NCBI GenBank assembly: GCA_963762255.1
Contig: CAVXKA010000001.1
Location: forward strand, 672,001 to 736,000
Source of the DNA: Candidatus Eiseniibacteriota bacterium
Lineage (GTDB): Bacteria > Eisenbacteria > RBG-16-71-46 > JABDJR01
Length of the DNA stretch: 64,000 nucleotides
Reading direction: 5' to 3'
Part shown: piece after piece, positions 1 to 64,000 of the stretch
How positions within the stretch are numbered: position 1 is the stretch's first letter
Layout of the letters: each line of letters starts with the position of its first letter
Notes under the pieces: model-generated
What the model saw: only the letters and a program-made list of their open reading frames with translations
Told to the model about the DNA's origin: nothing
Database searches by the model: none
Made by a program: the position numbers and the translations under genes

Positions 1-1607
1 CAGCACAGCACACGATCGCGGAGCTGCGTCACCGCGCGGGCGATCGTGCCCCCGACGATCATCGTCGTGCGCGAGGCCACGGTGGGGCCGGAGTCGGGCA
101 CCAGGGAAGTGTCCGCGGGCGCGAACACGACGTCGTCGAGGGTCACCCCCGCCGCCTCCGCGGCGATCATCGTAAGCGCAACCAGCGAGCCCTGGCCGAT
201 GTCGGTCATGGCGGTGAGCACCTCGATGCGCCCGTCGGCGGTGAGCTGCACCGTGACCGGCGAACGCATCTTGTGCTCGCCCTGTCCGGTGAAGCCGGCG
301 CCGTGAAAGTAGAGGCTCATTCCGACGCCGCGCAGCGGCTCGCCGTCCTTGCGCGTGGCGCGCGCCTTCTCGTACTCGAGCCACCGCGCGCGGAAGTTCG
401 TCTTCTTCTCGGCGCGTTCCAGGCAGAGCCGCGCCGAGGCATCGTCCTTGAGCACCTGCCCGGTAGCAAGGCTGTCCCCCGGCCCCACCGCATTGGCCAG
501 GCGCAGGGTCAGGGGATCGATGTCGAGCACCCGTCCGACGCGATCCATGTGCCGTTCGGCGGCGAACATCGTCTGCGGCACGCCGAAGCCGCGGAACGCC
601 CCGTTGGGAGGCGTATGGGTGCGAAGCACGCGACCGCGGATCTTCACGTTCGCGCACCGGTAGGCCCCGGTGGCGTGGAGCACCCCGCGCGAGAGCACGA
701 CCGGCGACAACGTGCGATACGCCCCGCCGTCCAGGTCCGCGTGGATCTCCATCGCGGTCAGCCGTCCGCCCGCGGTCACGCCGGTGCGAAGACGAACGCG
801 CCCCGGGTGTCGCTTGGTGGTGGCCGTGATGTCCTCGTGCCGGTCGTAGACGATCTTGACCGGACGCCCCGACGCCCTCGCGAGAAGCCCGGCATGCGCA
901 GCGAGGATGCTCGGATAGTCCTCCTTGCCGCCGAACCCTCCGCCGATGACGGACGGGCGCACGCGCACCTTGTTCTCGGGAAGGCCGAAGGCGTGCACCA
1001 TCGCGTGATGGATGTAGTAGGGACACTGCATCGAGCCCATCACTTCGAGGGTGCCGTCCGGCTCGAACCAGGCGAGCATCGCCTGGCACTCGATGTAGAT
1101 GTGCTCCTGGTGGCCGCAGAAGTAGACGCCCTCGATGATGTGGGCGGCCTCGGCGAAGCCCCGCGCGAGATTCCCGTGATCGAGGCTCAGCGTGTAGAGC
1201 GGCTCCTCACGCTCGGCGTCCTCCCACGTGAGGACCGGCGGCAGCGGCTCGTACTCGACATCGAAAGCTTCCAGGGAACGCCGCGCCGCATCGCGGGTGG
1301 GCGCCGCCACCAGAGCCACCGCGTCGCCCACATAGCGCACCACGCCCTCGGCGAGCACCGGCCAGGTGTCGTCGATGAGCTGCACGCCGTTGACGCCCGG
1401 GATGTCGCGCGCGGTGACCGCGACCGCGCCCTCGGGGGCGCGCGACGGATCGAAGCGGAGCGAGACGATCCGCGCGTGAGGATGTGGGCTGCGCAGCGTG
1501 GCCCCGAACATCATGCCGGGCAGCGTCAGGTCGTCGGCGTACTTGGCCCCACCTGTCACTTTGGCCCACCCGTCGGGCCGGGGAGGGCTATCTCCTATGC
1601 GAACCAT
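1..1607 (-). CDS. Xanthine dehydrogenase family molybdopterin-binding subunit (3' end runs off window)
   Basis: Translated by hand (absent from ORF track because no stop is reached): MVRIGDSPPRPDGWAKVTGGAKYADDL...LRSPHPHARI, later TDIGQG and DSGPTVASR. GGAGG RBS upstream. Confidence 0.9.
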   Translation of the reverse strand, partial: MVRIGDSPPRPDGWAKVTGGAKYADDLTLPGMMFGATLRSPHPHARIVSLRFDPSRAPEGAVAVTARDIPGVNGVQLIDDTWPVLAEGVVRYVGDAVALVAAPTRDAARRSLEAFDVEYEPLPPVLTWEDAEREEPLYTLSLDHGNLARGFAEAAHIIEGVYFCGHQEHIYIECQAMLAWFEPDGTLEVMGSMQCPYYIHHAMVHAFGLPENKVRVRPSVIGGGFGGKEDYPSILAAHAGLLARASGRPVKIVYDRHEDITATTKRHPGRVRLRTGVTAGGRLTAMEIHADLDGGAYRTLSPVVLSRGVLHATGAYRCANVKIRGRVLRTHTPPNGAFRGFGVPQTMFAAERHMDRVGRVLDIDPLTLRLANAVGPGDSLATGQVLKDDASARLCLERAEKKTNFRARWLEYEKARATRKDGEPLRGVGMSLYFHGAGFTGQGEHKMRSPVTVQLTADGRIEVLTAMTDIGQGSLVALTMIAAEAAGVTLDDVVFAPADTSLVPDSGPTVASRTTMIVGGTIARAVTQLRDRVLC

Positions 1608-1754
1608 GGCCGACCTCCGTAAGAATGTGAGACGAAGCATACCGCATGAGCGGCGCAGGGGGATTCGACAACCGCCATGCGGGTGAGTAGGCTTCCGGTT
1701 GCCGGGCCGCACCGAGGCCCCGCGCTCGCGTCGACGCACCCTCAGGGAGGACCG

Positions 1755-3167
1755 ATGGGCGTTCTCATCAAGAACGGCACGATCGTCACCGCGCTGGATC
1801 GGTGGGTGGGAGACGTCCTCTGCCGCGACGGACGCATCGTTGCGCTGGGCTCCTCGCTCGAAGGCGCGGCCGATGATGAGCTCGTCGACGCTTCCGGCCA
1901 GTACGTCTTCCCCGGTGGCATCGACCCGCACGTGCACCTGTCCCTTCCGGTGATGGGCACGGTCTCCGCGGACGACTTCGAGAGCGGCACCATTGCCGCG
2001 CTCGCCGGCGGCACCACGACCGTTCTCGATTTCGTGCATCCCGAGCGCGATCAGGACTACTTCGAGGCGCTTCGCGCCCGCCGCGCCGAGGCCGCGCGCG
2101 CCGTCATCGACTACGGCTTCCACATGGGCGTGACGTGGTGGGGCGACGGCGTGGCCGAGGCGCTCGGCCGCTGCGTCCGGGATGAGGGCATCCCCTCGTT
2201 CAAGGTCTACATGGCCTACAAGGACACGGTGGGCCTGGACGACCGCGATCTCATTCGGGTGATGCGCGCGGTGGGCGATTTGGGCGGGCTTCTCATGGTC
2301 CACGCGGAGCACGGGGACATGGTGGAGGAGTTGCGCAACCGGTTCGCCGCGGAGGGAAAGACTGCGCCGCGCTACCATGCCCTCTCCCGCCCCCCGGCGC
2401 TGGAAGGCGAAGCGGTGGGGCGCGCGGCGATCCTCGCCGCGTTCAACGGGGTGACCCTCTACGTGGTCCACGTCACTTGCCGCGAGTCGCTTCACAACCT
2501 GGCCGAGGCCCGCGAAGGCGGTGCCCGCGTGCACGGCGAGACCTGCCCGCACTATCTGCTCCTCGACGACTCCGTCTACGACCAACCGTGGGATGCCGCC
2601 GCCCGTTATGTCCTCTCTCCCCCCATCCGCGCGAAGGGCCACCAGGAGGCGCTCTGGGAAGGACTCAAGGCGGGGATCCTCGAGGTCGTCTCCACCGACC
2701 ACTGTCCCTTCAATACGCGCGGGCAAAAAGACGCCGGGCGCGACGATTTTCGCAAGATCCCCAACGGCGCGGCCGGGATCGAGCACCGCATGGCGCTCCT
2801 CTACACGCATGGCGTGGGCACGGGGAAGATCGACCTCTTCCAGTTCGTGGATCTCACCTCCACACGAGCGGCGCGCCTCTTCGGGCTCTACCCGCGGAAG
2901 GGGTCGATCACCGTGGGAGCGGACGCGGATCTGGTCGTCTGGGATCCCGAGGCGACCGGCGTGATCTCGGCGGGGACCCACCACCATCGGTGCGACGCCA
3001 GCATCTACGAGGGGTTTCCCTTACGAGGCCTCCCCTCGACGGTCCTCTCCGGCGGACGTATCCGATTCCACCGCGGCGACTTACGGGCTGAACCCGGGTC
3101 CGGACGGTTCCTCGCTCGGCATGTCGGCACGCTGGAGCGCACAAGAAGGCCCGGGTCACCCTCGTAG
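1755..3167 (+). CDS. hydA: Dihydropyrimidinase / D-hydantoinase
   Basis: PGGIDPHVH, SFKVYMAY, STDHCPF and IPNG motifs. GGGAGG RBS before ATG 1755. Confidence 0.93.
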   Translation: MGVLIKNGTIVTALDRWVGDVLCRDGRIVALGSSLEGAADDELVDASGQYVFPGGIDPHVHLSLPVMGTVSADDFESGTIAALAGGTTTVLDFVHPERDQDYFEALRARRAEAARAVIDYGFHMGVTWWGDGVAEALGRCVRDEGIPSFKVYMAYKDTVGLDDRDLIRVMRAVGDLGGLLMVHAEHGDMVEELRNRFAAEGKTAPRYHALSRPPALEGEAVGRAAILAAFNGVTLYVVHVTCRESLHNLAEAREGGARVHGETCPHYLLLDDSVYDQPWDAAARYVLSPPIRAKGHQEALWEGLKAGILEVVSTDHCPFNTRGQKDAGRDDFRKIPNGAAGIEHRMALLYTHGVGTGKIDLFQFVDLTSTRAARLFGLYPRKGSITVGADADLVVWDPEATGVISAGTHHHRCDASIYEGFPLRGLPSTVLSGGRIRFHRGDLRAEPGSGRFLARHVGTLERTRRPGSPS

Positions 3168-3310
3168 TCCCGGGGCCCGCACGTTGCCCCAATGCCGCAC
3201 GTACGTTCATTCGGAATCGTCTGCTTACGGTTGAGGATAGGGAGCCGGGGGGCCAACCTCGATAGCTTGACAGCGAGACGTTCTGTGTCACTACCTTGCA
3301 GGCTAGCTAT

Positions 3311-3916
3311 ATGTCTATCTCTCGAAACAATGTCCAAGTCAGCGCATTCAATCCTGCGCCCCCGCTCCCCTTCGAGTTGCGAGTGCGGGATTTCCAAATG
3401 GCGATGCAGGACGTGTATGACTTCTTCTATGATGTGAATTCTCACTTGACTAGCAGGGGTTTGCTGAGGCTGGACGACATGCTGCGTCCCGCAATCATGT
3501 CGGGCCTCCTATCCGACATGCTGACCGCCAGCCTTGCCAAGCACTCGAGAGTCCTGAGGGAGAATCAGTACTTCAACGGCCACCCCGATCTGATCGTACA
3601 AGGCGTCTATCCCGGCAATGCCGTCAAGGCGGGTTCGGATGGCGTTGAGATCAAGACGACTAGAAAGGCGGGCGGGGCCGTCGATACCCACGGGGCCCGC
3701 GAACAGTGGATGTGTGTCTTCGTGTATGGCGTAGACACGGAAACGGAACCTGCTCTCGATCGCCTCCCCATGACCTTCAGGGAGGTCTATCTCGGACACG
3801 TCGTCAGCGATGATTTCAGACGGAATCCACGCAGCGAGCTTGGCACGCGCACGGCCACCCTGCACAAGGACGGCATCCAGAAACTCCGCCAGAACTGGAT
3901 CTACCGTTTGGGGTGA
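3311..3916 (+). CDS. Putative type II restriction endonuclease, PD-(D/E)xK fold
   Basis: GHPDL...GVEIKTT motif. Convergent with and overlapping a DNA methyltransferase; lower GC than flanks. Confidence 0.7.
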   Translation: MSISRNNVQVSAFNPAPPLPFELRVRDFQMAMQDVYDFFYDVNSHLTSRGLLRLDDMLRPAIMSGLLSDMLTASLAKHSRVLRENQYFNGHPDLIVQGVYPGNAVKAGSDGVEIKTTRKAGGAVDTHGAREQWMCVFVYGVDTETEPALDRLPMTFREVYLGHVVSDDFRRNPRSELGTRTATLHKDGIQKLRQNWIYRLG

Positions 3917-5058
3917 TTCCCATTCGGGGTGAAGCGGGTCAGTTTGGGGATCGCCTCGCAGGCCATCGTGAAGAAGTGCTCGTCCTTCTCCACTCCGACA
4001 CTCGCATATCCTACGGCCTCCGCAGCTGCCAGGGTCGATCCCGCCCCGGCGAACGGGTCGAGGACGACGCCCCTTCCCAAAGGCAGCGCTGCTCGCACGA
4101 GTTGTCGAAGGAACGACTGCGGCTTGAGGCTCGGGTGGGGAGCTAGGTTGCGCTCCGCCTTACGTGTCGGCAGCGAGCTGATGACATCCCCGAATGGCTT
4201 GTCCTGAGATGGCCGGCGGAATCCTCCGGTATGCCACTTCCTCAAATTGTCCTGCACTCGTCCTTCAATGGGCTTACGGTACACGATCCACGGCTCCCAC
4301 ATGGATCGAGGCATGACGCTGATTTCCGGAAACTCCTCGTGTGCTGCCTTGGGGCGGTCCCCCCCCCTCATGGTCATCGTCAACCGAACAACTTCCCCCC
4401 GACGTTCCAACCCGGCATCCGCGAGCGCGCCGGAAACCAGATAGGACAGAAGCGGATTGGACGCGATCACGACGTGAGCACCGGGAACGAGTTTCGGCAG
4501 CAGCAGTCGCGCCCAGACAAAGAAGTAGGTGCGCAGGTACTCTAGCTGCGCCGGGGCAAGAGTCGTGAATCTCGGGAGCGGGGAACGCACGTGACCGTCA
4601 AACGACGGGGGGATACGCCAGACCCCTCCCTTCCCATTGCGGAGCTTCGCCTGTTGTTCGGCCGTGTATTCGTGCAGACCGTAGGGAGGGTCCGTCACGA
4701 CGGCGTGGAAACTGTGGTCCGGCTGCTGTTCCAGCCAATCGAAACAGTCGGCATGATGCAATGTCGCTTTGCCGAACGTCGCCGGGGCGGCCCAGTCCTC
4801 TTCCAGCGACAATTCCCGTTGGATCCCCGCCCCCCCCACTGGTCGAACGGCGTAGGAGCCCCGGCCTTCCCGGACAAACATCCCCGGGGTATTCAATCGG
4901 AGATAGGACCGGATCGAGGACCCGGCAGTGGGGCCGATGACCTGGCTGACGCGTTCCTCAATCTCCTTGACGGAGAGTGCCTTGGAGGTAAGCGACATCA
5001 CTTGCAGGATGCCATCCCTCACGTGACCAGGAGAGTATCTGACTCGGTCATCCTTCAT
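3901..5058 (-). CDS. N4-C/N6-A DNA methyltransferase (beta class) with N-terminal winged-helix-like extension
   Basis: TDPPY precedes HPSLKP and LDPFAGAGST. The first ~70 aa look like a wHTH. Confidence 0.9.
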   Translation of the reverse strand: MKDDRVRYSPGHVRDGILQVMSLTSKALSVKEIEERVSQVIGPTAGSSIRSYLRLNTPGMFVREGRGSYAVRPVGGAGIQRELSLEEDWAAPATFGKATLHHADCFDWLEQQPDHSFHAVVTDPPYGLHEYTAEQQAKLRNGKGGVWRIPPSFDGHVRSPLPRFTTLAPAQLEYLRTYFFVWARLLLPKLVPGAHVVIASNPLLSYLVSGALADAGLERRGEVVRLTMTMRGGDRPKAAHEEFPEISVMPRSMWEPWIVYRKPIEGRVQDNLRKWHTGGFRRPSQDKPFGDVISSLPTRKAERNLAPHPSLKPQSFLRQLVRAALPLGRGVVLDPFAGAGSTLAAAEAVGYASVGVEKDEHFFTMACEAIPKLTRFTPNGNHPKR

Positions 5059-5066
5059 GACGCGGA

Positions 5067-5095
5067 ATGCTAGACGTTTGGACGTCTTTTGTCAA
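5067..5095 (-). promoter_or_regulatory. sigma70 promoter of MTase (TTGACA-17-TAGCAT) containing palindrome AGACGT-N4-ACGTCT
   Basis: -35 at 5095-5090, -10 at 5072-5067, palindrome at 5072-5087. ATG is 8 nt after the -10. Confidence 0.7.
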
Positions 5096-5230
5096 CATCG
5101 AAGACCGGGGCGGGTGCGGCCCTTACTGGCCACGCCGCACCCACGCACGGCGTCCCCCGCGGAAGGGTACCCATGGGCGACCCTTTCTCCAAGTCGCCTC
5201 GACTTTCCGTCCAGGTCCTGGCTCTCCCGG

Positions 5231-5261
5231 TTGACACAGTCTTGATTTAGATTTAGTCTAC
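5231..5261 (+). promoter_or_regulatory. sigma70 promoter (TTGACA-17-TAGTCT) overlapped by TTAGA-N5-TCTAC operator
   Basis: -35 at 5231-5236, -10 at 5254-5259, operator at 5247-5261. ATG at 5267. Confidence 0.75.
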
Positions 5262-5266
5262 GTCAC

Positions 5267-5665
5267 ATGAAAGACGCGCTCGCGGTTCTCAAGGACCACG
5301 GCATCCAGCCAACCCCGCAGCGGATCGCGCTGGCGGAGTGCATTCTCGAGGAGACCTCCCACCCGACCGCGGATCAGGTCTGGGAGCGGGTGCGATCGAG
5401 CTGCCCCACGATCTCCCGGGCGACGGTCTACAACACGCTCAACTTGTTCGTGGAGAAGGGGATCCTCAAGGCGCAGGTGCTGCGTGAGGGGACCGTGGTC
5501 TTCGACCCGTTCACCGCCGCGCACCATCACTTTATCGACGAGGAGACCGGCCAGATCGTCGACATCCCCTGGGATGCGGTGAGGGTGGAGGGGAGCGCCT
5601 CGCTGGACGGCCTCGAAGTCCGCGAGTTCCAGGTCGTCATGCGTGGGCGTCGGAAGAAGCCCTGA
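5267..5665 (+). CDS. Fur family regulator (Irr/PerR-like, HHH motif, no CxxC)
   Basis: TPQR, HPTA, SRATVYNTL and HHHFID motifs. Lies upstream of catalase. Confidence 0.9.
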   Translation: MKDALAVLKDHGIQPTPQRIALAECILEETSHPTADQVWERVRSSCPTISRATVYNTLNLFVEKGILKAQVLREGTVVFDPFTAAHHHFIDEETGQIVDIPWDAVRVEGSASLDGLEVREFQVVMRGRRKKP

Positions 5666-5694
5666 CCGGCGGGCCCCCTTTTTTTGCACCCAAC

Positions 5695-5709
5695 TTAGAC
5701 GCTATCTAA
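5695..5709 (+). promoter_or_regulatory. Second operator copy TTAGA-CGCTA-TCTAA upstream of catalase
   Basis: Perfect 5-bp arms; matches the site at 5247-5261. Confidence 0.65.
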
Positions 5710-5755
5710 ATCAGGACACCATCCAACGAAGAACCAGAGACGGAGGCACAGAACC

Positions 5756-7189
5756 ATGAAGAAGAAGCAACTCACCACCGCCGCCGGCATCCCCGTCGGT
5801 GATAACCAGAACTCGCTAACCGCGGGACCGCGAGGCCCCATCCTCGTCCAGGACTGGCAGCTCTTCGAGAAGCACGCGCACTTCAACCGCGAGCGCATCC
5901 CGGAGCGGGTCGTGCACGCGAAGGGCTCGGCGGCGTACGGCGCCTTCACCGTCACCGGCGACATCACCCGCTTCACCAAGGCCGCGATCTTCTCGTCGGT
6001 CGGCAAGAAGACCGACCTGCTTCTGCGCTTCTCCACGGTGGCCGGCGAGCGCGGCGCGGCGGATGCCGAGCGCGACGTGCGCGGCTTCGCGCTCAAGTTC
6101 TACACGGATGAGGGAAACTGGGATCTGGTCGGCAACAACACCCCGGTCTTCTTCGTGCGCGATCCCTTCAAGTTCTCCGATTTCATCCGCACGCAGAAGC
6201 GCGATCCCAAGTCGAACCTACGCAACACGACCGCGATGTGGGACTTCTGGTCCCTCTCCCCCGAGAGCCTCCACCAAGTCACAATCCTCTTCTCCGACCG
6301 AGGGCTCCCGAAAAGCTACCGTCACATGCACGGCTTCGGCAGCCATACCTACAGCCTCTTCAACGCGAAGAACGAGCGGTTCTGGGTCAAGTTCCACTTC
6401 AAGACGATGCAGGGGATCCAGAACCTCACGGACGATGAGGCCGCACGCATCGTCGCCGGCGACCGCGAGAGCCATCAGCGCGATCTCTTCGACGCGATCG
6501 AGCGCGGCGAGTATCCCAAGTGGCGCGTCATGGTGCAGGTGATGCCGGAGAAGGACGCTGATAAGACCTCGTACAACCCCTTCGACCTCACCAAGGTCTG
6601 GCCGTACGCGGACTACCCGCTCATCGAGGTCGGCGTGATGGAGCTGAACCGGAACCCCGAGAACTACTTCGCGGAGGTGGAGCAGGCGGCCTTCTCGCCG
6701 GCCAACGTCGTCCCCGGCATCGGCCACAGCCCGGACAAGATGCTCCAGTTCCGAGTCGTCTCGTACGCGGACGCCCATCGCTATCGTCTCGGCGTCAACT
6801 ACGAGAGCCTTCCCGTGAATCGGCCGCGCTGCCCGGTGAACACCTATCACCGCGACGGAGCCATGCGCTTCGACGACAACGGCGGCGCCTCGGTGAACTA
6901 CGAGCCGAACAGTTTCGGGGGCCCCACCGAGGACCCTCGCTTCAAGGAGCCGCCGCTGCGCATCTCCGGCGATGCCGACCGCTACGACCATCGGGCCGGC
7001 AACGACGACTTCACGCAGGCGGGAAACCTCTATCGCCTCATGCCCAAGGACGAACGCGAACGGCTTCACGTTGCCATCGCGGGCGCGATGCGAGGAGTTC
7101 CTCAAGAGATCGTCGACCGCCAGCTCGCGCACTTCGAGAAGGCCGATGCCGCGTATGCGGCCGGCGTGCGCCGGGCGCTGAAGGGCTGA
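5756..7189 (+). CDS. katA: Monofunctional heme catalase (small subunit)
   Basis: [23 protein letters not shown] and RVVSYADAH motifs. Confidence 0.97.
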
Positions 7190-7230
7190 CAGGGGATCGA
7201 TTCGAGCGGCAACGCGCGAAGAGCGGAGAG

Positions 7231-7266
7231 CAAAACGAAACCCCCGGGCGGTATGCCCGGGGGCTT
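7231..7266 (-). terminator. Intrinsic terminator (probably bidirectional)
   Basis: Stem cccccgggc/gcccggggg followed by tttcgttttg on the minus strand. Confidence 0.7.
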
Positions 7267-7450
7267 CTCAGTAGCGACACCTGGGGGGGGTAGGTTCGCT
7301 ACGTCACCCTGAAAACCACCCTGCGGGTGAGATAGGGGGCAACGGCGCCTCACGGGGTGCCGCGCTGCCCTACGACCTTGCGGCCGCACCCCATGTATCG
7401 GATCGGCTCTCCCCGACTTGATCGCTTTCGCCGCCGCGGAACCGGAGCGC
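7231..7450 (-). ncRNA. Candidate structured ncRNA 1 (boundaries approximate)
   Basis: Minus-strand stems tgcggcc-GCAA-ggtcgta, tcaccc/gggtga and gtagcga/tcgctac with a C8 loop, ending in a terminator. Confidence 0.5.
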
Positions 7451-7528
7451 GAGTTTTCACCCAACCCGCCCGGGTCGGGCCGCCTAACTGGCTGGTAGAC
7501 TTCACGTCCCCACCACGAGGAGGCCCGC

Positions 7529-9127
7529 GTGATCCCCGATTCCGAACACAAGTTCTTCGAGGCCGTCGAGCGGCGCATCGAGCACCTGGCGCGCCATCGC
7601 ATGGAGAACGAGTCGGCCCTCTACGCCGGCATGCCGCTCCCCTGGGATCCCGCGGACCTCTGCGCGCGCCAGGCCGGTGTGGTTCAAGAGGGGGACTTCC
7701 CGGCCCGTCTCGAAGCGGCCTTCGGCATGGACCCGACACCGGAAGAGCACCGTCACCTCGATCGGCTGCATCGCTGGGTGATCGCCACGCTCTTCGAGAC
7801 CCATCCCGATATCGCGCCCCTCGTGCAGGAGCTTCGCGAACGGCAGATCGCGTTCCGCCCGTGCGTGGGCGATCGCGAGGTCTCGCGGGCCGAGATCCGC
7901 CGCATGCTCCTCTCGGAGCCGGACCGAGGGCTTCGCGAGATGGCGTGGAGGTCCACGGTTCCCCTCGGTGAAGCGATCGAGGAGGATGCGACGGAACTCC
8001 TTCGGCGCCGCGAGGCGCTTGCGCGAGCGGTCGCCGGCTCGGGTTTTCCGGAGATTGCGTTCCACGTCATTGATCAGGATCGCGCCGAGGCCGTGGGGCT
8101 TGTCGATGCCGTCGAGCGATTCACCCGCGGAACGTACCAGGAGGCGAAGCGCGAGATCCGCGCCGTGCTTGGCCTTCAGGATGTGGAACCATGGGACGTG
8201 GACTACGGCCTCATGCGCCTGAGCCCGCTTCCTCCGGACGCGTTCGAGGCCGTGCCCACGTTGGATGCCGCGCGCGCGCAGGCGCACCGATGGGGGTTCG
8301 ACCTCGACGGCGCAGGCGTGCGCTGGGAAGCGTGCGATCTCCCCTTCGACGCGTTGGTTCTCCCGGTGGAGTCCCCCGGCGAGATCCGCATCCTGCACGC
8401 ACCATTTGTGGGATACGACGGTTTCGGCGCCGCGTTCAACGCTGCGGGCCGCGCGCTCGGCGGGGTGCGCGCCCGCTCGCACAGTCCTCTCCTCGATCGC
8501 GAGTCACCGGTCATGATCGAGGCGGCGGGGGCACTGTTCGAAGAAGTGACGCGCCAACCGGCCCGGCTCGCCGAGATCACCGGCGCTCCCCCCCCCGCCG
8601 TGCGCACGCACCTGCGCGCCGCCCGCTTCGCCCGGGTGATCGCGCTTCGCCGTCACGCGGCCGCCACCGCCTTCGAGAACCTTGCCTACGCCGCGTCCAG
8701 CCTGAAGCCGCAGCGACTCCACGCGAACGTCACGGAGCAGATGCTGGAGGAGACGCGCCGTCCGGAAGTGCTCTGGCCGGGCGATCCGTTCTGGGTGAGC
8801 CGGCCGCTGCACGGCGCTTCGATGATTCTCGGCGTGCTGATCGCTGCGCAGACATGGGAGCGATTGCAGGCTGAGATTCCCGAGGCGTGGGCCCGTGAGG
8901 AAGCCGGCACGTGGCTGCGCGAGCACCTCTTCGGGCCCGGAGCAAGCGAGGACTGGAGAACCAGGGTGGCGCGTGCCACCGGGGCCCCGCTCGGGATTGA
9001 CGCGTTCGCGAGGGAGATGGATCTCAGCGTGAAGAGCGCGGCGCTCGCCGACGTGGAGGAATTGTCGGACGCGGCGGTGGCCGAGTACTTCAAGGACATC
9101 GACCTCAGCGACATCGACAGGGACTGA
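7529..9127 (+). CDS. M3/M32-like oligopeptidase homologue lacking HExxH
   Basis: M3-like segments (REMAWR, VEPWD, PGEIRIL, EAAGALFE, LFGPGASEDW). FNAAGRAL sits where FHExGHAL is expected. Confidence 0.65.
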   Translation: MIPDSEHKFFEAVERRIEHLARHRMENESALYAGMPLPWDPADLCARQAGVVQEGDFPARLEAAFGMDPTPEEHRHLDRLHRWVIATLFETHPDIAPLVQELRERQIAFRPCVGDREVSRAEIRRMLLSEPDRGLREMAWRSTVPLGEAIEEDATELLRRREALARAVAGSGFPEIAFHVIDQDRAEAVGLVDAVERFTRGTYQEAKREIRAVLGLQDVEPWDVDYGLMRLSPLPPDAFEAVPTLDAARAQAHRWGFDLDGAGVRWEACDLPFDALVLPVESPGEIRILHAPFVGYDGFGAAFNAAGRALGGVRARSHSPLLDRESPVMIEAAGALFEEVTRQPARLAEITGAPPPAVRTHLRAARFARVIALRRHAAATAFENLAYAASSLKPQRLHANVTEQMLEETRRPEVLWPGDPFWVSRPLHGASMILGVLIAAQTWERLQAEIPEAWAREEAGTWLREHLFGPGASEDWRTRVARATGAPLGIDAFAREMDLSVKSAALADVEELSDAAVAEYFKDIDLSDIDRD

Positions 9128-9205
9128 GCGACCCCGCGGACCCGCTGATCGCTGACTCCGATGCTACAATGGGGGACCACACCGCTGAAGAGGAGGTAGC
9201 ACCCG

Positions 9206-10354
9206 ATTTACGAGGTCAAGGCGCTCGAAGACCGCAAGGAGCGGGCCGTGCTGGTCGGCCTGGTCCCGTCCCCGACCGAAGAAGACTCCCTCGATGAGCT
9301 TTCTCTCCTCGCCCAGACCGCCGGCGCCGAGGTCGTCGACCGGCTCCGCCAACGCCGGGATTCCATCCGCGCCGGCACGTTCCTGAGCCGGGGCAAACTG
9401 GAACGGCTCAAGGAACTCGCGCGCGAAGCCGAGATCGATCTCGTCATCTTCGACGACGATCTCTCCCCCGGCCAGGTGAAGAACCTGGAGACTCAGCTCG
9501 AGTGCAAGGTGGTCGACCGCAGCGAGCTGATCCTCGCCATCTTCGCCGAGCGCGCCCACACGCGCGAGTCCCGCCTCCAAGTCGAGTTGGCACAGCTCGA
9601 GTACCTCCTCCCGCGGCTCACCCGAATGTGGGTCCACCTTTCGCGTCAACAGGGTGGCATAGGCACCCGAGGCCCCGGCGAAACCCAGCTCGAAGTCGAC
9701 CGCCGCCGGGTGCGCGAGAAGATCGCGTTTCTCAAGAAACGGCTCGAGGAGGTGGACCGCGAGCGGGAAGTGCAGCGCTCGCGCCGCCATCGCGTGCACC
9801 GCTGCGCGCTGGTGGGGTACACGAACGCGGGCAAGTCCACGCTCATGAACGCGCTCACCGGGGCCGGTGTGCTCACCGAGGACAAGCTCTTCGCCACCCT
9901 GGACGCCACCACCCGGCGCTACCGGTTTCCCGAAGGACAGGTGACGCTCTTCACCGACACCGTGGGGTTCATCAGGAAGCTCCCGCATCACCTGGTCGCC
10001 TCGTTTCGCTCCACCCTGCGCGAAGTCATCGAAGCCGATCTCTTGCTCCACGTCGTGGATGCATCCAACCCGGCCGCTGAAGAGCAGATTGAGACCGTGT
10101 ATCAGGTACTCGAGCAGATCGGGGCGGCAGGCAGGCCGACGATTCTTGCGCTGAACAAGGCGGATGTGGCCGACGAAGCCACCCTCCTTGGGCTGCGAGC
10201 CCGACACGCCAGGTCGGTTGTCTGTTCGGCCGTGCGGCGTGCGGGGCTCGATGATCTGCGGGCCCGGGTCCTCGAGGAAGTGATCCGTTCGGATGGCCGG
10301 CCGGCCACCGGTGAAGGGGCCCACAGCGATGCTTCCACAGAATCTCCCATGTAA
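9206..10354 (+). CDS. hflX: GTPase HflX (probable ATT start at 9206; first canonical start is GTG 9248)
   Basis: GPGETQLEVDRR, GYTNAGKST, LFATLD, DTVGFI and NKAD motifs. Confidence 0.95.
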   Translation: MYEVKALEDRKERAVLVGLVPSPTEEDSLDELSLLAQTAGAEVVDRLRQRRDSIRAGTFLSRGKLERLKELAREAEIDLVIFDDDLSPGQVKNLETQLECKVVDRSELILAIFAERAHTRESRLQVELAQLEYLLPRLTRMWVHLSRQQGGIGTRGPGETQLEVDRRRVREKIAFLKKRLEEVDREREVQRSRRHRVHRCALVGYTNAGKSTLMNALTGAGVLTEDKLFATLDATTRRYRFPEGQVTLFTDTVGFIRKLPHHLVASFRSTLREVIEADLLLHVVDASNPAAEEQIETVYQVLEQIGAAGRPTILALNKADVADEATLLGLRARHARSVVCSAVRRAGLDDLRARVLEEVIRSDGRPATGEGAHSDASTESPM

Positions 10355-10505
10355 CCGCTTTCCCTATAGACGCGAATTGCATTATACTGTCGAACGTTGA
10401 TTCCCCCAGACTGCCCCGTCGGGCCGACAAGCACCGGCCGGGGCGAGACGCCTTTGGTTTCTGTCCCCGCTACGGTCTGGACGACAGATAAGGGGCACTA
10501 GGGGA

Positions 10506-12251
10506 ATGGTCGCCGCGCATTCATATTACGAATTCGGGCCGTTTCGAGTCGATCCGACGCATCGCATGCTGTGGCGCAACGGCTACGTCGTCGCGATCCC
10601 GCCCAAACCGCTCGGCCTGCTTCTGCTGCTCATCGAGCACCGCGGCGAGGCACTGTCCAAGGACCGGATCATCGAGCTGCTCTGGTCCGGCACCGTGGGC
10701 ACCGAAGCCAACCTGAGCGTCAACATCGCCACCCTGCGGAAGATTCTCGGCGAGAAGCCCCGAGACCATCGCTACATCGTCACCGTTCCACAGCAGGGCT
10801 ACTCGTTCGTGGCCGACGTGCGCGTCAGCGACGGCGACGACACGTCGCCCCTCCCGGGTGCCGTTGCGACCCCGGCCGGCCCCCGCACCCGCCAGATAGC
10901 CGTGTTGCCGTTCGACACCCAGCAGCTTTCGGCGGATGTCGGCTTCCTGGGCCTCGGTCTGGCCGACTCGATCGCGACCAACCTGGTCAAGGTGAAGCGC
11001 CTCTCCGTGCGCGAAACAAGCTCGACCCGGAGACACGCAGGCCGGTATCCGCACGGGGGGGCCGCCGGGCGGGAACTCGGAGTGGACACGGTCGTGGAGG
11101 GCGCGATTCGGGGCACGCGAGACGCGCTGCGCGTCACGGCCCGACTCGTCTGCGTTGCCGACGAGACCATTCTTTGGGCGGGTGAGTTCACCGGGTCGGA
11201 AGAGGGTATCCAGACGATCGCCCTCCAAGTCGTTGCCCCGGTTAGAGCGTGGTTTGACGGGTCTCACCCGCTAATCCTTCCGAAGCCTGTGACCGAGAGC
11301 GCCGAGGCGTTTCGGATCTACCTTCAGGGGCGCGAGTGCCAGACCTCTCTCGTACCCGCCTCGCTTCACAAGAGCCTGGAGCTGCTGGAGAAGGCCACCG
11401 TGCTGGATCCGGGATTCGCGCTCGCGCACGCCGCGCTGGCGGAGTCCTACTATCTGATGCGGTGGCTGGATCTGCTCCCGGGAAATACGGGGGTCGCCAA
11501 TCTGGAGGCGGCGGCGCGCCGGGCGCTGGAACTGGATCCCGAACTGGCGCCGGCCTACGTCTGGCTGGCCATGATCGAGTTGACGCATCGGTACCGGTTT
11601 GAAGAGGCCAGGATCCTCTTCGATCGCGCGAACAACCTCGCACCCAACACCCTCTGCGTTCAGCGCTTCTACTGCCAGTACTTCGTCGTCACGTTGCAGT
11701 TCGACGAGGCGCTTCGGCTCGCCCGCCTCGCCCAGGCTCTGGACCCGACTTCCCTGGAAATCAAAACCATCGTCGCCCAGATTCTCATGTTCAGGCGCGA
11801 CTACCCTCGGGCCATAGAACTCTTTCAAGCCCTGGCGCCGGTGGATGGCCGGCTCACCCGTGCGATGTTCCTGCTCGGGTGGTGCCACATCCTCAACAAG
11901 GACTATGAGGCCGCCCTGAAGATGTTCGGGCCGGAATCGGAGGCGACCCCGGCGTGGGTCCACGCGGTGCAATGCTACGCCCACACCCGAATGGGAAACA
12001 CGGCGGAATCCGAACGCCATTTCGCCGAGATGAGAAGGCACAGTCTGACCCCGGAGTCGCATCCGTTTCTTCTCGCATCCGTCTACATGGGACACGGCGA
12101 TCTGGACAAGGTGATGGCCTGTCTGGAGGAGGGCCACCGGCGGGGGGAGACCTTCATCGCCTATCTGGCCGCGACTCCGATGTGGGATCCGCTCCGCGAA
12201 ACTCCCCGCTTCCAGGCTCTGGTCAGGCGGGTGGCCGGTCCGCGCCCCTGA
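10506..12251 (+). CDS. Winged-helix (OmpR/CadC-type) + TolB-like + TPR regulator
   Basis: N-terminal Trans_reg_C pattern (IVTVPQQGYSF), IAVLPF and TPR repeats. Confidence 0.85.
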   Translation: MVAAHSYYEFGPFRVDPTHRMLWRNGYVVAIPPKPLGLLLLLIEHRGEALSKDRIIELLWSGTVGTEANLSVNIATLRKILGEKPRDHRYIVTVPQQGYSFVADVRVSDGDDTSPLPGAVATPAGPRTRQIAVLPFDTQQLSADVGFLGLGLADSIATNLVKVKRLSVRETSSTRRHAGRYPHGGAAGRELGVDTVVEGAIRGTRDALRVTARLVCVADETILWAGEFTGSEEGIQTIALQVVAPVRAWFDGSHPLILPKPVTESAEAFRIYLQGRECQTSLVPASLHKSLELLEKATVLDPGFALAHAALAESYYLMRWLDLLPGNTGVANLEAAARRALELDPELAPAYVWLAMIELTHRYRFEEARILFDRANNLAPNTLCVQRFYCQYFVVTLQFDEALRLARLAQALDPTSLEIKTIVAQILMFRRDYPRAIELFQALAPVDGRLTRAMFLLGWCHILNKDYEAALKMFGPESEATPAWVHAVQCYAHTRMGNTAESERHFAEMRRHSLTPESHPFLLASVYMGHGDLDKVMACLEEGHRRGETFIAYLAATPMWDPLRETPRFQALVRRVAGPRP

Positions 12252-12264
12252 CCCTTGGATATAT

Positions 12265-12280
12265 TTGTAAAGATTTACAA
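12265..12280. promoter_or_regulatory. Palindrome TTGTAAA-GA-TTTACAA (putative TF site)
   Basis: Perfect 7-bp arms in an AT-rich patch upstream of candidate ncRNA 2; TAGTCT at 12312-12317. Confidence 0.55.
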
Positions 12281-12324
12281 CTCTTGCGTGTCCGTGATTC
12301 GAATCTGGGACTAGTCTGCTCTAT

Positions 12325-12548
12325 CAGAAGACTCTCTCTGACCGGGTGCCGAACGATGGAGTCACGCGGGGCGGGGCGGAATCCTCCGCTTCACCCCAAG
12401 ACCTCCGGAGTTGCAGAGCGGCACGGTCCGGCCGGCGCGATAACTGGTCTTCGGGCGCGCGTTGGGCGCAGGAAACTGTTGCCTGGGGGAAACGGTGCCC
12501 GATCACCCTTCGATCCGCTTTTCCGGTCGACCGTGCCGCGTTTTCTTG
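12325..12548 (+). ncRNA. Candidate structured ncRNA 2 (boundaries approximate)
   Basis: Lies between convergent genes. Perfect 11-bp stem 12418-12428/12529-12539 encloses several hairpins and is followed by a U-run; another hairpin at 12368-12397. Confidence 0.55.
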
Positions 12549-12576
12549 CCCGCACAGACGGAAGCGAACGGGACCC

Positions 12577-13251
12577 TTACCCCGGCTGCACCCCTCCGAG
12601 CACGCGAGCGTCCTCCTCACACCCTCCGCACCAGCGCACCATCTGCCGCGCCATGCGCCCCATCCCTTCCTCCATTTCGAGACGCGGGAAATCTCCGGGG
12701 GCGAAGATCACGGCGAGCGCTTCCGTGGTGCGCTCGCTCACGGAAGTGCGGGCGGAGTCGGAGGTGGGAGATCCGAAGGGGCCGTCATCATCGGCCACGG
12801 TGAGTCGCCCCGCCACGTGGACGGGCCCCTTGCGGATGCCCTCGTAGAACTCTCCGTCGCGCCCGACTCGCAGCACTACGTTGCCGCGCACCTGCGCGAG
12901 ATCGTAGAGCCCGATCGGCAGGAGCAGCGCGAGCGAGGACCAGTTGCAGGCGTCCACGAGCCGGTTGATGCGGTAGAGGGGTTCGCCCTTGAGCACGCGG
13001 CGGAGCAGCGCCTCCGACGACGGTCGCGCGCGGGTGGGGTCCACGCCGAAGGCTCGGTAGAGGCGCCGCGCGGGCTCGAGGCCGGGGATTTCGGAGGGAG
13101 CACGCCCCGCGAACGCGCGCCGGTACGTGACGCCAAGATCCTCGATCTCCGACCAGAACGAGTTCTCGTCGCCGACGCGAAGTCCGGACAGGCGCACGGC
13201 GCCGGCCAGGACACTCCGGGAAATCTCTTCATCGATCCGGAAGCTTGCCAT
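12577..13251 (-). CDS. Stand-alone B3/B4 (PheRS-beta editing-like) domain protein
   Basis: GVDPTRARPSSEALLRR, INRLVD, PIGLYD and DSART motifs. Confidence 0.9.
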   Translation of the reverse strand: MASFRIDEEISRSVLAGAVRLSGLRVGDENSFWSEIEDLGVTYRRAFAGRAPSEIPGLEPARRLYRAFGVDPTRARPSSEALLRRVLKGEPLYRINRLVDACNWSSLALLLPIGLYDLAQVRGNVVLRVGRDGEFYEGIRKGPVHVAGRLTVADDDGPFGSPTSDSARTSVSERTTEALAVIFAPGDFPRLEMEEGMGRMARQMVRWCGGCEEDARVLGGVQPG

Positions 13252-15314
13252 CACGGCTCTCCCACAGCGCGCGACGAAGGAAGGAAGCGGAACACGGTCG
13301 CCTCGGGGTTCCACCAGACGATCTCGAAGCGATCCGGCCGGCGGCCCATGAAGCTTGTGCCGGCGCGCGCGCTGCCGTGATCGCTGGTGCGCCACAACGC
13401 GTACAACGGCCCCACGTTTTCGGCGGCGAACGCATCGAGAGCGGCCAGTGTCGCCGTCGTGTCGACGGGGACGACGGGGGGGCGCGGATACCGCGAGTCC
13501 ACGTACACGCCCACGAGCGCGTCCCGCACGTCGCGACGGCGATTCATCTCCGCCGCCGGGTAGCCCCAGAAATGGGCGTAGGGCTCGCGTCCCCAGTACT
13601 GGCGGCGCGGCGCGAGCACGAGCACGTCGGCGCGCTCCTGCGAATCGATGAAGACCGCGTCGGGCGGCGTACGCTCGGCCATCCAGGCGTAGAGAGAACG
13701 CTCATCTAGGGAGATCGGGGCCGGAGCCTTCTGGAAGAGGTACACGGCGAGGTAGAGCGCCGACATGGGGACGCACATCGCAATGGGGATTGCCCACGCC
13801 CACATGCCATGGCCCCGGGCGCGGAGCGCTTTCCACCAACGCGCGAGCGTCCACCCCGCCGCGACGGCGGGGAAGAGGTAGAACACGAAGGGCATCTTGT
13901 CGGTGGTGTTGGTCGTGGGGAGCACGGTCCAGAGCGCCGCGATCATCATGCCCAAGGCCAGCCCCTGGAACACGCGGGCGCCCGGCCGCGCACCCAATCT
14001 CCAGAGCGCGGGACCGCCGAGGACGAGCGCCGCCGAGGATGCGATGAGGATTCCCGCCCACGCCGGCGACCACCCGATCGGGAAGGGGGCCCGGGTGCGG
14101 CCCACCGTGCTGAGGAAGATCGGCGCTGCCAACGCGCTGCCACACGCGAAAGCCATCGCGCCCATCACCACGAGACGCCGAGGCACCGCACCGGGACGAA
14201 CGAGCAGAAGGACCCCCGCAAGCAGCAACCCCAACCCACCGGCCCCGGCCAGTCCAGGATTCCATACCCACATGCCGAACGCAGCCAGAGCCACGCCCAC
14301 GAATCGGCGCGGGGACTCACCGGCGACTCGGGACGGCATCGACATGGACCGCGCCCAGCCCACGAGTCCCTCGCCGAGCCAGGCCAGAGACGTGACGGCG
14401 CCCCCGAACGCGGTCATCACCAGGTATTTGTTGAGAAAAGCAGGCGGGCTCCCGTAGAGAGACGTGAACGCCAGAACTTGATCAAAGGTGAACGGACGGA
14501 GCGAGAACAGACGGCGCAGTTCTCCCCAACCCGCGGTCTCCCCCACGAACGCGCGCGCAAGCTTCACACCGAATCCGAGGACGAAGAACGCATCGAGCCC
14601 GAGCGGCACGAAGAGAGCGGCGAAGAACGCCTCGCGGCCCGGCCGGCCCGCACCGCGCGAGAGCGCGTAGACCGCGCCGCCCAGCGAGACCAGCCAGAAC
14701 GTATTGAGGAGCCCGCCCAAGTCCCAGGCCGCCACACCCGCTGCCTCCGCCCACACCGCGAGCATCGCGTGATAGAACCAGACGTAGTTGAGAGAGAGCC
14801 CCGCGAAGTACGGATCGCCGGGAGGGACGCCGCGCGCTGCGATCTCGAAGACGACGGCGGTGTGGAACACCGCATCGCTGCGCATGCGTACCCAGGGACG
14901 AAGCGCATGCGGGAGGAGCGCGAGCGCAGCGAGAACGACGAGCCACACGATCAGCCGCCGCTCCCATCGCGGCATGGGGCCGCCGGGGCTGTGCCCGCGG
15001 AGCAGTGCTAGAAACCCGGCGGCATAGGCCGCGGCGAGACAGAGCTGCGCCGCGACGGAAACGGAGAGGCCTAGCGCGAGAAGCACGGTGGCGGCGGCCC
15101 CGGAAACGAGAGGACCGATGAAGAGCGCGCGTGCGATCACGAGCCAGCCGCGTGCGCCGCCGCCAAGCGCGCGGGAAACGGCGAATCCGGGAGCGAATCC
15201 GAGGCCCACCGCCGCGCCGAGCCAGCGCAACGGCACCGCGTCGAACGCAGCCCCGGCGATCCAGGCCGCCGCCCCGACCGCCAGAGGCGCGGCCCACGCC
15301 GTTCCGCGCCTCAT
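13251..15314 (-). CDS. Polytopic membrane protein (GT-C/DUF2298-like)
   Basis: Many TM segments; SDAVFH...PPGDPYFAGLSLNYVWFYH; C-terminal WMAERTPPDAVF. Confidence 0.6.
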   Translation of the reverse strand: MRRGTAWAAPLAVGAAAWIAGAAFDAVPLRWLGAAVGLGFAPGFAVSRALGGGARGWLVIARALFIGPLVSGAAATVLLALGLSVSVAAQLCLAAAYAAGFLALLRGHSPGGPMPRWERRLIVWLVVLAALALLPHALRPWVRMRSDAVFHTAVVFEIAARGVPPGDPYFAGLSLNYVWFYHAMLAVWAEAAGVAAWDLGGLLNTFWLVSLGGAVYALSRGAGRPGREAFFAALFVPLGLDAFFVLGFGVKLARAFVGETAGWGELRRLFSLRPFTFDQVLAFTSLYGSPPAFLNKYLVMTAFGGAVTSLAWLGEGLVGWARSMSMPSRVAGESPRRFVGVALAAFGMWVWNPGLAGAGGLGLLLAGVLLLVRPGAVPRRLVVMGAMAFACGSALAAPIFLSTVGRTRAPFPIGWSPAWAGILIASSAALVLGGPALWRLGARPGARVFQGLALGMMIAALWTVLPTTNTTDKMPFVFYLFPAVAAGWTLARWWKALRARGHGMWAWAIPIAMCVPMSALYLAVYLFQKAPAPISLDERSLYAWMAERTPPDAVFIDSQERADVLVLAPRRQYWGREPYAHFWGYPAAEMNRRRDVRDALVGVYVDSRYPRPPVVPVDTTATLAALDAFAAENVGPLYALWRTSDHGSARAGTSFMGRRPDRFEIVWWNPEATVFRFLPSSRAVGEP

Positions 15315-15433
15315 CACGCCGCGTTCTTGGGGAGTACGCCGTTGACCTGCATAGGTGCCGCCAATACTATCGACTTGTCACGCGGCCTCCCAGGGCTTCT
15401 TTGCCCGGCCGGTCGCGGATGAGGGGACAATCC

Positions 15434-15901
15434 ATGGTTCGCGCAATCTCGGTCCTGCTCGCGGTTCTGGTACTGCTCGGAGTCGGCTGGTATCTCGGCC
15501 ATCGGCCGGTCGCGGCGATGAGAACCACGGCCACCGAACTCGAAGCGGCAACCGTTCGGCGCGCCCAGGACTTCGATGCGAAGGCGCGGGTCCTCGAGGA
15601 GCGCGTCGCCATCGCCGAGGCCAAGGGCCAGCTCTGGCGGGCGCGTGCCGATCTGCTCGTCGCCGCGGGAGACGTGGGGCAGAACAACTACGGCCTCGCC
15701 GCCGAGCGGGCATCGCGGGCCCGCGACCTCGTTACGGGCGCGCTCGCCGCACCGGGGTTCACGATGGACATAGGGGCCATACGCGACATGCTCGATTCGG
15801 CGATCGGCAAGATCGCCGCCCAGGACCGGGACGCCGGCGCCGTGCTCATCCGAGCCGCCACCGAGCTGGGTCGCTTGCTCGAACAGGCCGGCCAGGCCTG
15901 A
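15434..15901 (+). CDS. Membrane-anchored coiled-coil hypothetical protein
   Basis: N-terminal TM segment, helical body, GAGGGG RBS. Confidence 0.7.
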   Translation: MVRAISVLLAVLVLLGVGWYLGHRPVAAMRTTATELEAATVRRAQDFDAKARVLEERVAIAEAKGQLWRARADLLVAAGDVGQNNYGLAAERASRARDLVTGALAAPGFTMDIGAIRDMLDSAIGKIAAQDRDAGAVLIRAATELGRLLEQAGQA

Positions 15902-15945
15902 GCCTCACCCTTACCCCGCCGGGCGGACCGGCCTCGGGAGCTAGG

Positions 15946-16407
15946 TTGCGACTACTGGACTATCTGGATCCCGGCTGCATCGGAGTCGGCCTTCCCTCGG
16001 CGGGAAAACGCGAGACGCTCGCGCGGCTGGTCGATCTCGTGGTCGGGGGCGGGTTGGCGCAGGACAAGGCGCGGCTCCTGGAGGCCCTGGAACAGCGCGA
16101 GCAGGTGGTGTCCACGGGGGTCGGGAACGGCGTGGCGATCCCGCACGCGGATCTTCCGGAGATCGAGGCCCCGCGGCTCGCGCTGGGTCTGTTCCCGGAT
16201 GGCGTGGACTACGATTCGTTGGACGAGGAGCCGGTGTACATCGCGTTCGTGCTCTTGGGAACACCGCGCACACCCGGGCTCCACATGAAGATCCTCGCCC
16301 GCATCGCGCGGTTGAGCAAGGATCCGGACTTCTCGCCGGGGCTTCGCACTGCGAAGAGCCCCGCCGAGGTTTTGGCCGCCCTCGACGTGATCGAGTCGCG
16401 GCATTAG
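15946..16407 (+). CDS. PTS IIA domain protein (EIIA-Ntr/Fru family)
   Basis: REQVVSTGVGNGVAIPHA motif. TTG start after GGGAG. Confidence 0.9.
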   Translation: MRLLDYLDPGCIGVGLPSAGKRETLARLVDLVVGGGLAQDKARLLEALEQREQVVSTGVGNGVAIPHADLPEIEAPRLALGLFPDGVDYDSLDEEPVYIAFVLLGTPRTPGLHMKILARIARLSKDPDFSPGLRTAKSPAEVLAALDVIESRH

Positions 16408-16416
16408 GAGCGCGGG

Positions 16417-16758
16417 GTGAAACTATTCGTCTACGTGCTCAATCGACCGGAGAAACTCGAAGAGGTTCTCGCTGCGTTCGTGGAAATCGGCATCACCGGC
16501 GCGACCGTGGTGGACAGCGTGGGAATGGGCCGGATCATCGCGCAGGACGTGCCGATCTTCGCCAGCTTTCAATCGCTGTTGAGTGCGAGTCGTCCGTACA
16601 ACAAGACCATCCTCTCGGTCATCGACGACGAACCCAAACTCGAGCGCGCGCTGCGTCTGATCGAGGAGATCTGCGGGCCTTTCGGCTCGGCGGGGGCCGG
16701 CATCGCCCTGACGCTTCCCATCGAGCAGGCCTACGGCATCAAGCCCGAATTCAAGTGA
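16417..16758 (+). CDS. P-II-like signalling protein
   Basis: GITGATVVDSVGMG and GAGIALTLPI; 113 aa. Confidence 0.8.
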   Translation: MKLFVYVLNRPEKLEEVLAAFVEIGITGATVVDSVGMGRIIAQDVPIFASFQSLLSASRPYNKTILSVIDDEPKLERALRLIEEICGPFGSAGAGIALTLPIEQAYGIKPEFK

Positions 16759-16764
16759 GGCACC

Positions 16765-17394
16765 ATGAACGACCGACATCACGACGCTCCTGAACACGGA
16801 CCTTCCTCCGGAGATGCCGCATCCAACCGCTTGAGCCGGTTCCTCGCTCTCGTGCTGCGCCATCGCGCCCATCAGTTCGATCTGGCTGTGGACGAGGAGG
16901 GCTTCGTCGCCTTGGATCCGCTCCTGGAAGTGATCCACTCGCAGTCCGGTCTCGATGGAGTCACCCGTGAGGACCTGGAACTTCTGACCCGCGAGGGAGA
17001 CCGCAAGCGCTACGAGATCCGGGGCGACTCCATGCGCGCCACCTACGGACACTCCTTCCGCCGCCCCATCCGCTATCCGGCGGTGGAGCCCCCCGAGCAC
17101 CTCTTCGTCGGCGTTGCCTCCGCACAGGTTCAGGAGGTTCGTCTGCACGGTCTTCGTCCGGAGGGGCGCCAGTACCTCCACCTCTCCGAGCGGGAGGATG
17201 AGGCTCGTGAGGTGGGAAGCCGGCGCAGCGGCGACGCCACCGTGGTTACGGTACTCGCCCTGGAAGCGTCCCAAAGTGGAATTCCATTCCACCGACCCAC
17301 TGACGGCCTCTATCTCGCTCTGCAACTCCCCGCGCGCTTCTTAGATTTGCAGGTGCAGTACGGCCGATCCCCGAAGAAAGGGCGCCGGCGCTAG
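16765..17394 (+). CDS. kptA: RNA 2'-phosphotransferase KptA/Tpt1 family
   Basis: LSRFLALVLRH, KRYE, RATYGHS and RQYLHLS present. HGT motif replaced by VGV. Confidence 0.85.
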   Translation: MNDRHHDAPEHGPSSGDAASNRLSRFLALVLRHRAHQFDLAVDEEGFVALDPLLEVIHSQSGLDGVTREDLELLTREGDRKRYEIRGDSMRATYGHSFRRPIRYPAVEPPEHLFVGVASAQVQEVRLHGLRPEGRQYLHLSEREDEAREVGSRRSGDATVVTVLALEASQSGIPFHRPTDGLYLALQLPARFLDLQVQYGRSPKKGRRR

Positions 17395-17539
17395 CCTCGC
17401 GTCCGCGGGCATGAACCTCGTTCCAGCCGGCGCCAGTCTCGCGTCCGCGGCCCTGGAATCGCCCCAATCGCTTTCTTGGATTTCCAGTTAACGTTTATTG
17501 AATTGGGACCGCGCGACCGCGATCGCCATACTCCCTGCG

Positions 17540-17840
17540 TTGTTGATGTGTGGGGTGGGGTGGGGTGAAACCCGGAGAGTAAACGTCTCCGGTCCCGGAC
17601 CTGACTCGCTGGGACGTACGCCAAATACGGTGGTAGCGGAAGCACTCGGCGTTCACGGAACGAACGGAGTGCGGTCCTCCGACTGGGGATGATGGGGGTT
17701 CGGCGCCCCGGCGAGGGTCCGGGTCTTTCGAAAGGAACGCTGGCCGCTTTCAGCAATCTCCCGAACAGCGCCCTCGGGTAGCCTCGGGAGGACCTTCGCC
17801 GGGCTTAGGCGAGGAAGCGCCGCGTTCCTTTCTGTTTTTT
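17540..17840 (+). ncRNA. Candidate structured ncRNA 3 (two multibranch domains; 5' end approximate)
   Basis: Stems 17594-17613/17707-17723 and 17730-17740/17822-17832 each enclose several hairpins; ends TGTTTTTT. Confidence 0.65.
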
Positions 17841-17946
17841 CAGCCCGATTCCCCTCCATCGCGCGGCCGGATGACTCATTGTCGATTTTGTAGTCTTTTG
17901 ATCAGCATTACGCCGCCGCTTCGTCTTGAACCAAATTATCTGAATA

Positions 17947-17963
17947 TTGGAATTGAGTTAGCG
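17947..17963 (+). promoter_or_regulatory. Possible sigma54-type promoter (TTGG-N10-GC)
   Basis: GG at 17949-17950 and GC at 17961-17962 in an AT-rich spacer; imperfect match to TGGCAC-N5-TTGC. Confidence 0.3.
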
Positions 17964-17977
17964 GGATATTGGATTGG

Positions 17978-18231
17978 TGTGCCCCTGCCCGCCGGATCAT
18001 CATGCGGTCGGGTCGAGGAGAGACAGCCACGATCCCTGCGAGCCCTACGCCGGACTGACAGAGCGGACGCAGGAGTTCGGGACGCTCAGGAGCGAAGGCT
18101 CCTGAAAACGGGATGCATGGGGGTACCGTTCCGAACGGGATGCCGAGGAGATCTCGACGACCGGTCGGCCGCAAGGCCAAGGGCTCGCAAAATCTTTGGG
18201 CTCCTCAGGAAACTGAGGAGCCCTTCTTTTT
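17978..18231 (+). ncRNA. Candidate structured ncRNA 4 (5' end approximate)
   Basis: Long-range stem 18005-18017/18153-18163, hairpins 18086-18105 and ggcc-GCAA-ggcc, plus-strand terminator. Confidence 0.6.
18198..18231 (+). terminator. Intrinsic terminator
   Basis: gggctcctcag-GAAA-ctgaggagccc followed by ttcttttt. Confidence 0.85.
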
Positions 18232-18232
18232 G

Positions 18233-19177
18233 CTATGGATCGGCCGCGAGTTCCGGCGTGTGGCCTCGGCGGGACCCGGCCAGGACTTCCAGCGCCGCCG
18301 GCGCGAACTCCTGCTGCTGCGCCGAGCGAAGCGCCTGCTTGTATCCCTCGAGGATCTGATCCAACTGCGGGATCGCCCCCGGCAGGAGGATCGACGCCGA
18401 CTGCGCGAGCTTGGCCACGCCGCTGTCGTAGAAGCGCCAAGCCACGTGGCTCAGGTCGTTCATAAGTTCGTGAAAGGCGCGCGGAGCGCGGGTCAGACCG
18501 CGCATCTCGGCAAGCTGCGCGGCGGTGAGCCCGTGACGAGCGAGCAGATCTTCGGGGAAGCCCGCCGAGGCGCCGGCGGCATCGAGGTTGGAGAACACTT
18601 CGAGCATGCGGCGAACGATGAACGCGAACACCCCGGGATCGTGGGCGAGCTCCTCGATGTCGAGCTCGGCGGAGACGCGATAGCGACGCACTCCCGGTAC
18701 GGCGAGGATGATCCGCAGGAACACCCACGACTGCGAGACACCGATCACCCGGGCGCGCTCGATCAGACTTTGGAGGTCGGGGATCGGCTCCCCCCCCGCG
18801 ATTTCCATGAGCCCCTGCTGCATGCGCAGCCACGGTGTCATGGGAAGCCCGAATCGGGCCATGGCGTCGGCGAGGGCTACCTGATCGGGGTGAGCCGGAT
18901 CGGGGCGACCCTGGTGGCAGAGGCGAACCCCGTCGCTCCACGCGCGAATCTCGCGCAACGAACTCTCCAGCGATGCGGCGCGTCCGCGGGGGACGGGAAG
19001 GGTCTGGGGCCCGAGAACCCGCATGGAGACGTAGGCGGCATAGAAGGCGTTGCGGCGGCGGGGATCCTCGAGACGGCGCGCGGCGGCAAGGAATGGGGTC
19101 TGGATCGCCTCGAGCTGCCCTTCGCAGGTGCGATAGGCCTCGAGGATCTCCGGTGTGTACTCCAATCGAAGCGGCAC
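18233..19177 (-). CDS. Squalene/phytoene synthase-fold protein with degenerate Asp-rich motifs
   Basis: FLAAARRL..RRNAFYAAY..MR, ALADAMARFGLP and GFPEDLLARHGL present; no DDxxD. Confidence 0.65.
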   Translation of the reverse strand: MPLRLEYTPEILEAYRTCEGQLEAIQTPFLAAARRLEDPRRRNAFYAAYVSMRVLGPQTLPVPRGRAASLESSLREIRAWSDGVRLCHQGRPDPAHPDQVALADAMARFGLPMTPWLRMQQGLMEIAGGEPIPDLQSLIERARVIGVSQSWVFLRIILAVPGVRRYRVSAELDIEELAHDPGVFAFIVRRMLEVFSNLDAAGASAGFPEDLLARHGLTAAQLAEMRGLTRAPRAFHELMNDLSHVAWRFYDSGVAKLAQSASILLPGAIPQLDQILEGYKQALRSAQQQEFAPAALEVLAGSRRGHTPELAADP

Positions 19178-19302
19178 GGCGATCGCTCCTTGCCCAGATT
19201 CTTGGACCGCTCCACCTGATTATCGGTCAGGGAGCTGGGGGGCGCAATCGGAGGAAGGGAAAGGGGCCTACCGGGGCACGACTGGATGCAAGCGCCCCCG
19301 GG

Positions 19303-20622
19303 TTACCAGCGATCCAGCAGGTCGAGCACACCTTCCTGACGCAGCAGGGCCATCCCCAAGCGCTGCGTGGAGACGCCTTCGCGCAGAACGAAGTCGAACG
19401 CTGGATTCCCGCCGTCCATCCTGGCAGCGAAGTGAAGCAGGCGGACGCGCGAATCGCCTTCGATCTCGGGAGCCAGCTCCGCGATATGCGAGGCGACCAA
19501 GACCAACGCGTTCGGATGTGCAGCCAAGCGCTTGACCAGAGCGAGGCTTGCTTCAGTCGCATCGTGGACATTGGTTCCGCGGAAGGGCTCGTCGATCACC
19601 GCCACGACTGACTCCAAGCCACCGAGCAGCGTGGCCAGTGCCCTGATGCGGCGAACTTCAGCGAGGTAGAAACTCTCCCCCGCAGCGATGCTGTCCGAGA
19701 TCTGGACACTGGAGAAGAGAGATCGGACCGGTTGAAAGGTCATCGCTATGGCCGGCACCCCACACCCCAGGTGGGCGAGATACGTCGAGAGCGCGAAGGC
19801 CTTCAGGAACGTGGACTTCCCGGCCATGTTCGGCCCGGTCAGAAAGCAAACACGGGTTACTCGATCGAGCGTGATGTCATTGGGGATGCCTCGTTGCCCA
19901 AGGAACGGGTGGGCCAGGCCACGCACGGAGCAAGCACCAGTCGACACAATGGGATACGACCACCCGTGCTCGCGGGTCGCAGCCCCCAGGCTCCACATGG
20001 CCTCAAGCTCGGCGAGTTGCCTGAGAAGATGTTCGAGTAGCGGCTTTCCCGGCCCCCGCGCAACCTGATCAAAAGCCAGAATCGCTGACGCCGTTGACCG
20101 CTCCGGACCGGGGTTCCGCAGGCGCGCGAGGGTGGGAGATTCCGTCGTGGCACGGATCTCGCGTGCATTCGCTCGCACCAACTCGGATGGCGCAGCACCC
20201 AGGAGATCCACGAGCCGTGCCGCCGCGGTGAGCAGCGCGACAACCCGATCACGCCCCCGCTCGGCGTCCCGGAGGAATCGATTCTCGCGCATTCCCATCC
20301 AGACGGCCTCGGCGGCGCGCGCGACACGGGATCGCGACCTGGCAGGCTCCCAGCGGGATCCCAAATACGCACTGACGGCATCGAGTTCGGCGTCGTTCAA
20401 CGCGGCACGAACGGCGTCCGATTCCCCGGCAAGAGTCTGATGCGCAATCTGGAGTTCCACGATCCGTGCGGGGCCCGACACCGGGGTGGAGATGCGCCGA
20501 CGAAGCGACTCCTTGCCAATCCAACTGCGGGTGCGGTCAAGGAGGGCAAAGAGTGTCATCCCCTCGGCGTCGAAACTCGAGAAAACCTCCAGATCTCGCA
20601 ACGTGGAGCTGTCAACGGCCAT
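19303..20622 (-). CDS. Short MutS-family ATPase (domain V); start uncertain
   Basis: LTGPNMAGKSTFLK, GESFYLAEV and DEPFRGTN motifs. Confidence 0.88.
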   Translation of the reverse strand: MAVDSSTLRDLEVFSSFDAEGMTLFALLDRTRSWIGKESLRRRISTPVSGPARIVELQIAHQTLAGESDAVRAALNDAELDAVSAYLGSRWEPARSRSRVARAAEAVWMGMRENRFLRDAERGRDRVVALLTAAARLVDLLGAAPSELVRANAREIRATTESPTLARLRNPGPERSTASAILAFDQVARGPGKPLLEHLLRQLAELEAMWSLGAATREHGWSYPIVSTGACSVRGLAHPFLGQRGIPNDITLDRVTRVCFLTGPNMAGKSTFLKAFALSTYLAHLGCGVPAIAMTFQPVRSLFSSVQISDSIAAGESFYLAEVRRIRALATLLGGLESVVAVIDEPFRGTNVHDATEASLALVKRLAAHPNALVLVASHIAELAPEIEGDSRVRLLHFAARMDGGNPAFDFVLREGVSTQRLGMALLRQEGVLDLLDRW

Positions 20623-20650
20623 CACTTCTGCGTTTGTCACATCTTCCCTG

Positions 20651-21835
20651 TCAAGGCTCTTCAACCAGAACACCCCCCAGTGCCGCCAGAAACGCCTCGA
20701 TGTCCGCGCGGTCGATGGTGAGGGCCGGGTCGATCCGCAGCACACTCACGCCGGGGCGGCGACAGGTGATGAAGCCTCGGTGGACCAGCTCGCGGTGCAC
20801 GCGGGTCGTGAACTCGCAGTCGGGGTCATCCACGAGTTCAACCGCCAGCATGAGGCCGCGGGCGCGGATCTCTCGGATGCGCTTCGTGCGCGTCTGGATC
20901 TGCTGGAGTCCGGCCAGAAGGTCCGCTGCGATCTCCCGTCCGCGCTCGATGAGCCCCTCGTCGCGGATGACGGCCAGGACTTCGCGTGCGACCGCCGCGC
21001 CGAGTGGATCGTTCTGGTGTGACTGCCCGTACTTGACCGGCCGGTCTCCAAGCTTCTCCACGACACGCCGGCCAAAGGCGGCCGCGCTGACGGGGTAGCC
21101 GTTGCCGATGCCCTTCCCCGTCGCGACGACGTCCGGCGAGATGCCGTAGTGCTGGTAGCCGAACCAGGCGCCGGTACGCCCGACGCCGGTGGTGACCTCG
21201 TTGACGAGCACGAACCCGCCGTTCTGCTGCACGGTGCGTGCGAGGTTGCTCACCAACGGCTCGGGAGGAAACCGTACGAGACCGGAGGAGCTGCCGGGCT
21301 CGAACAGGAATCCGCCGATCCGATCGAAGGGGATCGCCGCCCAGCGCTCGCAGTGCTCGTCGCACCCGCGCAAGGGCGGGCAGTTCGGGCAGCCCATCCA
21401 GTCGAAGCAATACCACTCGTCCCCGCGCTTGGTGCTGGCCGAGCCATAGGCGCCGAAATAGGAGTCGGTCATGGTCAAGAGGAGCGGTCGCTCGGTCAGC
21501 AACTGCGCCACGCGGACGCCGTACTCGACCGCCTCGCTCCCCGAGCAGAGGAACACGCACTTGCCGCCGTCGAAGCCGAACAGGGAGAGGACCTCGCGCG
21601 CCGCTTCTTCGACGACTGCGCTCGTGTACCCGAACCCGGTGTGTGCGATGCGGGCCGGCTGCTCCGCGAGCACGCGGAGCATGCGAGGGTGCGCGTGGCC
21701 GATCGAGGTGCACCACACGCCGGACTCCAGGTCGACGTAGCGTTTGCCATTGGAGTCGAAGAGGCTGCAGTTCTCGGCCCGAACTATGTCCTCGAGGATC
21801 AGTTCGTGGCCGGGATACCAGAGGAGCCGACTCAC
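20651..21835 (-). CDS. Class III PLP aminotransferase
   Basis: SGSEAVE, NEVTTGVGRTG and GKGIGNG motifs. GTG overlaps the upstream stop. Confidence 0.9.
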   Translation of the reverse strand: MSRLLWYPGHELILEDIVRAENCSLFDSNGKRYVDLESGVWCTSIGHAHPRMLRVLAEQPARIAHTGFGYTSAVVEEAAREVLSLFGFDGGKCVFLCSGSEAVEYGVRVAQLLTERPLLLTMTDSYFGAYGSASTKRGDEWYCFDWMGCPNCPPLRGCDEHCERWAAIPFDRIGGFLFEPGSSSGLVRFPPEPLVSNLARTVQQNGGFVLVNEVTTGVGRTGAWFGYQHYGISPDVVATGKGIGNGYPVSAAAFGRRVVEKLGDRPVKYGQSHQNDPLGAAVAREVLAVIRDEGLIERGREIAADLLAGLQQIQTRTKRIREIRARGLMLAVELVDDPDCEFTTRVHRELVHRGFITCRRPGVSVLRIDPALTIDRADIEAFLAALGGVLVEEP

Positions 21836-22392
21836 CGCGGCCAGAGCCAGCCGAAGACCCCCGCGGTCAGAAGTCCGTAGATGAGGCCGTCGATGTTGTT
21901 CTTGATCGTCGTGCTCCACGCGCGCCGGTACCAGATCGAATCCTGCCACTGGGCGATTGCGTAACCGATGAACGCGGTGGCGCCCGCGAAGCGGAAGACG
22001 GCGAGGTAGTCGCCGCCGCGCGCGACAGCGTGGCCGGCGATGTAGGCGGTGAGGATGCTGACGACGACGCAGAAGATGAACCACTGGACGAGGTTCTTCC
22101 CCATCGAGGGCGGACCGGGCTGCAAGAAGGTCATGAGGACAACGGGGCCCTTGGTCAGCTTCTCGACGAAGACGGGGTCCTTCATGCACTTGGGGTCCTG
22201 CGAACTGGGCAGCATGTAGTCCCCGGGCGGGACGTTGAGCTTGCCCAGCGCTTCCCTGGCGGCGTCCTCGTTGGGGATCTTTTTGAAGTCCTTGCGGTGA
22301 AAGGGCAGCACCATGTGGAGCACGAAGCTCGCGAAGAACACGATCACCGCGGACACGAGAATCGGGAGCCACAGGGAGAAGAGCGAAACCAT
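21832..22392 (-). CDS. Conserved membrane protein
   Basis: Hydrophobic segments; AAGGAGG RBS. Confidence 0.75.
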   Translation of the reverse strand: MVSLFSLWLPILVSAVIVFFASFVLHMVLPFHRKDFKKIPNEDAAREALGKLNVPPGDYMLPSSQDPKCMKDPVFVEKLTKGPVVLMTFLQPGPPSMGKNLVQWFIFCVVVSILTAYIAGHAVARGGDYLAVFRFAGATAFIGYAIAQWQDSIWYRRAWSTTIKNNIDGLIYGLLTAGVFGWLWPR

Positions 22393-22469
22393 GGGCACCT
22401 CCTTGTCGGTGTACCGGTCAACGGGATGGGGTAGGGGTCATTGGCGGGGCAGTATACCGCGAAGAAGGA

Positions 22470-23408
22470 TCAGGGATTGGCCGGCCCGCGGGACTGCCAG
22501 GGGCCTCCGGGGGGCCAGGTTCCTGTGACTCCCCTGCCGGTCCGCAGATCTTCCAGGACTGGCAGGAGAAGAGGGCGAATCACTTCGAGCAGATCATTCT
22601 CGGGGCTGCTTCCCACGGAAAGGTGGGCGCGACGCGCGAAGGCGCGGAGCTGGGGCGCGCGCGAGGGGTTCCGCCAATAGTCCTCGGTGAGGCCGAACGG
22701 CGCTTGCTCGGGGATCGGTGTGGCTCGTCGTCCGAGAGTGCGGCGAATCGCCTCCACCAGCGTCACCCTGTCGAATGAGAAGTGGCCTGCCAGGTAGTGC
22801 AGGTCGAAGTAGTCCTTGATGCGGCTGTTGCGGTCCCCAAGAACGATCATTGCCTCGAGCTTCTCCGCGATCACGGCTTCGGGCGGATAGGCAAGCACAC
22901 TGGGGGCAGGAAAGCCCAGGAGGGTGGGATAGTCGCGTCGTTCCGGGGCGGGCCAAACGGCGTCGCCAACACCGATGTCGACCTGCATCGGAATCCGCGC
23001 TCTTTCGCAGGTAGCCACCATGATCACCCGGGTGCCCGCGAAATCTTCTTCCGGTCGAATGGGTTCCAGTCGAATCGTCCCGGTCTCGAATACCAATCCG
23101 TCGGGATCCACCGGCACCCTCAAGACAACCTCTAGTTCTCCACGGACCGCCTCGACCGAACTTGGGCCTTGCCTCAGGAGGTCAAGGTCTCTCGTCGCAC
23201 GGTAGGGGCGCTCCGCCCAGAGTCGCAGCAGCGTAGCCCCCTTCAGGACGAAGCGGTCGCGGGAAGGCGAGATCCCAAGCCGGTATAGAAACCGCTCCTG
23301 CGCGAACGCTGAGAGAAGCACCTGGTAGTCTTCTCCCGTCCGGCGGGATAGCTCTAGCAGGCGAGCCAGCACCGACGCCGCGAGATTGCGCTTGTCGGGC
23401 AGGCTCAC
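22470..23408 (-). CDS. AbiEii/AbiGii nucleotidyltransferase toxin (type IV TA)
   Basis: FVLKGA, RATRDLD, AEKLEA and NSRIKDYFD motifs. Confidence 0.92.
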   Translation of the reverse strand: MSLPDKRNLAASVLARLLELSRRTGEDYQVLLSAFAQERFLYRLGISPSRDRFVLKGATLLRLWAERPYRATRDLDLLRQGPSSVEAVRGELEVVLRVPVDPDGLVFETGTIRLEPIRPEEDFAGTRVIMVATCERARIPMQVDIGVGDAVWPAPERRDYPTLLGFPAPSVLAYPPEAVIAEKLEAMIVLGDRNSRIKDYFDLHYLAGHFSFDRVTLVEAIRRTLGRRATPIPEQAPFGLTEDYWRNPSRAPQLRAFARRAHLSVGSSPENDLLEVIRPLLLPVLEDLRTGRGVTGTWPPGGPWQSRGPANP

Positions 23409-24010
23409 GTTATCGCGTCCAGGTAGGGTTGCATGATCCTCCGCACGCGGCAGACTTGCGCGAAGTGTGCAAGGTCGCCGGCCTTTCCCCGATGGTCCCG
23501 CGTGAAGTCCTTGAGGGCTTCGATGGCAACATCCACGCCAACCTTGTTGCGGTGCTTGAAGCAGTCGGCAACCGTCTTGGCCGGGGAGTAGACCCGTACC
23601 GTCACCCCTTCGATGAGGTGCGTCTCGATGCCTTCGGTCAGAGCGGCGCCGGAGAAGCGGACGACTCGGAGCTGGGGATAATCGAGCTGGGGGCGCCGCG
23701 CCTTGTCCGGCAGGGCAATCCAGACCTGCCACGGCAGTTGCGTGGTGAGATCGTGAAACCGAAGCGCTGTGAGCAGGCAAATCACCGCGTCGGGCACTCG
23801 CTTGGCAACAAGCACCAGCCCATGGTTCTCGGTGAGCGGATGATCGGAAACCACGTAGAGTCCCCGTCCCTGCCGCTCCAGAAGGCCCTTGTCCGCCAGT
23901 CGATAGAGATGCGCCCGGGAGATCCCGTGGGTCTTCAGATCCCGGGGGCGGACGACGCCAAGTCGGCGGACGAGCGCGAGAAGTCGACGATCGAAGGGTG
24001 TGATGGCCAT
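23405..24010 (-). CDS. AbiEi antitoxin (type IV TA)
   Basis: GRGLY, ICLLTALRFHDLTTQ and YSPAKTVADCFK motifs. Confidence 0.92.
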   Translation of the reverse strand: MAITPFDRRLLALVRRLGVVRPRDLKTHGISRAHLYRLADKGLLERQGRGLYVVSDHPLTENHGLVLVAKRVPDAVICLLTALRFHDLTTQLPWQVWIALPDKARRPQLDYPQLRVVRFSGAALTEGIETHLIEGVTVRVYSPAKTVADCFKHRNKVGVDVAIEALKDFTRDHRGKAGDLAHFAQVCRVRRIMQPYLDAIT

Positions 24011-24017
24011 GGACCGG

Positions 24018-24047
24018 ATGATACATAACGTAGGTGGTTATGTGCAA
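24018..24047 (-). promoter_or_regulatory. abiE promoter (TTGCAC-18-TATCAT) with inverted repeat ACATAAC-N7-GTTATGT
   Basis: Inverted repeat at 24023-24043 between the promoter boxes; ATG 7 nt after the -10. Confidence 0.65.
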
Positions 24048-24110
24048 CTACCAACGTTTTGATACATCAACACCCGGTTACGCTACCGCAAACCACTGTA
24101 AACAAATAAG

Positions 24111-25313
24111 TTAAGCGGTTGGCGCGGCCAACAAGAGAGTGCGTAATGCCGCCAGCAGCGCGTCCACGTCGCCGGCGGTGTTGTAGCCTTGGATGGAGAC
24201 GCGGATGTAGGGGCGGCCGTTCCATGTGAGGCACGGGATCTCGACGCGGTGCTCCTCGATCAGGCGCGATTGGAAGGCGGCGACATCGCCCACGGGGGGA
24301 AGCGGCGCCGCGGCCATCTGGTGGTAGAAGCGGGGCGCGTCCTGGTCGTCCGCTGATACGCCAGCGTCGGCCGGATAGATGGGCGGGAGGCCGGTGATCT
24401 CGGAGATACCCGCAACCGCTCGGCGCACGAGCGCGTGACAGCCTTGGCGCACCGCGTCCCAATCGTGCTCGCGCTGGAACGCGATGGCGGCAGGCACCGA
24501 GAGGTAGGCGGACTGATCGATGGTGCCCGGCCATTGCAGGTTGTCGAGGAACCGCGAGCCGCTGTCGAACGGGTTGTTGTCGCCGATGCCCCAGCTCACG
24601 ACCGAGGGCACGAGATCCGCTTGCAGGTCGCGCCGCGTATAGAGGAACCCCGCGCTCTTGGGTGCACAGAGCCACTTGTGGCAGTTGCCTGTGTAGTAGT
24701 CGGCCTGGAGTGCGGTCAGGTCGAGCGGGATCTGCCCGGGGCCGTGCGCGCCGTCGATCATGGTGAGAATGCCCGCCTCGCGGGCGCGCCGGCAGAGGGC
24801 CTCGACAGGAAGCCTCAAAGCGGTCGGCGACGTGATGTGGCTCGCGAAGATGAGCTTTGTGCTCGCCGTGACGCCGGACCAGATCGTTTCGAGCATCGCG
24901 TCCTGCGTCGTAGCCGGGAGCGGGATTACCTTGCGGACGACGGCCGCCTTCGCGCGGCACGCCACCAGGTTCAACACGTTGTCGCAAGCGCCGTATTCGT
25001 GATCGGTGGTGAGGATCTCGTCACCCGGTTGGAGCCGCATCGAGCGCGCCACGATGTTCACGGCGGCGGTGGCATTCGGAACGAACGCGAGATCATCGGC
25101 GGGGGCGTTGACGTATGCGCCCAGCGCCTCGCGCGCGATGCGAAGTTCGTTCATCAGTTCGCGCTGGAAGAACCGGACGGGCTGACGTTCGAGGCGACGC
25201 TGCCACTCCTGATAGACCTCGAAGACCGGTCGCGGGGTCGCGCCGAACGAGCCGTGGTTGAGGAAGACGACGTCGGGGTCGAGGAGGAAGAGATCTCGAA
25301 GGTTCTCGTGCAT
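24111..25313 (-). CDS. Class V PLP enzyme (isopenicillin-N epimerase/EgtE-like)
   Basis: FLNHGSFGA, SHITSPTA, IDGAH and GNCHKWLCAPK motifs. Confidence 0.9.
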   Translation of the reverse strand: MHENLRDLFLLDPDVVFLNHGSFGATPRPVFEVYQEWQRRLERQPVRFFQRELMNELRIAREALGAYVNAPADDLAFVPNATAAVNIVARSMRLQPGDEILTTDHEYGACDNVLNLVACRAKAAVVRKVIPLPATTQDAMLETIWSGVTASTKLIFASHITSPTALRLPVEALCRRAREAGILTMIDGAHGPGQIPLDLTALQADYYTGNCHKWLCAPKSAGFLYTRRDLQADLVPSVVSWGIGDNNPFDSGSRFLDNLQWPGTIDQSAYLSVPAAIAFQREHDWDAVRQGCHALVRRAVAGISEITGLPPIYPADAGVSADDQDAPRFYHQMAAAPLPPVGDVAAFQSRLIEEHRVEIPCLTWNGRPYIRVSIQGYNTAGDVDALLAALRTLLLAAPTA

Positions 25314-25320
25314 GCTCCCC

Positions 25321-26142
25321 TCAGTGCTCGTGGGGATTGGCCACCGGGGCCGGCACCGGCGCTCTTGAATAGACGAAAATGTACATGGCGGGCCGATCGG
25401 AGAGATTCCGGATCGCGTGCCGCATCGCGGGCGGGATGTGGGTCATCTCTCCGGGGCGCAGGTCCACCTGCCCGTAATCGGAGCGGATCACGGTCACGGT
25501 TCCCTCCAGACAGAAGATCAACTCGCGGGTCTTTCCCGTCGAATGGGTCTCCGTGCTGTCGCCCGGTGCCAGGATCTTGCGACCGGTGCCGAAGCCCTCG
25601 GCCTCGAACTCCACGTTGGCGAGATCGAGCCGGTCGGTCTGGGCTAGGGGAATATCGAGCGCCGGCGGCGGCGTTCCCTTCTCATCGGTGAGGCTGACCG
25701 CGCGGGCGGTGATACGTTGGATGAGCGAGAACTCAGGAACCGGCTTGCCGGCCCTGAATGAGTGGCCTTGCCAGTGGGCGAGGCGCGCGGCCGGGTACAC
25801 CTTGCGGTAGAACATTCCCTCGACGACGGCGTGCGCACCGGCGCAGTCCGTGGGAAAGAGGTGGATCAACTCGGGGAAGTTCACCACCACGCCTTCGCCG
25901 CCTTCCTCCGGGACAACCTCGATGAAGCACCCCTCGTTGGTGCACACCGAGGCCACGATCCCCTCGATCCGCACTTGCCGGTTGAAGTGGAGTTCTGGAT
26001 GCGCGATCAGATCGCCGATGGCAGTAGAGTCCGAGAGCGCGAACTCCTCACCAAGGTGTGTGTACGACGTGTCGGCCTGCGCGCCGTCGTGCAAGGCGGC
26101 GAGTGCCGCCGACACGAACACCACGAACCTCACGAGCCGCAT
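25321..26142 (-). CDS. Secreted DUF4920-like + cupin domain protein
   Basis: Signal peptide; SVCTNEGC; C-terminal cupin (HST..E...PGE..HIPP..RH). Confidence 0.7.
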   Translation of the reverse strand: MRLVRFVVFVSAALAALHDGAQADTSYTHLGEEFALSDSTAIGDLIAHPELHFNRQVRIEGIVASVCTNEGCFIEVVPEEGGEGVVVNFPELIHLFPTDCAGAHAVVEGMFYRKVYPAARLAHWQGHSFRAGKPVPEFSLIQRITARAVSLTDEKGTPPPALDIPLAQTDRLDLANVEFEAEGFGTGRKILAPGDSTETHSTGKTRELIFCLEGTVTVIRSDYGQVDLRPGEMTHIPPAMRHAIRNLSDRPAMYIFVYSRAPVPAPVANPHEH

Positions 26143-26228
26143 GTTGCCCCTCCATCTCCGGGCCTTCGCGAAATCCACCTCGGCATCGAAGGCAAAGAAG
26201 AGCGGCGCGCAGATGGACGGGATCCTGG

Positions 26229-27503
26229 TCAGGTGACTGAGGGCGGCGAGCCGGTCCTTGATGGACCCTCCCGCGGGCTTTCATCCACCAACTCCACCCC
26301 CCCCAACTCCCTCTTCACCCCCTCCACCGCCTTCAGCTCCTTGAGCTTCTCCCCCGCCGGTACAACGCGCTTTTCGAACGACCCCACCGCGCTGTTATAC
26401 GCGTCCACCGCCGTCCCCAGCCCGCGCCCCACCTTCCCCAGATGCTCCGCGAACACCGCGGTGCGTTCATACAACTCCCGCGCCGCGGACGCGATGTGCT
26501 CCGCGTTCTCCGCCAGCGCGCGCTGCTGCCAGTAGATGGCCACCGTTCGCAACAGCGCGACCAGCGTCGTGGGCGTAGCCAGCAACACCTTGGATCGCAG
26601 CGCCTCGACCTGTAGATCGGGCGAACGCGAGAAGGCAGCAGACAGGAACGGATCCCCGGGCAGGAACAGCACCACCAGGTCCACGTCTCCCTTGAGTTCG
26701 CGCGCGTACTCGCGCCCGGCCAGCGCCTTAACATGCGCCTTGAGCGCAGCGACGTGGCGGTCCAGCGCCGCACCGCGCGCCGCCTCGTCCGTTGCCTCCG
26801 CCGCTTCCAGGTATGCGCTCAAAGGCACCTTGGAGTCGACCGCGATGAACCGCCCGCCCGGCAGCCGCACCGTCATGTCAGGCCGCCCGCCGGAGGACAC
26901 CGTCTCCTGCTCCTCGAAGTCGCAGTGCTCGGTCATGCCGGCGAGCTCTGCGACATTCCTCAACGCGATCTCCCCCCATCGCCCACGCACCTGCGAGCCG
27001 CGTAGCGCCGTGGCCAAAGAAGTTGTCTGCGTCTGCAACGTTGACGTCAGCTCGGAGAGCCCTTTGACCTGCTGCATCAAGGTCGCGTAGGCACCCTCGC
27101 GCTTGGTCTCCAACTCCCCCGTCCGCGTCTCGAGCTTGCCCAGCGTCTCGCGCAAGGGCTTGAGCATCTCTTCGATCGCCGTCCGCCGCGCATCCAGATC
27201 CGCGGTCGCCTCGGAGCGCGCCTGCCCCAACCGCGTCGCCGCCAGTTCGAGGAACTGCTTCGTGGTCCCGTCCAGCGCCTGCGCCGCCAGCGCCTTGAAC
27301 GCATTCTCGAGATCGCGCCGCGATGCCTCGACGAATCCCTGTTGATCCGCCAACACCTTCTGCGCGTTCTCGAGCTGCGAGCGCGTCACCGCTTCGCGCG
27401 ACATCGCGGTGGCCTCGCGCGAGCGCGCCCAGAAGTACGTGATGAGAAAGGCCAGCAGGGCGCCGGCCGCAAAGACGGCGAAGAGGACGGGGAGTCCGTT
27501 CAT
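26229..27503 (-). CDS. rmuC: DNA recombination protein RmuC
   Basis: RGRWGE, RPD, VDSKVPL and ATPTTL motifs; N-terminal TM plus coiled coil. Confidence 0.93.
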   Translation of the reverse strand: MNGLPVLFAVFAAGALLAFLITYFWARSREATAMSREAVTRSQLENAQKVLADQQGFVEASRRDLENAFKALAAQALDGTTKQFLELAATRLGQARSEATADLDARRTAIEEMLKPLRETLGKLETRTGELETKREGAYATLMQQVKGLSELTSTLQTQTTSLATALRGSQVRGRWGEIALRNVAELAGMTEHCDFEEQETVSSGGRPDMTVRLPGGRFIAVDSKVPLSAYLEAAEATDEAARGAALDRHVAALKAHVKALAGREYARELKGDVDLVVLFLPGDPFLSAAFSRSPDLQVEALRSKVLLATPTTLVALLRTVAIYWQQRALAENAEHIASAARELYERTAVFAEHLGKVGRGLGTAVDAYNSAVGSFEKRVVPAGEKLKELKAVEGVKRELGGVELVDESPREGPSRTGSPPSVT

Positions 27504-27766
27504 GGTCTGGTTGCTGCCTTCTTTGGGGCTGAGGTCCGCGCAAGGCGGGGAGAGCGGCCGCCCGCCGCAGTTTACGCGTTTGCGCTCCCCCGACAATGGG
27601 CAATTGGCCGTCGGTTCCGGCGCCTTGTCCGGGCCGGTGCTGCCGGCCTGGCCGGCTCGAAACGCCCCCACCCGGCCTCTTCTGCGACCCGCGGCATTTT
27701 AACAAAAATTTCATTGACTCATGTGGAAAAACGAGGGAATGTGGCGCATGAACAGCAGTGGGCAAT

Positions 27767-27804
27767 GGTTACGATTGGAATCGTAACCGTCTCAAAAATG
27801 AGAC
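27767..27804. promoter_or_regulatory. Two adjacent palindromes (GGTTACGATT-GG-AATCGTAACC; GTCTCA-AAAA-TGAGAC)
   Basis: Perfect 10-bp arms at 27767-27788 and 6-bp arms at 27789-27804 in an AT-rich patch. Confidence 0.55.
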
Positions 27805-27894
27805 ATTAGGGGCTAGACCCTGTTTGCGACAGTCGTACAGTGATATATTGCTGATAGCAAACGAAGCGACCCGGATTTGCCTATGCTGACGCTG

Positions 27895-28165
27895 AGGAGA
27901 CAAGAAACTCCAGGGAAGACCGAACCCGCGCCGGTGGAACCCGGGTTCCTCGGCGCGGCGCTCGGCGGGGGCCCGACCCGCGAAAGGGGTCGGGCGTCCG
28001 GCAAGGACTGAGTAGAGCGTAGACGAGTCAGTTGGGTAGGCCGCACCGGGGGGAGTGTGTCGGGATTGCAGGGTAGCCTGCAGTCCTGGGGGAACGCACC
28101 TCCCCCCGGTGACGGACTCCAGCGCGTCGCCGGGCGTGCCGCCGGATCGCAAGGCCTCGAACCGC
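27895..28165 (+). ncRNA. Candidate structured ncRNA 5 (boundaries and strand approximate)
   Basis: Stems 27926-33/27951-58, 27971-79/27987-95 (GAAA loop), 28044-55/28100-11 and 28062-72/28077-87. Confidence 0.55.
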
Positions 28166-28167
28166 GC

Positions 28168-28641
28168 TCACGGCCGGATCGAGAAATCCCCGATCTGCGG
28201 CCGCACCAGCTCCACATAGTCGTCGTGCTTGATGCGCACCACGTCCTCGTGGGTGCCCGCGTTGAACGTGATCCACCCCTGCGACGACATATCCTTGCAG
28301 AGATAAACCGGGATCCCATAGAGATTGCCGAACGGCGGCTCCGCGCCCACCGCGCAGTCGGGGCACATCTTGAGGATTTCGTCCTCCGTCGCGAGGCGGA
28401 TCTTCTCGCACCCGATGTACGCCCGCAGCTTCTCGATGCTCACCTTGTAGTGGGCGGGCAGCACCGCCATCACGAACCCGTCCTCGACCTTGAACAGCAC
28501 CGCCTTTGCGAACTGGCTCCCCGGAGTCGCGGTGTCGGCGGCGGTCTCCTGCGCCGTGTAGTCGCGGCGATGGTGGATGGTCTGATAGTGAATGTTGCGC
28601 TCGTCCAGGTAGTCGCGAAGCCTCGAGATCATGGTGGCCAT
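28168..28641 (-). CDS. YbaK/EbsC family aminoacyl-tRNA deacylase
   Basis: YTAQETA, AKAV, GAEPPFGNLY and FNAGTH motifs. Confidence 0.92.
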   Translation of the reverse strand: MATMISRLRDYLDERNIHYQTIHHRRDYTAQETAADTATPGSQFAKAVLFKVEDGFVMAVLPAHYKVSIEKLRAYIGCEKIRLATEDEILKMCPDCAVGAEPPFGNLYGIPVYLCKDMSSQGWITFNAGTHEDVVRIKHDDYVELVRPQIGDFSIRP

Positions 28642-28836
28642 GGCGCACTCACCTGCCTTTCGTCCGATGGACACAGGGGTGCCAGGAGGGGAGCCGGGCG
28701 AGTCGAGGATGCGGGGGGTGCCGTACCGAGACGTGCCTCTATTCATAGCAGCCTCGGCGCCGCGGCTCAAGCCGGCGTTGCGGTTCCCGGCCGTCCGGGC
28801 GGAGAATCCCACTGGTTCGCCTTGAAAGGAGCTTCC

Positions 28837-30357
28837 GTGCTGCGTCTGACTTGTGCGCTGGTCTTGTTGACTCTTCTGGTCGCCGATCGTCCTCTCGCGG
28901 TGGCCGAGTCCACCGCGGCTGAAACCGGGACCGCGGCGCCCCCCGCGATGAACTCTGCGGCGCTCATCGCCCTGGCCGACTCCGTTCAGAGCGAGGTCGA
29001 GATGCTCCGCGGCTGGACCTTCAAGCACCCGGTCGCCAAGGACGTGCGCTCGCCGGAGCAGCTCCACGCGTTTCTCAAGGAGAGCCTCGACCGCGAGTAT
29101 CCCGACGATCGCTTCGAGCACGTGCAGTCCTTCCTGCGCACCGTCGGCCTCTTGCCCGAGCCCGTCGGCCTGGAGAGCACGCTCGTCTCGATCCTCCTGA
29201 ACCAGGTCGCGGGCTTCTACGATCCGGCCACGCGCGGCTTCTACATGGTCAACCTGGACGGCATGCACATGCCGCCGGCCATGCTGCGCATCCTCATCGC
29301 GCACGAGCTCACGCACGCGCTCGACGATCAGTACGTGAGCCTCGATTCGCTCCTCTTCGCGGTGGAACCCACCGAGGACGCGCAGTTCGCGGTGGCGGCG
29401 GTGGCCGAGGGTTCGGCCATGGAACTCATGACCCGCTACCTGGCGCGCATGCAGATGACCGGCGCGCTCCCAGCCGAGGAACTTAGCGCGCTCATGCGCT
29501 CGGAGATGGAGCGGAGCCGGCCATTCCTGGAGTCGCCGCCCTACTTCGCGTCCATCGTCGGGCGCTACACATGTGGCATGTGGTTTCTGCTGCGTAACGA
29601 CATGACCGCGCTCATGAACGTGAACGGAGATTCGGGGGTGGGGAAGGTGCTGCCTCAGGTCTGGGCGCGGCTGCCGCGCTCTTCGGAGCAGATCCTGCAT
29701 CGGGAGAAGTACTGGGATGAGGCCTCGCGCGACGAGCCGGTGGTGGTGGATGACGAGTCGGTGCGGATCGTGTTGGCGGCGGCGGGAGCGCGCGTGCTGC
29801 ACACGAACACGGTAGGGGAGGCGCTCTGCGCGGTACTCACGCGAACAGCCGCCGACGGGTTCAGCGTGATGACGGCCGCATCCGCAAGCGCGTGGACGAA
29901 CACGGCGGCTTCGGGCTGGGGCGGGGATCGGTTCTATCTGCTGGGGGCGGCGGGGGCGGACGGTTCTTCGGCCGGCGCGACGCAGAGCGGGTTCGCCCGT
30001 CGACCGCAGTCCGACGGGCCGCGAAGCGGGGGACCCGTCGGCGAGGACGACGGGCGACACGCGATGCGACGCGCGCGCGGCATGTGGATCACCACGTGGG
30101 ACACGCCGACCGACCGCGACGAGTTCGTCGCCGCGTACACGCCGGTGGCCGAGGCTCGCGGGGCGGTGGCGGTGATCGTTGGGGAGCGCTCGGCGGTGTA
30201 CGTCTACGGTTTCGGCGGAGGTGCCGCAGGCTCTCGCGATGCGGGCGGCGTTGCCGGCTCTCGCGCCGCCGGTCGCGCCGCGGTGGACGCGATCATCGCC
30301 GACCTCAAGGCCGCGCCGTCGCCGCTCTCGCAGGCCGGTCAGCCCGTGGCGTGGTGA
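28837..30357 (+). CDS. Secreted putative zinc metallopeptidase (HExxH)
   Basis: Signal peptide; GFYDP, IAHELTHALDDQ, AEG, SSEQILH and GWGGD motifs. Confidence 0.8.
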   Translation: MLRLTCALVLLTLLVADRPLAVAESTAAETGTAAPPAMNSAALIALADSVQSEVEMLRGWTFKHPVAKDVRSPEQLHAFLKESLDREYPDDRFEHVQSFLRTVGLLPEPVGLESTLVSILLNQVAGFYDPATRGFYMVNLDGMHMPPAMLRILIAHELTHALDDQYVSLDSLLFAVEPTEDAQFAVAAVAEGSAMELMTRYLARMQMTGALPAEELSALMRSEMERSRPFLESPPYFASIVGRYTCGMWFLLRNDMTALMNVNGDSGVGKVLPQVWARLPRSSEQILHREKYWDEASRDEPVVVDDESVRIVLAAAGARVLHTNTVGEALCAVLTRTAADGFSVMTAASASAWTNTAASGWGGDRFYLLGAAGADGSSAGATQSGFARRPQSDGPRSGGPVGEDDGRHAMRRARGMWITTWDTPTDRDEFVAAYTPVAEARGAVAVIVGERSAVYVYGFGGGAAGSRDAGGVAGSRAAGRAAVDAIIADLKAAPSPLSQAGQPVAW

Positions 30358-30396
30358 CCGCGCGGTGCCGCGCCAGCCAGATGATCACCCGGGTGA
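30340..30396 (+). repeat. Left copy of duplicated segment flanking higBA
   Basis: 30340-30365 matches 31143-31168 (25/26); 30380-30396 matches 31288-31304 (17/17). Confidence 0.8.
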
Positions 30397-30409
30397 GTAC
30401 GCTGCGTCA

Positions 30410-30733
30410 CTATCCCGCCGCTCTCATCTTCTTGATCTTATCCAACTCCGGCGCCTCCGCTTTGAGGGCGTGGTAGAGATCCCAGCGCAGTTGCAGGTTC
30501 AGCCAGAACTCCGGGGAGTTACCGAAGAACTTCGAGAGCCGGAGCGCCGTGCTTGGCGTCACGCCCCGCCGACCGTTGATCAACTCGTTCACCCGCTGGT
30601 AGGGAACTCGTATCCCGTTGGCCAAGTCCCGCTGTGAAACCCGGAGGGGTTTCAAGAACTCCTCCAACAGCATGTCACCCGGGTGAACAGGTTCTCTCTG
30701 CGTTGGCACGCGCACGGTCGCCATCTGCGTCAT
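30410..30733 (-). CDS. higA: HigA antitoxin (Xre HTH)
   Basis: PVHPGDMLLEEFL and ALRLSKFFGNSPEFWLNLQ motifs. Confidence 0.93.
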   Translation of the reverse strand: MTQMATVRVPTQREPVHPGDMLLEEFLKPLRVSQRDLANGIRVPYQRVNELINGRRGVTPSTALRLSKFFGNSPEFWLNLQLRWDLYHALKAEAPELDKIKKMRAAG

Positions 30734-31032
30734 CTCCCACGGTGATAGTCGACGATCTCCACGTTCTCCGGCCCCGACGGCGTCCACAGGAAACAAACCC
30801 GATACTGGTCGTTGATCCGAATGCTGTGCTGACCCAGGCGACTCCCCGCCAGCGCCTCCAGGCGATTGCCGGGTGGCACCCCGAGATCGCGCAGATCGCG
30901 GGACGAGTCGAGTTGCTCGAGTTTCCTTGCGGCAACACGCCACAGGCCGCGGGGACAGGCCGCGCGAGCACGACGGGTGTCCTTGCCGTCGAAGACATCT
31001 TCGGTCGCCTCATCCCTGAAGGACCGGATCAC
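30730..31032 (-). CDS. higB: HigB (RelE/ParE-family) toxin
   Basis: IRSFRD, PPGNRLEAL and HSIRINDQYR motifs; C-terminal IVDYH. Confidence 0.93.
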   Translation of the reverse strand: MIRSFRDEATEDVFDGKDTRRARAACPRGLWRVAARKLEQLDSSRDLRDLGVPPGNRLEALAGSRLGQHSIRINDQYRVCFLWTPSGPENVEIVDYHRGR

Positions 31033-31049
31033 GATGCCATGATAGCACG

Positions 31050-31063
31050 GATAGCATGCTATC
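31050..31063. promoter_or_regulatory. Palindrome GATAGCATGCTATC, putative HigA operator
   Basis: Perfect 14-bp palindrome just upstream of the minus-strand TATCAT -10 (31044-31039). Confidence 0.6.
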
Positions 31064-31142
31064 ACCTCCCTGATGCGGACGGCGGGTGTGGGACGGGGAG
31101 AGAGATAGTCTAGCTGGCCAGTGCGGCACGTGTCGCGGGTGC

Positions 31143-31308
31143 CAGCCCGTGGCCTGGTGACCGCGCGGCGCGCGCGGCGTTCGCCGTGCGCGCGCAGCGG
31201 AGGGGCGCTTCAGCGGGACCCCGACGCGAGCACGCACGGCGACGCCGAGCGACGCTGCGCCGCCCGCGACCCGCATAGCGCCGCACGGATGATCACCCGG
31301 GTGATCAT
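31143..31308 (+). repeat. Right copy of duplicated segment, including palindrome ATGATCACCCGGGTGATCAT
   Basis: See 30340-30396. The perfect 20-bp palindrome is at 31289-31308. Confidence 0.75.
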
Positions 31309-31467
31309 TCGCGTTAACCCTTAAAAAACAACCACTTCCACGAGTCCGGCCGGCTGGACTAGGCTCATCGAATCCTCCCGTCCGCTCGGAGGAACCCCAT
31401 GTTTGACCTACGGATGATTTATCGATATACTAATCGTCATACCGACACATGATCGATGGGGGCCTCG

Positions 31468-31674
31468 ATGGAAGTCGTCACCGTTTCCCCAAAGTTCCAG
31501 GTCGTCATCCCCAAGGCGGTCCGCGAGGAACTCGCGCTGCGCCCTGGTACGAAAATGCTCGCGATCGTCAAGGAGGGCTGCGTCCAGCTCATACCGGTAC
31601 GCTCGGCCAGAGATCTGAGGGGCTTCCTCCGGGGAATCGACACGACCGTCCCCCGCGAGGAGGATCGGCGATGA
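31468..31674 (+). CDS. AbrB/MazE-type antitoxin (VapB)
   Basis: VSPKFQVVIPKAVRE motif. Confidence 0.9.
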   Translation: MEVVTVSPKFQVVIPKAVREELALRPGTKMLAIVKEGCVQLIPVRSARDLRGFLRGIDTTVPREEDRR

Positions 31675-32051
31675 ACCTGGTCGATTCATCGGGATGGTTG
31701 GAGTACTTCGCCAAGGGGCCGAACGCGGGGTTCTTCGCGAAGGCGATCGAGCAACACGAGCAGCTGATCGTGCCGACCCTTGCCATCTACGAGGTCTTCA
31801 AGCGGGTGGCGACCCAGCGAGGCGAGCTTCCCGCCCTGCAGGCGATCACCGCGATGTCCGAGGGACGCATCGTGGACTTGACCGCCGAGCTCGCCATGAA
31901 CGCGGCGCGCGCCAGCGTGGCGCTGCGATTGCCGATGGCGGACAGCGTGATGCTCGCCACGGCCCGCGCGCATGGTGCGGTGTTCTGGACGCAGGACGCC
32001 GACTTCGCCGGCGTCGACGGCGTGAAGTACGTGGCGCGCTCGGTGGACTGA
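31671..32051 (+). CDS. vapC: VapC PIN-domain toxin
   Basis: VDSSGWLEY, YEV, MADS and WTQDADF motifs; ATGA overlap with the antitoxin. Confidence 0.92.
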   Translation: MNLVDSSGWLEYFAKGPNAGFFAKAIEQHEQLIVPTLAIYEVFKRVATQRGELPALQAITAMSEGRIVDLTAELAMNAARASVALRLPMADSVMLATARAHGAVFWTQDADFAGVDGVKYVARSVD

Positions 32052-32058
32052 ATCGGCG

Positions 32059-34902
32059 CTATCGCACGACCACGAGCTTCTGCGCCGAGCTCCGGCTCTC
32101 CTCCCCGTTCCGCTCGGTGAGCCGCACCATGTAGATCCCTGCCGGCGCCCGCCGCCCGCGCTCGTCGAGCCCGTCCCAGGACACCGTTCCCGATCCCGTC
32201 GCCCCGCGCAACAGCGTTCGTACGCGGCGACCGGCGAGATCGAGCACGTCCACTGAAGCGCTCCACCCCGTCTCCAACTGGAACGCGATCTGCGACGCGC
32301 GCGTCAAGGGATTCGGCGCCGGCGGCATGAGCCCTCGGGCGGCCGCGGGGGAGTCCCCGCCCACGCCCACGGCCGTCGGCTGCCCGCAGTCGTGGCAGAA
32401 CGTCCGCTCGGGGTAGCTCCCGTACATGGGCCATTTCCACGACGACTCCGCCCCGGGAGCCGCGTTCACATCCATGACCGTGATCTTGGAATGCGTGAGA
32501 AACACGACTTCCAGGCTCCCGTCGTTGTCCAGGTCCCAGCTCGCCGCCGAAAGGAAACACGGCTCGCCGAGGCCGATCGGCCACCCGACCGCGTCGAACC
32601 CCCACACGTCCCAGGCGTAGACGCTGTCATTGGGGGCGGTAACCAACGCGAACGGGTCGGCGCCGATCATGTCAGCGGTGGCCGGCGCCTCGATCTCGGT
32701 CCCCGGCGAGACCATCCGCGGCCACGAGGGAGGCGTCGAGCCGTCCATCTCCAGGAGGTGCACGGTGTCGTCCACGAGCGGCACCACGAGCATCGGGTGC
32801 GTCGAGCCGTAGCCGCGCAGGAGAACCGGGGTGGGGGTAAGGGCCGGCGCGCCCAACGAGACCGGCCAGCCCGGAAGATCCGCGCCGGTGTGGTGCATGA
32901 GCGTGACCTTGCCCGTCACGGACGAGACCGCGATCTCGAGATCCCCGTTCGCGTCGTCGTCGCACTCGGCGAGAGCCACGGGGCCAAACAACGGATCCGA
33001 GGCGAAGCTGCGCACCATGAGCGCGGTTCCGTCGTGCCGGTCCACGTGTACGGCGTCGGCGAGCGCGGTGACGATCTCGGCGTAGCCGTCCCGGTCCACG
33101 TCGGCGATCGCCGCGGGCCCCGCCACGAACGAAGGCTTGATGAGCGGGAATCCGGGCATTTCCGAACCGAGCGAGAACGCGTGCACTTCCTGGCCGCACA
33201 CCGCCACCACCTGCCACGCGTCGGTGGCGCTCCAGAGGGGGCCGATGCTCACGTAGACGGATTGACCGATGTCGAGATTGATCGGGTACCCGGGCATAAC
33301 CGCACCGCCCTGGTCGTAGGCGCGCACGATCCCGACCGCGGTCCCCACGACCAACTCGGTGGCCCCGTCGCCGTCGATGTCGCCTCCCGCCACCGCCGAA
33401 CCGACCCCCACCTGCCCCACGTACACGGGCCACCCGCTCACTTCGGTCCCGTCGTGGTTGAGCACGTGGAGGTAGCCCGTCGAGTCGGCGAAGAAGATCT
33501 CCATGCCGATGTCGCCGTCCAACTCCGCCACGCCGGGATGCGTGACCGGGGGCGAGGAAAGCGCCACCGGGAAGCCCGCCTCGATCCGCGGGAATCCCTC
33601 GGCGCGGAACCAGTCCCCTTCGAAGAAGAGGCTGTCCGGCGTACCGATCGCGTTGTCCTTGCCCCACAAGTAACCGCGCTGATTCTCCATGGCCGGGTTG
33701 GTCTTGATGTCCGCGGGGGCCGTGGTCGATCCGCTGGTGATGGGAGCATCGGCATAGGGGGACAGACCCGGCATGGCCAGCGGGCTGACATGGCTCGAGG
33801 TGGAGAAGCCGTGCCGCTGGGTCGCATTGTCGATGGCGGTCATGCCGTACCCGCCCTGCTCGGGGACCGTCACGAGGCAGGCTGACTTGGCGCCGGCGAT
33901 GCACATGCTGTCCGCGTACGCCCACGTCGCCCCGTAGTTGTAGGAGGCGCGCAGGGTGGTGCTGATCGGCGAGGACAGGTAACTGATGCTCATGAGCGCC
34001 TTGCCGTCATCCAGAGAGGCGGCGACCGCGGTAAGGTATTCGTCGGTGCCGTTGGACTCGTGGGTGAGCAGGTAGACCGACTGCCAGTCGCTCGGACCGT
34101 TCACCGCCCAGTTGAGGGCGCGTTGGTAGAGTACTTCGGCGTTCTTCGGCGGGCCCCCCGTCGGATATCCCGAGCGTGTCCACGCTACGTGCACGACGCC
34201 CCCGAAGCCGACCGCCATCCGGGGAAGGTGGTATTGGTAGCCGAGAACGGGGAGGGTGGTGATATAGCTCGAGCCCCAGGTCGCCCCCTGGTCCCCAGAC
34301 CGTGCGAATCGGATCTCGCCGCCGTCGGAGCGAGAGGTGACCACGAACACGGAGTAGTTGGTCTGGAACTCCGCGGTGGAGCCGATGTCGAAAAAGTCGA
34401 TCGTGTTCCCCAGGTCGGTCAAGGTCTGGCCGCTCCACGTCGGGCTCGCCGACGAGGGATCGGTGTACGCCACTCCCACCTGGAAGCCGGATATGCCGTC
34501 GATGATGAAGCCGAGGAAGAGGCGGGGGTTCGCTCCTCGAGCCATGTGAAGCGTCGGGGCCAAGTAGTCGGCGGCTAAGACGTAGGCGCCCAGGGTGCTC
34601 CAGAGGCTCCAGGTCTTGCCGTCGTCGAGCGATCGATAGACGCGGATGACCTTGTTCGGCCCCGACACCACGGACACCGCGGCGAACGCGGTGCCATCGT
34701 CTGCGAAGGCCAGGGAGGTCTTCAGCATCGAGGCGTCCATCTCGCGGGCGGTGGCCACGAGCGCGTCAGGTTCCATGTAGACGCTAGCCTGCACGACCGA
34801 TGGGGCCAGGAGCAGGAAGGTGGGCAGCAGAATGCAGCAGACGTGGCCGGGGCCGCGGGTGAAGAGCACGCGCAGTCTAGCGCGGAGGTCGCGAGGCTTC
34901 AC
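32059..34902 (-). CDS. Secreted sialidase/BNR + FG-GAP repeat protein with FlgD/T9SS-like C-terminal domain
   Basis: SxDxGxTW repeats, DxDGDG..E repeats, and APNP..GRRVRTL..WDG..GIY..KLVVVR tail. Confidence 0.8.
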   Translation of the reverse strand: MKPRDLRARLRVLFTRGPGHVCCILLPTFLLLAPSVVQASVYMEPDALVATAREMDASMLKTSLAFADDGTAFAAVSVVSGPNKVIRVYRSLDDGKTWSLWSTLGAYVLAADYLAPTLHMARGANPRLFLGFIIDGISGFQVGVAYTDPSSASPTWSGQTLTDLGNTIDFFDIGSTAEFQTNYSVFVVTSRSDGGEIRFARSGDQGATWGSSYITTLPVLGYQYHLPRMAVGFGGVVHVAWTRSGYPTGGPPKNAEVLYQRALNWAVNGPSDWQSVYLLTHESNGTDEYLTAVAASLDDGKALMSISYLSSPISTTLRASYNYGATWAYADSMCIAGAKSACLVTVPEQGGYGMTAIDNATQRHGFSTSSHVSPLAMPGLSPYADAPITSGSTTAPADIKTNPAMENQRGYLWGKDNAIGTPDSLFFEGDWFRAEGFPRIEAGFPVALSSPPVTHPGVAELDGDIGMEIFFADSTGYLHVLNHDGTEVSGWPVYVGQVGVGSAVAGGDIDGDGATELVVGTAVGIVRAYDQGGAVMPGYPINLDIGQSVYVSIGPLWSATDAWQVVAVCGQEVHAFSLGSEMPGFPLIKPSFVAGPAAIADVDRDGYAEIVTALADAVHVDRHDGTALMVRSFASDPLFGPVALAECDDDANGDLEIAVSSVTGKVTLMHHTGADLPGWPVSLGAPALTPTPVLLRGYGSTHPMLVVPLVDDTVHLLEMDGSTPPSWPRMVSPGTEIEAPATADMIGADPFALVTAPNDSVYAWDVWGFDAVGWPIGLGEPCFLSAASWDLDNDGSLEVVFLTHSKITVMDVNAAPGAESSWKWPMYGSYPERTFCHDCGQPTAVGVGGDSPAAARGLMPPAPNPLTRASQIAFQLETGWSASVDVLDLAGRRVRTLLRGATGSGTVSWDGLDERGRRAPAGIYMVRLTERNGEESRSSAQKLVVVR

Positions 34903-35086
34903 GACACACCTCCCTGACAAAGCGAGGACCACCAGAACAAGGGTGCGGCCTTCCCCGCATGGGGGTGCGGGAGGGATGGTCCGCAGGGACGGTTCGAGCG
35001 AAATTATAGCGTATTTGTCGTGAATCCGGGCCGGGAATCGGGGGGGCCTTCGGCGAGGGCGACGGGCGAACGCGAAGCGCCGCCCG

Positions 35087-35620
35087 CTACCCCAGCCGCT
35101 CCACCATCTCCCGCGCGCTCGCTGCCTGTACGATGAGTTCTCGGTGGCGCGCGTTCACGAACCCTTCCTCCACCGCGTGATCGAGCAGCCGAACCAATGG
35201 GTCGTAATAACCGGCTACGTTGAGCAGACCGACCGGCTTGGTGTGGATCCCGAGATAGGCCCAGGTCAGCACCTCGAAGAACTCCTCGAAGGTGCCGATC
35301 CCGCCCGGTAGCGCGATGAAGGCATCCGCCTGCGCCGCCATCTGCGCCTTGCGCTCGTGCATGTCGCGCACCACGCGGAGTTCGGTGACTCCTTCGTGCG
35401 CCAGTTCCGGCGTGCGGAGTCGATCGGGGATGATGCCGATCACCGAGCCGCCGGCGGCGAGCACGACATCGGCCAGCACGCCCATGAGCCCGACACGTCC
35501 GCCGCCGTAGACCAGTCCGATCCCGCGCGCGGCCAGCTCGGCTCCCAACTCGCGCGCGGCATCGGCGTACTCGGCGCGCGCACCGGCGTGCGATCCCGCG
35601 AAGACACAAAGCCATTTCAT
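35087..35620 (-). CDS. LOG family protein (TIGR00730)
   Basis: LVYGGG, MHERK and LPGGIGTFEE motifs. Confidence 0.93.
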   Translation of the reverse strand: MKWLCVFAGSHAGARAEYADAARELGAELAARGIGLVYGGGRVGLMGVLADVVLAAGGSVIGIIPDRLRTPELAHEGVTELRVVRDMHERKAQMAAQADAFIALPGGIGTFEEFFEVLTWAYLGIHTKPVGLLNVAGYYDPLVRLLDHAVEEGFVNARHRELIVQAASAREMVERLG

Positions 35621-35788
35621 GACCGGGATTCTACGCCTCGTGTCTGCGGCAGCTCGCGGGGTCTCTTCGGTGATTCTGGCAAACGGCGACTGGACAAGCC
35701 CCTTCGAAGGCCGTAAAGTCTGTCCCCTGTAGGGGTTTCGGGTCGGCAAAGATCCCGCCTAAGTTGACGGATTCAGTCTACCTTTCGG

Positions 35789-35802
35789 TGCTGTATAATG
35801 CA
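35789..35802 (+). promoter_or_regulatory. TGCTGTATAATGCA near-palindrome containing the TATAAT -10 (putative autoregulatory operator)
   Basis: TATAAT at 35794-35799; ATG at 35807. Confidence 0.55.
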
Positions 35803-35806
35803 TTCC

Positions 35807-36619
35807 ATGACAGATGACCACGGCGCTCCAAAGTCTCGCAAAAGCTCCGCCCTGAAACAGCTTGGGGAAACCGTGCGCGGGTTGCGCCGGGCCCAAGGCC
35901 TGACGCGAGCGGATCTCGCGGGACGTTCCGGACTCAGCCTCCGTTTCCTCGCGCAGCTGGAGGGCGGGGCCGGGAACATCTCGTATCTTCGGCTGCGTCA
36001 GCTTTCCGCCGCTCTCGGCCTGGAGACGGGTGCGTTGATCGAGCGCGCCGAGGCCTCGGCGGGGCGCTCCATCGCGCTCATCGGAATGCGCGGCGCAGGC
36101 AAGAGCGTGGTGGGAGCGATGCTGGCAGAGCGCCTGGGTCTACCGTTCGTGGAACTCGACGAGGCGATCGAGCAGGACGCTGGGATGTCGCTGAGGCAGC
36201 TCTTCGAGCTGCAGGGCGAAGCATCCTACCGCCGGATCGAGCACGAGTCGCTGGCGCGCGTTCTGTTCGACGGCCGCAGGAGCGTGTTCGCCGCCGGCGG
36301 CGGCATCGTCACTGCCCGAGAGACATTTGGCCTCCTTCGCCGCCGGACGCTCACCGTGTGGCTCAAGGCCACACCCCGTGATCACTGGGACCGCGTGTCC
36401 GCACAGGGAGATCTGCGACCCATCAGCCGACCCGACGCGGTGGCCGATATGCATCGTTTGTGGGCGGAGCGTTCGCCTCTCTACGCCGAGGCCGACCTTA
36501 TCGTGGAAACGACGGGCCGCAGCGTGCCGGAAGTGGTGGAAGCGATTTTGGCCGAGCTGCCCCAATCAGAATCCGTGACCGATACCAAGAATCTAGTCCC
36601 CGAGCAACGCCAACCTTAG
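35807..36619 (+). CDS. Xre HTH-shikimate kinase fusion regulator (BzdR/BoxR family)
   Basis: SLRFLAQLEGGAGNIS followed by IALIGMRGAGKS and VSAQGDLRP. Confidence 0.88.
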   Translation: MTDDHGAPKSRKSSALKQLGETVRGLRRAQGLTRADLAGRSGLSLRFLAQLEGGAGNISYLRLRQLSAALGLETGALIERAEASAGRSIALIGMRGAGKSVVGAMLAERLGLPFVELDEAIEQDAGMSLRQLFELQGEASYRRIEHESLARVLFDGRRSVFAAGGGIVTARETFGLLRRRTLTVWLKATPRDHWDRVSAQGDLRPISRPDAVADMHRLWAERSPLYAEADLIVETTGRSVPEVVEAILAELPQSESVTDTKNLVPEQRQP

Positions 36620-36628
36620 GAGAGATAA

Positions 36629-37612
36629 ATGCTGAGAGACTACGCCGGAGAGCGATTGCACCGCCGTGCCCGCACGCCTCACAACAAGCGGGTGCGGTAC
36701 TCGGCGGTGTTCGTGGATTTCGAGAACATTTATCAAGCCCTGGCCCACGACCCCGAGGATCCCGAGCCCCTCGACGATTCCACCGTGGACGAGGGGGCGC
36801 TCGACGACGCGGTGGAGCTGCTTTCGCGCCTGAAGGATAGATTGCGGGAGAAGTACAACTGCGTGATGGCCATCGGTCGGTCCTACGCCGACTTCGACCG
36901 GCTGGGCGGCGATGCGCAGTCGCAGCTCCAGCTCCTCGCGTTCGAGCCGCGGTTCATGCTTTCCACGAAGAAGAAGAGCTCTTCCGACATCCTGCTCTCG
37001 ATCGACGCCATCGAGATGATGCACACCCGTCCGGAACTCGACATGTTCGTGATCGTGGGCGGCGACCGCGACTACCTTCCGGTGGTGCGGCGCATCCGCG
37101 AGCACTTGAAGCGGGTTGTGCTGGTCGGCTTCAAGGGCTCGACGAGCGGCGACCTCAAGCAGGTGGTGGGCGAAGAGAACTTCATCGCCGCCGAGTACCT
37201 GCTGCCGGAGGCCGAGCCGAGCAACGGCGGCGGCGAGCGGCGTAGTTACGAGAGCTATCACCGCGCCGAGGAGCGCGAGCCACGGCCGCCGCGTGCCGAG
37301 ACCGTGGAAAGCCTGGTCGAGGCGCCCCCCGCCACCGAGGAAGACCTGAGACGGTGCATGGAGGAGCTGCTCTCCGCCTACTATCAGTACGGCGAGCGCA
37401 AGGTGTGGCTCACCCCGTTCCTGCGCATGCTCAACGACCGCTTTCCGTACCTGGACAATCGCGGGCGTAAGCGGCTCGTGGAGGATCTCCAGGCCAAGAG
37501 CGCGATCAGCATCGAGAAGATCGAGGGGGATCCATACCCGTACTCGGTGATCGAGATCAACTGGGAAGACACCTGGGTGCGAGGGATGGACGAGGCGCGC
37601 GGGAATACGTAG
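36629..37612 (+). CDS. NYN (LabA/DUF88) PIN-like domain protein
   Basis: VFVDFENI, SSDILL and GGDRDY motifs. Confidence 0.88.
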   Translation: MLRDYAGERLHRRARTPHNKRVRYSAVFVDFENIYQALAHDPEDPEPLDDSTVDEGALDDAVELLSRLKDRLREKYNCVMAIGRSYADFDRLGGDAQSQLQLLAFEPRFMLSTKKKSSSDILLSIDAIEMMHTRPELDMFVIVGGDRDYLPVVRRIREHLKRVVLVGFKGSTSGDLKQVVGEENFIAAEYLLPEAEPSNGGGERRSYESYHRAEEREPRPPRAETVESLVEAPPATEEDLRRCMEELLSAYYQYGERKVWLTPFLRMLNDRFPYLDNRGRKRLVEDLQAKSAISIEKIEGDPYPYSVIEINWEDTWVRGMDEARGNT

Positions 37613-37620
37613 AAGCGCGT

Positions 37621-37737
37621 CTAGTCTTCCTCGTCCATCTTTTGCGGCGTCTTGAGCACCTTCCAGAAGAACCGGCCCGTGAAGAAGAGGACCACGCCCC
37701 AGGTGCAGAGCAGCATGAGCACCGCGGCTCGGGTCAT
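37621..37737 (-). CDS. 38-aa membrane peptide, probable small subunit of the NSS transporter
   Basis: MTRAAVLMLLCTWGVVLFFTGRFFWKVL; ATGA overlap with the transporter; AAGGAG RBS. Confidence 0.7.
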   Translation of the reverse strand: MTRAAVLMLLCTWGVVLFFTGRFFWKVLKTPQKMDEED

Positions 37738-39371
37738 CGTATGGCTCCTTTCTTCCGCCGCCACGCGTTCCAGACCAGGACGCCCCAGAATACGAACACG
37801 CCCACGAGGAGCAGGCGGGTCATGTCCTGCACGAATTCGCGGGTGGGGTAGCCGTCTCTGAACCACGCATAGTCCACCACCCCGGCGTGGAGGACCTTTC
37901 CAACCACGCTTTCCGGCGCGAAGGGCCACCCTCCTCCGGAGACGAGGCTTCGGAGGGCCGCTCCCCAGTCTCCGCCGGCCGGCTGAATCATGGATCCCAC
38001 GAAGATGGCCAGAATGAAGATCGGCGTGACGTACTGGATCACGTATCGGAAGACGTACGGGACCTTCATGTCGGCGCCGCGCGTGATCTCCGCCCACGCG
38101 TTCTTCATACCGAAGATATAGGCGAAGATAAACGTCTCCAGGAGCGCGAACACGACCAGCGAGAAGGTGCCGGTCCAGAAGTCGAACTCATCAAACGCGC
38201 CGCCCGGGTAGAGCCACACGCAGACGAAACCGAGCACGAACGTCCACCCTCCGAACAGAAGAGCGGCACGGCTCCGCTTCCACCCGTACTCGTCTTCGAA
38301 GAACGCCATGACCGGCTGACCCATGGCCAGGGACGAGGTAATGCCGGCGAAGAAGAGCAATCCGAACCAGAGCATCCCGGCGATGGGGGCGAACCATCCC
38401 CAGTTGTTGAAGAGGGTGGGCAGCGTAAGGAAGCCGAGGCCGAAACCGCTTCCGCCCGAGGTCGCGGCCTGCACCGCCGCCAAACCGAGATACGCGGTGG
38501 CGATGGGGATCACGATCGAACCGCCGAGGATGACCTCCACGAACTCGTTCATCCAACCCGCCGACGCCGCGTTGAGGGCGATGTCTCCCTTCTTACGGAC
38601 ATAGGACGCGTAGCAGTGGATCGAGCCCATACCGACCGAAAGCGTGAAAAAGATCTGCCCGGCGGCGGCGAGCCAGGTCTTCGGATCGAGCAGTCCGGAG
38701 AGTTGCGGATTCCAGATAAAGTTGAGCCCAACGAGCGGGCTCTCCACGACCCCGGGCGCGTCGGTGCCGATCGTAAGGCCGCGGACGGCGAGGATGACGC
38801 CAAAGAGGATGAGGAGCGGCATGCCGATCTTGGCGGCCGTCTCGATCCCCTTGGCCACACCCCGCGAGAGGATCCACAGGTTGAGAGCGAGCGTGATCAC
38901 GAACCAGAGGGTGGCCTCGCGCGGAAGCGCGAAGATCGACTCCTCGTGTTGGCCCAGATAGTGCGGGAAGAAGTCGGTGGGGGCGGTGTGCCGGAAGGTG
39001 CCGATGAGCGAGTGCCAGACGTAGGCCAGCGTCCACGACTCGATGTAGCAGTAATAGGCGGCGATGGCGAGATTGGTGAAGAGACCGAACACGCCGACGT
39101 ACTTGAGCCAACGGGCGCGACCCAGCTTGTCGAACATGCCGGGAGTGGAGTGATGGCCGAAGAGGCCGCCGTGGCGGCCGATCGCCCATTCGACCCATAG
39201 GAGCGGAATCCCGAGCAGCACGAAGCTGACCAGGTAGGGGATCAGGAAGGCCCCGCCGCCGTTCTGGGCGGCCTGAGCCGGGAACCGGAGGAAATTGCCG
39301 AGGCCGACCGCGTTCCCAGCCATGGCGAGAACGAGGCCGACTCGGGAGCCCCAACTCTCGCGAGCAGACAC
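37734..39371 (-). CDS. Sodium-dependent NSS (LeuT-like) transporter
   Basis: AMAGNAVGLGNFLRFP, GQIFFTLS and FFAGITSS motifs. Confidence 0.95.
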   Translation of the reverse strand: MSARESWGSRVGLVLAMAGNAVGLGNFLRFPAQAAQNGGGAFLIPYLVSFVLLGIPLLWVEWAIGRHGGLFGHHSTPGMFDKLGRARWLKYVGVFGLFTNLAIAAYYCYIESWTLAYVWHSLIGTFRHTAPTDFFPHYLGQHEESIFALPREATLWFVITLALNLWILSRGVAKGIETAAKIGMPLLILFGVILAVRGLTIGTDAPGVVESPLVGLNFIWNPQLSGLLDPKTWLAAAGQIFFTLSVGMGSIHCYASYVRKKGDIALNAASAGWMNEFVEVILGGSIVIPIATAYLGLAAVQAATSGGSGFGLGFLTLPTLFNNWGWFAPIAGMLWFGLLFFAGITSSLAMGQPVMAFFEDEYGWKRSRAALLFGGWTFVLGFVCVWLYPGGAFDEFDFWTGTFSLVVFALLETFIFAYIFGMKNAWAEITRGADMKVPYVFRYVIQYVTPIFILAIFVGSMIQPAGGDWGAALRSLVSGGGWPFAPESVVGKVLHAGVVDYAWFRDGYPTREFVQDMTRLLLVGVFVFWGVLVWNAWRRKKGAIR

Positions 39372-39549
39372 GCTTATGCCCTCCCTGAGTCCGGCGGGAG
39401 CATAACCGCTCGGAGGGTTGCGTCAAGCGAGAATCTTGATAGGATTGTGGTCTTCGTTGACTACGGGGCGCGTTTTTGTTCCTTTGGCTTCTGTGCCGCG
39501 CTCCGATCCAATCACTCTCGACCCGACCTCTTCAACAAGGAGATGCCCG

Positions 39550-40137
39550 ATGAAGCGCGCGCTCTTGGTATTCGTCGCCGCGTTGGCTCTGTGTCTGACC
39601 GCCCTGTCCGCCGTGGCCGGCGATGACAAGCCGATGGACGAGCACATGATGAAAGCCTGGATGGACGCGTCAACCCCTGGGGCGCAGCACAAGATGCTGG
39701 AGTCCATGGTCGGGGTGTGGAACGTGGTGAACTACTCGTACGAGACCGGCCAGAAGGTGGAAGCGGGCAGTGGCATCTCCACCCGCAGCATGATCCTGGG
39801 CGGCCGCTTCCTGCAGGATCACACCGAGGCCCAGATGATGGGCGTGCCGATGGACGGTTGGGGGCTCACCGGCTACAACAACACGACCGGCGAGTACGAG
39901 AGCACCTGGATCGACAACATGGGCACCGCCATCTACCTGAGCAAGGGGAAGGCAAACGCCGACAGCAAGCAGATCATCCAGACCATGGACTACGTCGATC
40001 CCATGACCAAGAAGGCGACCAAGGTGAAGACCGTGCTCTCCGTCGATGGTCCCGACAATGCCTCGTTCGCTTGGTACGCCCTCGACGGCGACAAGGAAAC
40101 GAAGAGCATGGAGATGATCTACACGCGGAGGAAGTAA
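39550..40137 (+). CDS. Secreted DUF1579 protein
   Basis: Signal peptide; TPGAQHKML, ILGGRFL and STWIDNMGT motifs. Confidence 0.85.
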   Translation: MKRALLVFVAALALCLTALSAVAGDDKPMDEHMMKAWMDASTPGAQHKMLESMVGVWNVVNYSYETGQKVEAGSGISTRSMILGGRFLQDHTEAQMMGVPMDGWGLTGYNNTTGEYESTWIDNMGTAIYLSKGKANADSKQIIQTMDYVDPMTKKATKVKTVLSVDGPDNASFAWYALDGDKETKSMEMIYTRRK

Positions 40138-40138
40138 G

Positions 40139-40681
40139 ACGTCGCCTCTCGTCCTCTACACCATCGGGCATTCCAACCGCTCTGCGGATGAGTTGATCGC
40201 ACTTCTTCGCGAGCACACTGTTCGCCGGCTGGCCGACGTGCGCCGCTACCCGGTCAGCCGGCGACATCCTCAGTTCTCCCGCGAGCCGCTCGCTGCGGCC
40301 CTCGCCGGCGCGGGGATCTCCTACCGCCACGCGGAGGATCTGGGCGGACACCGAGACGCGCTTCCCGACTCCCCGCACCAGGCATTGGATGAAGCTTGGC
40401 GGCGCGGATATGCCGATTACATGGAAGGCGCGGCGTTTCGTGCCGCGTTGGGGGAGTTGGTGAAGTGGGCGGCCGACGCGCCGACCGCGGTGATGTGCGC
40501 CGAGGCCTCGCCCGCCGACTGCCACCGAGGACTTCTCTGTGACGCGCTGCTCGCGAGCGGGGTGCAGGCGGTTCACATTCTCGCCCCGGGGCGCACGCTT
40601 GAACACGTGTTGACTGCGAACGCTCGCGTGGACGGCAGTCGCGTGATCTACGACGTCGGTATGCTTCCGTTCGGACGCTGA
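40139..40681 (+). CDS. DUF488 family protein (start codon anomalous)
   Basis: YTIGHS, ADVRRYP.SR, LGG and MCAE..CHR motifs. No in-frame ATG/GTG/TTG before YTIGHS. Confidence 0.8.
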   Translation, partial: TSPLVLYTIGHSNRSADELIALLREHTVRRLADVRRYPVSRRHPQFSREPLAAALAGAGISYRHAEDLGGHRDALPDSPHQALDEAWRRGYADYMEGAAFRAALGELVKWAADAPTAVMCAEASPADCHRGLLCDALLASGVQAVHILAPGRTLEHVLTANARVDGSRVIYDVGMLPFGR

Positions 40682-40682
40682 G

Positions 40683-41495
40683 TCAGGGGAGAAGGATCGC
40701 CTTCGCAGCGCGCACGCCGTCGGCGGTGCTGAGCCGCACGTAGTAGACGCCGGCCGGCGCCCGCACGCCGCGCTCGTCACGGCCGTCCCAGGTCAGTGCT
40801 TGCGAGACGCCCGACTCCATCCACCCATCGAATAGCGTCCGCACTTCGCGGCCGTCCGGTGCGAACACGCGCAGGCGCGCCTGGCCGGCGGTTCCCACCG
40901 TGAAGGCAATCCGCGCCCGGGCCCGGAACGGGTTGGGGGACGCGGGGCTCAGCGCCGAGACGCCGGAGCGCGGGCCGTCGGGCACGGCGGTGACGTCGCC
41001 GACCTGCACGTGGCCGCTCGTGGGTCACGACCGGAGAGAGGGAACACCCGCGTTGGCAAAGCGCGCGCGGACGAATCGGATGTCGGTCATGGCGGGCGCC
41101 GAGGGGGCCCGGAACCGGAGCCGGTAGATGACGCCGGGGCCGGTCACTTCCACACCGGCGCACAAGAGGCTGTAAGTGATGCGTATCGTGTCTCCCACCG
41201 CGCTGAAGAGATGAAAGCCGTTCGGGCAGGCGGCCGACATGAGCGGTCCCACCTGAAGTGAGACCGGCGACCGCTGAATGAAGGTCAGTTTCGCGGGGTC
41301 ATAGACGATCGTGAACTCGAACGCATTGAAGGTGTCGGGCGAGGCCGGCACGAAGATGTCGTAGTCGAACACCTCGTCCAGGGTGACGATCCTGGTCGAT
41401 GGATCGAATCGTACGTCGATGGCGAGGACCGGCGCGGCCGCGCTCAGGATCAGGATCGCGAGCAGGAGCGCGCCACAGCCGCGGGCCGATCGCAT
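40683..41495 (-). CDS. Secreted cohesin-like + FlgD/T9SS-like tail protein, interrupted by TGA at 41027-41025
   Basis: Signal peptide and FEFTIVYDPAKL; same-frame continuation SPNPF..WDGRD. Paired indels are likely. Confidence 0.65.
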
Positions 41496-41511
41496 GGAAA
41501 CCGTCCCTTCT

Positions 41512-42085
41512 TCAATCCCGATAGCGGGCCTTGAGCAGCCCCCAACTCGTGGGCTCTGCGGGTACCGCCGCCTCGTAGGTGAGGAGACCGCTGACGCAGG
41601 TGCTGTCGAGGGTCTGGTTGAGGGAATCTCGCATGAGAAGGCTGACGCACGCGAGCGGGCTGCTCCCCGGACTCACGCCGGTGAATTGCAGGTGGATGAT
41701 CGTGCCGGGACCGTCCACCGAGCACCCGAGGCCGGCCAAGTCCACGTCGATGTGGCCGACGCCGGGGGTGGGCTCGTTGAGCCACGTGAAGAACCAGGAA
41801 CATCCGGAGCCCGCCAGGAGCGCACCCGGCTCCACCGTAACGGGGTTCACAATGCTCGGATCGAACTCAAGCGAAAGAGTGGTCCCGCGCAGATCATCCG
41901 TGGCCGCGTCGACGTTCTACGTATACGTCGAGGATCTGAGAGCCGGCGAAGACACAGCTCGGCGGATCGCAAGAGAACGCGAGTTCCGCCGCCATTGCCG
42001 TGACCGTCGTCACCGACAGCATGAAGAGGGCGGATAGTAGGGCCGACACAGCGGCGCGAACCTGAGGTGCTGAAATATGGGTCAC
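41512..42085 (-). CDS. Secreted cohesin-like protein with SWGLLKARY tail, frameshifted near 41915
   Basis: Signal-peptide ORF 41894-42121 joins DLRGTTLSLEFDPSIV... in another frame. Confidence 0.6.
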
Positions 42086-42205
42086 GGTTAGTCTCCTCTT
42101 CGCGTGTATCGAAGGTACCACTTCCGCGGCTCGGGAAACGGCCGGGAGCCGCGCGTGGCGCGACCCCCGGCCTGCCCAGCCGCCGTCTCGGGCGACTGGA
42201 TCTCG

Positions 42206-45200
42206 CTACCTCACTCTCATGACCCGCTGCGATTGGGTCTGATCCGAGACCCGGAACTGCACGATGTAGCTTCCAGCGGCCACGCTGCGACCCATCTCAT
42301 CCCGTCCGTCCCACGTCAGGCTCTTCTCTCCCGCGGGGAGTGCGGCATCGAGTAACGTGCGCACCAGGCGACCGTCCAGCGCGTAGATGCGCACCGCCGC
42401 CTCACCCGGCTCCGCCAGCGCGAACCGGATCTGCGTCGACCCCAGGAACGGGTTCGGCGCGCTCGGCAGCAACCGCGTCACCACCGGCGTCACCGGCAGG
42501 TCGCGGCTCTCCACCGTCGTCCCCATCTGCACCGGACGGTTCTCGCCGTCGCGCGCGATCACCTCGCCGAACCGGATCCCCGGATCCCCGGAGCCGATCA
42601 CGCGGAAGGTGACGGTGGCCAGCTCACCCTCTCCCGCTGAACGTCGAGCCGAACACCGCCGCGTCTACCGTGCCCGGCTCCGGCGAGAGCACCAGCGTCT
42701 GGCCGGCCTGACGGTTCACCAGCTCTCCGCTACGGTACGCGATCGGCTCCACCGCCTCCGCGTTCCAGAGAAGCGGCAGGCTCACGCCCTGCACCGCACC
42801 GGTCGAGGACAGCGTCACCGTCGCATCGATCCCGTCCGCGCTCGGCGCCACTGCCAGCGCCACCGCGTTCCGGTCCGCGCCCGTCGTCGCCGGCATCGGC
42901 TTGCTCACCCCACCGTAGTTGATCGCCAGGATGATCAGATCCTCGAACTGGATCTTGTTGTCCGTCGTCGGACGCCCGTTCGTGCTGCTGTCCGTCGTCG
43001 GACCGATGTCCAGGATGTTCTCGTAGAGCGGGTTCGGTCGAGAGCACCCCGTAGTGGTTGCCCAGGAACGACACGTCCAGGAACTCCACCTGGTTGTCCC
43101 CGAACGGCGGTGTCGCCGCCGACGGCATCACGTCACCGAGGTGGTAGTTGAGCGTCCCGCTCGTCTGGTTCGACACCGCCGACACGTTCCCGCACGCGTC
43201 GGTCACGAACGCCACGTAGTAGTAGAAGTCCCGCTCCGTGGCGATCTCGTCCGCGTAGGGCGAGACCTGTGTGCCCACCGACGTCCACCCCGCGATCAGC
43301 GCCGCCGCCGGGTCCGCCGGGGCGCTCGGCACCACTCCGCCCAGGTCGTCGTATTCGGGGTAGTAGCCGAACCCCTTGCGGAACAGCTCCACCGTCGCTC
43401 CGGCTTCCACCGCCGGCCACGTCAGCGTGATCACCGTCGTCCCGTCCGCGTCGTTGCCGCTCTTGAGCTGCGCCGCAGCCAGGCTTGCGATCGCCGCCGG
43501 CGGAGCGTTGTCGATCGTGATCTCCGCCGGAGCACCCGCCATCGCCGGGATCGCCACGAACGGGTTCCCGCAGTCGCGCGCATCCACCGACACGATCGTG
43601 ATCGTCCCCACGTCCTCCGGCGACGCAGTCCCGCTTGCCGCCACATCGATCGTGAACAGCTCACCGCCGGTGGTCGGACCGCAGGGCTCGCCCAGGATCG
43701 AGTAGTCCACAGTGTAGGATCCGCCGCCGTTGTCGGTGACGTAGAAGTACGGCGTGAGCATGCCGTACGTGTCGAACAGCGTCCCCGGCTGCACGCCGTC
43801 ACCGCAGAGTTCCAGCTCGGAGCTAAGCTCGAACGCTACCGATACCGCACGCAGCGGCGTCGTGTCCGTGCGATTGAACATCACCGGCACCGTCGCGCAC
43901 GGATCGCTGAGGTGGATGCAACCCAATGCCGACACGTCCGCTACGACCTCGTTGGTCCCCACGCACGGTCCGGTCGGCGAAACCAGCCAGGGCGAGAAGG
44001 TCGCGTCGCCTTCGAGCGCGACACCCGCCGGATTCGAGTAGACCGGCGGCGCATCGGGGCCGCTCGCGCTGCCCCACCAGTTGCACGTCGCGTCGGCGGT
44101 CACCGCGGCGTTCGTGGAGAAGCCGAAACCCGTGTTGCCGGCAAGGTTATTCTGGTTGGCAACGATACTCGTGAAGACACCGGAGTCGCAGTCGCTAGTG
44201 CACGGCCAAAAGCCCATTCCGTAGTCGAAACCGGTCACGGTGTTGTTGTTGGCGGTGACTGCGAGGTCATCCGGACCATACCCTGCGTCGGCCTCAATAC
44301 CGACGGTGTTTACGTTGTCCGGGCCGCCAAAGACAACCGAGTTGCCGGAGATGTCGATGACGAGCAATGAGGCCGTGCCGGCCAGGCCGAGCACGCCGGT
44401 TCTCGGCGCTTCCACGGACTCCTCACCGAACGGTGAGGGCTTCGCGGCCGGAGGATCGGTGGCAATGATGCCGTAGCCGTATCCCCCTGTCTTGATGACG
44501 GCGAGGTGGTTGTTGGTGATGTCGCAGTCACCGTCGACGTTGTAGATGCAGGTGTGGCCATCGGTGACGGTGTTGTTGTCCACCATGACGTCGGCGTAGA
44601 AGACGAGGATGCTGGTGGCAACCCATCCGGTTCCGGAGTAGGCGATCCCCGAAACGTCGTTGTAATCGATGGTGCCGGTGATCCGGTCACCCCAGGTCTG
44701 GATGCCGTTTTGCGCGGTGACCGTGGTTGGCCCTGCGCCAGTCACCTCGTTCCCGGAAACGTCAACGGTCATGGGCGTGGTGTCCGCGGCATTCAGGGCC
44801 ATGGCGTTCTTCTGGAAATCGACGACCGTGCAGCCCTGAACCGTGACCGCTCTAGCGATCCCGTCATCGTTGTATGCGTAGATTCCGACACCGTGTTGCG
44901 CGCCACTGAACGGCGTGTCGCGAATGCCGGTCACCGAGCAGTTCTCAACGGTGCCGCCCGCGTTACGGAAGGCAACGCCGATGAACTTGTTGTTGGTGTT
45001 TCCTCGTCCGGCCCCGTCCACGGTCAGGTTCTTGAGGGCCATGGTCGCGGTGTCGTGCACGTAGACGACGGCTTTGTTGGTCCCGAAGGCGAGGGGAAGG
45101 GTCACGGGCGACTTGATGATGGACGAGGGGCCACTACCCTCGATGGTCACGTCGCTGGCGACTTCGACCTGCTCCTCATAGATCCCCGGCCCCAGGTGCA

Positions 45201-46140
45201 CGGTGGATCCCCCCACCGCCGCGAGGCCGTCGAGGATGGTGGCAAACCGTGTCACGCCCCACCCCGGGGTCACCGGCGGCTCACCGCCGGCGTAGTCGTC
45301 GTCCACCCAGACATGGGTGGGCTTGGGCTGATCGGCAAGAGACACCATCGGACCGAGGTGCGCCGTGTACCAGCGGAACGTGCTCGTGTCGGCGGGCAGG
45401 GCCTGGCTCGAATGCCAGAGCACGGTCTGAAGCCGGACGCTGTTGAAGTTGAACGCGCCAGGGTCGACTGTGATGGACCCGACCAGCCACCACTTGTTGC
45501 CCGGGGTGGAGTTGTTGGAGGTCGGAGGCGCCGCTCCGCCGGCATCGCCGTTTCCGAAGGCGTAGAGCGTGAACGTCCGCGCCACGGGATCGGCCACCAA
45601 CTGGACGTAGTAGACCTGATCGGTCGGATAGACGGTGTAGCGCCCATTCGAGCAGGTGCCCGTTCCGTAGTCCGTGCACCCCCCCTCACGGCAGTAGAAC
45701 TCCTGACCATGGGGCGTGCTGCTGGGCCATCCGGGCACGTTTCTCGTCTCGATCGAAAGCCGCTGCCACACCTGCGGCGCAATGCCGTGCCACATCCCAA
45801 GCTGGGTATCGACGGCGCCGCAGTACACCATGCGGCCGCTGTCGTCGACCATGCGCAGCTCGCCCAGGAACTTGAACCAGTCCGCGGGGGCAACCTGCGC
45901 GCAGTCCTGCAGATCGACAAACGCCCGGAAGGCCACTGGGGCGCCGCCGTTGTAGGTCGTCAGGTCGACGGGCGACCCGCCCGGAGTGACCCACTGCGAA
46001 ACCTGGACCCAGTTGTTCCCGGTGACGGTGAGTACTCCGTCGCCGATGTTGCCGGGTCCGACGTTGACAGGCGCCGCTTCGGTCTGGGCATACAGCCCCA
46101 TCGAGAGAAGAGCGCACAGCAGGAGAACTAGACTTCTCAT
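42206..46140 (-). CDS. Large secreted protein: beta-helix + cohesin-like + dockerin-like + FlgD/T9SS-like tail; two +1 frameshifts (~43033, ~42635)
   Basis: AGGAGG RBS, signal peptide, GPGIYEEQV beta-helix start, NWWG..SGP. Removing one base at each site gives a continuous reading to APNPF..WDGRD. Confidence 0.75.
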
Positions 46141-46554
46141 GGTTCCAACACCTCCTGGGTGGCGGGCAACGGCGCTTCGGGAGGATGTCCCGGGCGCCCA
46201 ACCGGTGGAAGGCAGAATCCACGCGATCCGGGGGCTTTGATCGGCGTCGATCCGAGCGAGGAAGACAGGGGAAGGGCGCTGGCGCAGCCGCTCGGCGTGA
46301 GTCTTCGGGAGACGCGAAGGCCTGTTCGTGATGCCGCGAGCATAGATGCGCATGAGGCAGCCTTCTCCAAAGCGGAATTCGCCAGTGCGCAGGGGGGGGA
46401 TCCGGGCGCGCCAACTCGATGCGTGCGACCGCGGGAGGGGGAACTCCTGCGCGTGAAACCCTGCGGTGAGCGATCAGGCGGGGGACTCGACCGAACTCGC
46501 CGCGGATCCTCGCCGCCTCGGGGGATGAGGACGATGAGAGGATCGATGGGCAAG

Positions 46555-46582
46555 ATTATAGACAGAACAGCAACGAATTCAA
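46555..46582 (-). promoter_or_regulatory. sigma70 promoter TTGAAT-16-TATAAT
   Basis: -35 at 46582-46577 and -10 at 46560-46555 in an AT-rich patch. Confidence 0.55.
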
Positions 46583-46636
46583 AGCGAGGGTTGATACCAA
46601 TCGCACAAATCGGCGGACAAAGAAATGCAAATACGA

Positions 46637-47083
46637 CTAATGAGGTGTGGTTATCGCTGCGGCAACCGCGAAGAAGCCCGCGCTCAACCACTCCAGCGGC
46701 TTGAGCCAGCGGCGCTTGGGGACCGACTCCGGTACCGGGCCCTCGTTGTATTCGAGCGTCACGTCGGTTCCCAAGGTGATCTTGTCGCCGCTCATGAGCA
46801 GCCACTCGCCGTTCACGCGCTCCCCGTTGACGTAGGTCCCCGCGCGGCTGGCCAGATCCAGAAGGTAGACGCCGCGGCGTGGGCGTCGAACCAGGGCGGC
46901 GTGCAGCCGGGAGATGGATGGATCGTTGATCCGCCAGCAGCACGACGGCGAGCGGCCGAGCGTGGCTTGATGAATGTTAATGGGGAACTCGAGAACGCGT
47001 CCGCGTTCCCAGAACCGCGCCTCACGAAGCACTAACCACTGACTGGGCACGGACTTGGGGGAGTTCACGGGGCTCGTCGGCAT
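46637..47083 (-). CDS. FHA domain protein with C-terminal hydrophobic tail
   Basis: LGR, ISRLHA, DLASRAGTYVNG and GDKITLG motifs. Confidence 0.88.
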   Translation of the reverse strand: MPTSPVNSPKSVPSQWLVLREARFWERGRVLEFPINIHQATLGRSPSCCWRINDPSISRLHAALVRRPRRGVYLLDLASRAGTYVNGERVNGEWLLMSGDKITLGTDVTLEYNEGPVPESVPKRRWLKPLEWLSAGFFAVAAAITTPH

Positions 47084-47420
47084 CCCAACCCTCCTTGGGC
47101 GGCCTCGGACCCGGACGGGAGGATCCATCAGCTATGAAAAAACGCCGCGCGCGCCTGGACGGAGGCGGCCGAAGCCGCAGCGCGCGCGGCGCAATAGGAT
47201 AGAACCTAACGTCACCGTAGAGTTGCAACCCGCGTGCCAGTCGCAGCGATACGGCGGCGAACCCCGCAATTCGTTATTTGAAAGAAAGTTACAGCCCAAG
47301 TCCGCGCCAGCTCGTGTCCCTGGGCACCACCGCGCCGCCCTTTCCGATCCGGTCATTATTACCGACCATTACCTTTTTACTTGGTCGTCGGGCGGGGCCC
47401 GCTCTACACTCCGGGCCAGC

Positions 47421-48794
47421 ATGAGCCACCAGCAACGCATCCTCGTCGTGGATGACGAGGAGTCCACGCGCACCGGTCTCACCCGCCTGCTGGAGTCGTG
47501 GGGGCACCAGGCCCACTCCGCGCCCAGCGCCGAAACCGCGATTGAGCTGGCGCTCACCCACCAGCCCGACCTCATCGTCACCGACCTGCGCATGCCCGGC
47601 CGCGGCGGCATCGAGCTGATCAACGACCTCAAAGAAGCGGGCATCGACGCCACGGTCATCGTCATCACCGGGCACGCCAGCATCGAGACTGCGGTGGAAG
47701 CCACTCGCGGCGGCGCCTACGAATACCTCACCAAGCCCCTCGACATCGAACGACTCCAGACCGTCATCAGCCGCGGACTCGAACGCTCCACGATGCTCCG
47801 CGAAGTGAGGCTGCTGCGGCGCGAGTTGGAGCGCGACGGACGCATGGGCACGCTCACCGGAAAGTCGCCGGCGATGCTGCGGCTCTACCAGCTTCTCGAT
47901 CAGGTGGGACCCTCCAACGCCTCGGTGCTCCTGACCGGCGAAAGCGGCACCGGAAAAGAAGTGGTGGCCCGTACGCTCCACCAGTTGAGCCCGCGCAAGA
48001 ACGCCCCGTTTGTCGCACTCAACTGCTCCGCGATCCCCGAGTCGCTCTTGGAGAGCGAGCTCTTCGGCCACGAACGGGGATCGTTCACCGGCGCGACCGG
48101 CGCACGGCAGGGGTGCTTCGAACTGGCCACCCACGGCACCATTTTCCTCGACGAGATCGGCGAGATGCCCGCCAACCTGCAGAAGAAGCTCCTGCGGGTG
48201 CTGGAGGACCGCCGGGTCCGCCGCATCGGCGGCCGCGTCGAGATCGAAGTGGACGTGCGCATCATCAGCGCCACCAATGCCGACATCACCGCGATGCTCG
48301 AGGCCGGGCAGTTCCGCGAGGACCTCTACTACCGGCTCAACGTGTTTACGATCGATCTGCCGCCGTTGCGGGACCGGCTCGGCGATGTCCCGCTTCTCGC
48401 GCATCAGTTCCTGCGCGAGTTCGCCGCGGCGAACGACAAGCCGGTGCACGCGTTCTCCGACGAGTCGCTCGCGCTTCTGAACGAGTACGACTGGCCGGGA
48501 AACGTGCGCGAGTTGCGCAACGCCGTCGAACGCGCTGTGGTGGTGTGCCGGGGGGAGGACATCGAGGTCCATCATCTCCCCTCGACCCTGCGCCCGCGCC
48601 CGCGCGGGCACGCCATGGACGAGATCGGTGTGGCGGTGGCCCCGGGTACGACCCTGGATGACGCCGAGCGCACGCTCATCCTCCAGACGCTGGAGCAGAC
48701 CGGCGGCAACAAGACCCGCGCCGCGGGGCTTCTCGGGATCAGCGCCAAGACCCTGCACCTGAAGCTCAAGCGATACGCGCGAGGCGAGGCGTGA
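47421..48794 (+). CDS. NtrC/AtoC-family sigma54 response regulator
   Basis: Receiver domain, GESGTGKE, GSFTGA, FLDEIGE and Fis-type HTH. Confidence 0.95.
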   Translation: MSHQQRILVVDDEESTRTGLTRLLESWGHQAHSAPSAETAIELALTHQPDLIVTDLRMPGRGGIELINDLKEAGIDATVIVITGHASIETAVEATRGGAYEYLTKPLDIERLQTVISRGLERSTMLREVRLLRRELERDGRMGTLTGKSPAMLRLYQLLDQVGPSNASVLLTGESGTGKEVVARTLHQLSPRKNAPFVALNCSAIPESLLESELFGHERGSFTGATGARQGCFELATHGTIFLDEIGEMPANLQKKLLRVLEDRRVRRIGGRVEIEVDVRIISATNADITAMLEAGQFREDLYYRLNVFTIDLPPLRDRLGDVPLLAHQFLREFAAANDKPVHAFSDESLALLNEYDWPGNVRELRNAVERAVVVCRGEDIEVHHLPSTLRPRPRGHAMDEIGVAVAPGTTLDDAERTLILQTLEQTGGNKTRAAGLLGISAKTLHLKLKRYARGEA

Positions 48795-48846
48795 CCGTGC
48801 CTGCCGTGAGCGCGGGCCGGCGTCCCTTCGGGAGCGGGCACTAGCC

Positions 48847-50703
48847 ATGCTCGGGCTCCGCGCGCGGCAGATCCTTGCCCTGGCCGCGGTGGTGTTCGCC
48901 ATCGCCTTCATGTCGCTCGTCATCGAGATCACCACCGTCACTCGGCGCGCGGTGGAGGATGCGCGCCGGGAAGCCAACTTCACCACCCGAACCCTCGTCC
49001 TGCAGATCGGCCAGGTGGTGGCCAATCATCCCGGGCAGGATCCCTTGGCGGTCATCGCCGAGGATCCCTCTCTGCAGGTGAGCCTCGACGCGGCCACGCA
49101 GTTCGCCCCCACCGTGCTCTACGCCGCCTTCAGCGATTCCGCGGGACGCGCGGTCATCCACTCCGATCCCACCCAGGTCGGCCGGCTCCTCACCGCGCAG
49201 GCGGCGATGCCGGAGCTGGGCGGCCCGATCGCGGCGTGGCGGTTTCTCTGGCGGCTCTTCCGCGGCGGAGAGATCCACGAGGAGATGACCCCGTTGCGGA
49301 TCGGCGAGACCCGCTTCGGCGCGGTGCGGATCGCCCAGAGCGCGACCTTCATGCGCCAGGAAGTGCTGCGGGTTTTCCACCGCGGCCTCTACCTGGCGCT
49401 GGCCTACATCGCGTTGGCCATGGTGGCGGCGGTATTCCTCACCCGCATCGTGCTGGGGCCGCTCGGGGAGGTGCGCCGAGGCATCGAAGCCCTGCGCGCC
49501 GGCGATTTCAGCTATCGCATCCCCCACCAGAACATTCAGGAGTTCGGCCTGCTCGCCCAGGCGTTGAACGAACTGGGCGCGCAGTTCCACGCGCGGGAAC
49601 TCACGCGCGGCAACGAAGGCAATCTCCGCCGCGCGGTGGAGTTGCTCGGCGACGGGCTCCTGGTGATCGGGTCCGACCGCGAGATTCACCTCATCAACGG
49701 CATCGCCGCGCATTTCCTTGGCGTGGATGCCGCGGTCGCGCAGGGGCGGCCGCTGGCGAGCCTGCTTCCCGCCGAGCACCCCGTCCTCCGGCTTGTGGAC
49801 GAAGTGCTGAGCGGACGGCGCGAACGCATCTCGGTGCGCGCCGAACTGCCCGGCGAGACGGGCGAGCGCGCGGTGATGGCGCTCGGTCATCGCGTGCATG
49901 ACGAGACGGAATCGCTCGGGGTGCTGATCGAACTCAAGGACCTCACCGTGCTGCGCGACCTTCAGGCGGTGATGGATCACTCGACGGTGCTCTCGCGGTT
50001 GGGCGAGATGGCCGCCGGGGTCGCCCACGAGATCCGCAATCCCCTCAACGCCATCACGCTTCACCTGGAGCCCCTGCGCCATGCGGAGCGGCTCGATCCG
50101 GCCCAGGTCCGCGAGGCGGTCGAGACCACCCGGCAGCAGATCGCCCGCCTCGATCGCGCGGTGTCAGGGTTCTTGAAGGTAGCGCGGCTGCGCCGACTCA
50201 CGCTCGTGCCGCTGGATCCGGCGGGCTTGGCCGGGGAGGTGGCCGATCTTCTGGCCCCCGAAGCCACGATGGCCGGACTCCAGATCGATCTCGAGTGTTC
50301 AGGGACGGTGCGCGACGTGCCGGGAGATCCCGAGGTGCTTCGCCAGGCCCTCATCAACGTGGTGAAGAACGCGCTCCAGGCGCTTCCATCCCGGGACCAT
50401 CGCGTGACGATCGCGGTTCGGGAAGAGGACGGGCGAGTGGCGTTCTCGGTCCGGGACAGCGGGCCCGGTATGAGCGAGGATATCCGGCGTCGGGCCTTCG
50501 ATCTCTACATGACAACCAAGGAGAGCGGTACCGGAGTCGGGCTGGCGTTCGTGTTGCAGGCGGTCGAGATGCACGGAGGCACGGTGACGCTGGAGAGCGC
50601 GCCGCAGCAGGGTACGACCGTCACCTTGAGGCTGCAGGGTGCGGACGCGGCGCGCCTTGCCGAGCACGCGGCGATCGCCGCGCGAGGGGAGCGGGCGAGA
50701 TGA
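48847..50703 (+). CDS. Sensor histidine kinase (HAMP-PAS-HisKA-HATPase)
   Basis: AHEIRNPL, NVVKNA, DSGPG and GTGVGL motifs. Confidence 0.93.
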   Translation: MLGLRARQILALAAVVFAIAFMSLVIEITTVTRRAVEDARREANFTTRTLVLQIGQVVANHPGQDPLAVIAEDPSLQVSLDAATQFAPTVLYAAFSDSAGRAVIHSDPTQVGRLLTAQAAMPELGGPIAAWRFLWRLFRGGEIHEEMTPLRIGETRFGAVRIAQSATFMRQEVLRVFHRGLYLALAYIALAMVAAVFLTRIVLGPLGEVRRGIEALRAGDFSYRIPHQNIQEFGLLAQALNELGAQFHARELTRGNEGNLRRAVELLGDGLLVIGSDREIHLINGIAAHFLGVDAAVAQGRPLASLLPAEHPVLRLVDEVLSGRRERISVRAELPGETGERAVMALGHRVHDETESLGVLIELKDLTVLRDLQAVMDHSTVLSRLGEMAAGVAHEIRNPLNAITLHLEPLRHAERLDPAQVREAVETTRQQIARLDRAVSGFLKVARLRRLTLVPLDPAGLAGEVADLLAPEATMAGLQIDLECSGTVRDVPGDPEVLRQALINVVKNALQALPSRDHRVTIAVREEDGRVAFSVRDSGPGMSEDIRRRAFDLYMTTKESGTGVGLAFVLQAVEMHGGTVTLESAPQQGTTVTLRLQGADAARLAEHAAIAARGERAR

Positions 50704-51299
50704 CGCCGGCGCGACGGAGTCGGCGCGCCGCATCGGTGTTGGTCGCGGCGGCCGCACTGCTGGCTACGCTCGGCGGGTGCGGCGCGGTCTGGACCTACAA
50801 CGACGCCATGGACCTGCGGCGCGCCACCTACGGCTTCCAGTTCGACCCGCCCGACAGCGTCGCCTATGCGCTTCCCACGCCGCCGCCGGTTTACGCCGCG
50901 ATCTTCGACGAGCGAACGTACGTGCCACCCGCCCCGGTGGTCCTTCCGCCGACGAGGGCGTGGCGCTCGCGCAGCGGAACCGCCGCCGACACCCTCGCCA
51001 CCACACCGCCTCTCATCACGCTGGCGCCGCCGCCCCCGGTGCAGATCGATCTCACCCCCGCCCAGGAGTCCGCGCTGCGCGGGCGCGCACAGCGCGACAT
51101 GACCGCCGCCGACGACCTCATCGCGCTCCACGCGCGCTCCGCCGCGCCCACCGCCGGGGAATCCGAGCAGATCCGGGTCGCCCAGGGGCTTCTGGTTCAG
51201 GCGCGCGCCGCGTTGGATCGGCGCGACTACCAGGGCGCGGCCAATCTCGCCGAGAAGGCTCGGGTTCTCGCGGAGCGATTGGTCGAGAGACAACCGTGA
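50700..51299 (+). CDS. Putative lipoprotein (Pro-rich linker + helical domain)
   Basis: Lipobox-like LGGC; translationally coupled on both sides. Confidence 0.65.
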   Translation: MTPARRSRRAASVLVAAAALLATLGGCGAVWTYNDAMDLRRATYGFQFDPPDSVAYALPTPPPVYAAIFDERTYVPPAPVVLPPTRAWRSRSGTAADTLATTPPLITLAPPPPVQIDLTPAQESALRGRAQRDMTAADDLIALHARSAAPTAGESEQIRVAQGLLVQARAALDRRDYQGAANLAEKARVLAERLVERQP

Positions 51300-52216
51300 T
51301 CGCGCCCGCATCCGACAGCCCGCTCCTCGGGGCGCACATGTCGATCGCGGGCGGACTCCACCTCGCCGCTCTGCGCGGCGTCGAAGTCCGGTGCACCGCG
51401 CTTCAGCTCTTCTCGCACAACTCCAATCAATGGGCGATGAAGCCCCTGGCCGACGAGGAGATCGCGCTCTGGAAAGAAACTCTCGCTTCCCATCCCATGG
51501 TGACGATGGTGCACGACTCGTACCTCATCAACCTCGCCTCGCCGGACGAAGCGCTGTTTCGGAAGTCGCGAGAGGCGTTTCTTGGGGAAGCGCTCCGATG
51601 CGTCGCGCTCGGTATCCCGCGCCTCGTGTTCCATCCCGGGGCGCACATGGGCGCAGGAGAGGACGCGGGGCTCGATCGCGTGGCCGCGGCGTTGGATTGG
51701 GTCGACGAGCGCCTCGGCGGGGCCCCCGTCATGTTGCTCGTGGAAAACACGGCCGGGCAGGGGAGTTCACTCGGCCACCGATTCGAACACCTGGCCGGAC
51801 TGCTCGATCGTGTGCGGCGACCCGCGCTTCTGGGCTTCTGCATCGACACCTGTCACCTGCTCGTCGCCGGTTATGACTTCCGTGATGCGGAGGGATACCG
51901 ATCGGTGGTCGCGGAGTTCGACGGCCTGATCGGCGTTGAGCGCATCCGCGCGTTTCATCTCAACGATAGCAAGAAGGACCGCGGATCCCGGGTGGACCGC
52001 CACGAGCACATCGGCCGCGGCTTCGTGGGAACTCCCGCGTTCGCGCGCATCCTTCACGATCCCCGATTTCGTCTTGTGCCCAAGGTGCTGGAGACGCCCA
52101 AGCTCGACGACATGGATCGCAAGAACCTCGCCCTACTGCGCCGACTTGCGTCTCTCCCTCCGCCCTCGGACGCTGCGGACGCCGGTGCCGCGCGCCGCCG
52201 GGCGCGCCGCTCGTAG
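51296..52216 (+). CDS. nfo: Endonuclease IV
   Basis: GAHMSIAGG, HDSYLINL, ENTAGQG, DTCH, HLNDSK and DRHEHIG motifs. Confidence 0.95.
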   Translation: MIAPASDSPLLGAHMSIAGGLHLAALRGVEVRCTALQLFSHNSNQWAMKPLADEEIALWKETLASHPMVTMVHDSYLINLASPDEALFRKSREAFLGEALRCVALGIPRLVFHPGAHMGAGEDAGLDRVAAALDWVDERLGGAPVMLLVENTAGQGSSLGHRFEHLAGLLDRVRRPALLGFCIDTCHLLVAGYDFRDAEGYRSVVAEFDGLIGVERIRAFHLNDSKKDRGSRVDRHEHIGRGFVGTPAFARILHDPRFRLVPKVLETPKLDDMDRKNLALLRRLASLPPPSDAADAGAARRRARRS

Positions 52217-52228
52217 CGGAGCGGGTCG

Positions 52229-54655
52229 ATGACCCCCTCGCTCTTCGCCCACGGCGCCACGCACTGGGGAGCGCCGTTTGTGGGGCGTCGCCGAGAACTC
52301 GGCATCCTCACGCATCTCATCGAAGACGGCCTGTCGAGTTCATGGTGCCTGGTGCGGGTGGCGGGCGAACCCGGCTCGGGGCGCCGGCGGTTGATCGCCG
52401 AGGCGCTGCGGCGCGGGCCCGATGCGGAGTGGGTGCATCTCGCTCCCGGCGAGACGACGTCCGATCTCCGTCGTTGGCTCTGTACGGAACTCCCCGACCT
52501 GCTCGATGGATACCCGGAGGCCCCGTATCCGTCGTGGGCGCTGCACGTCCTCGCGCGATGGGAGCCGGGGATTCGCCGCTGGGCGCGGATCCCGGCGTGG
52601 ACGCGCGAAGAGCTTCCCGCGGGATCGGAACCGGAGCTCGTCGGGTCCGCGATCGGGGCGCTACTCGCGGCGCTCGCCGCGCAGACGCAAGTCATCGTGG
52701 ACGCCGGACTCTGGCCGCCCCCGCACGACGCGGGGCGCCGCGTGCTGACCAGCATGTGCCGATGCCTCGGCGTTCCCGGCGTAGTCGTGATCGCGGCCCT
52801 CGACCCCGACCCGCCGGGCATGGTGGATGCCGAGGGTACGCGCACGCTCGCGCTGGGGCCGCTCTTGCCGGACGACGTGGCCGAGCTGGCGGCGCGGTGG
52901 ATTCCGGGCGTGCCGTCCGCGGAGTTTGCGGCATGGCTGCACCGAGTGACCGGCGGCCGCCCTCACTTCATCAACGAAACGGTGCGCTGGCTCGAAGAGT
53001 TGGGCCGCGTACGCGTGGACGACGATCACGGTCGCGTGGAGTTGCTCCACCCGCTCGATCGGTTCCCGCTCCCGTTCAATCTCCATGCGGTGATGGACGC
53101 GCGCTACCAGAGACTCCCGACGGGCGCGGCGCGGCTCCTCGCCCTGATCGCGCGCGAGGACGGACGGTTGGATCGCGAAGCGCTGCGCGAGCGCCTGGGC
53201 CTCGACAGCGAGGCCTTCGAAGAAGCGCTGGCCACCCTGCGCCGCCGCGAACTTCTGTTGCGCAGGACCACTCGACGGCCGGTGGCGTCGACGAGCCCCT
53301 TGTGGGGCGGCGTGGTCGAAGCGGCAGGTGTGCGGCGTCCGCGCCAACGACGCGGTTCTCGTGAGCCGCGGGGGAAGACCGCGACAGGCACGTCGAGTGC
53401 GCCGCTGGCGCAGGGGCTGGCTCGGCTGGAGCGCCTCACCACCGCCGGCGCCGACGAGATGGGGCGGGACGCGGCGCCGGAACTCGCGGGGCTCGCGCGT
53501 CTCGCGCGCGGCCGGACCGGGCCGGGCTGGGATGCTCTGCGCGGGCGGCTCGCCGAGGCCGCCGCCCGGCATCGTCGGCAGCGAATGCGCGACCGCGCGG
53601 CGCAGCGATGGATCGCGTGGGGGCTCGCGCACACATCTCCCGATGTGCACCCCGCGCTGCGCCGCTCGCTGCGGCGATTGGACGCCGAGATCCTCGAGAC
53701 GGGCGGTCGGCTTCGCGAAGCGGCGGCGGTGCGCGAGCACGCGCTCGCCGAGAGCCTCGATGCGGGTCATCTCGTTTCCGCCGCGCTGCTCAAGGCCGCC
53801 CTTGCCGAGACGATGGGGCGTCTCGACGACCCGGCGCCCGCTCATCGCCTGGCACGCGAGGCGGAGATCGAGCTTGGCTCCATGGGGCTCGTCGCGGATG
53901 CGAAGCATGCGCGCGAGGCGGGCGAACGCACGGCCCCGGACCCGAAGAACGCGCAAGGCGCACATCCTCCACTTCGGGCTGCGCCGCCGCGCGGCAAGCC
54001 GGAGTTCACGGGGGTGGAGCTCAGGCTGTTGAACCGGCCGAGCGTGGTGCGAGCCGGATCGTTCTGGCCGCGATCTCTTTGGCCGCAGTGGTGGCTCTCG
54101 CTATGGTGCGGCGCGGTCAGCGCAAGCCTGCTCGGACGCGGCTTCGCTCGTGCCGCCGCCGATCGCGCGGCGGCAGAGGCGGGGGATGCGCCCGATGCGG
54201 ATCTGGAGCACCTCCTCGTCCTGGCCAATCAACTCCTGCGCGGGCGAGAGACCGTGGCGGGGGGACTGCGTCTCGATGGCGATCGGATCGCAGTGGCGTG
54301 GTCGGGCATCCGCTGCGATGTGCGCGAGTTGTTCGCGCTTGTGGAGCGCGCGACAACCGAGCGCGGTTCGGACGCGGCGGCGCTCCATCGCCGGATACTG
54401 GACCTCGTCCAGGGGGCCTATCTTCCAGGCATCGCCGGCGAAGAGCACGACGCGGTGCGGGAGCGATTGCGGGAGACCATCCGCTTGGCGCTGGCGGCCG
54501 TGCTCGCGGATGGCGGGGAGATCACCGCGGCCGAGCGGGCGTGCTGGCTGGAGAACGCGGGGCGTGCGGGGCCGGTGGCGGTCGTGTTCGCCGAACTCAG
54601 CGAGGCCTCTGGGCGACCGCGCGCGGCCTTCGTGCTTCGGCGCGAGTCACCATGA
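52229..54655 (+). CDS. Degenerate STAND/AAA_16-like protein with TPR/BTAD-like region
   Basis: FVGRRREL, GEPGSGRR (no Walker A Lys) and TGGRPHF. Confidence 0.65.
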   Translation: MTPSLFAHGATHWGAPFVGRRRELGILTHLIEDGLSSSWCLVRVAGEPGSGRRRLIAEALRRGPDAEWVHLAPGETTSDLRRWLCTELPDLLDGYPEAPYPSWALHVLARWEPGIRRWARIPAWTREELPAGSEPELVGSAIGALLAALAAQTQVIVDAGLWPPPHDAGRRVLTSMCRCLGVPGVVVIAALDPDPPGMVDAEGTRTLALGPLLPDDVAELAARWIPGVPSAEFAAWLHRVTGGRPHFINETVRWLEELGRVRVDDDHGRVELLHPLDRFPLPFNLHAVMDARYQRLPTGAARLLALIAREDGRLDREALRERLGLDSEAFEEALATLRRRELLLRRTTRRPVASTSPLWGGVVEAAGVRRPRQRRGSREPRGKTATGTSSAPLAQGLARLERLTTAGADEMGRDAAPELAGLARLARGRTGPGWDALRGRLAEAAARHRRQRMRDRAAQRWIAWGLAHTSPDVHPALRRSLRRLDAEILETGGRLREAAAVREHALAESLDAGHLVSAALLKAALAETMGRLDDPAPAHRLAREAEIELGSMGLVADAKHAREAGERTAPDPKNAQGAHPPLRAAPPRGKPEFTGVELRLLNRPSVVRAGSFWPRSLWPQWWLSLWCGAVSASLLGRGFARAAADRAAAEAGDAPDADLEHLLVLANQLLRGRETVAGGLRLDGDRIAVAWSGIRCDVRELFALVERATTERGSDAAALHRRILDLVQGAYLPGIAGEEHDAVRERLRETIRLALAAVLADGGEITAAERACWLENAGRAGPVAVVFAELSEASGRPRAAFVLRRESP

Positions 54656-56111
54656 GGAGCGGGCGCAAGCCGGCCTCCCAGTGTGTTCTTGGTGCGTTCC
54701 ACACACCGTCCGGTGATGCCGCCCCCGAGGCTGCCAGCGCTTCTTCCACCCGCGCGGTGAGCTCGGGATCCGCGGTGAGACCGTCGTGCGCGCGTTCCGC
54801 TTCAAGAGCCTCCAGGGCCTGCACCCAGCGCTTGCCCTGAGCCGCCGGGAGTTTGGCGGGGTTGGCTCGCATCCAATCGAGGAGCCGTTCCGCCTCCTCG
54901 TACTCGGCGAGGAGCCAGCGGAGCGGAGCGCTCGCCTCGGCGGGCGCCCGAACCAATACCGCAGAGAGGTATCCGCGCCGCTGCAGCAGAAATTCCGAAG
55001 GAGACGCCTCGTGATACGGGAGCAAGTTGGCGCGGGCGAGCGCGGCCGCCGCCACGACATACTCCAGCTCCGCGCGCCGGAGCCAGTAATCGCGCGCCCA
55101 GGCCTCGGGCCGGTCCCTCCGCGCGTCGCGCCCCATATCGGCGGCCTGGCGTAGCTCGATCAGGGTCTCCGACCAGACCGGGAGCGCGTTCTCTCGCACC
55201 GGCAACGACTCCGCGCGGACCAGATACTCCTCCGCGGCAAGGAATCCCGGCGCGGTCCAACTCCACGCGGCGGCGGCAAGCCCCGCGGGCGCATCCTGGT
55301 CGGGGGGCGCGAGCCCGAGCGAACGGGCGCGCAGGCGCTGGCGAAGCAGGACGCCGGCCGCATCCCACGCGCCGGTCACACCGTCCGGCGACGGGAACGA
55401 CGAGGCGATCTCCGCCGCTTCGCGCGCGCGCGCCGCCGGACCGAGGCTGTCGAGCGGCGCGTTCTCGAGAAGGGCGAGGCGCGTGAGAAGAATGCTGGCC
55501 GCCCGCTCGCGAAGCGCATCGTCATCGCCGCCGAGAAGCGAAGCCAACTGTTCGTCGTCCTCGAGGGTCCAGCCGAGGGGACCGGCCCATCCGGGCGCCG
55601 GCCCCAAGCCGACGAGCGTCTCCATCAAGCGGGCTTCCGACTGGGCGAGCGCCAGCGGGCGCAGGCGCGCCACATCGCGCTCCAATCGGGCCACGCGCGC
55701 GGTCAGCGAATCGGGACTCGCCGCGCCGGAGCCGATACGGCCGGCCGTTCCCGGCCTCAGCACAACCACGGCGACGACCAGAGCGACCGCGCCGAACAGC
55801 GCGCCGGCGACCATTCGGCGCACGCGGCGCAGGCCGGAGTCGAGAGCCGCGAATCGTTCGCTTTGGCCGCGCTCCAGCGCGAGCACTCGTCCCGCGCGCG
55901 TCTCAGGGGGGAGAAAATTCAGGTAGTGGAGCGCGGCGAGCCGTTCCTCCGGCACGCCGATCCGCCGAGCCAGGGGCCCGCGATGCTCGTCGCTGGCGAT
56001 ACGGGACTCGAGATCCCGCCGCGTGCGCACACCGGCGCCGTAGAGACGGGCGAGCAAGTCCTCGTCCATCCCCTCCAGCAGCGACAGTTCAAGACCGGAT
56101 GCATCGTCCAT
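54597..56111 (-). CDS. Hypothetical protein: N-terminal HhH/DUF4332-like domain, one TM, helical domain
   Basis: LEGMDEDLLARLYGAGVRT pattern followed by a TM segment. Confidence 0.6.
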   Translation of the reverse strand: MDDASGLELSLLEGMDEDLLARLYGAGVRTRRDLESRIASDEHRGPLARRIGVPEERLAALHYLNFLPPETRAGRVLALERGQSERFAALDSGLRRVRRMVAGALFGAVALVVAVVVLRPGTAGRIGSGAASPDSLTARVARLERDVARLRPLALAQSEARLMETLVGLGPAPGWAGPLGWTLEDDEQLASLLGGDDDALRERAASILLTRLALLENAPLDSLGPAARAREAAEIASSFPSPDGVTGAWDAAGVLLRQRLRARSLGLAPPDQDAPAGLAAAAWSWTAPGFLAAEEYLVRAESLPVRENALPVWSETLIELRQAADMGRDARRDRPEAWARDYWLRRAELEYVVAAAALARANLLPYHEASPSEFLLQRRGYLSAVLVRAPAEASAPLRWLLAEYEEAERLLDWMRANPAKLPAAQGKRWVQALEALEAERAHDGLTADPELTARVEEALAASGAASPDGVWNAPRTHWEAGLRPLLMVTRAEARRPRAVAQRPR

Positions 56112-56175
56112 GGTTGCTCAAGCAGTCTGCCGCGGGGCTGGCTGGGCGGCGACAACGCGTCGTCCCGAACCGGCC

Positions 56176-56676
56176 TCAGTGGCCGAAGGCCCAGATCGCG
56201 AGAAGCTTCACGCCCGGCGCGTCGATGATCGAGAACTTCACCTCACCCGCGAATCGGCCCGTGCCGCTGATCACCTTCTCGATCCCGAAGATGCCGGACA
56301 TGACCATGCGGGTGTCGTCATCCTCCTGGTTCATGTTCTCGAAGAAGAACCCGAGTTCGCCGCCCACGTAGGGAGTCCATGCCCCCCAACGGTCGCGGAA
56401 GCGGAACAGGAGATCGCTCGCGATGAGGGTCGTGGTGCGGTTGTTGCCGAGTCCGATCTCGACGACCGGAAGCAGGAGATTGGTGTGCGTGAAGGGGTCA
56501 CCGAGGTCGGCGTGCGCGCCGAGAATAAGTTGGTTCGGATCGATGGAGAGCCCGACCCGGGGACCGATGCCGTGGAATCGCACCCCGCGCTCGGTCTCCG
56601 CGGCGGCGGAACCCGCCAGGACCGTGCAGCCAAGAACAAGCAGCAGAAGGGTTAAGCGTCGCACGACCACCTCCAT
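56176..56676 (-). CDS. Small outer-membrane beta-barrel-like protein
   Basis: Signal peptide, alternating beta pattern, PYVGGELG. Confidence 0.7.
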   Translation of the reverse strand: MEVVVRRLTLLLLVLGCTVLAGSAAAETERGVRFHGIGPRVGLSIDPNQLILGAHADLGDPFTHTNLLLPVVEIGLGNNRTTTLIASDLLFRFRDRWGAWTPYVGGELGFFFENMNQEDDDTRMVMSGIFGIEKVISGTGRFAGEVKFSIIDAPGVKLLAIWAFGH

Positions 56677-56775
56677 CGAGCCGGACCGGCCGGCTGCGGA
56701 CTGGAACCGATAACTACCCGGTGATTCTCGCCCGTTCGCCGGCTCGGCACAAGGGGGTCGCCGCCGGGAGAGGTC

Positions 56776-57408
56776 TCAGGCGCCGGCCCGGGGGGCCGGA
56801 CGGACCTCGGAGAGCGCACGCGACAGCGACCGCTCGGCTTCCTCCAGCGCGCGCCATCCGGCGGAGGCAAGTGCGTTCGAGACGGACTGCTGGGTCACCC
56901 CGAGCGCCTCCGCCACATCGCGCTGCCGGTGAAGGCGCCGGTAGAGCCGGACGACCTGGCACTGCCGCGCGGTCCAGAGCTGGAGGTTGCGGTAGAGAAC
57001 CAGCGCCAGCGTGTTGGCGAGAAGGTCGAGGCTCGGGTCCACCCCGCTCACGAGCAGGAGCCGATCCTCCTTGCGCGCGCGATACAGCAACTCGGCGGCG
57101 GCGTCGAAGGCGGGTCCATCCTGCGCGGTCTCGGACGAGACCTCGCCCACCACCGCGGCGACGCGCACGGGCAGGGGGTGGAACTCCTCGGCGAGGCGCC
57201 TCGCCACGGCGTACGCCTCGGCGAGATCCAGAAGGACGCCGCCGAACTCGGGAAAGCCTCCGGTGGTGCCCAATGGCGACGCCACCGAGGCGACGCGCTC
57301 CCGGTTGAACTCCTCCAGCACTCCTCCGAGACGCTTCTGGAGATCGTCCATACGGAGAATCGCGGGGTTCTCCTCGACCTCTCCGAGCAACGCCACCAGA
57401 CCAGTCAT
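56776..57408 (-). CDS. SatD-family protein with C-terminal HTH
   Basis: DGPAF, WTARQ and QRDVAEALGVTQQSVS motifs; start uncertain. Confidence 0.75.
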   Translation of the reverse strand: MTGLVALLGEVEENPAILRMDDLQKRLGGVLEEFNRERVASVASPLGTTGGFPEFGGVLLDLAEAYAVARRLAEEFHPLPVRVAAVVGEVSSETAQDGPAFDAAAELLYRARKEDRLLLVSGVDPSLDLLANTLALVLYRNLQLWTARQCQVVRLYRRLHRQRDVAEALGVTQQSVSNALASAGWRALEEAERSLSRALSEVRPAPRAGA

Positions 57409-57755
57409 CGAAGGCACCCGCATGGAAGGAGGTTCGTTTGCGTGGGCGGCCGGTTCACGCCCGCCGGTCCGCGAAGTGTAGCCCAAGGGCTCGTCTCCCG
57501 CTTCCGCGCGCTTCGGCCACCCCGCATGGGAGCCTTCCCCGGACAGACTGGCCGAGCTTGTGAGTGCAAAATGCAATCTTGGCGGCCAACAATGCCGTTT
57601 TGGTCCTGTTTCGTGTGCTGATGATATCGAATAGCTGCACAAACGGCGTTTTTTAGCTTGCACCGCGCGCAGTGCCGGCGTAGGCTTCTTCGCATGCTTT
57701 CGCCGGCTCCGCACGCGATGCCGGCGACATCTCTCCATCCCGAAGGAGCCATCAG

Positions 57756-59078
57756 GTGACCAAGGCCGAAATCCTCAAGATCTGCAAGACGGAAGGCGTC
57801 CGCTTCATGCGGCTCCAGTTCACGGACATTCACGGAGCCAACAAGAACGTCGAGCTGCCGGCCAGCCAGTTCCAGAAGGCCTTGGACGGAGAGATCATGT
57901 TCGACGGATCCTCGATCGAGGGGTTCACCCGCATCGAGGAGTCGGACATGCTCCTCCACCCGGATCTGACCACGTTCCGGATCTTCCCGCTCGACGGCGG
58001 TCGCGGGAAGGTGGCGCGGCTCGTCTGCGACGTGAAGATGCCGGACGGAGCCGACTTCGACGGCGATCCCCGCACCTGCCTCCGACGCATGACGGAGAAG
58101 GCGAAGAAGCTCGGGTACACGCTGATGGTCGGTCCCGAAGTGGAGTTCTTCCTCTTCCTGTTCGACGCGGACGGCGCGCCCTCGGTGAAGACCCACGACG
58201 CAGGCGCCTACTTCGATCTCGCCCCCATCGACAAGGGGGAAGAGTGCCGCCGGGACATCGTGCAGGCCCTCGAGGCGATGGGCTTCGAGGTGGAGGCCGC
58301 GCACCACGAAGTGGCCCACGGCCAACACGAGATCGACTTCCGCTACGGCGAGGCGCTGCACACCGCGGACAACGTAGCCACGTTCCGCTTCCTGGTGCGG
58401 CACATCGCCCGTCAGCACGGGCTTCACGCCACGTTCATGCCCAAGCCGATCTTTGGCCAGAACGGCAGCGGCATGCACTGCCACCAGTCGCTCTTCAAGG
58501 GGGACAAGAACTCCTTCTACGACCCGAAGGGCGACTACGAGCTGAGCAAGGTGGCCCTCCAGTACATCGCCGGCATCCTGCGGCACGCCAAGGGGTTCGT
58601 GGCCATCACCAACCCCATCGTCAACTCCTACAAGCGGCTGGTTCCGGGCTACGAGGCCCCCACCAACGTCGCGTGGTCGGAGCGCAACCGTAGCCCGATG
58701 GTCCGCATCCCCGCGCGCCGCGGTGTCGGCACCCGGTGCGAGGTGCGCCTCCCCGATCCCTCCTGCAACCCCTACCTCGCCTTCGCGGTGATGCTGGCGG
58801 CGGGTCTCGACGGGATCGAGAAGAAGATGGATCCCGGCCCCCCCGTGAACAAGAACGTCTTCCGGATGAGCGAGCGGGAGAAGCGGCGTCACAAGATCGA
58901 CGACCTTCCTTCGACGCTTTCGGAAGCGATCGACGAGCTGGAGAAGGACAAGGTGATCCTGGACGCGCTGGGCCCGCATCTCGCCCAGAGCTACGTCGAC
59001 GCGAAGAGGCAGGTCTGGACGGAGTTCCTGGCCCAGGTGCATCCTTGGGAGCTGGATCGGTATCTGGCGTACTACTAA
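57756..59078 (+). CDS. glnA: Glutamine synthetase type I (short alpha type)
   Basis: FDGSSIEG, HHEVA.GQHEI, FMPKP, NGSGMH and NSYKRLVPGYEAP motifs. Confidence 0.97.
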   Translation: MTKAEILKICKTEGVRFMRLQFTDIHGANKNVELPASQFQKALDGEIMFDGSSIEGFTRIEESDMLLHPDLTTFRIFPLDGGRGKVARLVCDVKMPDGADFDGDPRTCLRRMTEKAKKLGYTLMVGPEVEFFLFLFDADGAPSVKTHDAGAYFDLAPIDKGEECRRDIVQALEAMGFEVEAAHHEVAHGQHEIDFRYGEALHTADNVATFRFLVRHIARQHGLHATFMPKPIFGQNGSGMHCHQSLFKGDKNSFYDPKGDYELSKVALQYIAGILRHAKGFVAITNPIVNSYKRLVPGYEAPTNVAWSERNRSPMVRIPARRGVGTRCEVRLPDPSCNPYLAFAVMLAAGLDGIEKKMDPGPPVNKNVFRMSEREKRRHKIDDLPSTLSEAIDELEKDKVILDALGPHLAQSYVDAKRQVWTEFLAQVHPWELDRYLAYY

Positions 59079-59141
59079 AGGAGGCGCGCGTGGGTCGGGG
59101 GGCGATGGATCGGTTCGTATCGCTCGGCTATCGCGCGCTGA

Positions 59142-59900
59142 TCAGGGAGGGGTGAGCGGGGAGAACATCTCCGGCGCGATCTCCGGGTTGGTCTTCACGG
59201 ATCGGAACCGCACGATCGCGGTCTTCACACCCCCGGCGTAGCTGTCCTCGCGGAACGGGAAGAGGACTCCGTGCACCCACCGGAACTCGCTCAGGTCCAC
59301 CGCCGAGTCCGTGGGTGTGGGGCTCGAGAGCCGCATGGAAACGCGCTCGATGCGGTGCTTCCTGGGGTCCACGTGGTACTCGAGCGACGTGCCCCCACTG
59401 AGCGGCAACTGCAGGACCACGCGCTCCTTGTCGTCCGGATCCATCCGCACGAGGCTGCTCTCCTGCTCGGCGAGGCGCAGCGGCAGATCCAGCCGTGCGG
59501 CCTCCAGCCGAAGCGTCTCGAGGAACACGCCTGTCACCGGTTGCAGGTGCCGGTCGTCGGGGCCGCCCCAGCCCTCGTCGCCGCGCACAACCCGTAGCTC
59601 GCCGCGGTCGGGGTAACGCAGTTCAATCCGAAGCCCGTCGGATCGCTCGCGCCAGCGCACGATGTGCCCCTGCTCGCGATGCCCGGTCGCGGTGAGGATT
59701 CCCTCGGCGCGGTAGGCGCGCACCTTGCCGAGCGCGGCGGCGCCGCCGTACGCATCGAGGATCTCCTGCACCAGGTCGTGCACGTCGGCGCGCGCCTTCG
59801 CCTGCGAATCGGCGGAGCCCCGCCCGCCCTGACACCCCACGGTGGCAAGGAGAATCGCCACGGCAAAGCCCGTCTGTGTTGCGCGGCGAGCGAGTTGCAT
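59142..59900 (-). CDS. Putative lipoprotein (LolA-like fold)
   Basis: Lipobox-like TVGC; AYGG and EFRWVHGVLFPF. Confidence 0.65.
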   Translation of the reverse strand: MQLARRATQTGFAVAILLATVGCQGGRGSADSQAKARADVHDLVQEILDAYGGAAALGKVRAYRAEGILTATGHREQGHIVRWRERSDGLRIELRYPDRGELRVVRGDEGWGGPDDRHLQPVTGVFLETLRLEAARLDLPLRLAEQESSLVRMDPDDKERVVLQLPLSGGTSLEYHVDPRKHRIERVSMRLSSPTPTDSAVDLSEFRWVHGVLFPFREDSYAGGVKTAIVRFRSVKTNPEIAPEMFSPLTPP

Positions 59901-60007
59901 GGTGCACATCCTAGCGCGTCGGGACGGGATCGCGCCTCTCCTATGGTACGATCTTCGCGTCGCACGGAACCGCCACCGGCAGGACGTCCTGGACCGATCA
60001 CCAACCG

Positions 60008-61360
60008 ATGAACCACCGCCTGACCCTCCTTCTCATCCTTCTCATCGTCGTAGCGGCGCTCGCCTCCAGCGGGGCCTTGCGCGGACAAATGCGGCAGGGC
60101 GAGAACCTCACGATCTTCTTCACCGGAGACGACGCGGGCGAGATCGCCCCCTGCGGGTGACCGGTCGAAGACTACGGTGGGGTGTCCCGGAGGGCCGCCT
60201 TCTTCGACACGTTGCGAACCGCGGGCTGGGAGTTCCTGGTGGTCTCAACCGGGGATCTGGCCCCGTTCGAAGGGATGAATTCGCAGGGGTTGCTCCGCAC
60301 CGAGACGCTGGCCAAGGCCATGGCGCTCATGCGCTACGACGCGATTGCGCTGGGAGACCACGATCTCGAGCCCGGCCCGACCTTTGTGAAGGACTTGGTC
60401 GGGTGGCTCGGCCAACCCGTTCTCGCCACCAACTACGCGCTGCCCGATCCGGCGGCCAGCGTGCGAACCCGCCTGACTCAAGTGCGAGGCAAGAAGGTCG
60501 GGCTCCTCGCATTCCTCGATCCCGACTTGGCCGAAGACCGCGCGCCGTGGGTCACGGTGGAGCCGTTCGCGAGCGCGCGGGCCGTGGTCGACTCGCTGCG
60601 GGGCCGTTGCGACGTGCTGGTCGCGCTGGCCCACCTCGGCGACGAGAGCAAGGTGGCGGAGCTTCACGCGCTCTACCCCGGCATCGATCTCTTCCTTCTC
60701 GGCCACGAGGGCGCGATGCCGGCCAGGCTCTATCGGCTGGACCGTTCGGCGGTGATGGGGGGCGGGGCGCGCGGCCGGCACCTGGGGCGGACCGACATCT
60801 CCTTCGGCGCGGACGATTCGATCCAGAACTTCGAGGGGGCCTATCTTCCCGTGATCATGGCCTGGGGTCGCCGCTCGTGGGTTGACACGTTGCTCGACGA
60901 TTACTACGAGCGCGTCAAGCGGCTCACCATGACCGCGGAGTTCGAGCAGGAAATCCTGAACTCGCTGGAGGAGCCTACGGTCGAGTACGTCGGGAACGAG
61001 GCGTGCTCATCCTGCCATGAGGCCGAAACCCGGCAGTGGGCCTCGACGCCGCACGCGCGGGCTCGCGAGACGCTCGTGAAGGCCAAGTCCGACCACGACA
61101 CGCAATGCCAGTCCTGCCACAGCACGGGGTTCGGCTATCGCACCGGGTTCGCCACCCCCAAGAGCACGCCCGCACGGTACAACGTGGGATGCGAGGCGTG
61201 CCACGGCGCGGGGGCGGAGCACGCGAAGAATCCGGCCGCACCGTACGGGGCAACGGGTGAGGCCCTGTGCGTCACCTGCCACGACGCGCACAACAGTCCG
61301 AAGTTCGACTACGCAACCTATCGCCCCAGGATCGTGCACGGCACCGCGAAGACGAAGTAG
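60008..61360 (+). CDS. Secreted selenoprotein: UshA-like metallophosphoesterase domain (C-G-U) + tetraheme cytochrome c
   Basis: ATG 60008 with signal peptide; in-frame TGA at 60158-60160 in APCG*PVEDYGG; downstream hairpin; four CxxCH motifs. Confidence 0.85.
60164..60209 (+). promoter_or_regulatory. Putative bacterial SECIS hairpin
   Basis: gtcgaaga/tcttcgac and ggtgg/ccgcc stems with an apical G-containing loop about 27-28 nt after the UGA. Confidence 0.6.
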
Positions 61361-61377
61361 GCGCGGCGCCCCGTCGG

Positions 61378-61629
61378 CTAGTGCTTCTTGAGCGCGCGGT
61401 AGACGATAAGCAGCAAGATCGCGCCCCCCACCGCCAAGGCAAAGCTGCGGAAGTCGAGCCCGCTCACCGTGCCCCACCCGAGGCGCGAGCCGATGAACCC
61501 ACCGATCAGGGCGCCGGCGACGCCAAGAAGCATGGTGATGATGCACCCGCCCGGGTCCCTGCCCGGCATGAGGAGCTTGGCCACAGCGCCCGCCACGAGC
61601 CCCAAGACGATCCAGTAGAGAATGTTCAT
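61378..61629 (-). CDS. GlsB/YeaQ/YmgE family membrane protein
   Basis: WIVLGLVAGAVAKLLMPG motif. Confidence 0.92.
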   Translation of the reverse strand: MNILYWIVLGLVAGAVAKLLMPGRDPGGCIITMLLGVAGALIGGFIGSRLGWGTVSGLDFRSFALAVGGAILLLIVYRALKKH

Positions 61630-61766
61630 CGTCGCGCCTTCTACCTCGCCGGCCCCGCGGCCCAGGGTGAACTCGGGTCACTCCTTCGCGCACCCGACCG
61701 GGGCGCGCCGATCACGACGGAGGATCCTGTCGCCTATACTAACGCCGTGAGCGCCCTCGTGCATTC

Positions 61767-63068
61767 ATGCTATCCGCGAGCCGACCGGCTCGCAGGAGAT
61801 CCTTCGTGACCGGTATCTGCATCGCGGTCATGGCCGCGTTTCTGCTCGGGCCCGGCCCCGGCGCACTCGCCGACACCGCTCAGGTGCGCACCTTCCCGGT
61901 CACCGTGGTCGCGGACGCATCGTTCCGCTCGGTGCGCGATTGGGACACGCTCGCCCGCACCACTGTCGAAAGGGCCTCGCGCGAGATCTTTACCCTGACC
62001 GGTATCCGCTTCACCGTGCGCGAGCAAGTCGTGTGGGACCGCCCGGACGACTCCACCGCGCTCGACCGGATCCTCGATGACGGCCGCGCGGCGTTCGGTG
62101 GCCGCGACGAATTGGTGGCCATCTTTTGCGGCCCGCGCGCGGAGGAGGGTGACCTCGTCACGATGGGCTACGCGTATCTCGGCCGGCAGATCCTGGTCGT
62201 CGCGCCCCACCGCTCGGACGACTTCATCCCCGGCTACCGCATGGCGGACGACCTCACCCGTACGTTTCTCCACGAGTTCGGCCATGTCCTCGGCATCCCT
62301 CACCTCAAGGGTCGCAACATCATGTCGGGACGATGGGACGAGGTGACCGGCGATTTCAACGAACTCTCTCTCGATGTGCTGCGCGCCAATCGATCGATGC
62401 GCTTCAGCGCCGACGAGCCGTTTCTAGGTTGCGACCTCGGCGTCCTGCGCGATGTTTATCTCTTCTGGGACGACCGCGGCGAGTGCGAACCGACACTGCT
62501 CGTCAATCTCGGCATCGCTCTGCTTCGGGAGGGCCGGCCGCGGGACGCGCGTGCGCCGTTCGAGAGGGCCCTTCGCGCGAAGCCGCTGGCCGCGTCGGCC
62601 CGCCTGGGTCTTTCGCGTTGTGCGCTGGCGGAGGGCGACACCTCTCTCTCTCGCGGGTTCGCCGCCGAGGCCTCGGCGGACACCACGCTGAGACCGGATC
62701 TTCTTGGCGCGCTCGGCAATCACTGGCTGGCGCTGGGGGACACCGTTCAAGCGGACCGCATGTTCACCCGGAGCATCGCCGCGGATTCGCTGCGCTTCAC
62801 ACCTTGGTACAACCGGGGCGTGACCCGTTACCGGCAGGGTCGCTTCGCCGAGGCGGCAGAGGACTTGCGGCGCGCCCTGACCCTGGAGGAGCGCCCCGAG
62901 GCGTGGTTCAATCTGGGGCTGGCGCTTGAGATGGACAAGGACTTCGGAGACGCGCAGGCGGCGTTCGAGCGCTATCTGGAACTCGTCCCCGAGGGACCGC
63001 GCGCGGAGACCGCCCGGAGCCATCTGACGTGGCTGCGTTCCATCCGGGATCCGGCCGCCGATCGCTGA
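61767..63068 (+). CDS. Secreted metzincin-like protease + TPR repeats
   Basis: HEFGHVLGIPH with NIM Met-turn; C-terminal TPRs; start uncertain. Confidence 0.82.
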   Translation: MLSASRPARRRSFVTGICIAVMAAFLLGPGPGALADTAQVRTFPVTVVADASFRSVRDWDTLARTTVERASREIFTLTGIRFTVREQVVWDRPDDSTALDRILDDGRAAFGGRDELVAIFCGPRAEEGDLVTMGYAYLGRQILVVAPHRSDDFIPGYRMADDLTRTFLHEFGHVLGIPHLKGRNIMSGRWDEVTGDFNELSLDVLRANRSMRFSADEPFLGCDLGVLRDVYLFWDDRGECEPTLLVNLGIALLREGRPRDARAPFERALRAKPLAASARLGLSRCALAEGDTSLSRGFAAEASADTTLRPDLLGALGNHWLALGDTVQADRMFTRSIAADSLRFTPWYNRGVTRYRQGRFAEAAEDLRRALTLEERPEAWFNLGLALEMDKDFGDAQAAFERYLELVPEGPRAETARSHLTWLRSIRDPAADR

Positions 63069-63130
63069 CGCCTCGCAGCAGACGTAATGCACGGTTTCTG
63101 CCCTGAAGCCGCACCCGGAAGGAGGTCCGC

Positions 63131-63406
63131 TTGATCGACTGGAAGATGCTTGCGTCCACCTTCGGCCTCATTTTCGTGGCCGAACTCGGCGACAAGACTC
63201 AGCTCGCGACCTTCGGGCTCGCGGGCTCGGGGAAGTCGAAGCTGTCGGTGTTCCTCGGCGCGGCTCTCGCCCTTGCCGCGACATCGGCCATCGCTGTGCT
63301 GCTTGGCAGCGCGCTTTCGCGCGTCGTGCCCGCCGAGTGGATCGAGCGGGGAGCGGGCGTGCTCTTCATCGTGATCGGGATCTTCTACCTGCTGGGCAAG
63401 GCATGA
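63131..63406 (+). CDS. TMEM165/GDT1 family (single-repeat) protein
   Basis: ELGDKTQL motif. Confidence 0.92.
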   Translation: MIDWKMLASTFGLIFVAELGDKTQLATFGLAGSGKSKLSVFLGAALALAATSAIAVLLGSALSRVVPAEWIERGAGVLFIVIGIFYLLGKA

Positions 63407-63438
63407 GGTCCGGGTCCGCCGCAGCAGGAGTGTGAACG

Positions 63439-63738
63439 GTGAACGAGGACGACTCGGTCGATCTGCCCATCGACGGCACCCTCGACCTGCACGCGTTCCA
63501 CCCGCGTGAGGTGAAGGATCTTGTGGCGGTGTACCTCGCCGCCTGCCGCGAGCGAGGAATTCTCGAAGTGCGCATCGTCCACGGCAAAGGGACCGGGGCG
63601 TTGCGGGAAACCGTGCACGCCGTGCTGGCGAAGCTCCCGGAGGTGCGGGAATTCAAGCTGGCGGGAGAGGATCGCGGAAGTTGGGGGGCGACCCTGGTTT
63701 GGTTGCATCCCCAGGGTCGCCCCGAACCGTCGAACTGA
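63439..63738 (+). CDS. Stand-alone Smr domain protein
   Basis: LDLH, IVHGKGTG and WGAT motifs. Confidence 0.92.
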   Translation: MNEDDSVDLPIDGTLDLHAFHPREVKDLVAVYLAACRERGILEVRIVHGKGTGALRETVHAVLAKLPEVREFKLAGEDRGSWGATLVWLHPQGRPEPSN

Positions 63739-63756
63739 GCGGTTGCCGCGAGAGGA

Positions 63757-64000
63757 TTACTCCTCGTCCTCGGGCGCCGCGGGGGGCGCCGGCGGCGCGG
63801 GCGCGTCGTCGTCATCCATCCACCACGGTCCGGGCCCCATTGGAGCGAAGCCGGGAAGATCGCCGCCCGGACACCCCATCCCCATCAGCGGGGCCTGATC
63901 GTCAACTGGAGATCCCAACCCCGCGCCAAAGCCTCGGCCCATGCCACGGCCACGGCCGACGCCCTGGCCCGCGCAGCAGCCGGGCTTGCAGGACACGCCC
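63757..64000 (-). CDS. C-terminal fragment of a Gly/Pro-rich hypothetical protein (5' end outside window)
   Basis: Open frame to the window edge; GRGRGMGRGFG segment. Confidence 0.5.
   Translation of the reverse strand, partial: GVSCKPGCCAGQGVGRGRGMGRGFGAGLGSPVDDQAPLMGMGCPGGDLPGFAPMGPGPWWMDDDDAPAPPAPPAAPEDEE

Follow-up and report, generated by a model that had tools for sequence, protein, structure and literature searches.

Candidate structured non-coding RNA genes within 21 kb of a Candidatus Eisenbacteria genome

The window, the whole 64-kb stretch of DNA analysed here, belongs to a Candidatus Eisenbacteria MAG (G000; 4.14-Mb assembly, 66% GC) and includes a 21-kb region with five segments, E1–E5, which an initial annotation had described as non-coding. 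This description was borne out by a codon-position GC plot, in which the clear excess of third- over second-position GC that marks coding sequence disappears at 7190–7520, 12252–12580, 17395–18232, and 27700–28167, and by the clear Pfam identities of the flanking ORFs. E1 lies on the minus strand and points toward the 3' end of a catalase gene; on the plus strand, E2 points toward the 3' end of a B3_4 gene, E3 toward E4, E4 toward the 3' end of an SQS_PSY gene, and E5 toward that of a 630-aa tRNA_edit (YbaK-type) gene. Each element thus faces a convergent gene end or the next element, as had been claimed, so that none is the leader of a downstream gene; a riboswitch or 5' leader was rejected on this ground, and the gene downstream of E4 was convergent in every relative inspected. 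The 6S, SRP, and RNase P RNAs were likewise rejected, there being no Rfam match at the elements and the genome's own 6S (two loci), SRP, and RNase P genes being located elsewhere in the assembly. Rfam gave no match at the gathering score in the whole 64-kb window, and ARAGORN found no tRNA or tmRNA in it, in agreement with the earlier statement that no known RNA class was recognized. MITE, REP, and other repeat origins were rejected, as none of the elements has a second match in the 4.14-Mb assembly.

All five segments had been described as highly structured, and four of them fold better than the genome background. With 200 dinucleotide shuffles on the strands first proposed, MFE z-scores were -2.93 (E1), -2.32 (E2), -1.68 (E3), -2.99 (E4), and -4.45 (E5), compared with a mean of -0.32 (sd 1.04, minimum -2.22) for 32 random 250-nt segments of the same genome. 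E1, E2, E4, and E5 therefore fold beyond every control, whereas E3 falls inside the background, 4 of the 32 controls reaching -1.68 or lower. The best-ranked terminator-like sites in a pattern scan were E4 (plus, 18198–18223, 11 bp) and E1 (minus, 7267–7237, 13 bp); E2 and E3 end in a long closing helix followed by a U-run, and these GC-rich 3' hairpins with U-runs are kept in relatives. No U-run was found at E5 on either strand. Local GC dips to 0.60 near 12050–12349, 0.57 near 17750–18049, and 0.53 near 27650–27949, and E1 has no AT-rich patch, so that the proposed four AT-rich patches and four stems with U-runs fit the data. A pattern scan for sigma-70 consensus promoters found none at any of the five elements.

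E1 is a candidate sRNA gene of ~192 nt with corrected bounds of 7230–7421 (minus strand), extending from a conserved TCAAG to the U-run. It includes a hairpin at 7271–7302 (GUAGCG-ACCU / AGGU-CGCUAC), the loop C-run of which (7283–7290) is the proposed seed, and an intrinsic terminator at 7230–7267 in which 7 of the 13 stem pairs (helix 7) are altered on both sides among relatives. Covariance model R2 finds E1 once per genome in all eight family genomes; the C-run (C7-8) is invariant across the eight sequences, the hairpin stem pairs covary, and many G-U pairs fix the minus strand. In the family genomes E1 is always divergent from an M3-like gene or HflX, with no co-oriented upstream gene. The proposed association of the elements with tRNA- and RNA-handling genes appears to be mostly coincidence; E1 travels with the M3-like peptidase/HflX operon and not with a gene of that kind. 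The E1 motif has no matches outside records whose titles name Candidatus Eisenbacteria or uncultured bacterium MAGs, consistent with the suggested lineage specificity, and the two motifs scanned were absent from viral contigs. Of 41 genomes in a second family, 17 have a single copy of a related CCCCCC-loop hairpin with a terminator, the hairpin stem covarying between two genera; the reversed pattern gave 0 matches in 206 genomes.

The conserved 3' domain of E2 (12418–12547, plus strand) comprises a long closing helix, an inner hairpin, the invariant GGGGGAAA (12485–12492), and a U-run. In all four genomes inspected, E2 directly follows a winged-helix/TPR (Trans_reg_C+TPR) regulator gene; this upstream gene is its constant neighbor, and not B3_4, to which it had been linked. 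A direct repeat, two copies of YTTGNAA with 10-nt phasing (12264–12280, plus strand), begins 13 nt past the stop of the regulator gene and occupies the same place in G000, G001, G007, and G004. Comparison of G000 with G001 supports the plus strand (-58.4 against -38.7 kcal/mol; 7 against 1 G-U cells).

E3 and E4 lie in tandem on the plus strand and were found in two genera. E3 is a G-rich RNA candidate of ~300 nt (17540–17842, with a predicted 5' end) composed of a 5' hairpin (17572–17592), a long-range helix pairing 17593–17601 with 17716–17723, and a second domain closed by 17730–17740 with 17822–17832 and followed by the U-run. E4 is ~225 nt long (18008–18233), its start more probably lying near 18008 than at 17980, and has a 5' hairpin (18012–18033), a multi-helix core (18050–18177), and a terminator (18198–18233). 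The transcribed parts show no significant similarity to each other by nhmmer, in line with the caveat that the elements might be unrelated; their common features are limited to a look-alike 5' hairpin and an upstream control motif. This bipartite motif, TTGGAWTT-N-..GC..-TATTGRATTGG, occurs at 17476–17506 for E3 and 17947–17977 for E4 and is followed by -10-like boxes (CATACT at 17527–17532 and CATCAT at 17998–18003, respectively). Exact matches in G000 are limited to the E3/E4 pair, and across the eight family genomes the motif is found at E3/E4 loci only, with 0 matches for the reversed-pattern control. The proposed tie to KptA survives in part: the KptA-E3-E4 adjacency recurs in five of the six genomes bearing the RNAs, but G002 and G003 have KptA and no E3 or E4 was found in them.

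E5 is reduced to a conserved hairpin of ~64 nt (28046–28109) with a 10–13-bp outer stem, an inner GUAG-loop hairpin, and the unpaired UGGGGGAA; G-U pairs and alifold energies weakly favor the plus strand. Outside G000 the hairpin is kept solely in G001, the only further genome of the genus, where it carries compensatory changes, and the rest of 27900–28165 is not alignable even within the genus. The description of E5 as a ~250-nt RNA is thus weak, and the two genomes tentatively suggest a genus-restricted structured hairpin.

Conservation of E1–E4 in relatives, with compensatory base changes, was confirmed. When the 3' partners of pairs were shifted and pairing was recounted, the proportion of paired cells fell from 94.8% to at most 51% for E1, from 92.6% to at most 62% for E3 (six sequences), and from 94.1% to at most 45% for E4, and pairs changed on both sides numbered 12 compared with 1–4 after sliding for E1 and 20 of 61 predicted pairs compared with 3–6 for E3, these contrasts being inflated because the structures were derived from the same 4–8 closely related sequences used for the counts and E1 was aligned by fitting to its own model. 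For E1, 0 of 500 shuffles reached the observed value. For E2, 9 of 33 predicted pairs are changed on both sides across four genomes. The 10 such pairs in E4 all lie in outer helices or hairpin tips (helices 1–3, 7, and 10); the inner helices receive no confirmation from covariation because they never vary.

E1–E4 are probably conserved structured ncRNA genes restricted to a single family of uncultured soil bacteria. On balance, the 21 kb probably contain at least four free-standing, lineage-specific ncRNA genes; in place of the single class of ~250-nt RNAs first envisaged, these form at least three unrelated families (E1; E2; E3/E4). The transcription of E1–E5, their 5' ends, the proteins controlling them, and the functions given here are all inferred from sequence comparison. 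By analogy with known systems, E1 most likely acts as an sRNA by base-pairing, with no need for a chaperone. It would be transcribed away from the divergent M3-like peptidase/hflX operon and act in trans through its invariant C7-8 hairpin loop, which may pair as a seed with G-rich single-stranded mRNA stretches, typically ribosome-binding regions; at 66% GC a few G-C pairs may be enough, as shown for the mycobacterial 6C sRNA. For E2, the likeliest reading is a small RNA activated by the neighboring winged-helix/TPR regulator via the 10-nt-phased repeat, a putative regulator box or promoter. A single dedicated transcription or sigma factor would switch the tandem genes E3 and E4 through the shared motif, and the E4 core would form a multi-helix junction with near-zero sequence change.

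Such a near-invariant junction fits a binder of a protein or small molecule better than mere base-pairing, and it is possible, if doubtful, that E4 and perhaps E3 act as a decoy that sequesters a protein or as a sensor with a ligand-binding fold, like 6S-type RNAs or riboswitch-bearing sRNAs, rather than by base-pairing. Base-pairing sRNAs usually conserve just a short seed, whereas 111 of the 128 positions of the E4 core are invariant in six sequences. In conservation the core is roughly level with RNase P and 6S RNA: its identity between G000 and the second genus is 85–88%, compared with 82–86% for RNase P RNA and 86–88% for 6S in the same genome pairs. In four relatives, moreover, the closing helix of E4 is directly followed by the U-run. 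However, Rfam searches of E3 and E4 up to E 10 gave no match except chance-level ones on the terminator, and E4 was found in just 5 of the 151 genomes of the class, a restricted range for a core function.

It is unlikely that the elements are instead structured 3' UTRs, read-through products, or processed tails of co-oriented upstream genes, E2 belonging to the Trans_reg_C/TPR gene and E3 and E4 to kptA, with E5 on the minus strand being the tRNA_edit 3' UTR or the rmuC 5' UTR. The absence of consensus promoters at the elements is consistent with such tails, as are the positions of E2 (13 nt past a co-oriented stop codon), of E3 (~145 nt past kptA), and of the E5 hairpin (~60 nt beyond the tRNA_edit stop on the minus strand, without a U-run on either strand). 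Conserved motifs nevertheless intervene between the stop codons and the RNAs, and in G004 kptA is ~10 kb away from E3 and E4, which follow an OmpA-like gene. The lack of a co-oriented gene upstream of E1 and the weak preference for the plus strand at E5 also argue for free-standing genes. Features acting at the DNA level, whether repeat or mobile DNA, sites bound by proteins, or simple terminators of convergent genes, are very improbable: the E1 and E4 terminator stems could serve convergent genes as bidirectional terminators, yet all five elements are single-copy, conservation reaches 130–300 nt past the terminators, and the many conserved G-U pairs of E1, E3, and E4 would be A-C mismatches on the opposite strand. 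That the stems are meaningless products of GC-rich spacers is hardly credible for E1–E4, against which, though not for most of E5, covariation and synteny speak: the genome is 66% GC and the E3 z-score is unremarkable, but flanking spacers are not alignable at the same distance, the segments keep their pairs through 9–20 double changes, and four of the five z-scores exceed all 32 controls.

Going beyond the favored reading of E1–E4 as separate ncRNA genes, it would be a long shot to propose that E4 and the co-controlled E3 form a new class of trans-acting structured RNA (sensor or protein decoy) with its own dedicated switch factor and a junction core under constraint equal to that of RNase P RNA; an RNA-RNA network and a tie to KptA/Tpt1 are further long shots. 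The sequence UGGGGG, noticed post hoc, occurs exactly once in each of E2, E3, E4, and E5, on the proposed strand only (0.087 expected per 260 nt), and these copies may kiss the C7 loop of E1 and thereby join the RNAs in one network. A functional tie of E3/E4 to KptA/Tpt1 is conceivable, since published abstracts give the bacterial substrates of this enzyme family as unknown. A literature search on non-coding RNAs of Candidatus Eisenbacteria found no paper treating them. The loci provide three or four new RNA families for which bounds, structures, and covariance models are defined and which could enter Rfam-type resources; they are a useful catalogue entry and not a new kind of biology. E4, being compact and conserved at the level of RNase P and 6S, would be a sensible choice for ligand or protein screening.

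Small RNAs encoded next to their regulators or in pairs are well known and include SgrR-SgrS, OxyR-OxyS, GlmY/GlmZ, Qrr, and CrcZ/CrcY. Like those of the SgrR-SgrS and OxyR-OxyS type, E2 lies beside a DNA-binding regulator gene, with a phased repeat upstream, and like GlmY/GlmZ, E3 and E4 are neighbors, here with one exclusive upstream motif; E2–E4 have no sequence relation to any of these RNAs, and GlmY and GlmZ are homologues, unlike the transcribed parts of E3 and E4. Qrr and GlmY are of the sigma-54-dependent type, the canonical -24/-12 form being TGGCAC-N5-TTGC. The E3/E4 motif (TGGAWTT-N4-WWGC) recalls such promoters in its GG-N10-GC spacing, present in 5 of the 10 promoter copies (in the others, GG is replaced by GT in four and GC is missing in one), but departs from the canonical form; rpoN is present in the genome, and its canonical sites look different. 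A direct repeat with a -10-like box 23 nt downstream describes the motif equally well. RoxS/RsaE of Firmicutes share with E1 C-runs in single-stranded RNA, with G-rich ribosome-binding regions as the putative partners, and RoxS has a G-rich RNA sponge; tests did not support a sponge role for E3 or E4. E1 shows no sequence or Rfam similarity to RoxS/RsaE and has one C-run, not several.

The closest parallel to E1 is 6C (RF01066; B11 of mycobacteria), the C-rich loops of which are reported to bind mRNA targets directly without chaperones (PMC6486639). A 101-nt search gave 30.7 bits (E 0.0067), below the gathering score of 47, and no such match appeared when the 21-kb region or the 64-kb window was searched. 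Full membership was rejected on the score and on the restriction of the C-run to the loop of hairpin 1. The 3' 73 nt of E1 align to the whole 75-position 6C model, with the C-run on its hairpin 1 CCCCCC loop. Both RNAs come from high-GC hosts, Eisenbacteria and Actinobacteria, respectively, and have a C-loop hairpin with six or more C, followed by another GC-rich hairpin and a U tail. They differ in that both 6C hairpins have a C-run loop, whereas in E1 the first loop is CCCCCCC(C) and the second a sequence such as AUACC or GAAAG, 6 positions being deleted relative to the model, and E1 adds a ~115-nt 5' domain of three helices. By this analogy, which includes its pairing with targets, E1 would carry the mycobacterial 6C design, a hairpin-loop C-run as a chaperone-free seed, into a second high-GC phylum and would support short G-C-rich kissing contacts as a general solution in GC-rich bacteria.

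Five intergenic segments, designated E1 to E5, are embedded in a gene order established by Pfam assignment in the source genome G000 (4.14-Mb assembly, 3 contigs, 66% GC). The window corresponds to C1:672001-736000. The plus-strand genes encode Fur (5267-5665), catalase (5756-7189), an M3-like peptidase (7529-9127), HflX (9248-10354), a Trans_reg_C/TPR regulator (10506-12251), PTS_EIIA_2 (15355-16407), a P-II-like protein (16417-16758) and KptA (16765-17394), and the minus-strand genes B3_4 (12577-13395), a 688-aa ORF without family (13251-15317), SQS_PSY (18233-19177), RmuC (26229-27671) and a 630-aa protein with a C-terminal tRNA_edit domain (28168-30060). A codon-position GC plot showed no coding signal in 7190-7520, 12252-12580, 17395-18232 or 27700-28167. 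On the strands initially proposed (minus for E1, plus for the others), MFE z-scores were -2.93 for E1, -2.32 for E2, -1.68 for E3, -2.99 for E4 and -4.45 for E5, compared with a mean of -0.32 (sd 1.04, minimum -2.22) for 32 random 250-nt segments of the same genome; E1, E2, E4 and E5 thus lie beyond every control, and E3 lies within their range. The observation of structured, non-coding intergenic segments in the initial annotation is real, with folding in excess of controls for these four. The presence of five such elements in 21 kb is not taken as an enrichment, the crude gene map spanning 77-82% of the genome.

The absence of known RNA families, also proposed initially, was borne out: Rfam gave no match in the window at gathering score and nothing within the five segments when the 21 kb were searched at E up to 5, and sensitive scans segment by segment returned, besides the 6C RNA likeness of E1 discussed below, only chance-level matches on hairpins and terminators. 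No tRNA or tmRNA gene was found in the window, and each element is present once in the genome. A housekeeping identity was ruled out, as had been anticipated, because the 6S (two loci), SRP and RNase P RNA genes sit elsewhere in G000. The Rfam threshold for 6S was passed outside the window at C2:243811-243989 (87 bits) and C1:103435-103588 (50 bits), so that this genome may encode two 6S RNAs. The comparisons that follow use alignments of 2-8 closely related sequences each, from which both structures and pair counts were derived.

For E5, only the hairpin at 28046-28109 aligns with the other genome of the genus, G001, with compensatory changes, and next to it ~85 nucleotides are additional in G000. 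In five further genomes of the family (f1, 8 genomes), neither the surroundings of rmuC nor the region past the YbaK-domain gene yielded a counterpart. E5 lacks a U-run, and the plus strand is weakly preferred (-80.7 vs -63.2 kcal/mol), although most of the underlying alignment is unreliable; transcription from the minus strand would make it a 3' UTR or 5' UTR structure. Upstream of rmuC, an extended -10 box, TGTTAAAAT (27696-27704, minus), with flanks kept in G001, shows this organism to have a canonical sigma-70 -10 element. Residues ~33-394 and 425-630 of the neighboring 630-aa protein match separate places ~2 kb apart in relatives G007 and G004; since the protein is apparently split in this second genus, the G000 gene may be a fusion of an N-terminal unassigned protein and a YbaK-type editing domain. 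In the 525-aa ORF at 22470-24047 (minus), an AbiEii nucleotidyltransferase toxin domain is confined to residues 252-450, leaving a long N-terminal portion without family assignment. Elsewhere on the contig, an identical 50-nt stretch containing TACTGGATTGG occurs at C1:143720 and 144309, the copies lying 589 nt apart, and may represent a tandem duplication.

E2 lies in a convergent spacer behind the Trans_reg_C/TPR gene that is retained in four genomes (G000, G001, G007 and G004). In all four, two direct repeats of YTTGNAA with 10-nt phasing occur just past the regulator stop codon, the octamer GGGGGAAA does not vary, and a closing helix of 13 pairs is followed by a U-run; alifold of the four sequences gave 33 pairs, 9 of them altered on both sides. 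Comparison of G000 with G001 favors the plus strand, both in energy (-58.4 vs -38.7 kcal/mol) and in G-U cells (7 vs 1). The 5' half of the element as initially delimited (12330-12410) is absent from G001. From the position and form of the repeat, we infer that E2 may be controlled by the adjacent regulator.

E3 (~17540-17842) and E4 (~18008-18233) follow one another on the plus strand. E3 (~300 nt, 36-42% G) shares only 44-49% identity with the second genus, and 61 predicted pairs are kept despite this strong divergence, with two long-range helices among the conserved pairs and 20 pairs changed on both sides, compared with 3-6 in a control with the 3' pairing partners slid. E4 combines a 5' hairpin with a core that shows no change at 111 of 128 positions across six sequences; covariation is seen only in helices 1-3, 7 and 10, which are outer helices or hairpin tips. 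Its between-genus core identity (85-88%) equals those of RNase P RNA (82-86%) and 6S RNA (86-88%) for the same genome pairs. E4 is a highly constrained candidate structured RNA and the most intriguing of the five. Its covariance model, R1, detected E4 in 5 of 151 class genomes, from two genera only, and did not find it in G001 (75% complete), G002 or G003; a metagenome scan with an E4 20-mer returned only 2 near-identical contigs, which lie near the second genus and hence add no diversity. The gene after E4 is convergent in every relative, so that E4 is not a 5' leader, in agreement with the initial annotation. That annotation also linked the elements to tRNA-handling neighbors, a link largely lost on comparison with relatives; what recurs, without being universal, is the adjacency of KptA, which precedes E3-E4 in five of six genomes, is separated from the pair by ~10 kb in G004, and is present in G002 and G003, where neither E3 nor E4 is detectable. 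In G006, the block of KptA, E3, E4 and the convergent gene occurs twice in opposite orientation (L007, C6:86217-89391; L008, C1:18242-21416), with identical ORFs and RNA sequence; the two copies, on separate contigs, reflect a segmental duplication or else a duplicate created in assembly.

E3 and E4 share an upstream bipartite motif, TTGGAWTT ... WWGC ... TATTGRATTGG, with a -10-like box (CATAAT, CATACT or CATCAT) exactly 23 nt past it. In G000 the 11-mer TATTGRATTGG occurs at these two sites only, and within the family the full motif is confined to E3/E4 loci (reversed control, 0 matches). With its GG-N10-GC spacing the motif resembles sigma-54 promoters, and G000 has an rpoN gene; the canonical TGGCAC-N5-TTGC sites of this genome differ in look from the motif, and it could be read equally well as a pair of direct repeats spaced by 21 nt and followed by a sigma-70-type -10 box. 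Exact copies of TGGCAC-N5-TTGC number 11 in the genome, among them the canonical sigma-54 promoter sequence TGGCACGCGGGTTGCA at 47239 on the minus strand (C1:719239). At C2:169609-169768, beyond the window, a weak 6S-like match (28 bits, below threshold) is preceded at ~55 nt by a sigma-54-like site, TGGCATGGCGGTTGCT, which may mark another structured RNA gene. Common descent of the transcribed parts of E3 and E4 was unsupported by nhmmer: models of these parts alone do not find each other, and an E4 model including the upstream motif reaches E3 at E 2.5 only. The proposal that the five form one class was not upheld; the initial interpretation is correct in kind, and wrong on the single class and the neighbor link. 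The elements are best regarded as new candidate RNA families of a familiar sort.

E1 (7230-7421, minus) was identified in 5 relatives in a first BLAST search, and a covariance model trained on six sequences, R2, then gave one strong match per genome in all eight family genomes across four genera (49 bits in G002 and 47 bits in G003). In all family cases E1 is divergent from the M3-like peptidase gene or, for G003, immediately from hflX, and its catalase neighbor is not kept among relatives. From its 5' end, E1 consists of a conserved TCAAG start, three helices, a hairpin at 7271-7302 with an invariant C-run of 7-8 nt as its loop, and a 13-bp terminator that closes the RNA and in which 7 pairs covary; GNRA loops (GCAA, GUGA) cap two of the three helices. 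In eight sequences, 94.8% of cells were paired vs at most 51% in slid controls, and 12 pairs were altered on both sides vs 1-4, counts that are favored by the fitting of the alignment to its own model; the pair statistic was matched by 0 of 500 shuffles. The minus strand is fixed by conserved G-U pairs.

The 5'-half pattern of the C-run hairpin has a single match in each of 23 class genomes out of 206, namely 6 of family f1 and 17 of the 41 genomes of a second family, f9, whereas the reversed pattern gave 0 matches across the 206; E1 of G000 and of G002 are each one base off the exact pattern and were recovered by R2. The f9 version (L057, L058, L060, L111-L116) is a ~95-nt sRNA candidate in which a hairpin with loop GCCCUGACCCCCCACGU precedes a terminator; covariation of the hairpin stem is seen between the genera g25 and g35. 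In 11 genomes from other families, R2 gave weak matches of 21-28 bits with neither an M3-like nor an HflX gene within 1.5 kb; among weak matches, the f9 hairpin alone was corroborated, by the pattern scan. Public records sharing the hairpin motif are Candidatus Eisenbacteria or uncultured-bacterium MAGs.

A role of E3 or E4 as sponge partners of the E1 loop was considered. In G000 the loop is predicted to pair with E3 at -27.6 kcal/mol, a value reached by 0 of 4000 background windows, but the background ranks of the C7 loop against six E3 sequences (0.7%, 0.7%, 5%, 12%, 32% and 2.5%) and against E4 (53% in all five genomes) were unsupportive, and the idea is not sustained because E3 is simply G-rich.

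Among the closest known systems is 6C RNA (RF01066), the C-rich loops of which are described as binding mRNA targets directly and without a chaperone (PMC6486639). When the segment was scanned by itself against Rfam at high sensitivity, the last 73 nt of E1 matched 6C RNA across the full model at 30.7 bits, below the threshold of 47 bits; an Rfam scan of the relatives' loci gave no 6C match at E up to 1, a search whose size would exclude a 30-bit match. The C-run of E1 lines up with the first 6C loop, whereas its second hairpin carries no second C-run. E1 is, by these analyses, a putative 6C-like C-loop sRNA and the most interpretable of the five, and it would most likely act by the 6C mechanism, its C-rich loop pairing directly with mRNA without a chaperone.

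What the first reader, a model, noticed from the sequence alone, without database searches (positions are those of the whole stretch)
17540..17840. Two-domain multibranch RNA directly behind kptA
Seen: hairpin 17572-17592. Domain 1 is closed by 17594-17601/17716-17723 plus 17605-17613/17707-17715 and holds hairpins at 17642-17672 and 17675-17689. Domain 2 is closed by a perfect 11-bp stem (17730-17740/17822-17832) plus cgctt/aagcg and holds ctcccga/tcgggag and cttcgcc/ggcgagg, followed by TGTTTTTT. An alternative fold offers tRNA-like parts: a D-loop-like cgc-caaatacggtggta-gcg and a T-arm-like gggg-ttcggcg-cccc. Inference: a novel ncRNA, possibly a tRNA or Y-RNA mimic.
Basis: partly seen in the sequence, partly recalled or inferred. 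Interest (0 to 1): 0.78.

Follow-up and report, generated by a model that had tools for sequence, protein, structure and literature searches.

The report
Paired structured small RNAs beside kptA
The stretch behind kptA is a real, previously uncatalogued structured small-RNA gene of about 300 bases, the first of two related RNA genes in tandem, and it is not a tRNA or Y-RNA mimic.

Summary
They are conserved with compensatory changes in a sister genus. Over 29 pairs in four helices, 98.7% of cells pair and 9 pairs changed on both sides; 0 of 500 shuffles reach this, and slid controls pair at 23-66%.

The unit (RNA1, about 17540-17848, + strand) has a conserved promoter-like motif and ends in a stem plus U-run. 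It has no Rfam or tRNA match. Metatranscriptome contigs cover it.

A second conserved RNA follows about 160 nt downstream (RNA2, 18009-18232). It shares the promoter motif and a 5' module: a hairpin abutting a long-range closing helix. A model built from RNA2 alone finds RNA1 as its best other hit in 7 of 7 loci, and genome-wide in 4 of 4 genomes of the sister genus.

RNA2 was found in only two genera of one family among 151 genomes of the class. kptA sits directly upstream in 6 of 7 distinct loci.

The tRNA/Y-RNA reading fails: no YrlA match, no Ro gene, and the T-arm-like hairpin is not conserved.

Function is inferred only. My best guess is a trans-acting scaffold or decoy RNA that displays G-rich repeats. 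A link to KptA is possible but rests on gene order alone.

The parts
16765..17394 (+). kptA (RNA 2'-phosphotransferase, Tpt1/KptA family), the syntenic neighbour
   Evidence: Pfam PF01885, E 3.8e-24. Orthologues are found in 8 of 10 genomes of the order.
17496..17532 (+). Promoter-like element of RNA1: upstream motif TATTGAATTGG (17496-17506) and a -10-like CATACT (17527-17532)
   Evidence: Conserved in all homologues. The same motif stands before RNA2. TTGRATTRG preceded by TA/AT occurs only at these two places in the genome. The consensus sigma-70 scan found no promoter, so this is inferred from conservation only.
17540..17848 (+). RNA1, the predicted transcript (ends are inferred, not mapped)
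   Evidence: Fold; covariation. A metatranscriptome contig covers 17594-17813 in X2, and a contig covers 17460-17728 in X3.
17540..17571 (+). 5' G-rich single-stranded leader (G runs; GGGTGG invariant)
   Evidence: Invariant columns G20-22, G26-28, T29, G30, G31 of A6; unpaired in the centroid fold.
17572..17592 (+). Hairpin P1
   Evidence: 6 pairs, 100% paired; one pair switches A-U to G-C between genera. The loop varies within the genus.
17594..17723 (+). Domain 1: stalk H1 (17594-17601/17716-17723) and H2 (17605-17613/17707-17715), capped by a variable G/U-rich branched head
   Evidence: H1: 9 pairs, 4 with changes on both sides, 100% paired. H2 has a different sequence in each lineage but forms in each single fold. 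The motif TGAYGGG in the head is invariant and occurs at 3-9 per kb against 0.12 per kb in the genome.
17730..17840 (+). Domain 2: three-way junction closed by the 11-bp stem P3 (17730-17740/17822-17832) and followed by TGTTTTTT (17833-17840); acts as a terminator-like 3' end
   Evidence: P3: 11 pairs, 4 with changes on both sides. The same three-way architecture appears in every full-length homologue. The loop motif GCCGGGC..AGG is conserved. The domain is variable within the genus: shorter in G001, and replaced by 29 nt in the relative seen in run X3.
17967..18003 (+). Promoter-like element of RNA2: TATTGGATTGG (17967-17977) and a -10-like CATCAT (17998-18003)
   Evidence: Conserved in alignment A4.
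18009..18232 (+). RNA2, the sibling structured RNA, with an intrinsic terminator at 18198-18223 plus a T-run
   Evidence: A core of about 110 nt is nearly invariant between the genera. The consensus has 62 pairs, 8 with changes on both sides. A metatranscriptome contig covers 18028-18173 at 100% identity. Model R1 scores 160 bits at window 18009-18191.

Best explanation
What is shown: window 17540-17848 (+) is a gene for a structured small RNA of about 300 nt (RNA1). It lies between a conserved promoter-like element and a stem-plus-U-run 3' end.

Its anatomy, 5' to 3':
- a single-stranded G-rich leader;
- hairpin P1;
- domain 1, a two-part helical stalk carrying a variable, G/U-rich branched head;
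- domain 2, a three-way junction whose closing stem doubles as a terminator.

RNA1 is the first of a tandem pair. RNA2 (18009-18232) follows about 160 nt downstream. It has the same upstream promoter motif and the same 5' module: a P1 hairpin directly abutting a long-range GC-rich closing helix, and in the sister genus even the same GAGACA loop. The two are therefore sibling RNAs, probably co-regulated.

What is inferred: both act in trans as ribonucleoprotein scaffolds or decoys. A common partner binds the shared P1/closing-helix module. RNA1's head displays G-rich single-stranded repeats (UGAYGGG, GGUGG). Their number differs between lineages, as in titrating 'sponge' RNAs. They would sequester a protein or a C-rich RNA.

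The relation to KptA rests on gene order only.

My odds: a real, independently transcribed structured sRNA and sibling of RNA2, about 0.9; the scaffold/decoy mechanism, about 0.3.
For: Structure: 98.7% of 226 cells pair, 9 of 29 pairs changed on both sides, and 0 of 500 shuffles reach this. All 9 one-sided changes between the window and G001 keep pairing. Domain 2 has the same three-way junction in 6 of 6 full-length homologues.

Own transcription unit: the promoter-like motif is conserved before both RNAs. In G004 the RNA pair keeps this motif although kptA is about 10 kb away.

Not coding: the ORFs over it are not conserved (E 0.69), and the indels are not in threes.

Not a housekeeping RNA: 6S, RNase P, SRP and tmRNA are elsewhere in the genome.

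Sibling relation: the model built from RNA2 alone hits RNA1's P1+H1 next after RNA2 in 7 of 7 loci, at 12.1-20.9 bits (alignments). It is the best other hit genome-wide in 4 of 4 genomes of genus g4, at E 0.18-0.87.

Expression hint: short RNA-library contigs lie inside the RNA1 and RNA2 bounds, 17594-17813 in X2 and 18028-18173 in X1.

Decoy reading: G is 35-43% against C 22-29%. TGAYGGG occurs at 3-9 per kb against 0.12 per kb in the genome. The G-rich head is expanded in three g4 lineages.
Against: No 5' or 3' end is mapped. All laid runs are assembled contigs, which cannot show ends, strand or level, and DNA carry-over is possible. One 978-nt contig (X3) runs across both RNAs and 364 nt upstream, which would also fit read-through or DNA.

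In G000 itself the RNA2 model scores RNA1 at only 12.5 bits. That is not within E<=10 genome-wide.

The homologues come from only two genera and are not independent, so the covariation counts overstate the support.

Domain 2 is missing in one relative (X3) and short in G001, so it is not essential everywhere.

No partner protein is identified. The repeats are G-rich, not the GGA-in-loop type of known CsrA sponges. A conserved single-stranded 5' leader fits a base-pairing seed equally well.

The consensus promoter scan found nothing.
Confidence: 0.35

Rival explanations
1. Base-pairing regulatory sRNA. The invariant, unpaired G-rich 5' leader (GGG..GGGTGG) is a seed that pairs with C-rich sites in target mRNAs. 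Domains 1 and 2 give stability and a terminator.
For: The leader is single-stranded in the centroid fold and holds invariant G positions across both genera. The RNA has its own promoter-like element and a terminator-like end.
Against: About 300 nt with two elaborate, covarying domains is far more structure than seed-type sRNAs need. The same G-rich motif recurs inside domain 1. No targets were searched for.
Confidence: 0.25
2. Partner or substrate of KptA. RNA1 and/or RNA2 carry an internal 2'-phosphate or a 5'-phosphate end that KptA removes or ADP-ribosylates, or they tether KptA as bacterial Y RNAs tether Ro-associated enzymes.
For: kptA is directly upstream in 6 of 7 distinct loci, although the genes on either side of the kptA-RNA1-RNA2 block differ. 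The RNAs were found only in genomes that have kptA. Natural bacterial substrates of KptA are unknown, while archaeal KptA erases a tRNA 2'-phosphate (passages of PMC9095486).
Against: The evidence is gene order only, within one family, over a gap of 100-330 nt that is unlikely to be broken by chance. G004 has 10 kb of ordinary genes between kptA and the RNAs. Genera g2 and g3 have kptA but no detectable RNA. kptA has its own canonical promoter in G001 and L015.
Confidence: 0.12
3. tRNA or Y-RNA (YrlA-like) mimic.
For: D-loop-like and T-arm-like pieces are present in the window and in G001. The gene is a neighbour of an RNA-repair-type enzyme gene and one of two tandem RNA genes, as for YrlA/YrlB (that comparison is recalled, not from a call).
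Against: ARAGORN finds nothing. Rfam gives nothing relevant at E<=10. The YrlA model has no match at this place. No TROVE/Ro gene is found. The T-arm-like hairpin is not conserved in genus g4. The RNA's 5' and 3' ends do not pair with each other.
Confidence: 0.04
4. Cis element of the kptA mRNA: a structured 3' UTR or processing product rather than a gene of its own.
For: It lies directly behind kptA on the same strand. One contig (X19, library kind unknown) joins the kptA end to 17739.
Against: A conserved promoter-like motif lies between the kptA stop and RNA1. The RNA pair persists with that motif 10 kb from kptA in G004. The short RNA-library contigs in X1 and X2 do not extend into kptA.
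Confidence: 0.1

Closest known systems
YrlA/YrlB bacterial Y RNAs (Rfam RF02553 for YrlA)
   Same: Two structured RNA genes of 100-300 nt in tandem next to an RNA-repair-type enzyme gene. Each has a module of conserved helix plus a more variable remainder. The YrlA/YrlB layout is recalled; the layout here comes.
   Different: No match to the YrlA model. No Ro/TROVE protein in the genome. No conserved tRNA-like domain. The ends of the RNA are not paired. rtcB lies about 480 kb away.
Sibling sRNA pairs such as GlmY/GlmZ, RsmY/RsmZ, OmrA/OmrB (recalled)
   Same: Two paralogous RNAs with a shared promoter motif and a shared 5' module but different bodies.
   Different: There is no sequence or family relation: Rfam finds nothing. 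The RNAs are much larger and more structured. The shared part is a hairpin plus a long-range helix, not a seed.
Protein-titrating RNAs (CsrB/RsmZ, 6S RNA)
   Same: Abundant stand-alone RNAs presenting repeated or mimic binding sites. RNA1 has repeated G-rich motifs whose number differs by lineage.
   Different: The repeats are UGAYGGG/GGUGG in an unstructured head, not GGA in hairpin loops. 6S RNA is present elsewhere, with 2 matches over the cut-off. No partner is known.
Large structured bacterial ncRNAs of unknown function (raiA, ROOL, OLE, GOLLD; recalled)
   Same: Complex multi-domain folds with covariation, lineage-restricted, function unknown.
   Different: No match to any of them in Rfam 15. 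The distribution is much narrower: two genera among 151 genomes of the class.

Membership tests
tRNA / tRNA-like element | Cloverleaf detectable by a tRNA finder | tested here: not met
   ARAGORN finds 0 genes in the window. No tRNA family appears at E<=10 in 17300-18300.
tRNA / tRNA-like element | Conserved T-arm and D-arm | tested here: not met
   The pieces are kept in the same-genus G001 but are not present at the homologous places in 5 g4-type homologues.
YrlA / bacterial Y RNA | Match to the YrlA covariance model | tested here: not met
   11 matches at E<=10 in the genome, none at C1:689540-689848. The best scores 32.6 bits against a cut-off of 69, and lies elsewhere.
YrlA / bacterial Y RNA | Ro (TROVE) protein encoded in the genome | tested here: not met
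   PF05731: 0 matches in the 93.63%-complete genome. The control rings in Deinococcus.
YrlA / bacterial Y RNA | 5' and 3' ends form the Ro-binding stem | tested here: not met
   The conserved long-range helices close internal domains. The 5' leader and 3' tail are not paired in a conserved way.
6S RNA / RNase P / SRP / tmRNA | Match to the family model, and being the genome's copy | tested here: not met
   All four are found elsewhere in the genome. None is in the window.
Any Rfam 15 family | Score at or above the gathering cut-off | tested here: not met
   0 matches in 64 kb. At E<=10, the 4 matches in 17300-18300 all lie far under their cut-offs, and the best-E one matches chiefly the RNA2 terminator hairpin.
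Sibling (paralogous) sRNA pair | Two adjacent RNA genes sharing promoter motif and part of the structure | tested here: met
   The motif is shared. The RNA2 model hits RNA1 in 7 of 7 loci and is the best other hit genome-wide in 4 of 4 g4 genomes. In G000 the score is only 12.5 bits.
CsrB/RsmZ-type sponge | Many GGA motifs in hairpin loops, and a CsrA protein | not tested
   The repeats seen are UGAYGGG/GGUGG. CsrA was not searched for.
Riboswitch / cis leader | Lies in the 5' leader of a coding gene on the same strand | tested here: not met
   RNA1 is followed by RNA2, and RNA2 by a gene on the opposite strand, both in the window and in L004.

The most novel reading that the evidence does not exclude
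RNA1 and RNA2 are the natural RNA partners of bacterial KptA. One or both would carry an internal 2'-phosphate or a phosphorylated end that KptA removes or ADP-ribosylates. Alternatively they would recruit KptA to substrates through the shared hairpin/helix module. That would give the first cellular RNA context for Tpt1/KptA in bacteria.
Probability: 0.1. Interest if true: 0.85.

Novelty: new variant of a known kind. Interest (0 to 1): 0.6.

Why it matters
This defines two new, covariation-supported RNA families in a poorly studied phylum. As held here, that phylum has a single class of about 200 species. The two families are tandem siblings with a shared 5' module, a layout that points to a common binding partner.

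Their persistent position behind kptA gives a concrete, testable lead on an old open question: what Tpt1/KptA does in bacteria, which have no tRNA splicing of the fungal type. Passages of PMC9095486 state that natural 2'-phosphate substrates were not known there.

If the link to KptA is only positional, the result is still a clean pair of new structured sRNAs that appear in metatranscriptomes.

Tried and rejected
- **Rfam.** The gathering-score scan of the whole window and the E<=10 scan of 17300-18300 gave nothing useful.
- **ARAGORN.** Nothing found.
- **Consensus promoter scan.** No promoter. It flags the RNA2 terminator but not the RNA1 end, whose 'loop' is an 80-nt junction.
- **kptA protein search in genome contigs.** Of 4 loci, only L008 was relevant, and it is the same contig as G001:C248. 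L009-L011 are distant kptA genes and were not used.
- **Pattern search for P1+H1 with 1 mismatch over 206 genomes.** It matched 81 genomes. It is far too permissive in G+C-rich DNA and says nothing about distribution, so it was rejected. It also drew in loci L035-L054, which I did not use, and it listed the unpublished genome G054.
- **Full-length RNA1 covariance model.** RNA1's distribution beyond BLAST reach is therefore untested. Only RNA2's was tested with a model.
- **RNAalifold on the MAFFT alignment of domain 2.** It picks a mis-registered inner helix. I use it only for the closing stem and the overall architecture.
- **Sigma-54 and sigma-32 readings of the promoter motif.** Considered by eye and dropped: the GG/GC spacing fits only some g4 copies, and the spacer is too long for a sigma-32 type.
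- **An anti-Shine-Dalgarno decoy reading of GGUGGUGAU.** Considered by eye only and not supported by any search.
- **G-quadruplex formation by the G runs.** Not testable here.
- **Taxonomy.** Not determined.
- **Sequencing runs.** 20 of 24 listed rows hold some of the words, 17 of them on record as RNA, from 15 studies. All shares are small. Only X1, X2, X3 and X19 were laid, so the other rows are no evidence of habitat or expression. Parts without cover are no evidence of absence.
- **Literature.** Two searches listed no paper that links kptA to a structured ncRNA. In one search none of the 10 listed papers (of 288) contains 'kptA'. This is not proof that none exists. Supplementary figures of PMC9095486 on the spread of bacterial KptA/ArkI were not seen, because supplements are closed.

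Full report
**The observation**

The window's ORF 16765-17394 (+) is a Tpt1/KptA-family RNA 2'-phosphotransferase (PF01885, E 3.8e-24). Behind it lie 838 bases without a credible gene, up to a squalene/phytoene-synthase-like gene on the other strand at 18233-19177.

The minimum-free-energy fold of 17540-17850 on the + strand reproduces the hairpin 17572-17592, both closing helices of domain 1 and all of domain 2. Alone this proves little. The z-score is -2.19, with 3 of 100 shuffles as good, and the reverse strand scores -4.23.

**Relatives**

- The stretch occurs once in its own genome.
- Among 41 relatives, DNA search found the first half (RNA1) in the same-genus genome G001 at 86% identity, on a contig that ends inside domain 2.
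- The same search found the second half (RNA2) in all 4 genomes of a sister genus g4.
- The whole order holds only 10 genomes, and 6 of them match.
- Reading the g4 loci showed an RNA1 homologue just upstream of every RNA2.
- One metagenome scan with a 20-base RNA2 word added two contigs. L015 is nearly the same as G007. L016 is a new g4-like variant. Both have the order kptA-RNA1-RNA2.

**Structure**

I aligned 8 RNA1 sequences (A6) and tested only helices that MAFFT had left in register: P1, the outer domain-1 helix H1, the domain-2 closing stem P3 and a 3-bp hairpin.

- Of 226 cells, 98.7% pair.
- Of 29 pairs, 9 changed on both sides.
- None of 500 shuffles reaches the observed values for pairing, for pairs or cells changed on both sides, or for the covariation score. 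The count of further pair types, in contrast, was reached by all 500.
- Slid partners pair at 22.9-65.8%.

H1 alone has 4 covarying pairs out of 9. The inner stalk H2 has an unrelated sequence in each lineage, yet it forms in each single-sequence fold.

Between the window and G001, 9 pairs changed on one side and none broke. Thirteen of the 54 pairs include G-U, which fixes the strand as +.

Domain 2 is the same three-way junction in all 6 full-length homologues. A caution applies: the sequences come from two genera and are related, so these counts overstate independence.

**Not something else**

- ORFs overlapping RNA1 are not conserved (E 0.69), and the indels are not in threes.
- Rfam 15 has no match at gathering score in the window and nothing relevant at E<=10.
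- ARAGORN finds nothing.
- 6S (two matches), RNase P, SRP RNA and tmRNA are all elsewhere in the genome.
- The YrlA model gives no match here.
- No TROVE/Ro gene is found.
- rtcB is about 480 kb away.
- The T-arm-like and D-loop-like pieces are kept only within the genus.

**A pair of siblings**

Both RNAs are preceded by the same motif (TATTGRATTGG), followed about 20 bases later by a -10-like hexamer. In the 4.1-Mb genome, TTGRATTRG occurs 20 times, and only these two copies carry the AT-rich prefix.

RNA2 has a nearly invariant core of about 110 nt, a GNRA-capped hairpin and 62 consensus pairs, 8 of them covarying. It ends in a clear terminator.

I built a covariance model from RNA2 only (R1).

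- After RNA2 itself, its next best hits were on RNA1, + strand, in 7 of 7 loci, at 12.1-20.9 bits.
- The aligned part is the P1 hairpin and the closing helix that directly follows it. In g4 this includes an identical GAGACA loop.
- Genome-wide, RNA1 is the best non-RNA2 hit in 4 of 4 g4 genomes, at E 0.18-0.87.
- In G000 its 12.5 bits fall outside E<=10.

**Distribution and context**

R1 finds RNA2 in G000 and the 4 g4 genomes only, out of 151 genomes of the class (73 genera). A draw of 151 genomes from the phylum gave the same result; that draw held only families already seen in the class search. G001 is 75% complete and its contig breaks in RNA1.

kptA is in all 8 genomes of the family and in 0 of 2 genomes of the sister family. 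It is directly upstream of RNA1 in 6 of 7 distinct loci: the window, G001, G005, G007/L015, L016 and G006.

In G004 about 10 kb of ordinary genes intervene: a sigma-54 activator, a TPR protein and outer-membrane proteins.

Genera g2 and g3 have kptA, but I saw nothing like RNA1 behind it. The genes upstream of kptA and downstream of RNA2 differ between lineages.

**Expression**

Of the 24 listed run rows, 20 hold a small share of the stretch; 17 of these are on record as RNA, and they come from 15 studies. I could lay four runs, all kept as contigs.

- X1, a sediment metatranscriptome, has a 155-nt contig identical to 18028-18173.
- X2, a freshwater-sediment metatranscriptome, has a 220-nt contig over 17594-17813. 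It joins domains 1 and 2.
- X3, a bioreactor metatranscriptome, has a 978-nt contig of a relative covering 17460-17728 and 17867-18158. In it, 29 other letters stand in place of 17729-17866, so domain 2 is missing there.
- X19, of unknown library kind, covers most of the stretch in three pieces.

Contigs cannot show ends or strand, and DNA may be present in these libraries. This is a hint of expression, not proof.

**Mechanism**

This part is inferred. RNA1 is G-rich: 35-43% G against 22-29% C. TGAYGGG occurs at 3-9 per kb against 0.12 per kb in the genome, and GGTGG at 7-21 per kb against 2.45 per kb. These motifs sit in the leader and in the head of domain 1. That head is expanded in three g4 lineages.

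Taken with the module shared with RNA2, I read RNA1 as a trans-acting scaffold or decoy RNA, at odds of about 0.3. The rivals are:

- a seed-type base-pairing sRNA (0.25);
- a KptA partner or substrate (0.12);
- a kptA 3' UTR element (0.10);
- a tRNA/Y-RNA mimic (0.04).

Archaeal KptA erases a tRNA 2'-phosphate, and bacterial substrates are unknown (passages of PMC9095486). That makes the KptA reading worth a direct test.

**Verdict**

The 'novel ncRNA' reading is supported and the 'mimic' reading is not. This is a new, lineage-restricted pair of structured sibling RNAs of unknown function next to kptA.

Noticed in passing
window 18009-18232 (+): A second conserved structured RNA (RNA2). It has a nearly invariant core of about 110 nt, a GNRA-capped hairpin, two palindromic words in one loop and a clean terminator. 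It has no Rfam family, and its interior is far more conserved than RNA1's.
   Followed up: partly
window 17384-17413 and 17426-17455: A tandem direct repeat of 30 nt (87% identical, 42 nt apart) duplicates the last codons of kptA and the bases behind them. The relative in run X19 joins the kptA end straight to 17422 and so seems to lack one copy.
   Followed up: no
window 17729-17866, as seen in run X3: A relative in a bioreactor RNA library has 29 other letters in place of domain 2 and the spacer. G001 has a shorter, divergent domain 2. The terminator domain therefore turns over fast within the genus, although it is conserved between the window and genus g4.
   Followed up: partly
G006:C1:18502-19919 and G006:C6:87714-89131 (L007, L006): The whole kptA-RNA1-RNA2 block appears twice in this genome, on two contigs, with identical scores. 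This is either a recent duplication or an assembly redundancy.
   Followed up: no
L002 about 1040-1100 (minus strand) and L015 (reverse complement) about 40-75: kptA has its own canonical sigma-70-type promoter in G001 (TTGACG-17-TAGAAT) and in L015 (TTGACA-17-TAATCT). In the window kptA instead follows a P-II-like gene by 6 bases. The context upstream of kptA is therefore not conserved even within the genus.
   Followed up: no
G000:C2:243811-243989 and G000:C1:103435-103588: Two matches to 6S RNA over the family cut-off, at 87.3 and 49.6 bits, in one genome.
   Followed up: no
G000:C3:699237-699384: The best YrlA-model match in the genome, at 32.6 bits and below the cut-off of 69. It lies about 4 kb from the tmRNA gene and may be a tRNA-like element.
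   Followed up: no
window 15355-16758 (+): Just upstream of kptA are a 350-aa protein with a C-terminal PTS EIIA-2 domain and a 113-aa P-II-like protein. This pairing is absent upstream of kptA in G001.
   Followed up: no

Follow-up and report, generated by a model that had tools for sequence, protein, structure and literature searches.

The window analysed here is the whole stretch of DNA, 64 kb in length. At 60008 to 61360 on its forward strand, we observed a single frame that runs from an ATG at 60008 to a TAG at 61358-61360 and spans 450 amino acids with one internal stop. That stop is the TGA at 60158-60160, codon 51. It lies between IFFTGDDAGEIAPCG and PVEDYGG, and its context can be written IFFTGDDAGEIAPCG-U-PVEDYGG or, in a second rendering, TGDDAGEIAPCG-U-PVEDYGG. 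In all likelihood the gene is genuine and intact and encodes a selenoprotein, predicted to be exported and to carry four hemes. Its features are as follows.

60008..61360, plus strand: full gene, 450 aa, with UGA as predicted Sec at codon 51 and TAG as stop (GC3, homologue alignment)
60008..60085, plus strand: predicted Sec-pathway signal peptide, about residues 1-26 (hydropathy of the protein itself and of 10 homologues, model helix 3-20)
60098..60937, plus strand: predicted 5'-nucleotidase/UshA-type metallophosphoesterase-fold domain, about residues 31-310 (structure matches, motif alignment, column counts)
60152..60160, plus strand: Cys49-Gly50-Sec51 motif, TGC GGG TGA (C49/C51 conservation, Cys/TGA alternation among loci)
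60164..60208, plus strand: candidate bacterial SECIS hairpin, apical loop GGA at 60189-60191 (consensus rule, pairs kept in L001)
60182..60184, plus strand: GTG start of the truncated table-11 ORF, which is without signal peptide and CxU (ORF call; P0004, P0020, P0021)
60974..61342, plus strand: predicted cytochrome c554-like tetraheme domain, about residues 323-445 (PF13435, 1bvb match, His conservation)
61004, 61106, 61190 and 61268, plus strand: CxxCH motifs CSSCH, CQSCH, CEACH and CVTCH

The gene, its database copy and its surroundings

The 50 codons upstream of the TGA are coding. Their GC3 is 0.88, compared with 0.86-0.89 downstream, and residues 1-50 align with the N-termini of full-length homologues from Met1. 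The preliminary description had carried the frame through one TGA (codon 51) to the ATG at 60008, and translation, GC3 and the homologue alignment bear it out. The table-11 ORF starts at the GTG at 60182, 3' of the TGA, and the database copy of the protein has 373 aa. Seven of the 22 closest database homologues also begin just downstream of the codon-51 site, and P0004, P0020 and P0021 share their first residue with the truncated window ORF. The expectation that standard annotation would truncate such proteins was therefore correct.

Restoring the upstream codons yields an N-terminus with positive charge and an 11-residue hydrophobicity maximum of 3.64, a Sec-type signal-like profile (by hydropathy check, not SignalP). 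The same check found no later transmembrane-like stretch and no RRxF in the protein. A signal-peptide-like N-terminus is common to 10 homologues by hydropathy, and residues 3-20 are helical in the AlphaFold model described below. The N-terminus is probably a Sec-pathway signal peptide, in agreement with the one that had been proposed upstream of the TGA.

The neighbours of the gene are glnA, a divergent gene of unknown family, a small membrane protein and a peptidase-TPR protein. We found no conserved redox operon around the gene and no sigma-70-like promoter in 59000-62000. A functional operon was rejected: the neighbours give no clue, and other clades of the family have different, clade-specific neighbours. 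The divergent gene (59142-59909, minus strand) has a signal-like N-terminus and keeps its position in L001; it had no Pfam or NCBIfam match, and its Atlas look-alikes include LolA-like, DUF2092 and DUF6503 clusters. Elsewhere in the family, Cys forms lie in a MoxR/DUF58/BatA-vWA/DUF4159 cluster (Planctomycete, Verrucomicrobiota), often with a thioredoxin-HEAT gene, and in another set of Cys forms DUF1573 domains are found nearby or as fusion partners. The MoxR-cluster loci and the DUF1573 set are drawn from L007-L011, L016, L018, L020, L031, L035, L044, L050, L058 and L072.

Further features lie at the start of the window. A xanthine-dehydrogenase-type molybdoenzyme subunit (1-1589, minus strand) is cut at the window edge, and a dihydropyrimidinase gene that scores above its cut-off (1752-3167, plus strand) diverges from it. 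The subunit has a sub-cut-off match to a selenium-dependent xanthine dehydrogenase model, and selenium-cofactor genes are sometimes found together with molybdoenzyme clusters of this kind. A DNA methyltransferase-like gene (3901-5058, minus strand) converges on a 206-aa ORF without an NCBIfam match (3296-3916, plus strand); together they are possibly a restriction-modification pair. At 5267-7189 (plus strand), a Fur/PerR-family regulator gene is followed directly by a catalase gene.

Probable selenocysteine at codon 51

The preliminary description had paired the codon-51 TGA with the Cys or Sec of homologues, and alignment supports the pairing. Among the best 80 of 383 confirmed related loci, the site is Cys in 60 and TGA in 10; of the remainder, 3 are without a resolved site and 7 are eight-heme proteins that match via the cytochrome alone. 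In the aligned relatives covering the site, C49 is found in 122/125 and C51 in 124/125. At one locus, L022, the CGC motif (near 10100-10134) and the remainder of the gene are in different frames, owing either to a frameshift or to a misassembly.

Could the TGA instead be a true stop, through nonsense mutation or sequencing error, or could UGA be read as Trp or Gly? Most close orthologues do carry Cys (among the 22 closest database homologues, the 15 that extend across the site all have Cys), and the hairpin is unremarkable in stability. Moreover, tRNA-Sec, selA, selB and selD were not seen within the 64-kb window (Rfam, ARAGORN and 21 further ORFs scanned, with no matches from Rfam or ARAGORN). 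Near the 10 TGA loci, no tRNA genes were found within the fetched sequence. However, the nearest genome with DNA, L001 from Ca. Eisenbacteria, is syntenic (e.g. glnA) and carries the same TGA in a protein of 59% identity, with both gene halves intact around it. It is implausible that the two genes share a nonsense mutation and yet have conserved the coding sequence on either side of it. TGA also occupies the site in nine loci more distant than L001 (among the best 80 of 383). A recoded genetic code (UGA as Trp or Gly) was rejected, because TGA is the usual stop in the window, ending 14 of 24 genes, and Trp is TGG 186 times. When 1354 in-frame TGA codons were examined, 6 passed a filter for gene-like codons and 5 of these overlap opposite-strand genes; the codon-51 TGA was the only one flanked on both sides by gene-like codons that was not an opposite-strand shadow. 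We judge a genuine stop or a Trp/Gly reading very improbable, and consider it highly likely from the comparative evidence that UGA-51 is decoded as Sec.

We placed the TGA genes in a tree of 76 rows, built by a quick method and leaving out Cys loci above L040 (except four), motif-unparsed loci and most library hits. In it, the TGA genes occupy three separate positions. The window gene falls in a starred clade of six rows, comprising 2 TGA genes, 4 database proteins truncated after the site and no Cys members. Two of these four truncated proteins lie on contigs >2 Mb, so a contig end is unlikely to be the cause of the truncation.

A long hairpin after the UGA had also been described. It exists: the hairpin at 60164-60208 is the MFE fold, with its loop GGA 28 nt after the UGA. 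It fits the bSECIS rule (a 3-9 nt loop with G, 16-37 nt after the UGA, a stem of at least 4 bp and an MFE of -7.5 or lower), a consensus that we took from the part of PMC13188914 available to us. The same rule is satisfied after 155/431 codons of the same gene and by 573/1000 synonymous variants. Across the family, 9-11 of the 11 TGA genes and 20-26 of 56 Cys genes conform to it, depending on fold length, a comparison whose p-values overstate the difference since the 11 TGA genes form about three related groups. What did not hold was any unusual stability: against dinucleotide shuffles the hairpin is no stabler than chance (Z -0.04 to +0.82), and 371/1000 synonymous recodings fold at least as stably as the native sequence. 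L001 keeps 16/16 hairpin pairs, with one double compensatory change and two one-sided changes. Synonymous-site conservation against L001 is not raised in the hairpin (10/15, vs 143/240 elsewhere, p 0.79). With z near 0 against shuffles and recodings and flat synonymous conservation, we did not accept the stability of the hairpin as proving a SECIS. Nor does the motif TGYGGNTGA alone prove anything, because the window contains 7 copies where 4 would be expected. We conclude that the hairpin agrees with a SECIS without independently establishing one; it is the homologue evidence, rather than the hairpin, that carries the Sec call.

The codon string GGC GGT CTG is invariant in nine other TGA genes, most of which fold it with a GGUCU loop; at the equivalent Gly, GGT is found in 4/50 Cys genes. 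This fixed string makes a better case than the hairpin that the TGA genes of the family encode true selenoproteins. We take the GGUCU loop to resemble that of the E. coli fdhF SECIS. Eight Sec-type genes with GGC GGT CTG and the GGUCU loop form a clade (L028, L041, L045, L047, L048, L051, L052 and L053). These lie mostly beside an ABC transporter and DUF4340 gene set and are labelled as very different taxa although their synteny is common.

A nucleotidase fold joined to a tetraheme domain

An AlphaFold model built from 147 sequences (pLDDT 94.3, pTM 0.90) replaced a first model from 23 sequences, in which the CGU loop and the heme domain had pLDDT <50. Residues 31-310 of the model match 5'-nucleotidase 2z1a (VIA Z 30.4, rmsd 2.7, 275 aligned) and SoxB 2wdc (Z 27.7). 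With UshA/CD73/CpdB and SoxB, the protein shares a predicted metallophosphoesterase fold (Z 27-30), probable export and a two-domain layout. However, identity is about 20%, its scores are far below the cut-offs of those families, and the window protein differs in its incomplete dimetal ligands, its CGU loop and a cytochrome in place of the C-domain. Indeed, PF02872, the nucleotide-binding C-domain, gave no match, the C-terminus being PF13435.

We examined the metal site by motif alignment. D41, D83, D117, H118, H209 and H233 are kept, and the motif I second His, the GNH Asn and the last ligand of GHxH/Q are changed: the hydrolase motifs read DDA/GD/GDH/H/GHEG in the window protein and DTH/GD/GNH/H/GHS in the Thermus enzyme, leaving the dimetal set DxH/GD/GNH/H/GHxH(Q) incomplete. 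Apart from the catalytic His, the metal-ligand roles are those that we presume for UshA. In that enzyme His117 is essential for catalysis and the C-domain binds substrate, according to the accessible portion of PMC7922932. The GNH Asn is present in 1/147 relatives, and Asn and His together in 0/147. The motif I second His occurs in 6/124 and the set D41, D83, H209 and H233 in 25/124, whereas C49 and C51 occur together in 121/124 full-length relatives. Among the 11 TGA genes, 5 have H209 and 5 have H233. The window protein and its close clade keep most of the metal ligands, with H118, the equivalent of the catalytic His, in 16/23.

Might the selenoprotein still be a metal-dependent hydrolase, a phosphoesterase or SoxB-like thiohydrolase in which CxU is structural or redox-regulatory and the hemes are a sensor or accessory? 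The six ligands that it retains and its fold matches to 5'-nucleotidases (Z about 30) and SoxB argue for this, as does the presence of D83, [DEN]117, H209 and H233 together in 66/124 relatives. However, virtually no family member has all the canonical ligands, several Sec members are without nearly all metal ligands, and the substrate-binding C-domain is missing. Sec, moreover, is usually catalytic. We regard hydrolysis as the main function as unlikely. A bound metal or residual hydrolase activity in the window protein is possible, because its clade retains more ligands than the family average, and the protein itself more than other Sec members. The Cys51 position aligns with the loop Cys of CD73-type nucleotidases, which presumably forms a structural disulfide.

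The C-terminal domain matched PF13435 (E 5e-13), and in the model residues 323-450 match cytochrome c554 1bvb (VIA Z 12.9, rmsd 2.3, 128 aligned). The CSSCH, CQSCH, CEACH and CVTCH motifs listed in the preliminary description are all present. All four CxxCH, H349 and H405 are invariant (147/147), and H444 is found in 139/146. The protein therefore has the marks of the c554 type, namely four CxxCH, three distal His and a predicted c554 fold. Because there are four heme motifs and only three conserved extra His, the sequence suggests that one heme of the four is open, that is, five-coordinate. Four CxxCH, a matching fold and three extra His are likewise what the domain has in common with c554 (Nitrosomonas, 1bvb) and with hemes 1-4 of OcwA (6i5b). 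Unlike these, the window heme domain is compact and fused to a CxU domain, with the ammonia-oxidation context absent, and against the c554 model NF043010 it scores 42 bits where the cut-off is 400.

A two-chain prediction with the N-domain and heme domain of a natural Cys homologue scored 0.25 against a mark of 0.32 and was counted neither way. The hemes are not always needed, since relatives without a cytochrome domain exist (P0024, P0080). P0024, P0079, P0080, P0082 and P0084 are about 300-340 aa, carry CGC or CNC and have no cytochrome; some may be fragments.

Family placement and proposed function

The best-matching family was NCBIfam NF041198, UshA_like_PCGU, 'UshA-like (seleno)protein' (E 3e-66). 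At 224.2 bits, the window protein is below the curated equivalog cut-off of 275. It matches positions 15-271 and 366-519 of the 519-position profile, and positions 366-519 match the cytochrome part alone (E 5e-33). Because NF041198 spans both domains, the UshA-tetraheme fusion is the family's normal architecture. The window protein has everything that this architecture comprises: the PCG(U/C) motif, the UshA-type N-domain and the C-terminal multiheme (tetraheme) domain, in a family with both Sec and Cys forms. L001 scores 242.1 and the Desulfobulbia-type L066 scores 586 bits; the cut-off is passed by 5/8 tested TGA loci and 16/52 other tested relatives. The window protein is missing what L066 has from about position 272 to about position 345 of the profile, and these ~70 positions partly explain why its clade falls below the cut-off. 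The window gene also differs from NF041198 members in lying in a separate, well-supported clade with the Ca. Eisenbacteria gene. NF049981, UshA-like (seleno)protein family 2, has a related N-domain (E 2e-15), but the window protein scores 57 bits against its cut-off of 140. That model has 262 positions, and its motif is CxxU in the part of PMC13188914 that we could consult, where the window motif is CxU.

We file the protein in the broad UshA-like CxU selenoprotein family and, by score, outside the NF041198 equivalog. It has the UshA-like (COG0737) domain, a TGA aligned to a conserved Cys and relatives with TGA elsewhere. The consulted sections of PMC2398784 count 76 selenoproteins and 92 Cys homologues in this family, which also appears in tables seen in PMC9312934 and PMC13188914. 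The earlier statement that UshA-like (seleno)proteins carry CGC or CGU at this position is correct, Cys and Sec forms coexisting in the family. Its estimate of novelty was too high, as the tetraheme fusion is built into NF041198 and selenoprotein catalogues have included the family since 2008. What was already known is the protein type and its architecture, both covered by a curated family. The additions made here are a divergent Sec-using subclade missed by the HMM cut-off and an explicit case for abandoned hydrolysis.

The family has 2298 representatives at 50% identity (E up to 1e-30), in phyla that include Planctomycetota, Armatimonadota, Verrucomicrobiota, Myxococcota, Acidobacteriota and others. 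In a plasmid collection, the 14 matching records were all ordinary 5'-nucleotidases, and none reached 80% coverage. Searching the literature outside most subscription journals and supplements, we came across no experimental work on this family. Preprint 10.1101/2022.07.06.499078, searched by term, does not mention it, the accessible part of PMC8840924 held nothing further, and no paper was found that pairs Sec decoding with Eisenbacteria.

What might such a protein do? We mildly favour a periplasmic, heme-fed thiol/selenol oxidoreductase built on a repurposed 5'-nucleotidase fold, because selection acts on CxC/U and the heme chain and not on the dimetal site. In this proposal, UGA-51 would be decoded as Sec, with the in-frame hairpin serving as SECIS, and the protein would be exported via the Sec translocon and then loaded with four c-type hemes. 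The nucleotidase fold would serve mainly as scaffold and substrate cleft. The working centre would be the Cys-Gly-Sec loop, cycling between selenolate/thiol and selenenyl-sulfide, and the c554-like heme chain, standing in for the nucleotide-binding C-domain of UshA, would relay electrons between periplasmic redox partners and this loop. The substrate would sit in the former nucleotidase cleft, where Cys49/Sec51 would attack an S-S/S-Se bond of it or create one on it, and the hemes would restore the redox state of the CxU motif. The net reaction would most likely be the making or breaking of an S-S/S-Se bond in a periplasmic substrate (a protein disulfide, persulfide or polysulfide).

The conservation pattern and thioredoxin-fold fusions back this redox reading indirectly. 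DsbA/GILT-type thioredoxin-fold fusions occur in P0083, P0127, P0196, P0042 and P0044, and a thioredoxin-HEAT gene family lies inside the fetched flanks of 13 loci (best 80 of 383). P0083 (1207 aa) combines two UshA-like domains (CEC and CGC) with DsbA/thioredoxin-like domains and one c554 domain. A functional analogy, and only that, comes from MccSep (ExtKL polysulfide reductase, NF040886), which is also a periplasmic multiheme c selenoprotein. There, Sec, Cys and heme cleave the S-S bonds of polysulfide, according to the available text of PMC13510729. That text gives MccSep five hemes, a Sec near the C-terminus (U325) and a heme-ligating Cys, whereas the window protein has four motifs and Sec51; NF040886 did not match the window protein at E 0.01.

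An alternative is that Cys49 and Sec51 are metal ligands that replace the lost His/Gln, and/or that small N- or S-oxyanions react at an open heme 2, as in c554/OcwA. The CGU loop directly follows motif I, where one ligand is lost, and the count of four heme motifs with three conserved extra His fits one five-coordinate heme. However, the partner ligands are not co-conserved with CxC, the thioredoxin-fold fusions favour disulfide chemistry, and an OcwA-like distal His-His pair was not noted from the sequence. We think this explanation improbable and keep to the thiol/selenol oxidoreductase.

For annotation, the case matters in that the database copy loses both the signal peptide and the key motif, and the gene misses the HMM cut-off that would name it. 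For function, invariant CxC/U and hemes set against decayed hydrolase ligands make a specific, testable prediction, and natural Cys forms among the close homologues allow functional tests without Sec insertion. More tentatively, and with somewhat less than even confidence, we propose a widespread class of periplasmic oxidoreductases in which the fold has abandoned hydrolysis and a Cys-Gly-Sec/Cys loop is wired directly to c554-type hemes. If this is true, Sec decoding would be indicated in an Eisenbacteria-like lineage, Sec and Cys forms would have interchanged several times in the family, and many phyla would possess a heme-driven disulfide/polysulfide route outside the cytoplasm, independent of DsbB/DsbD.
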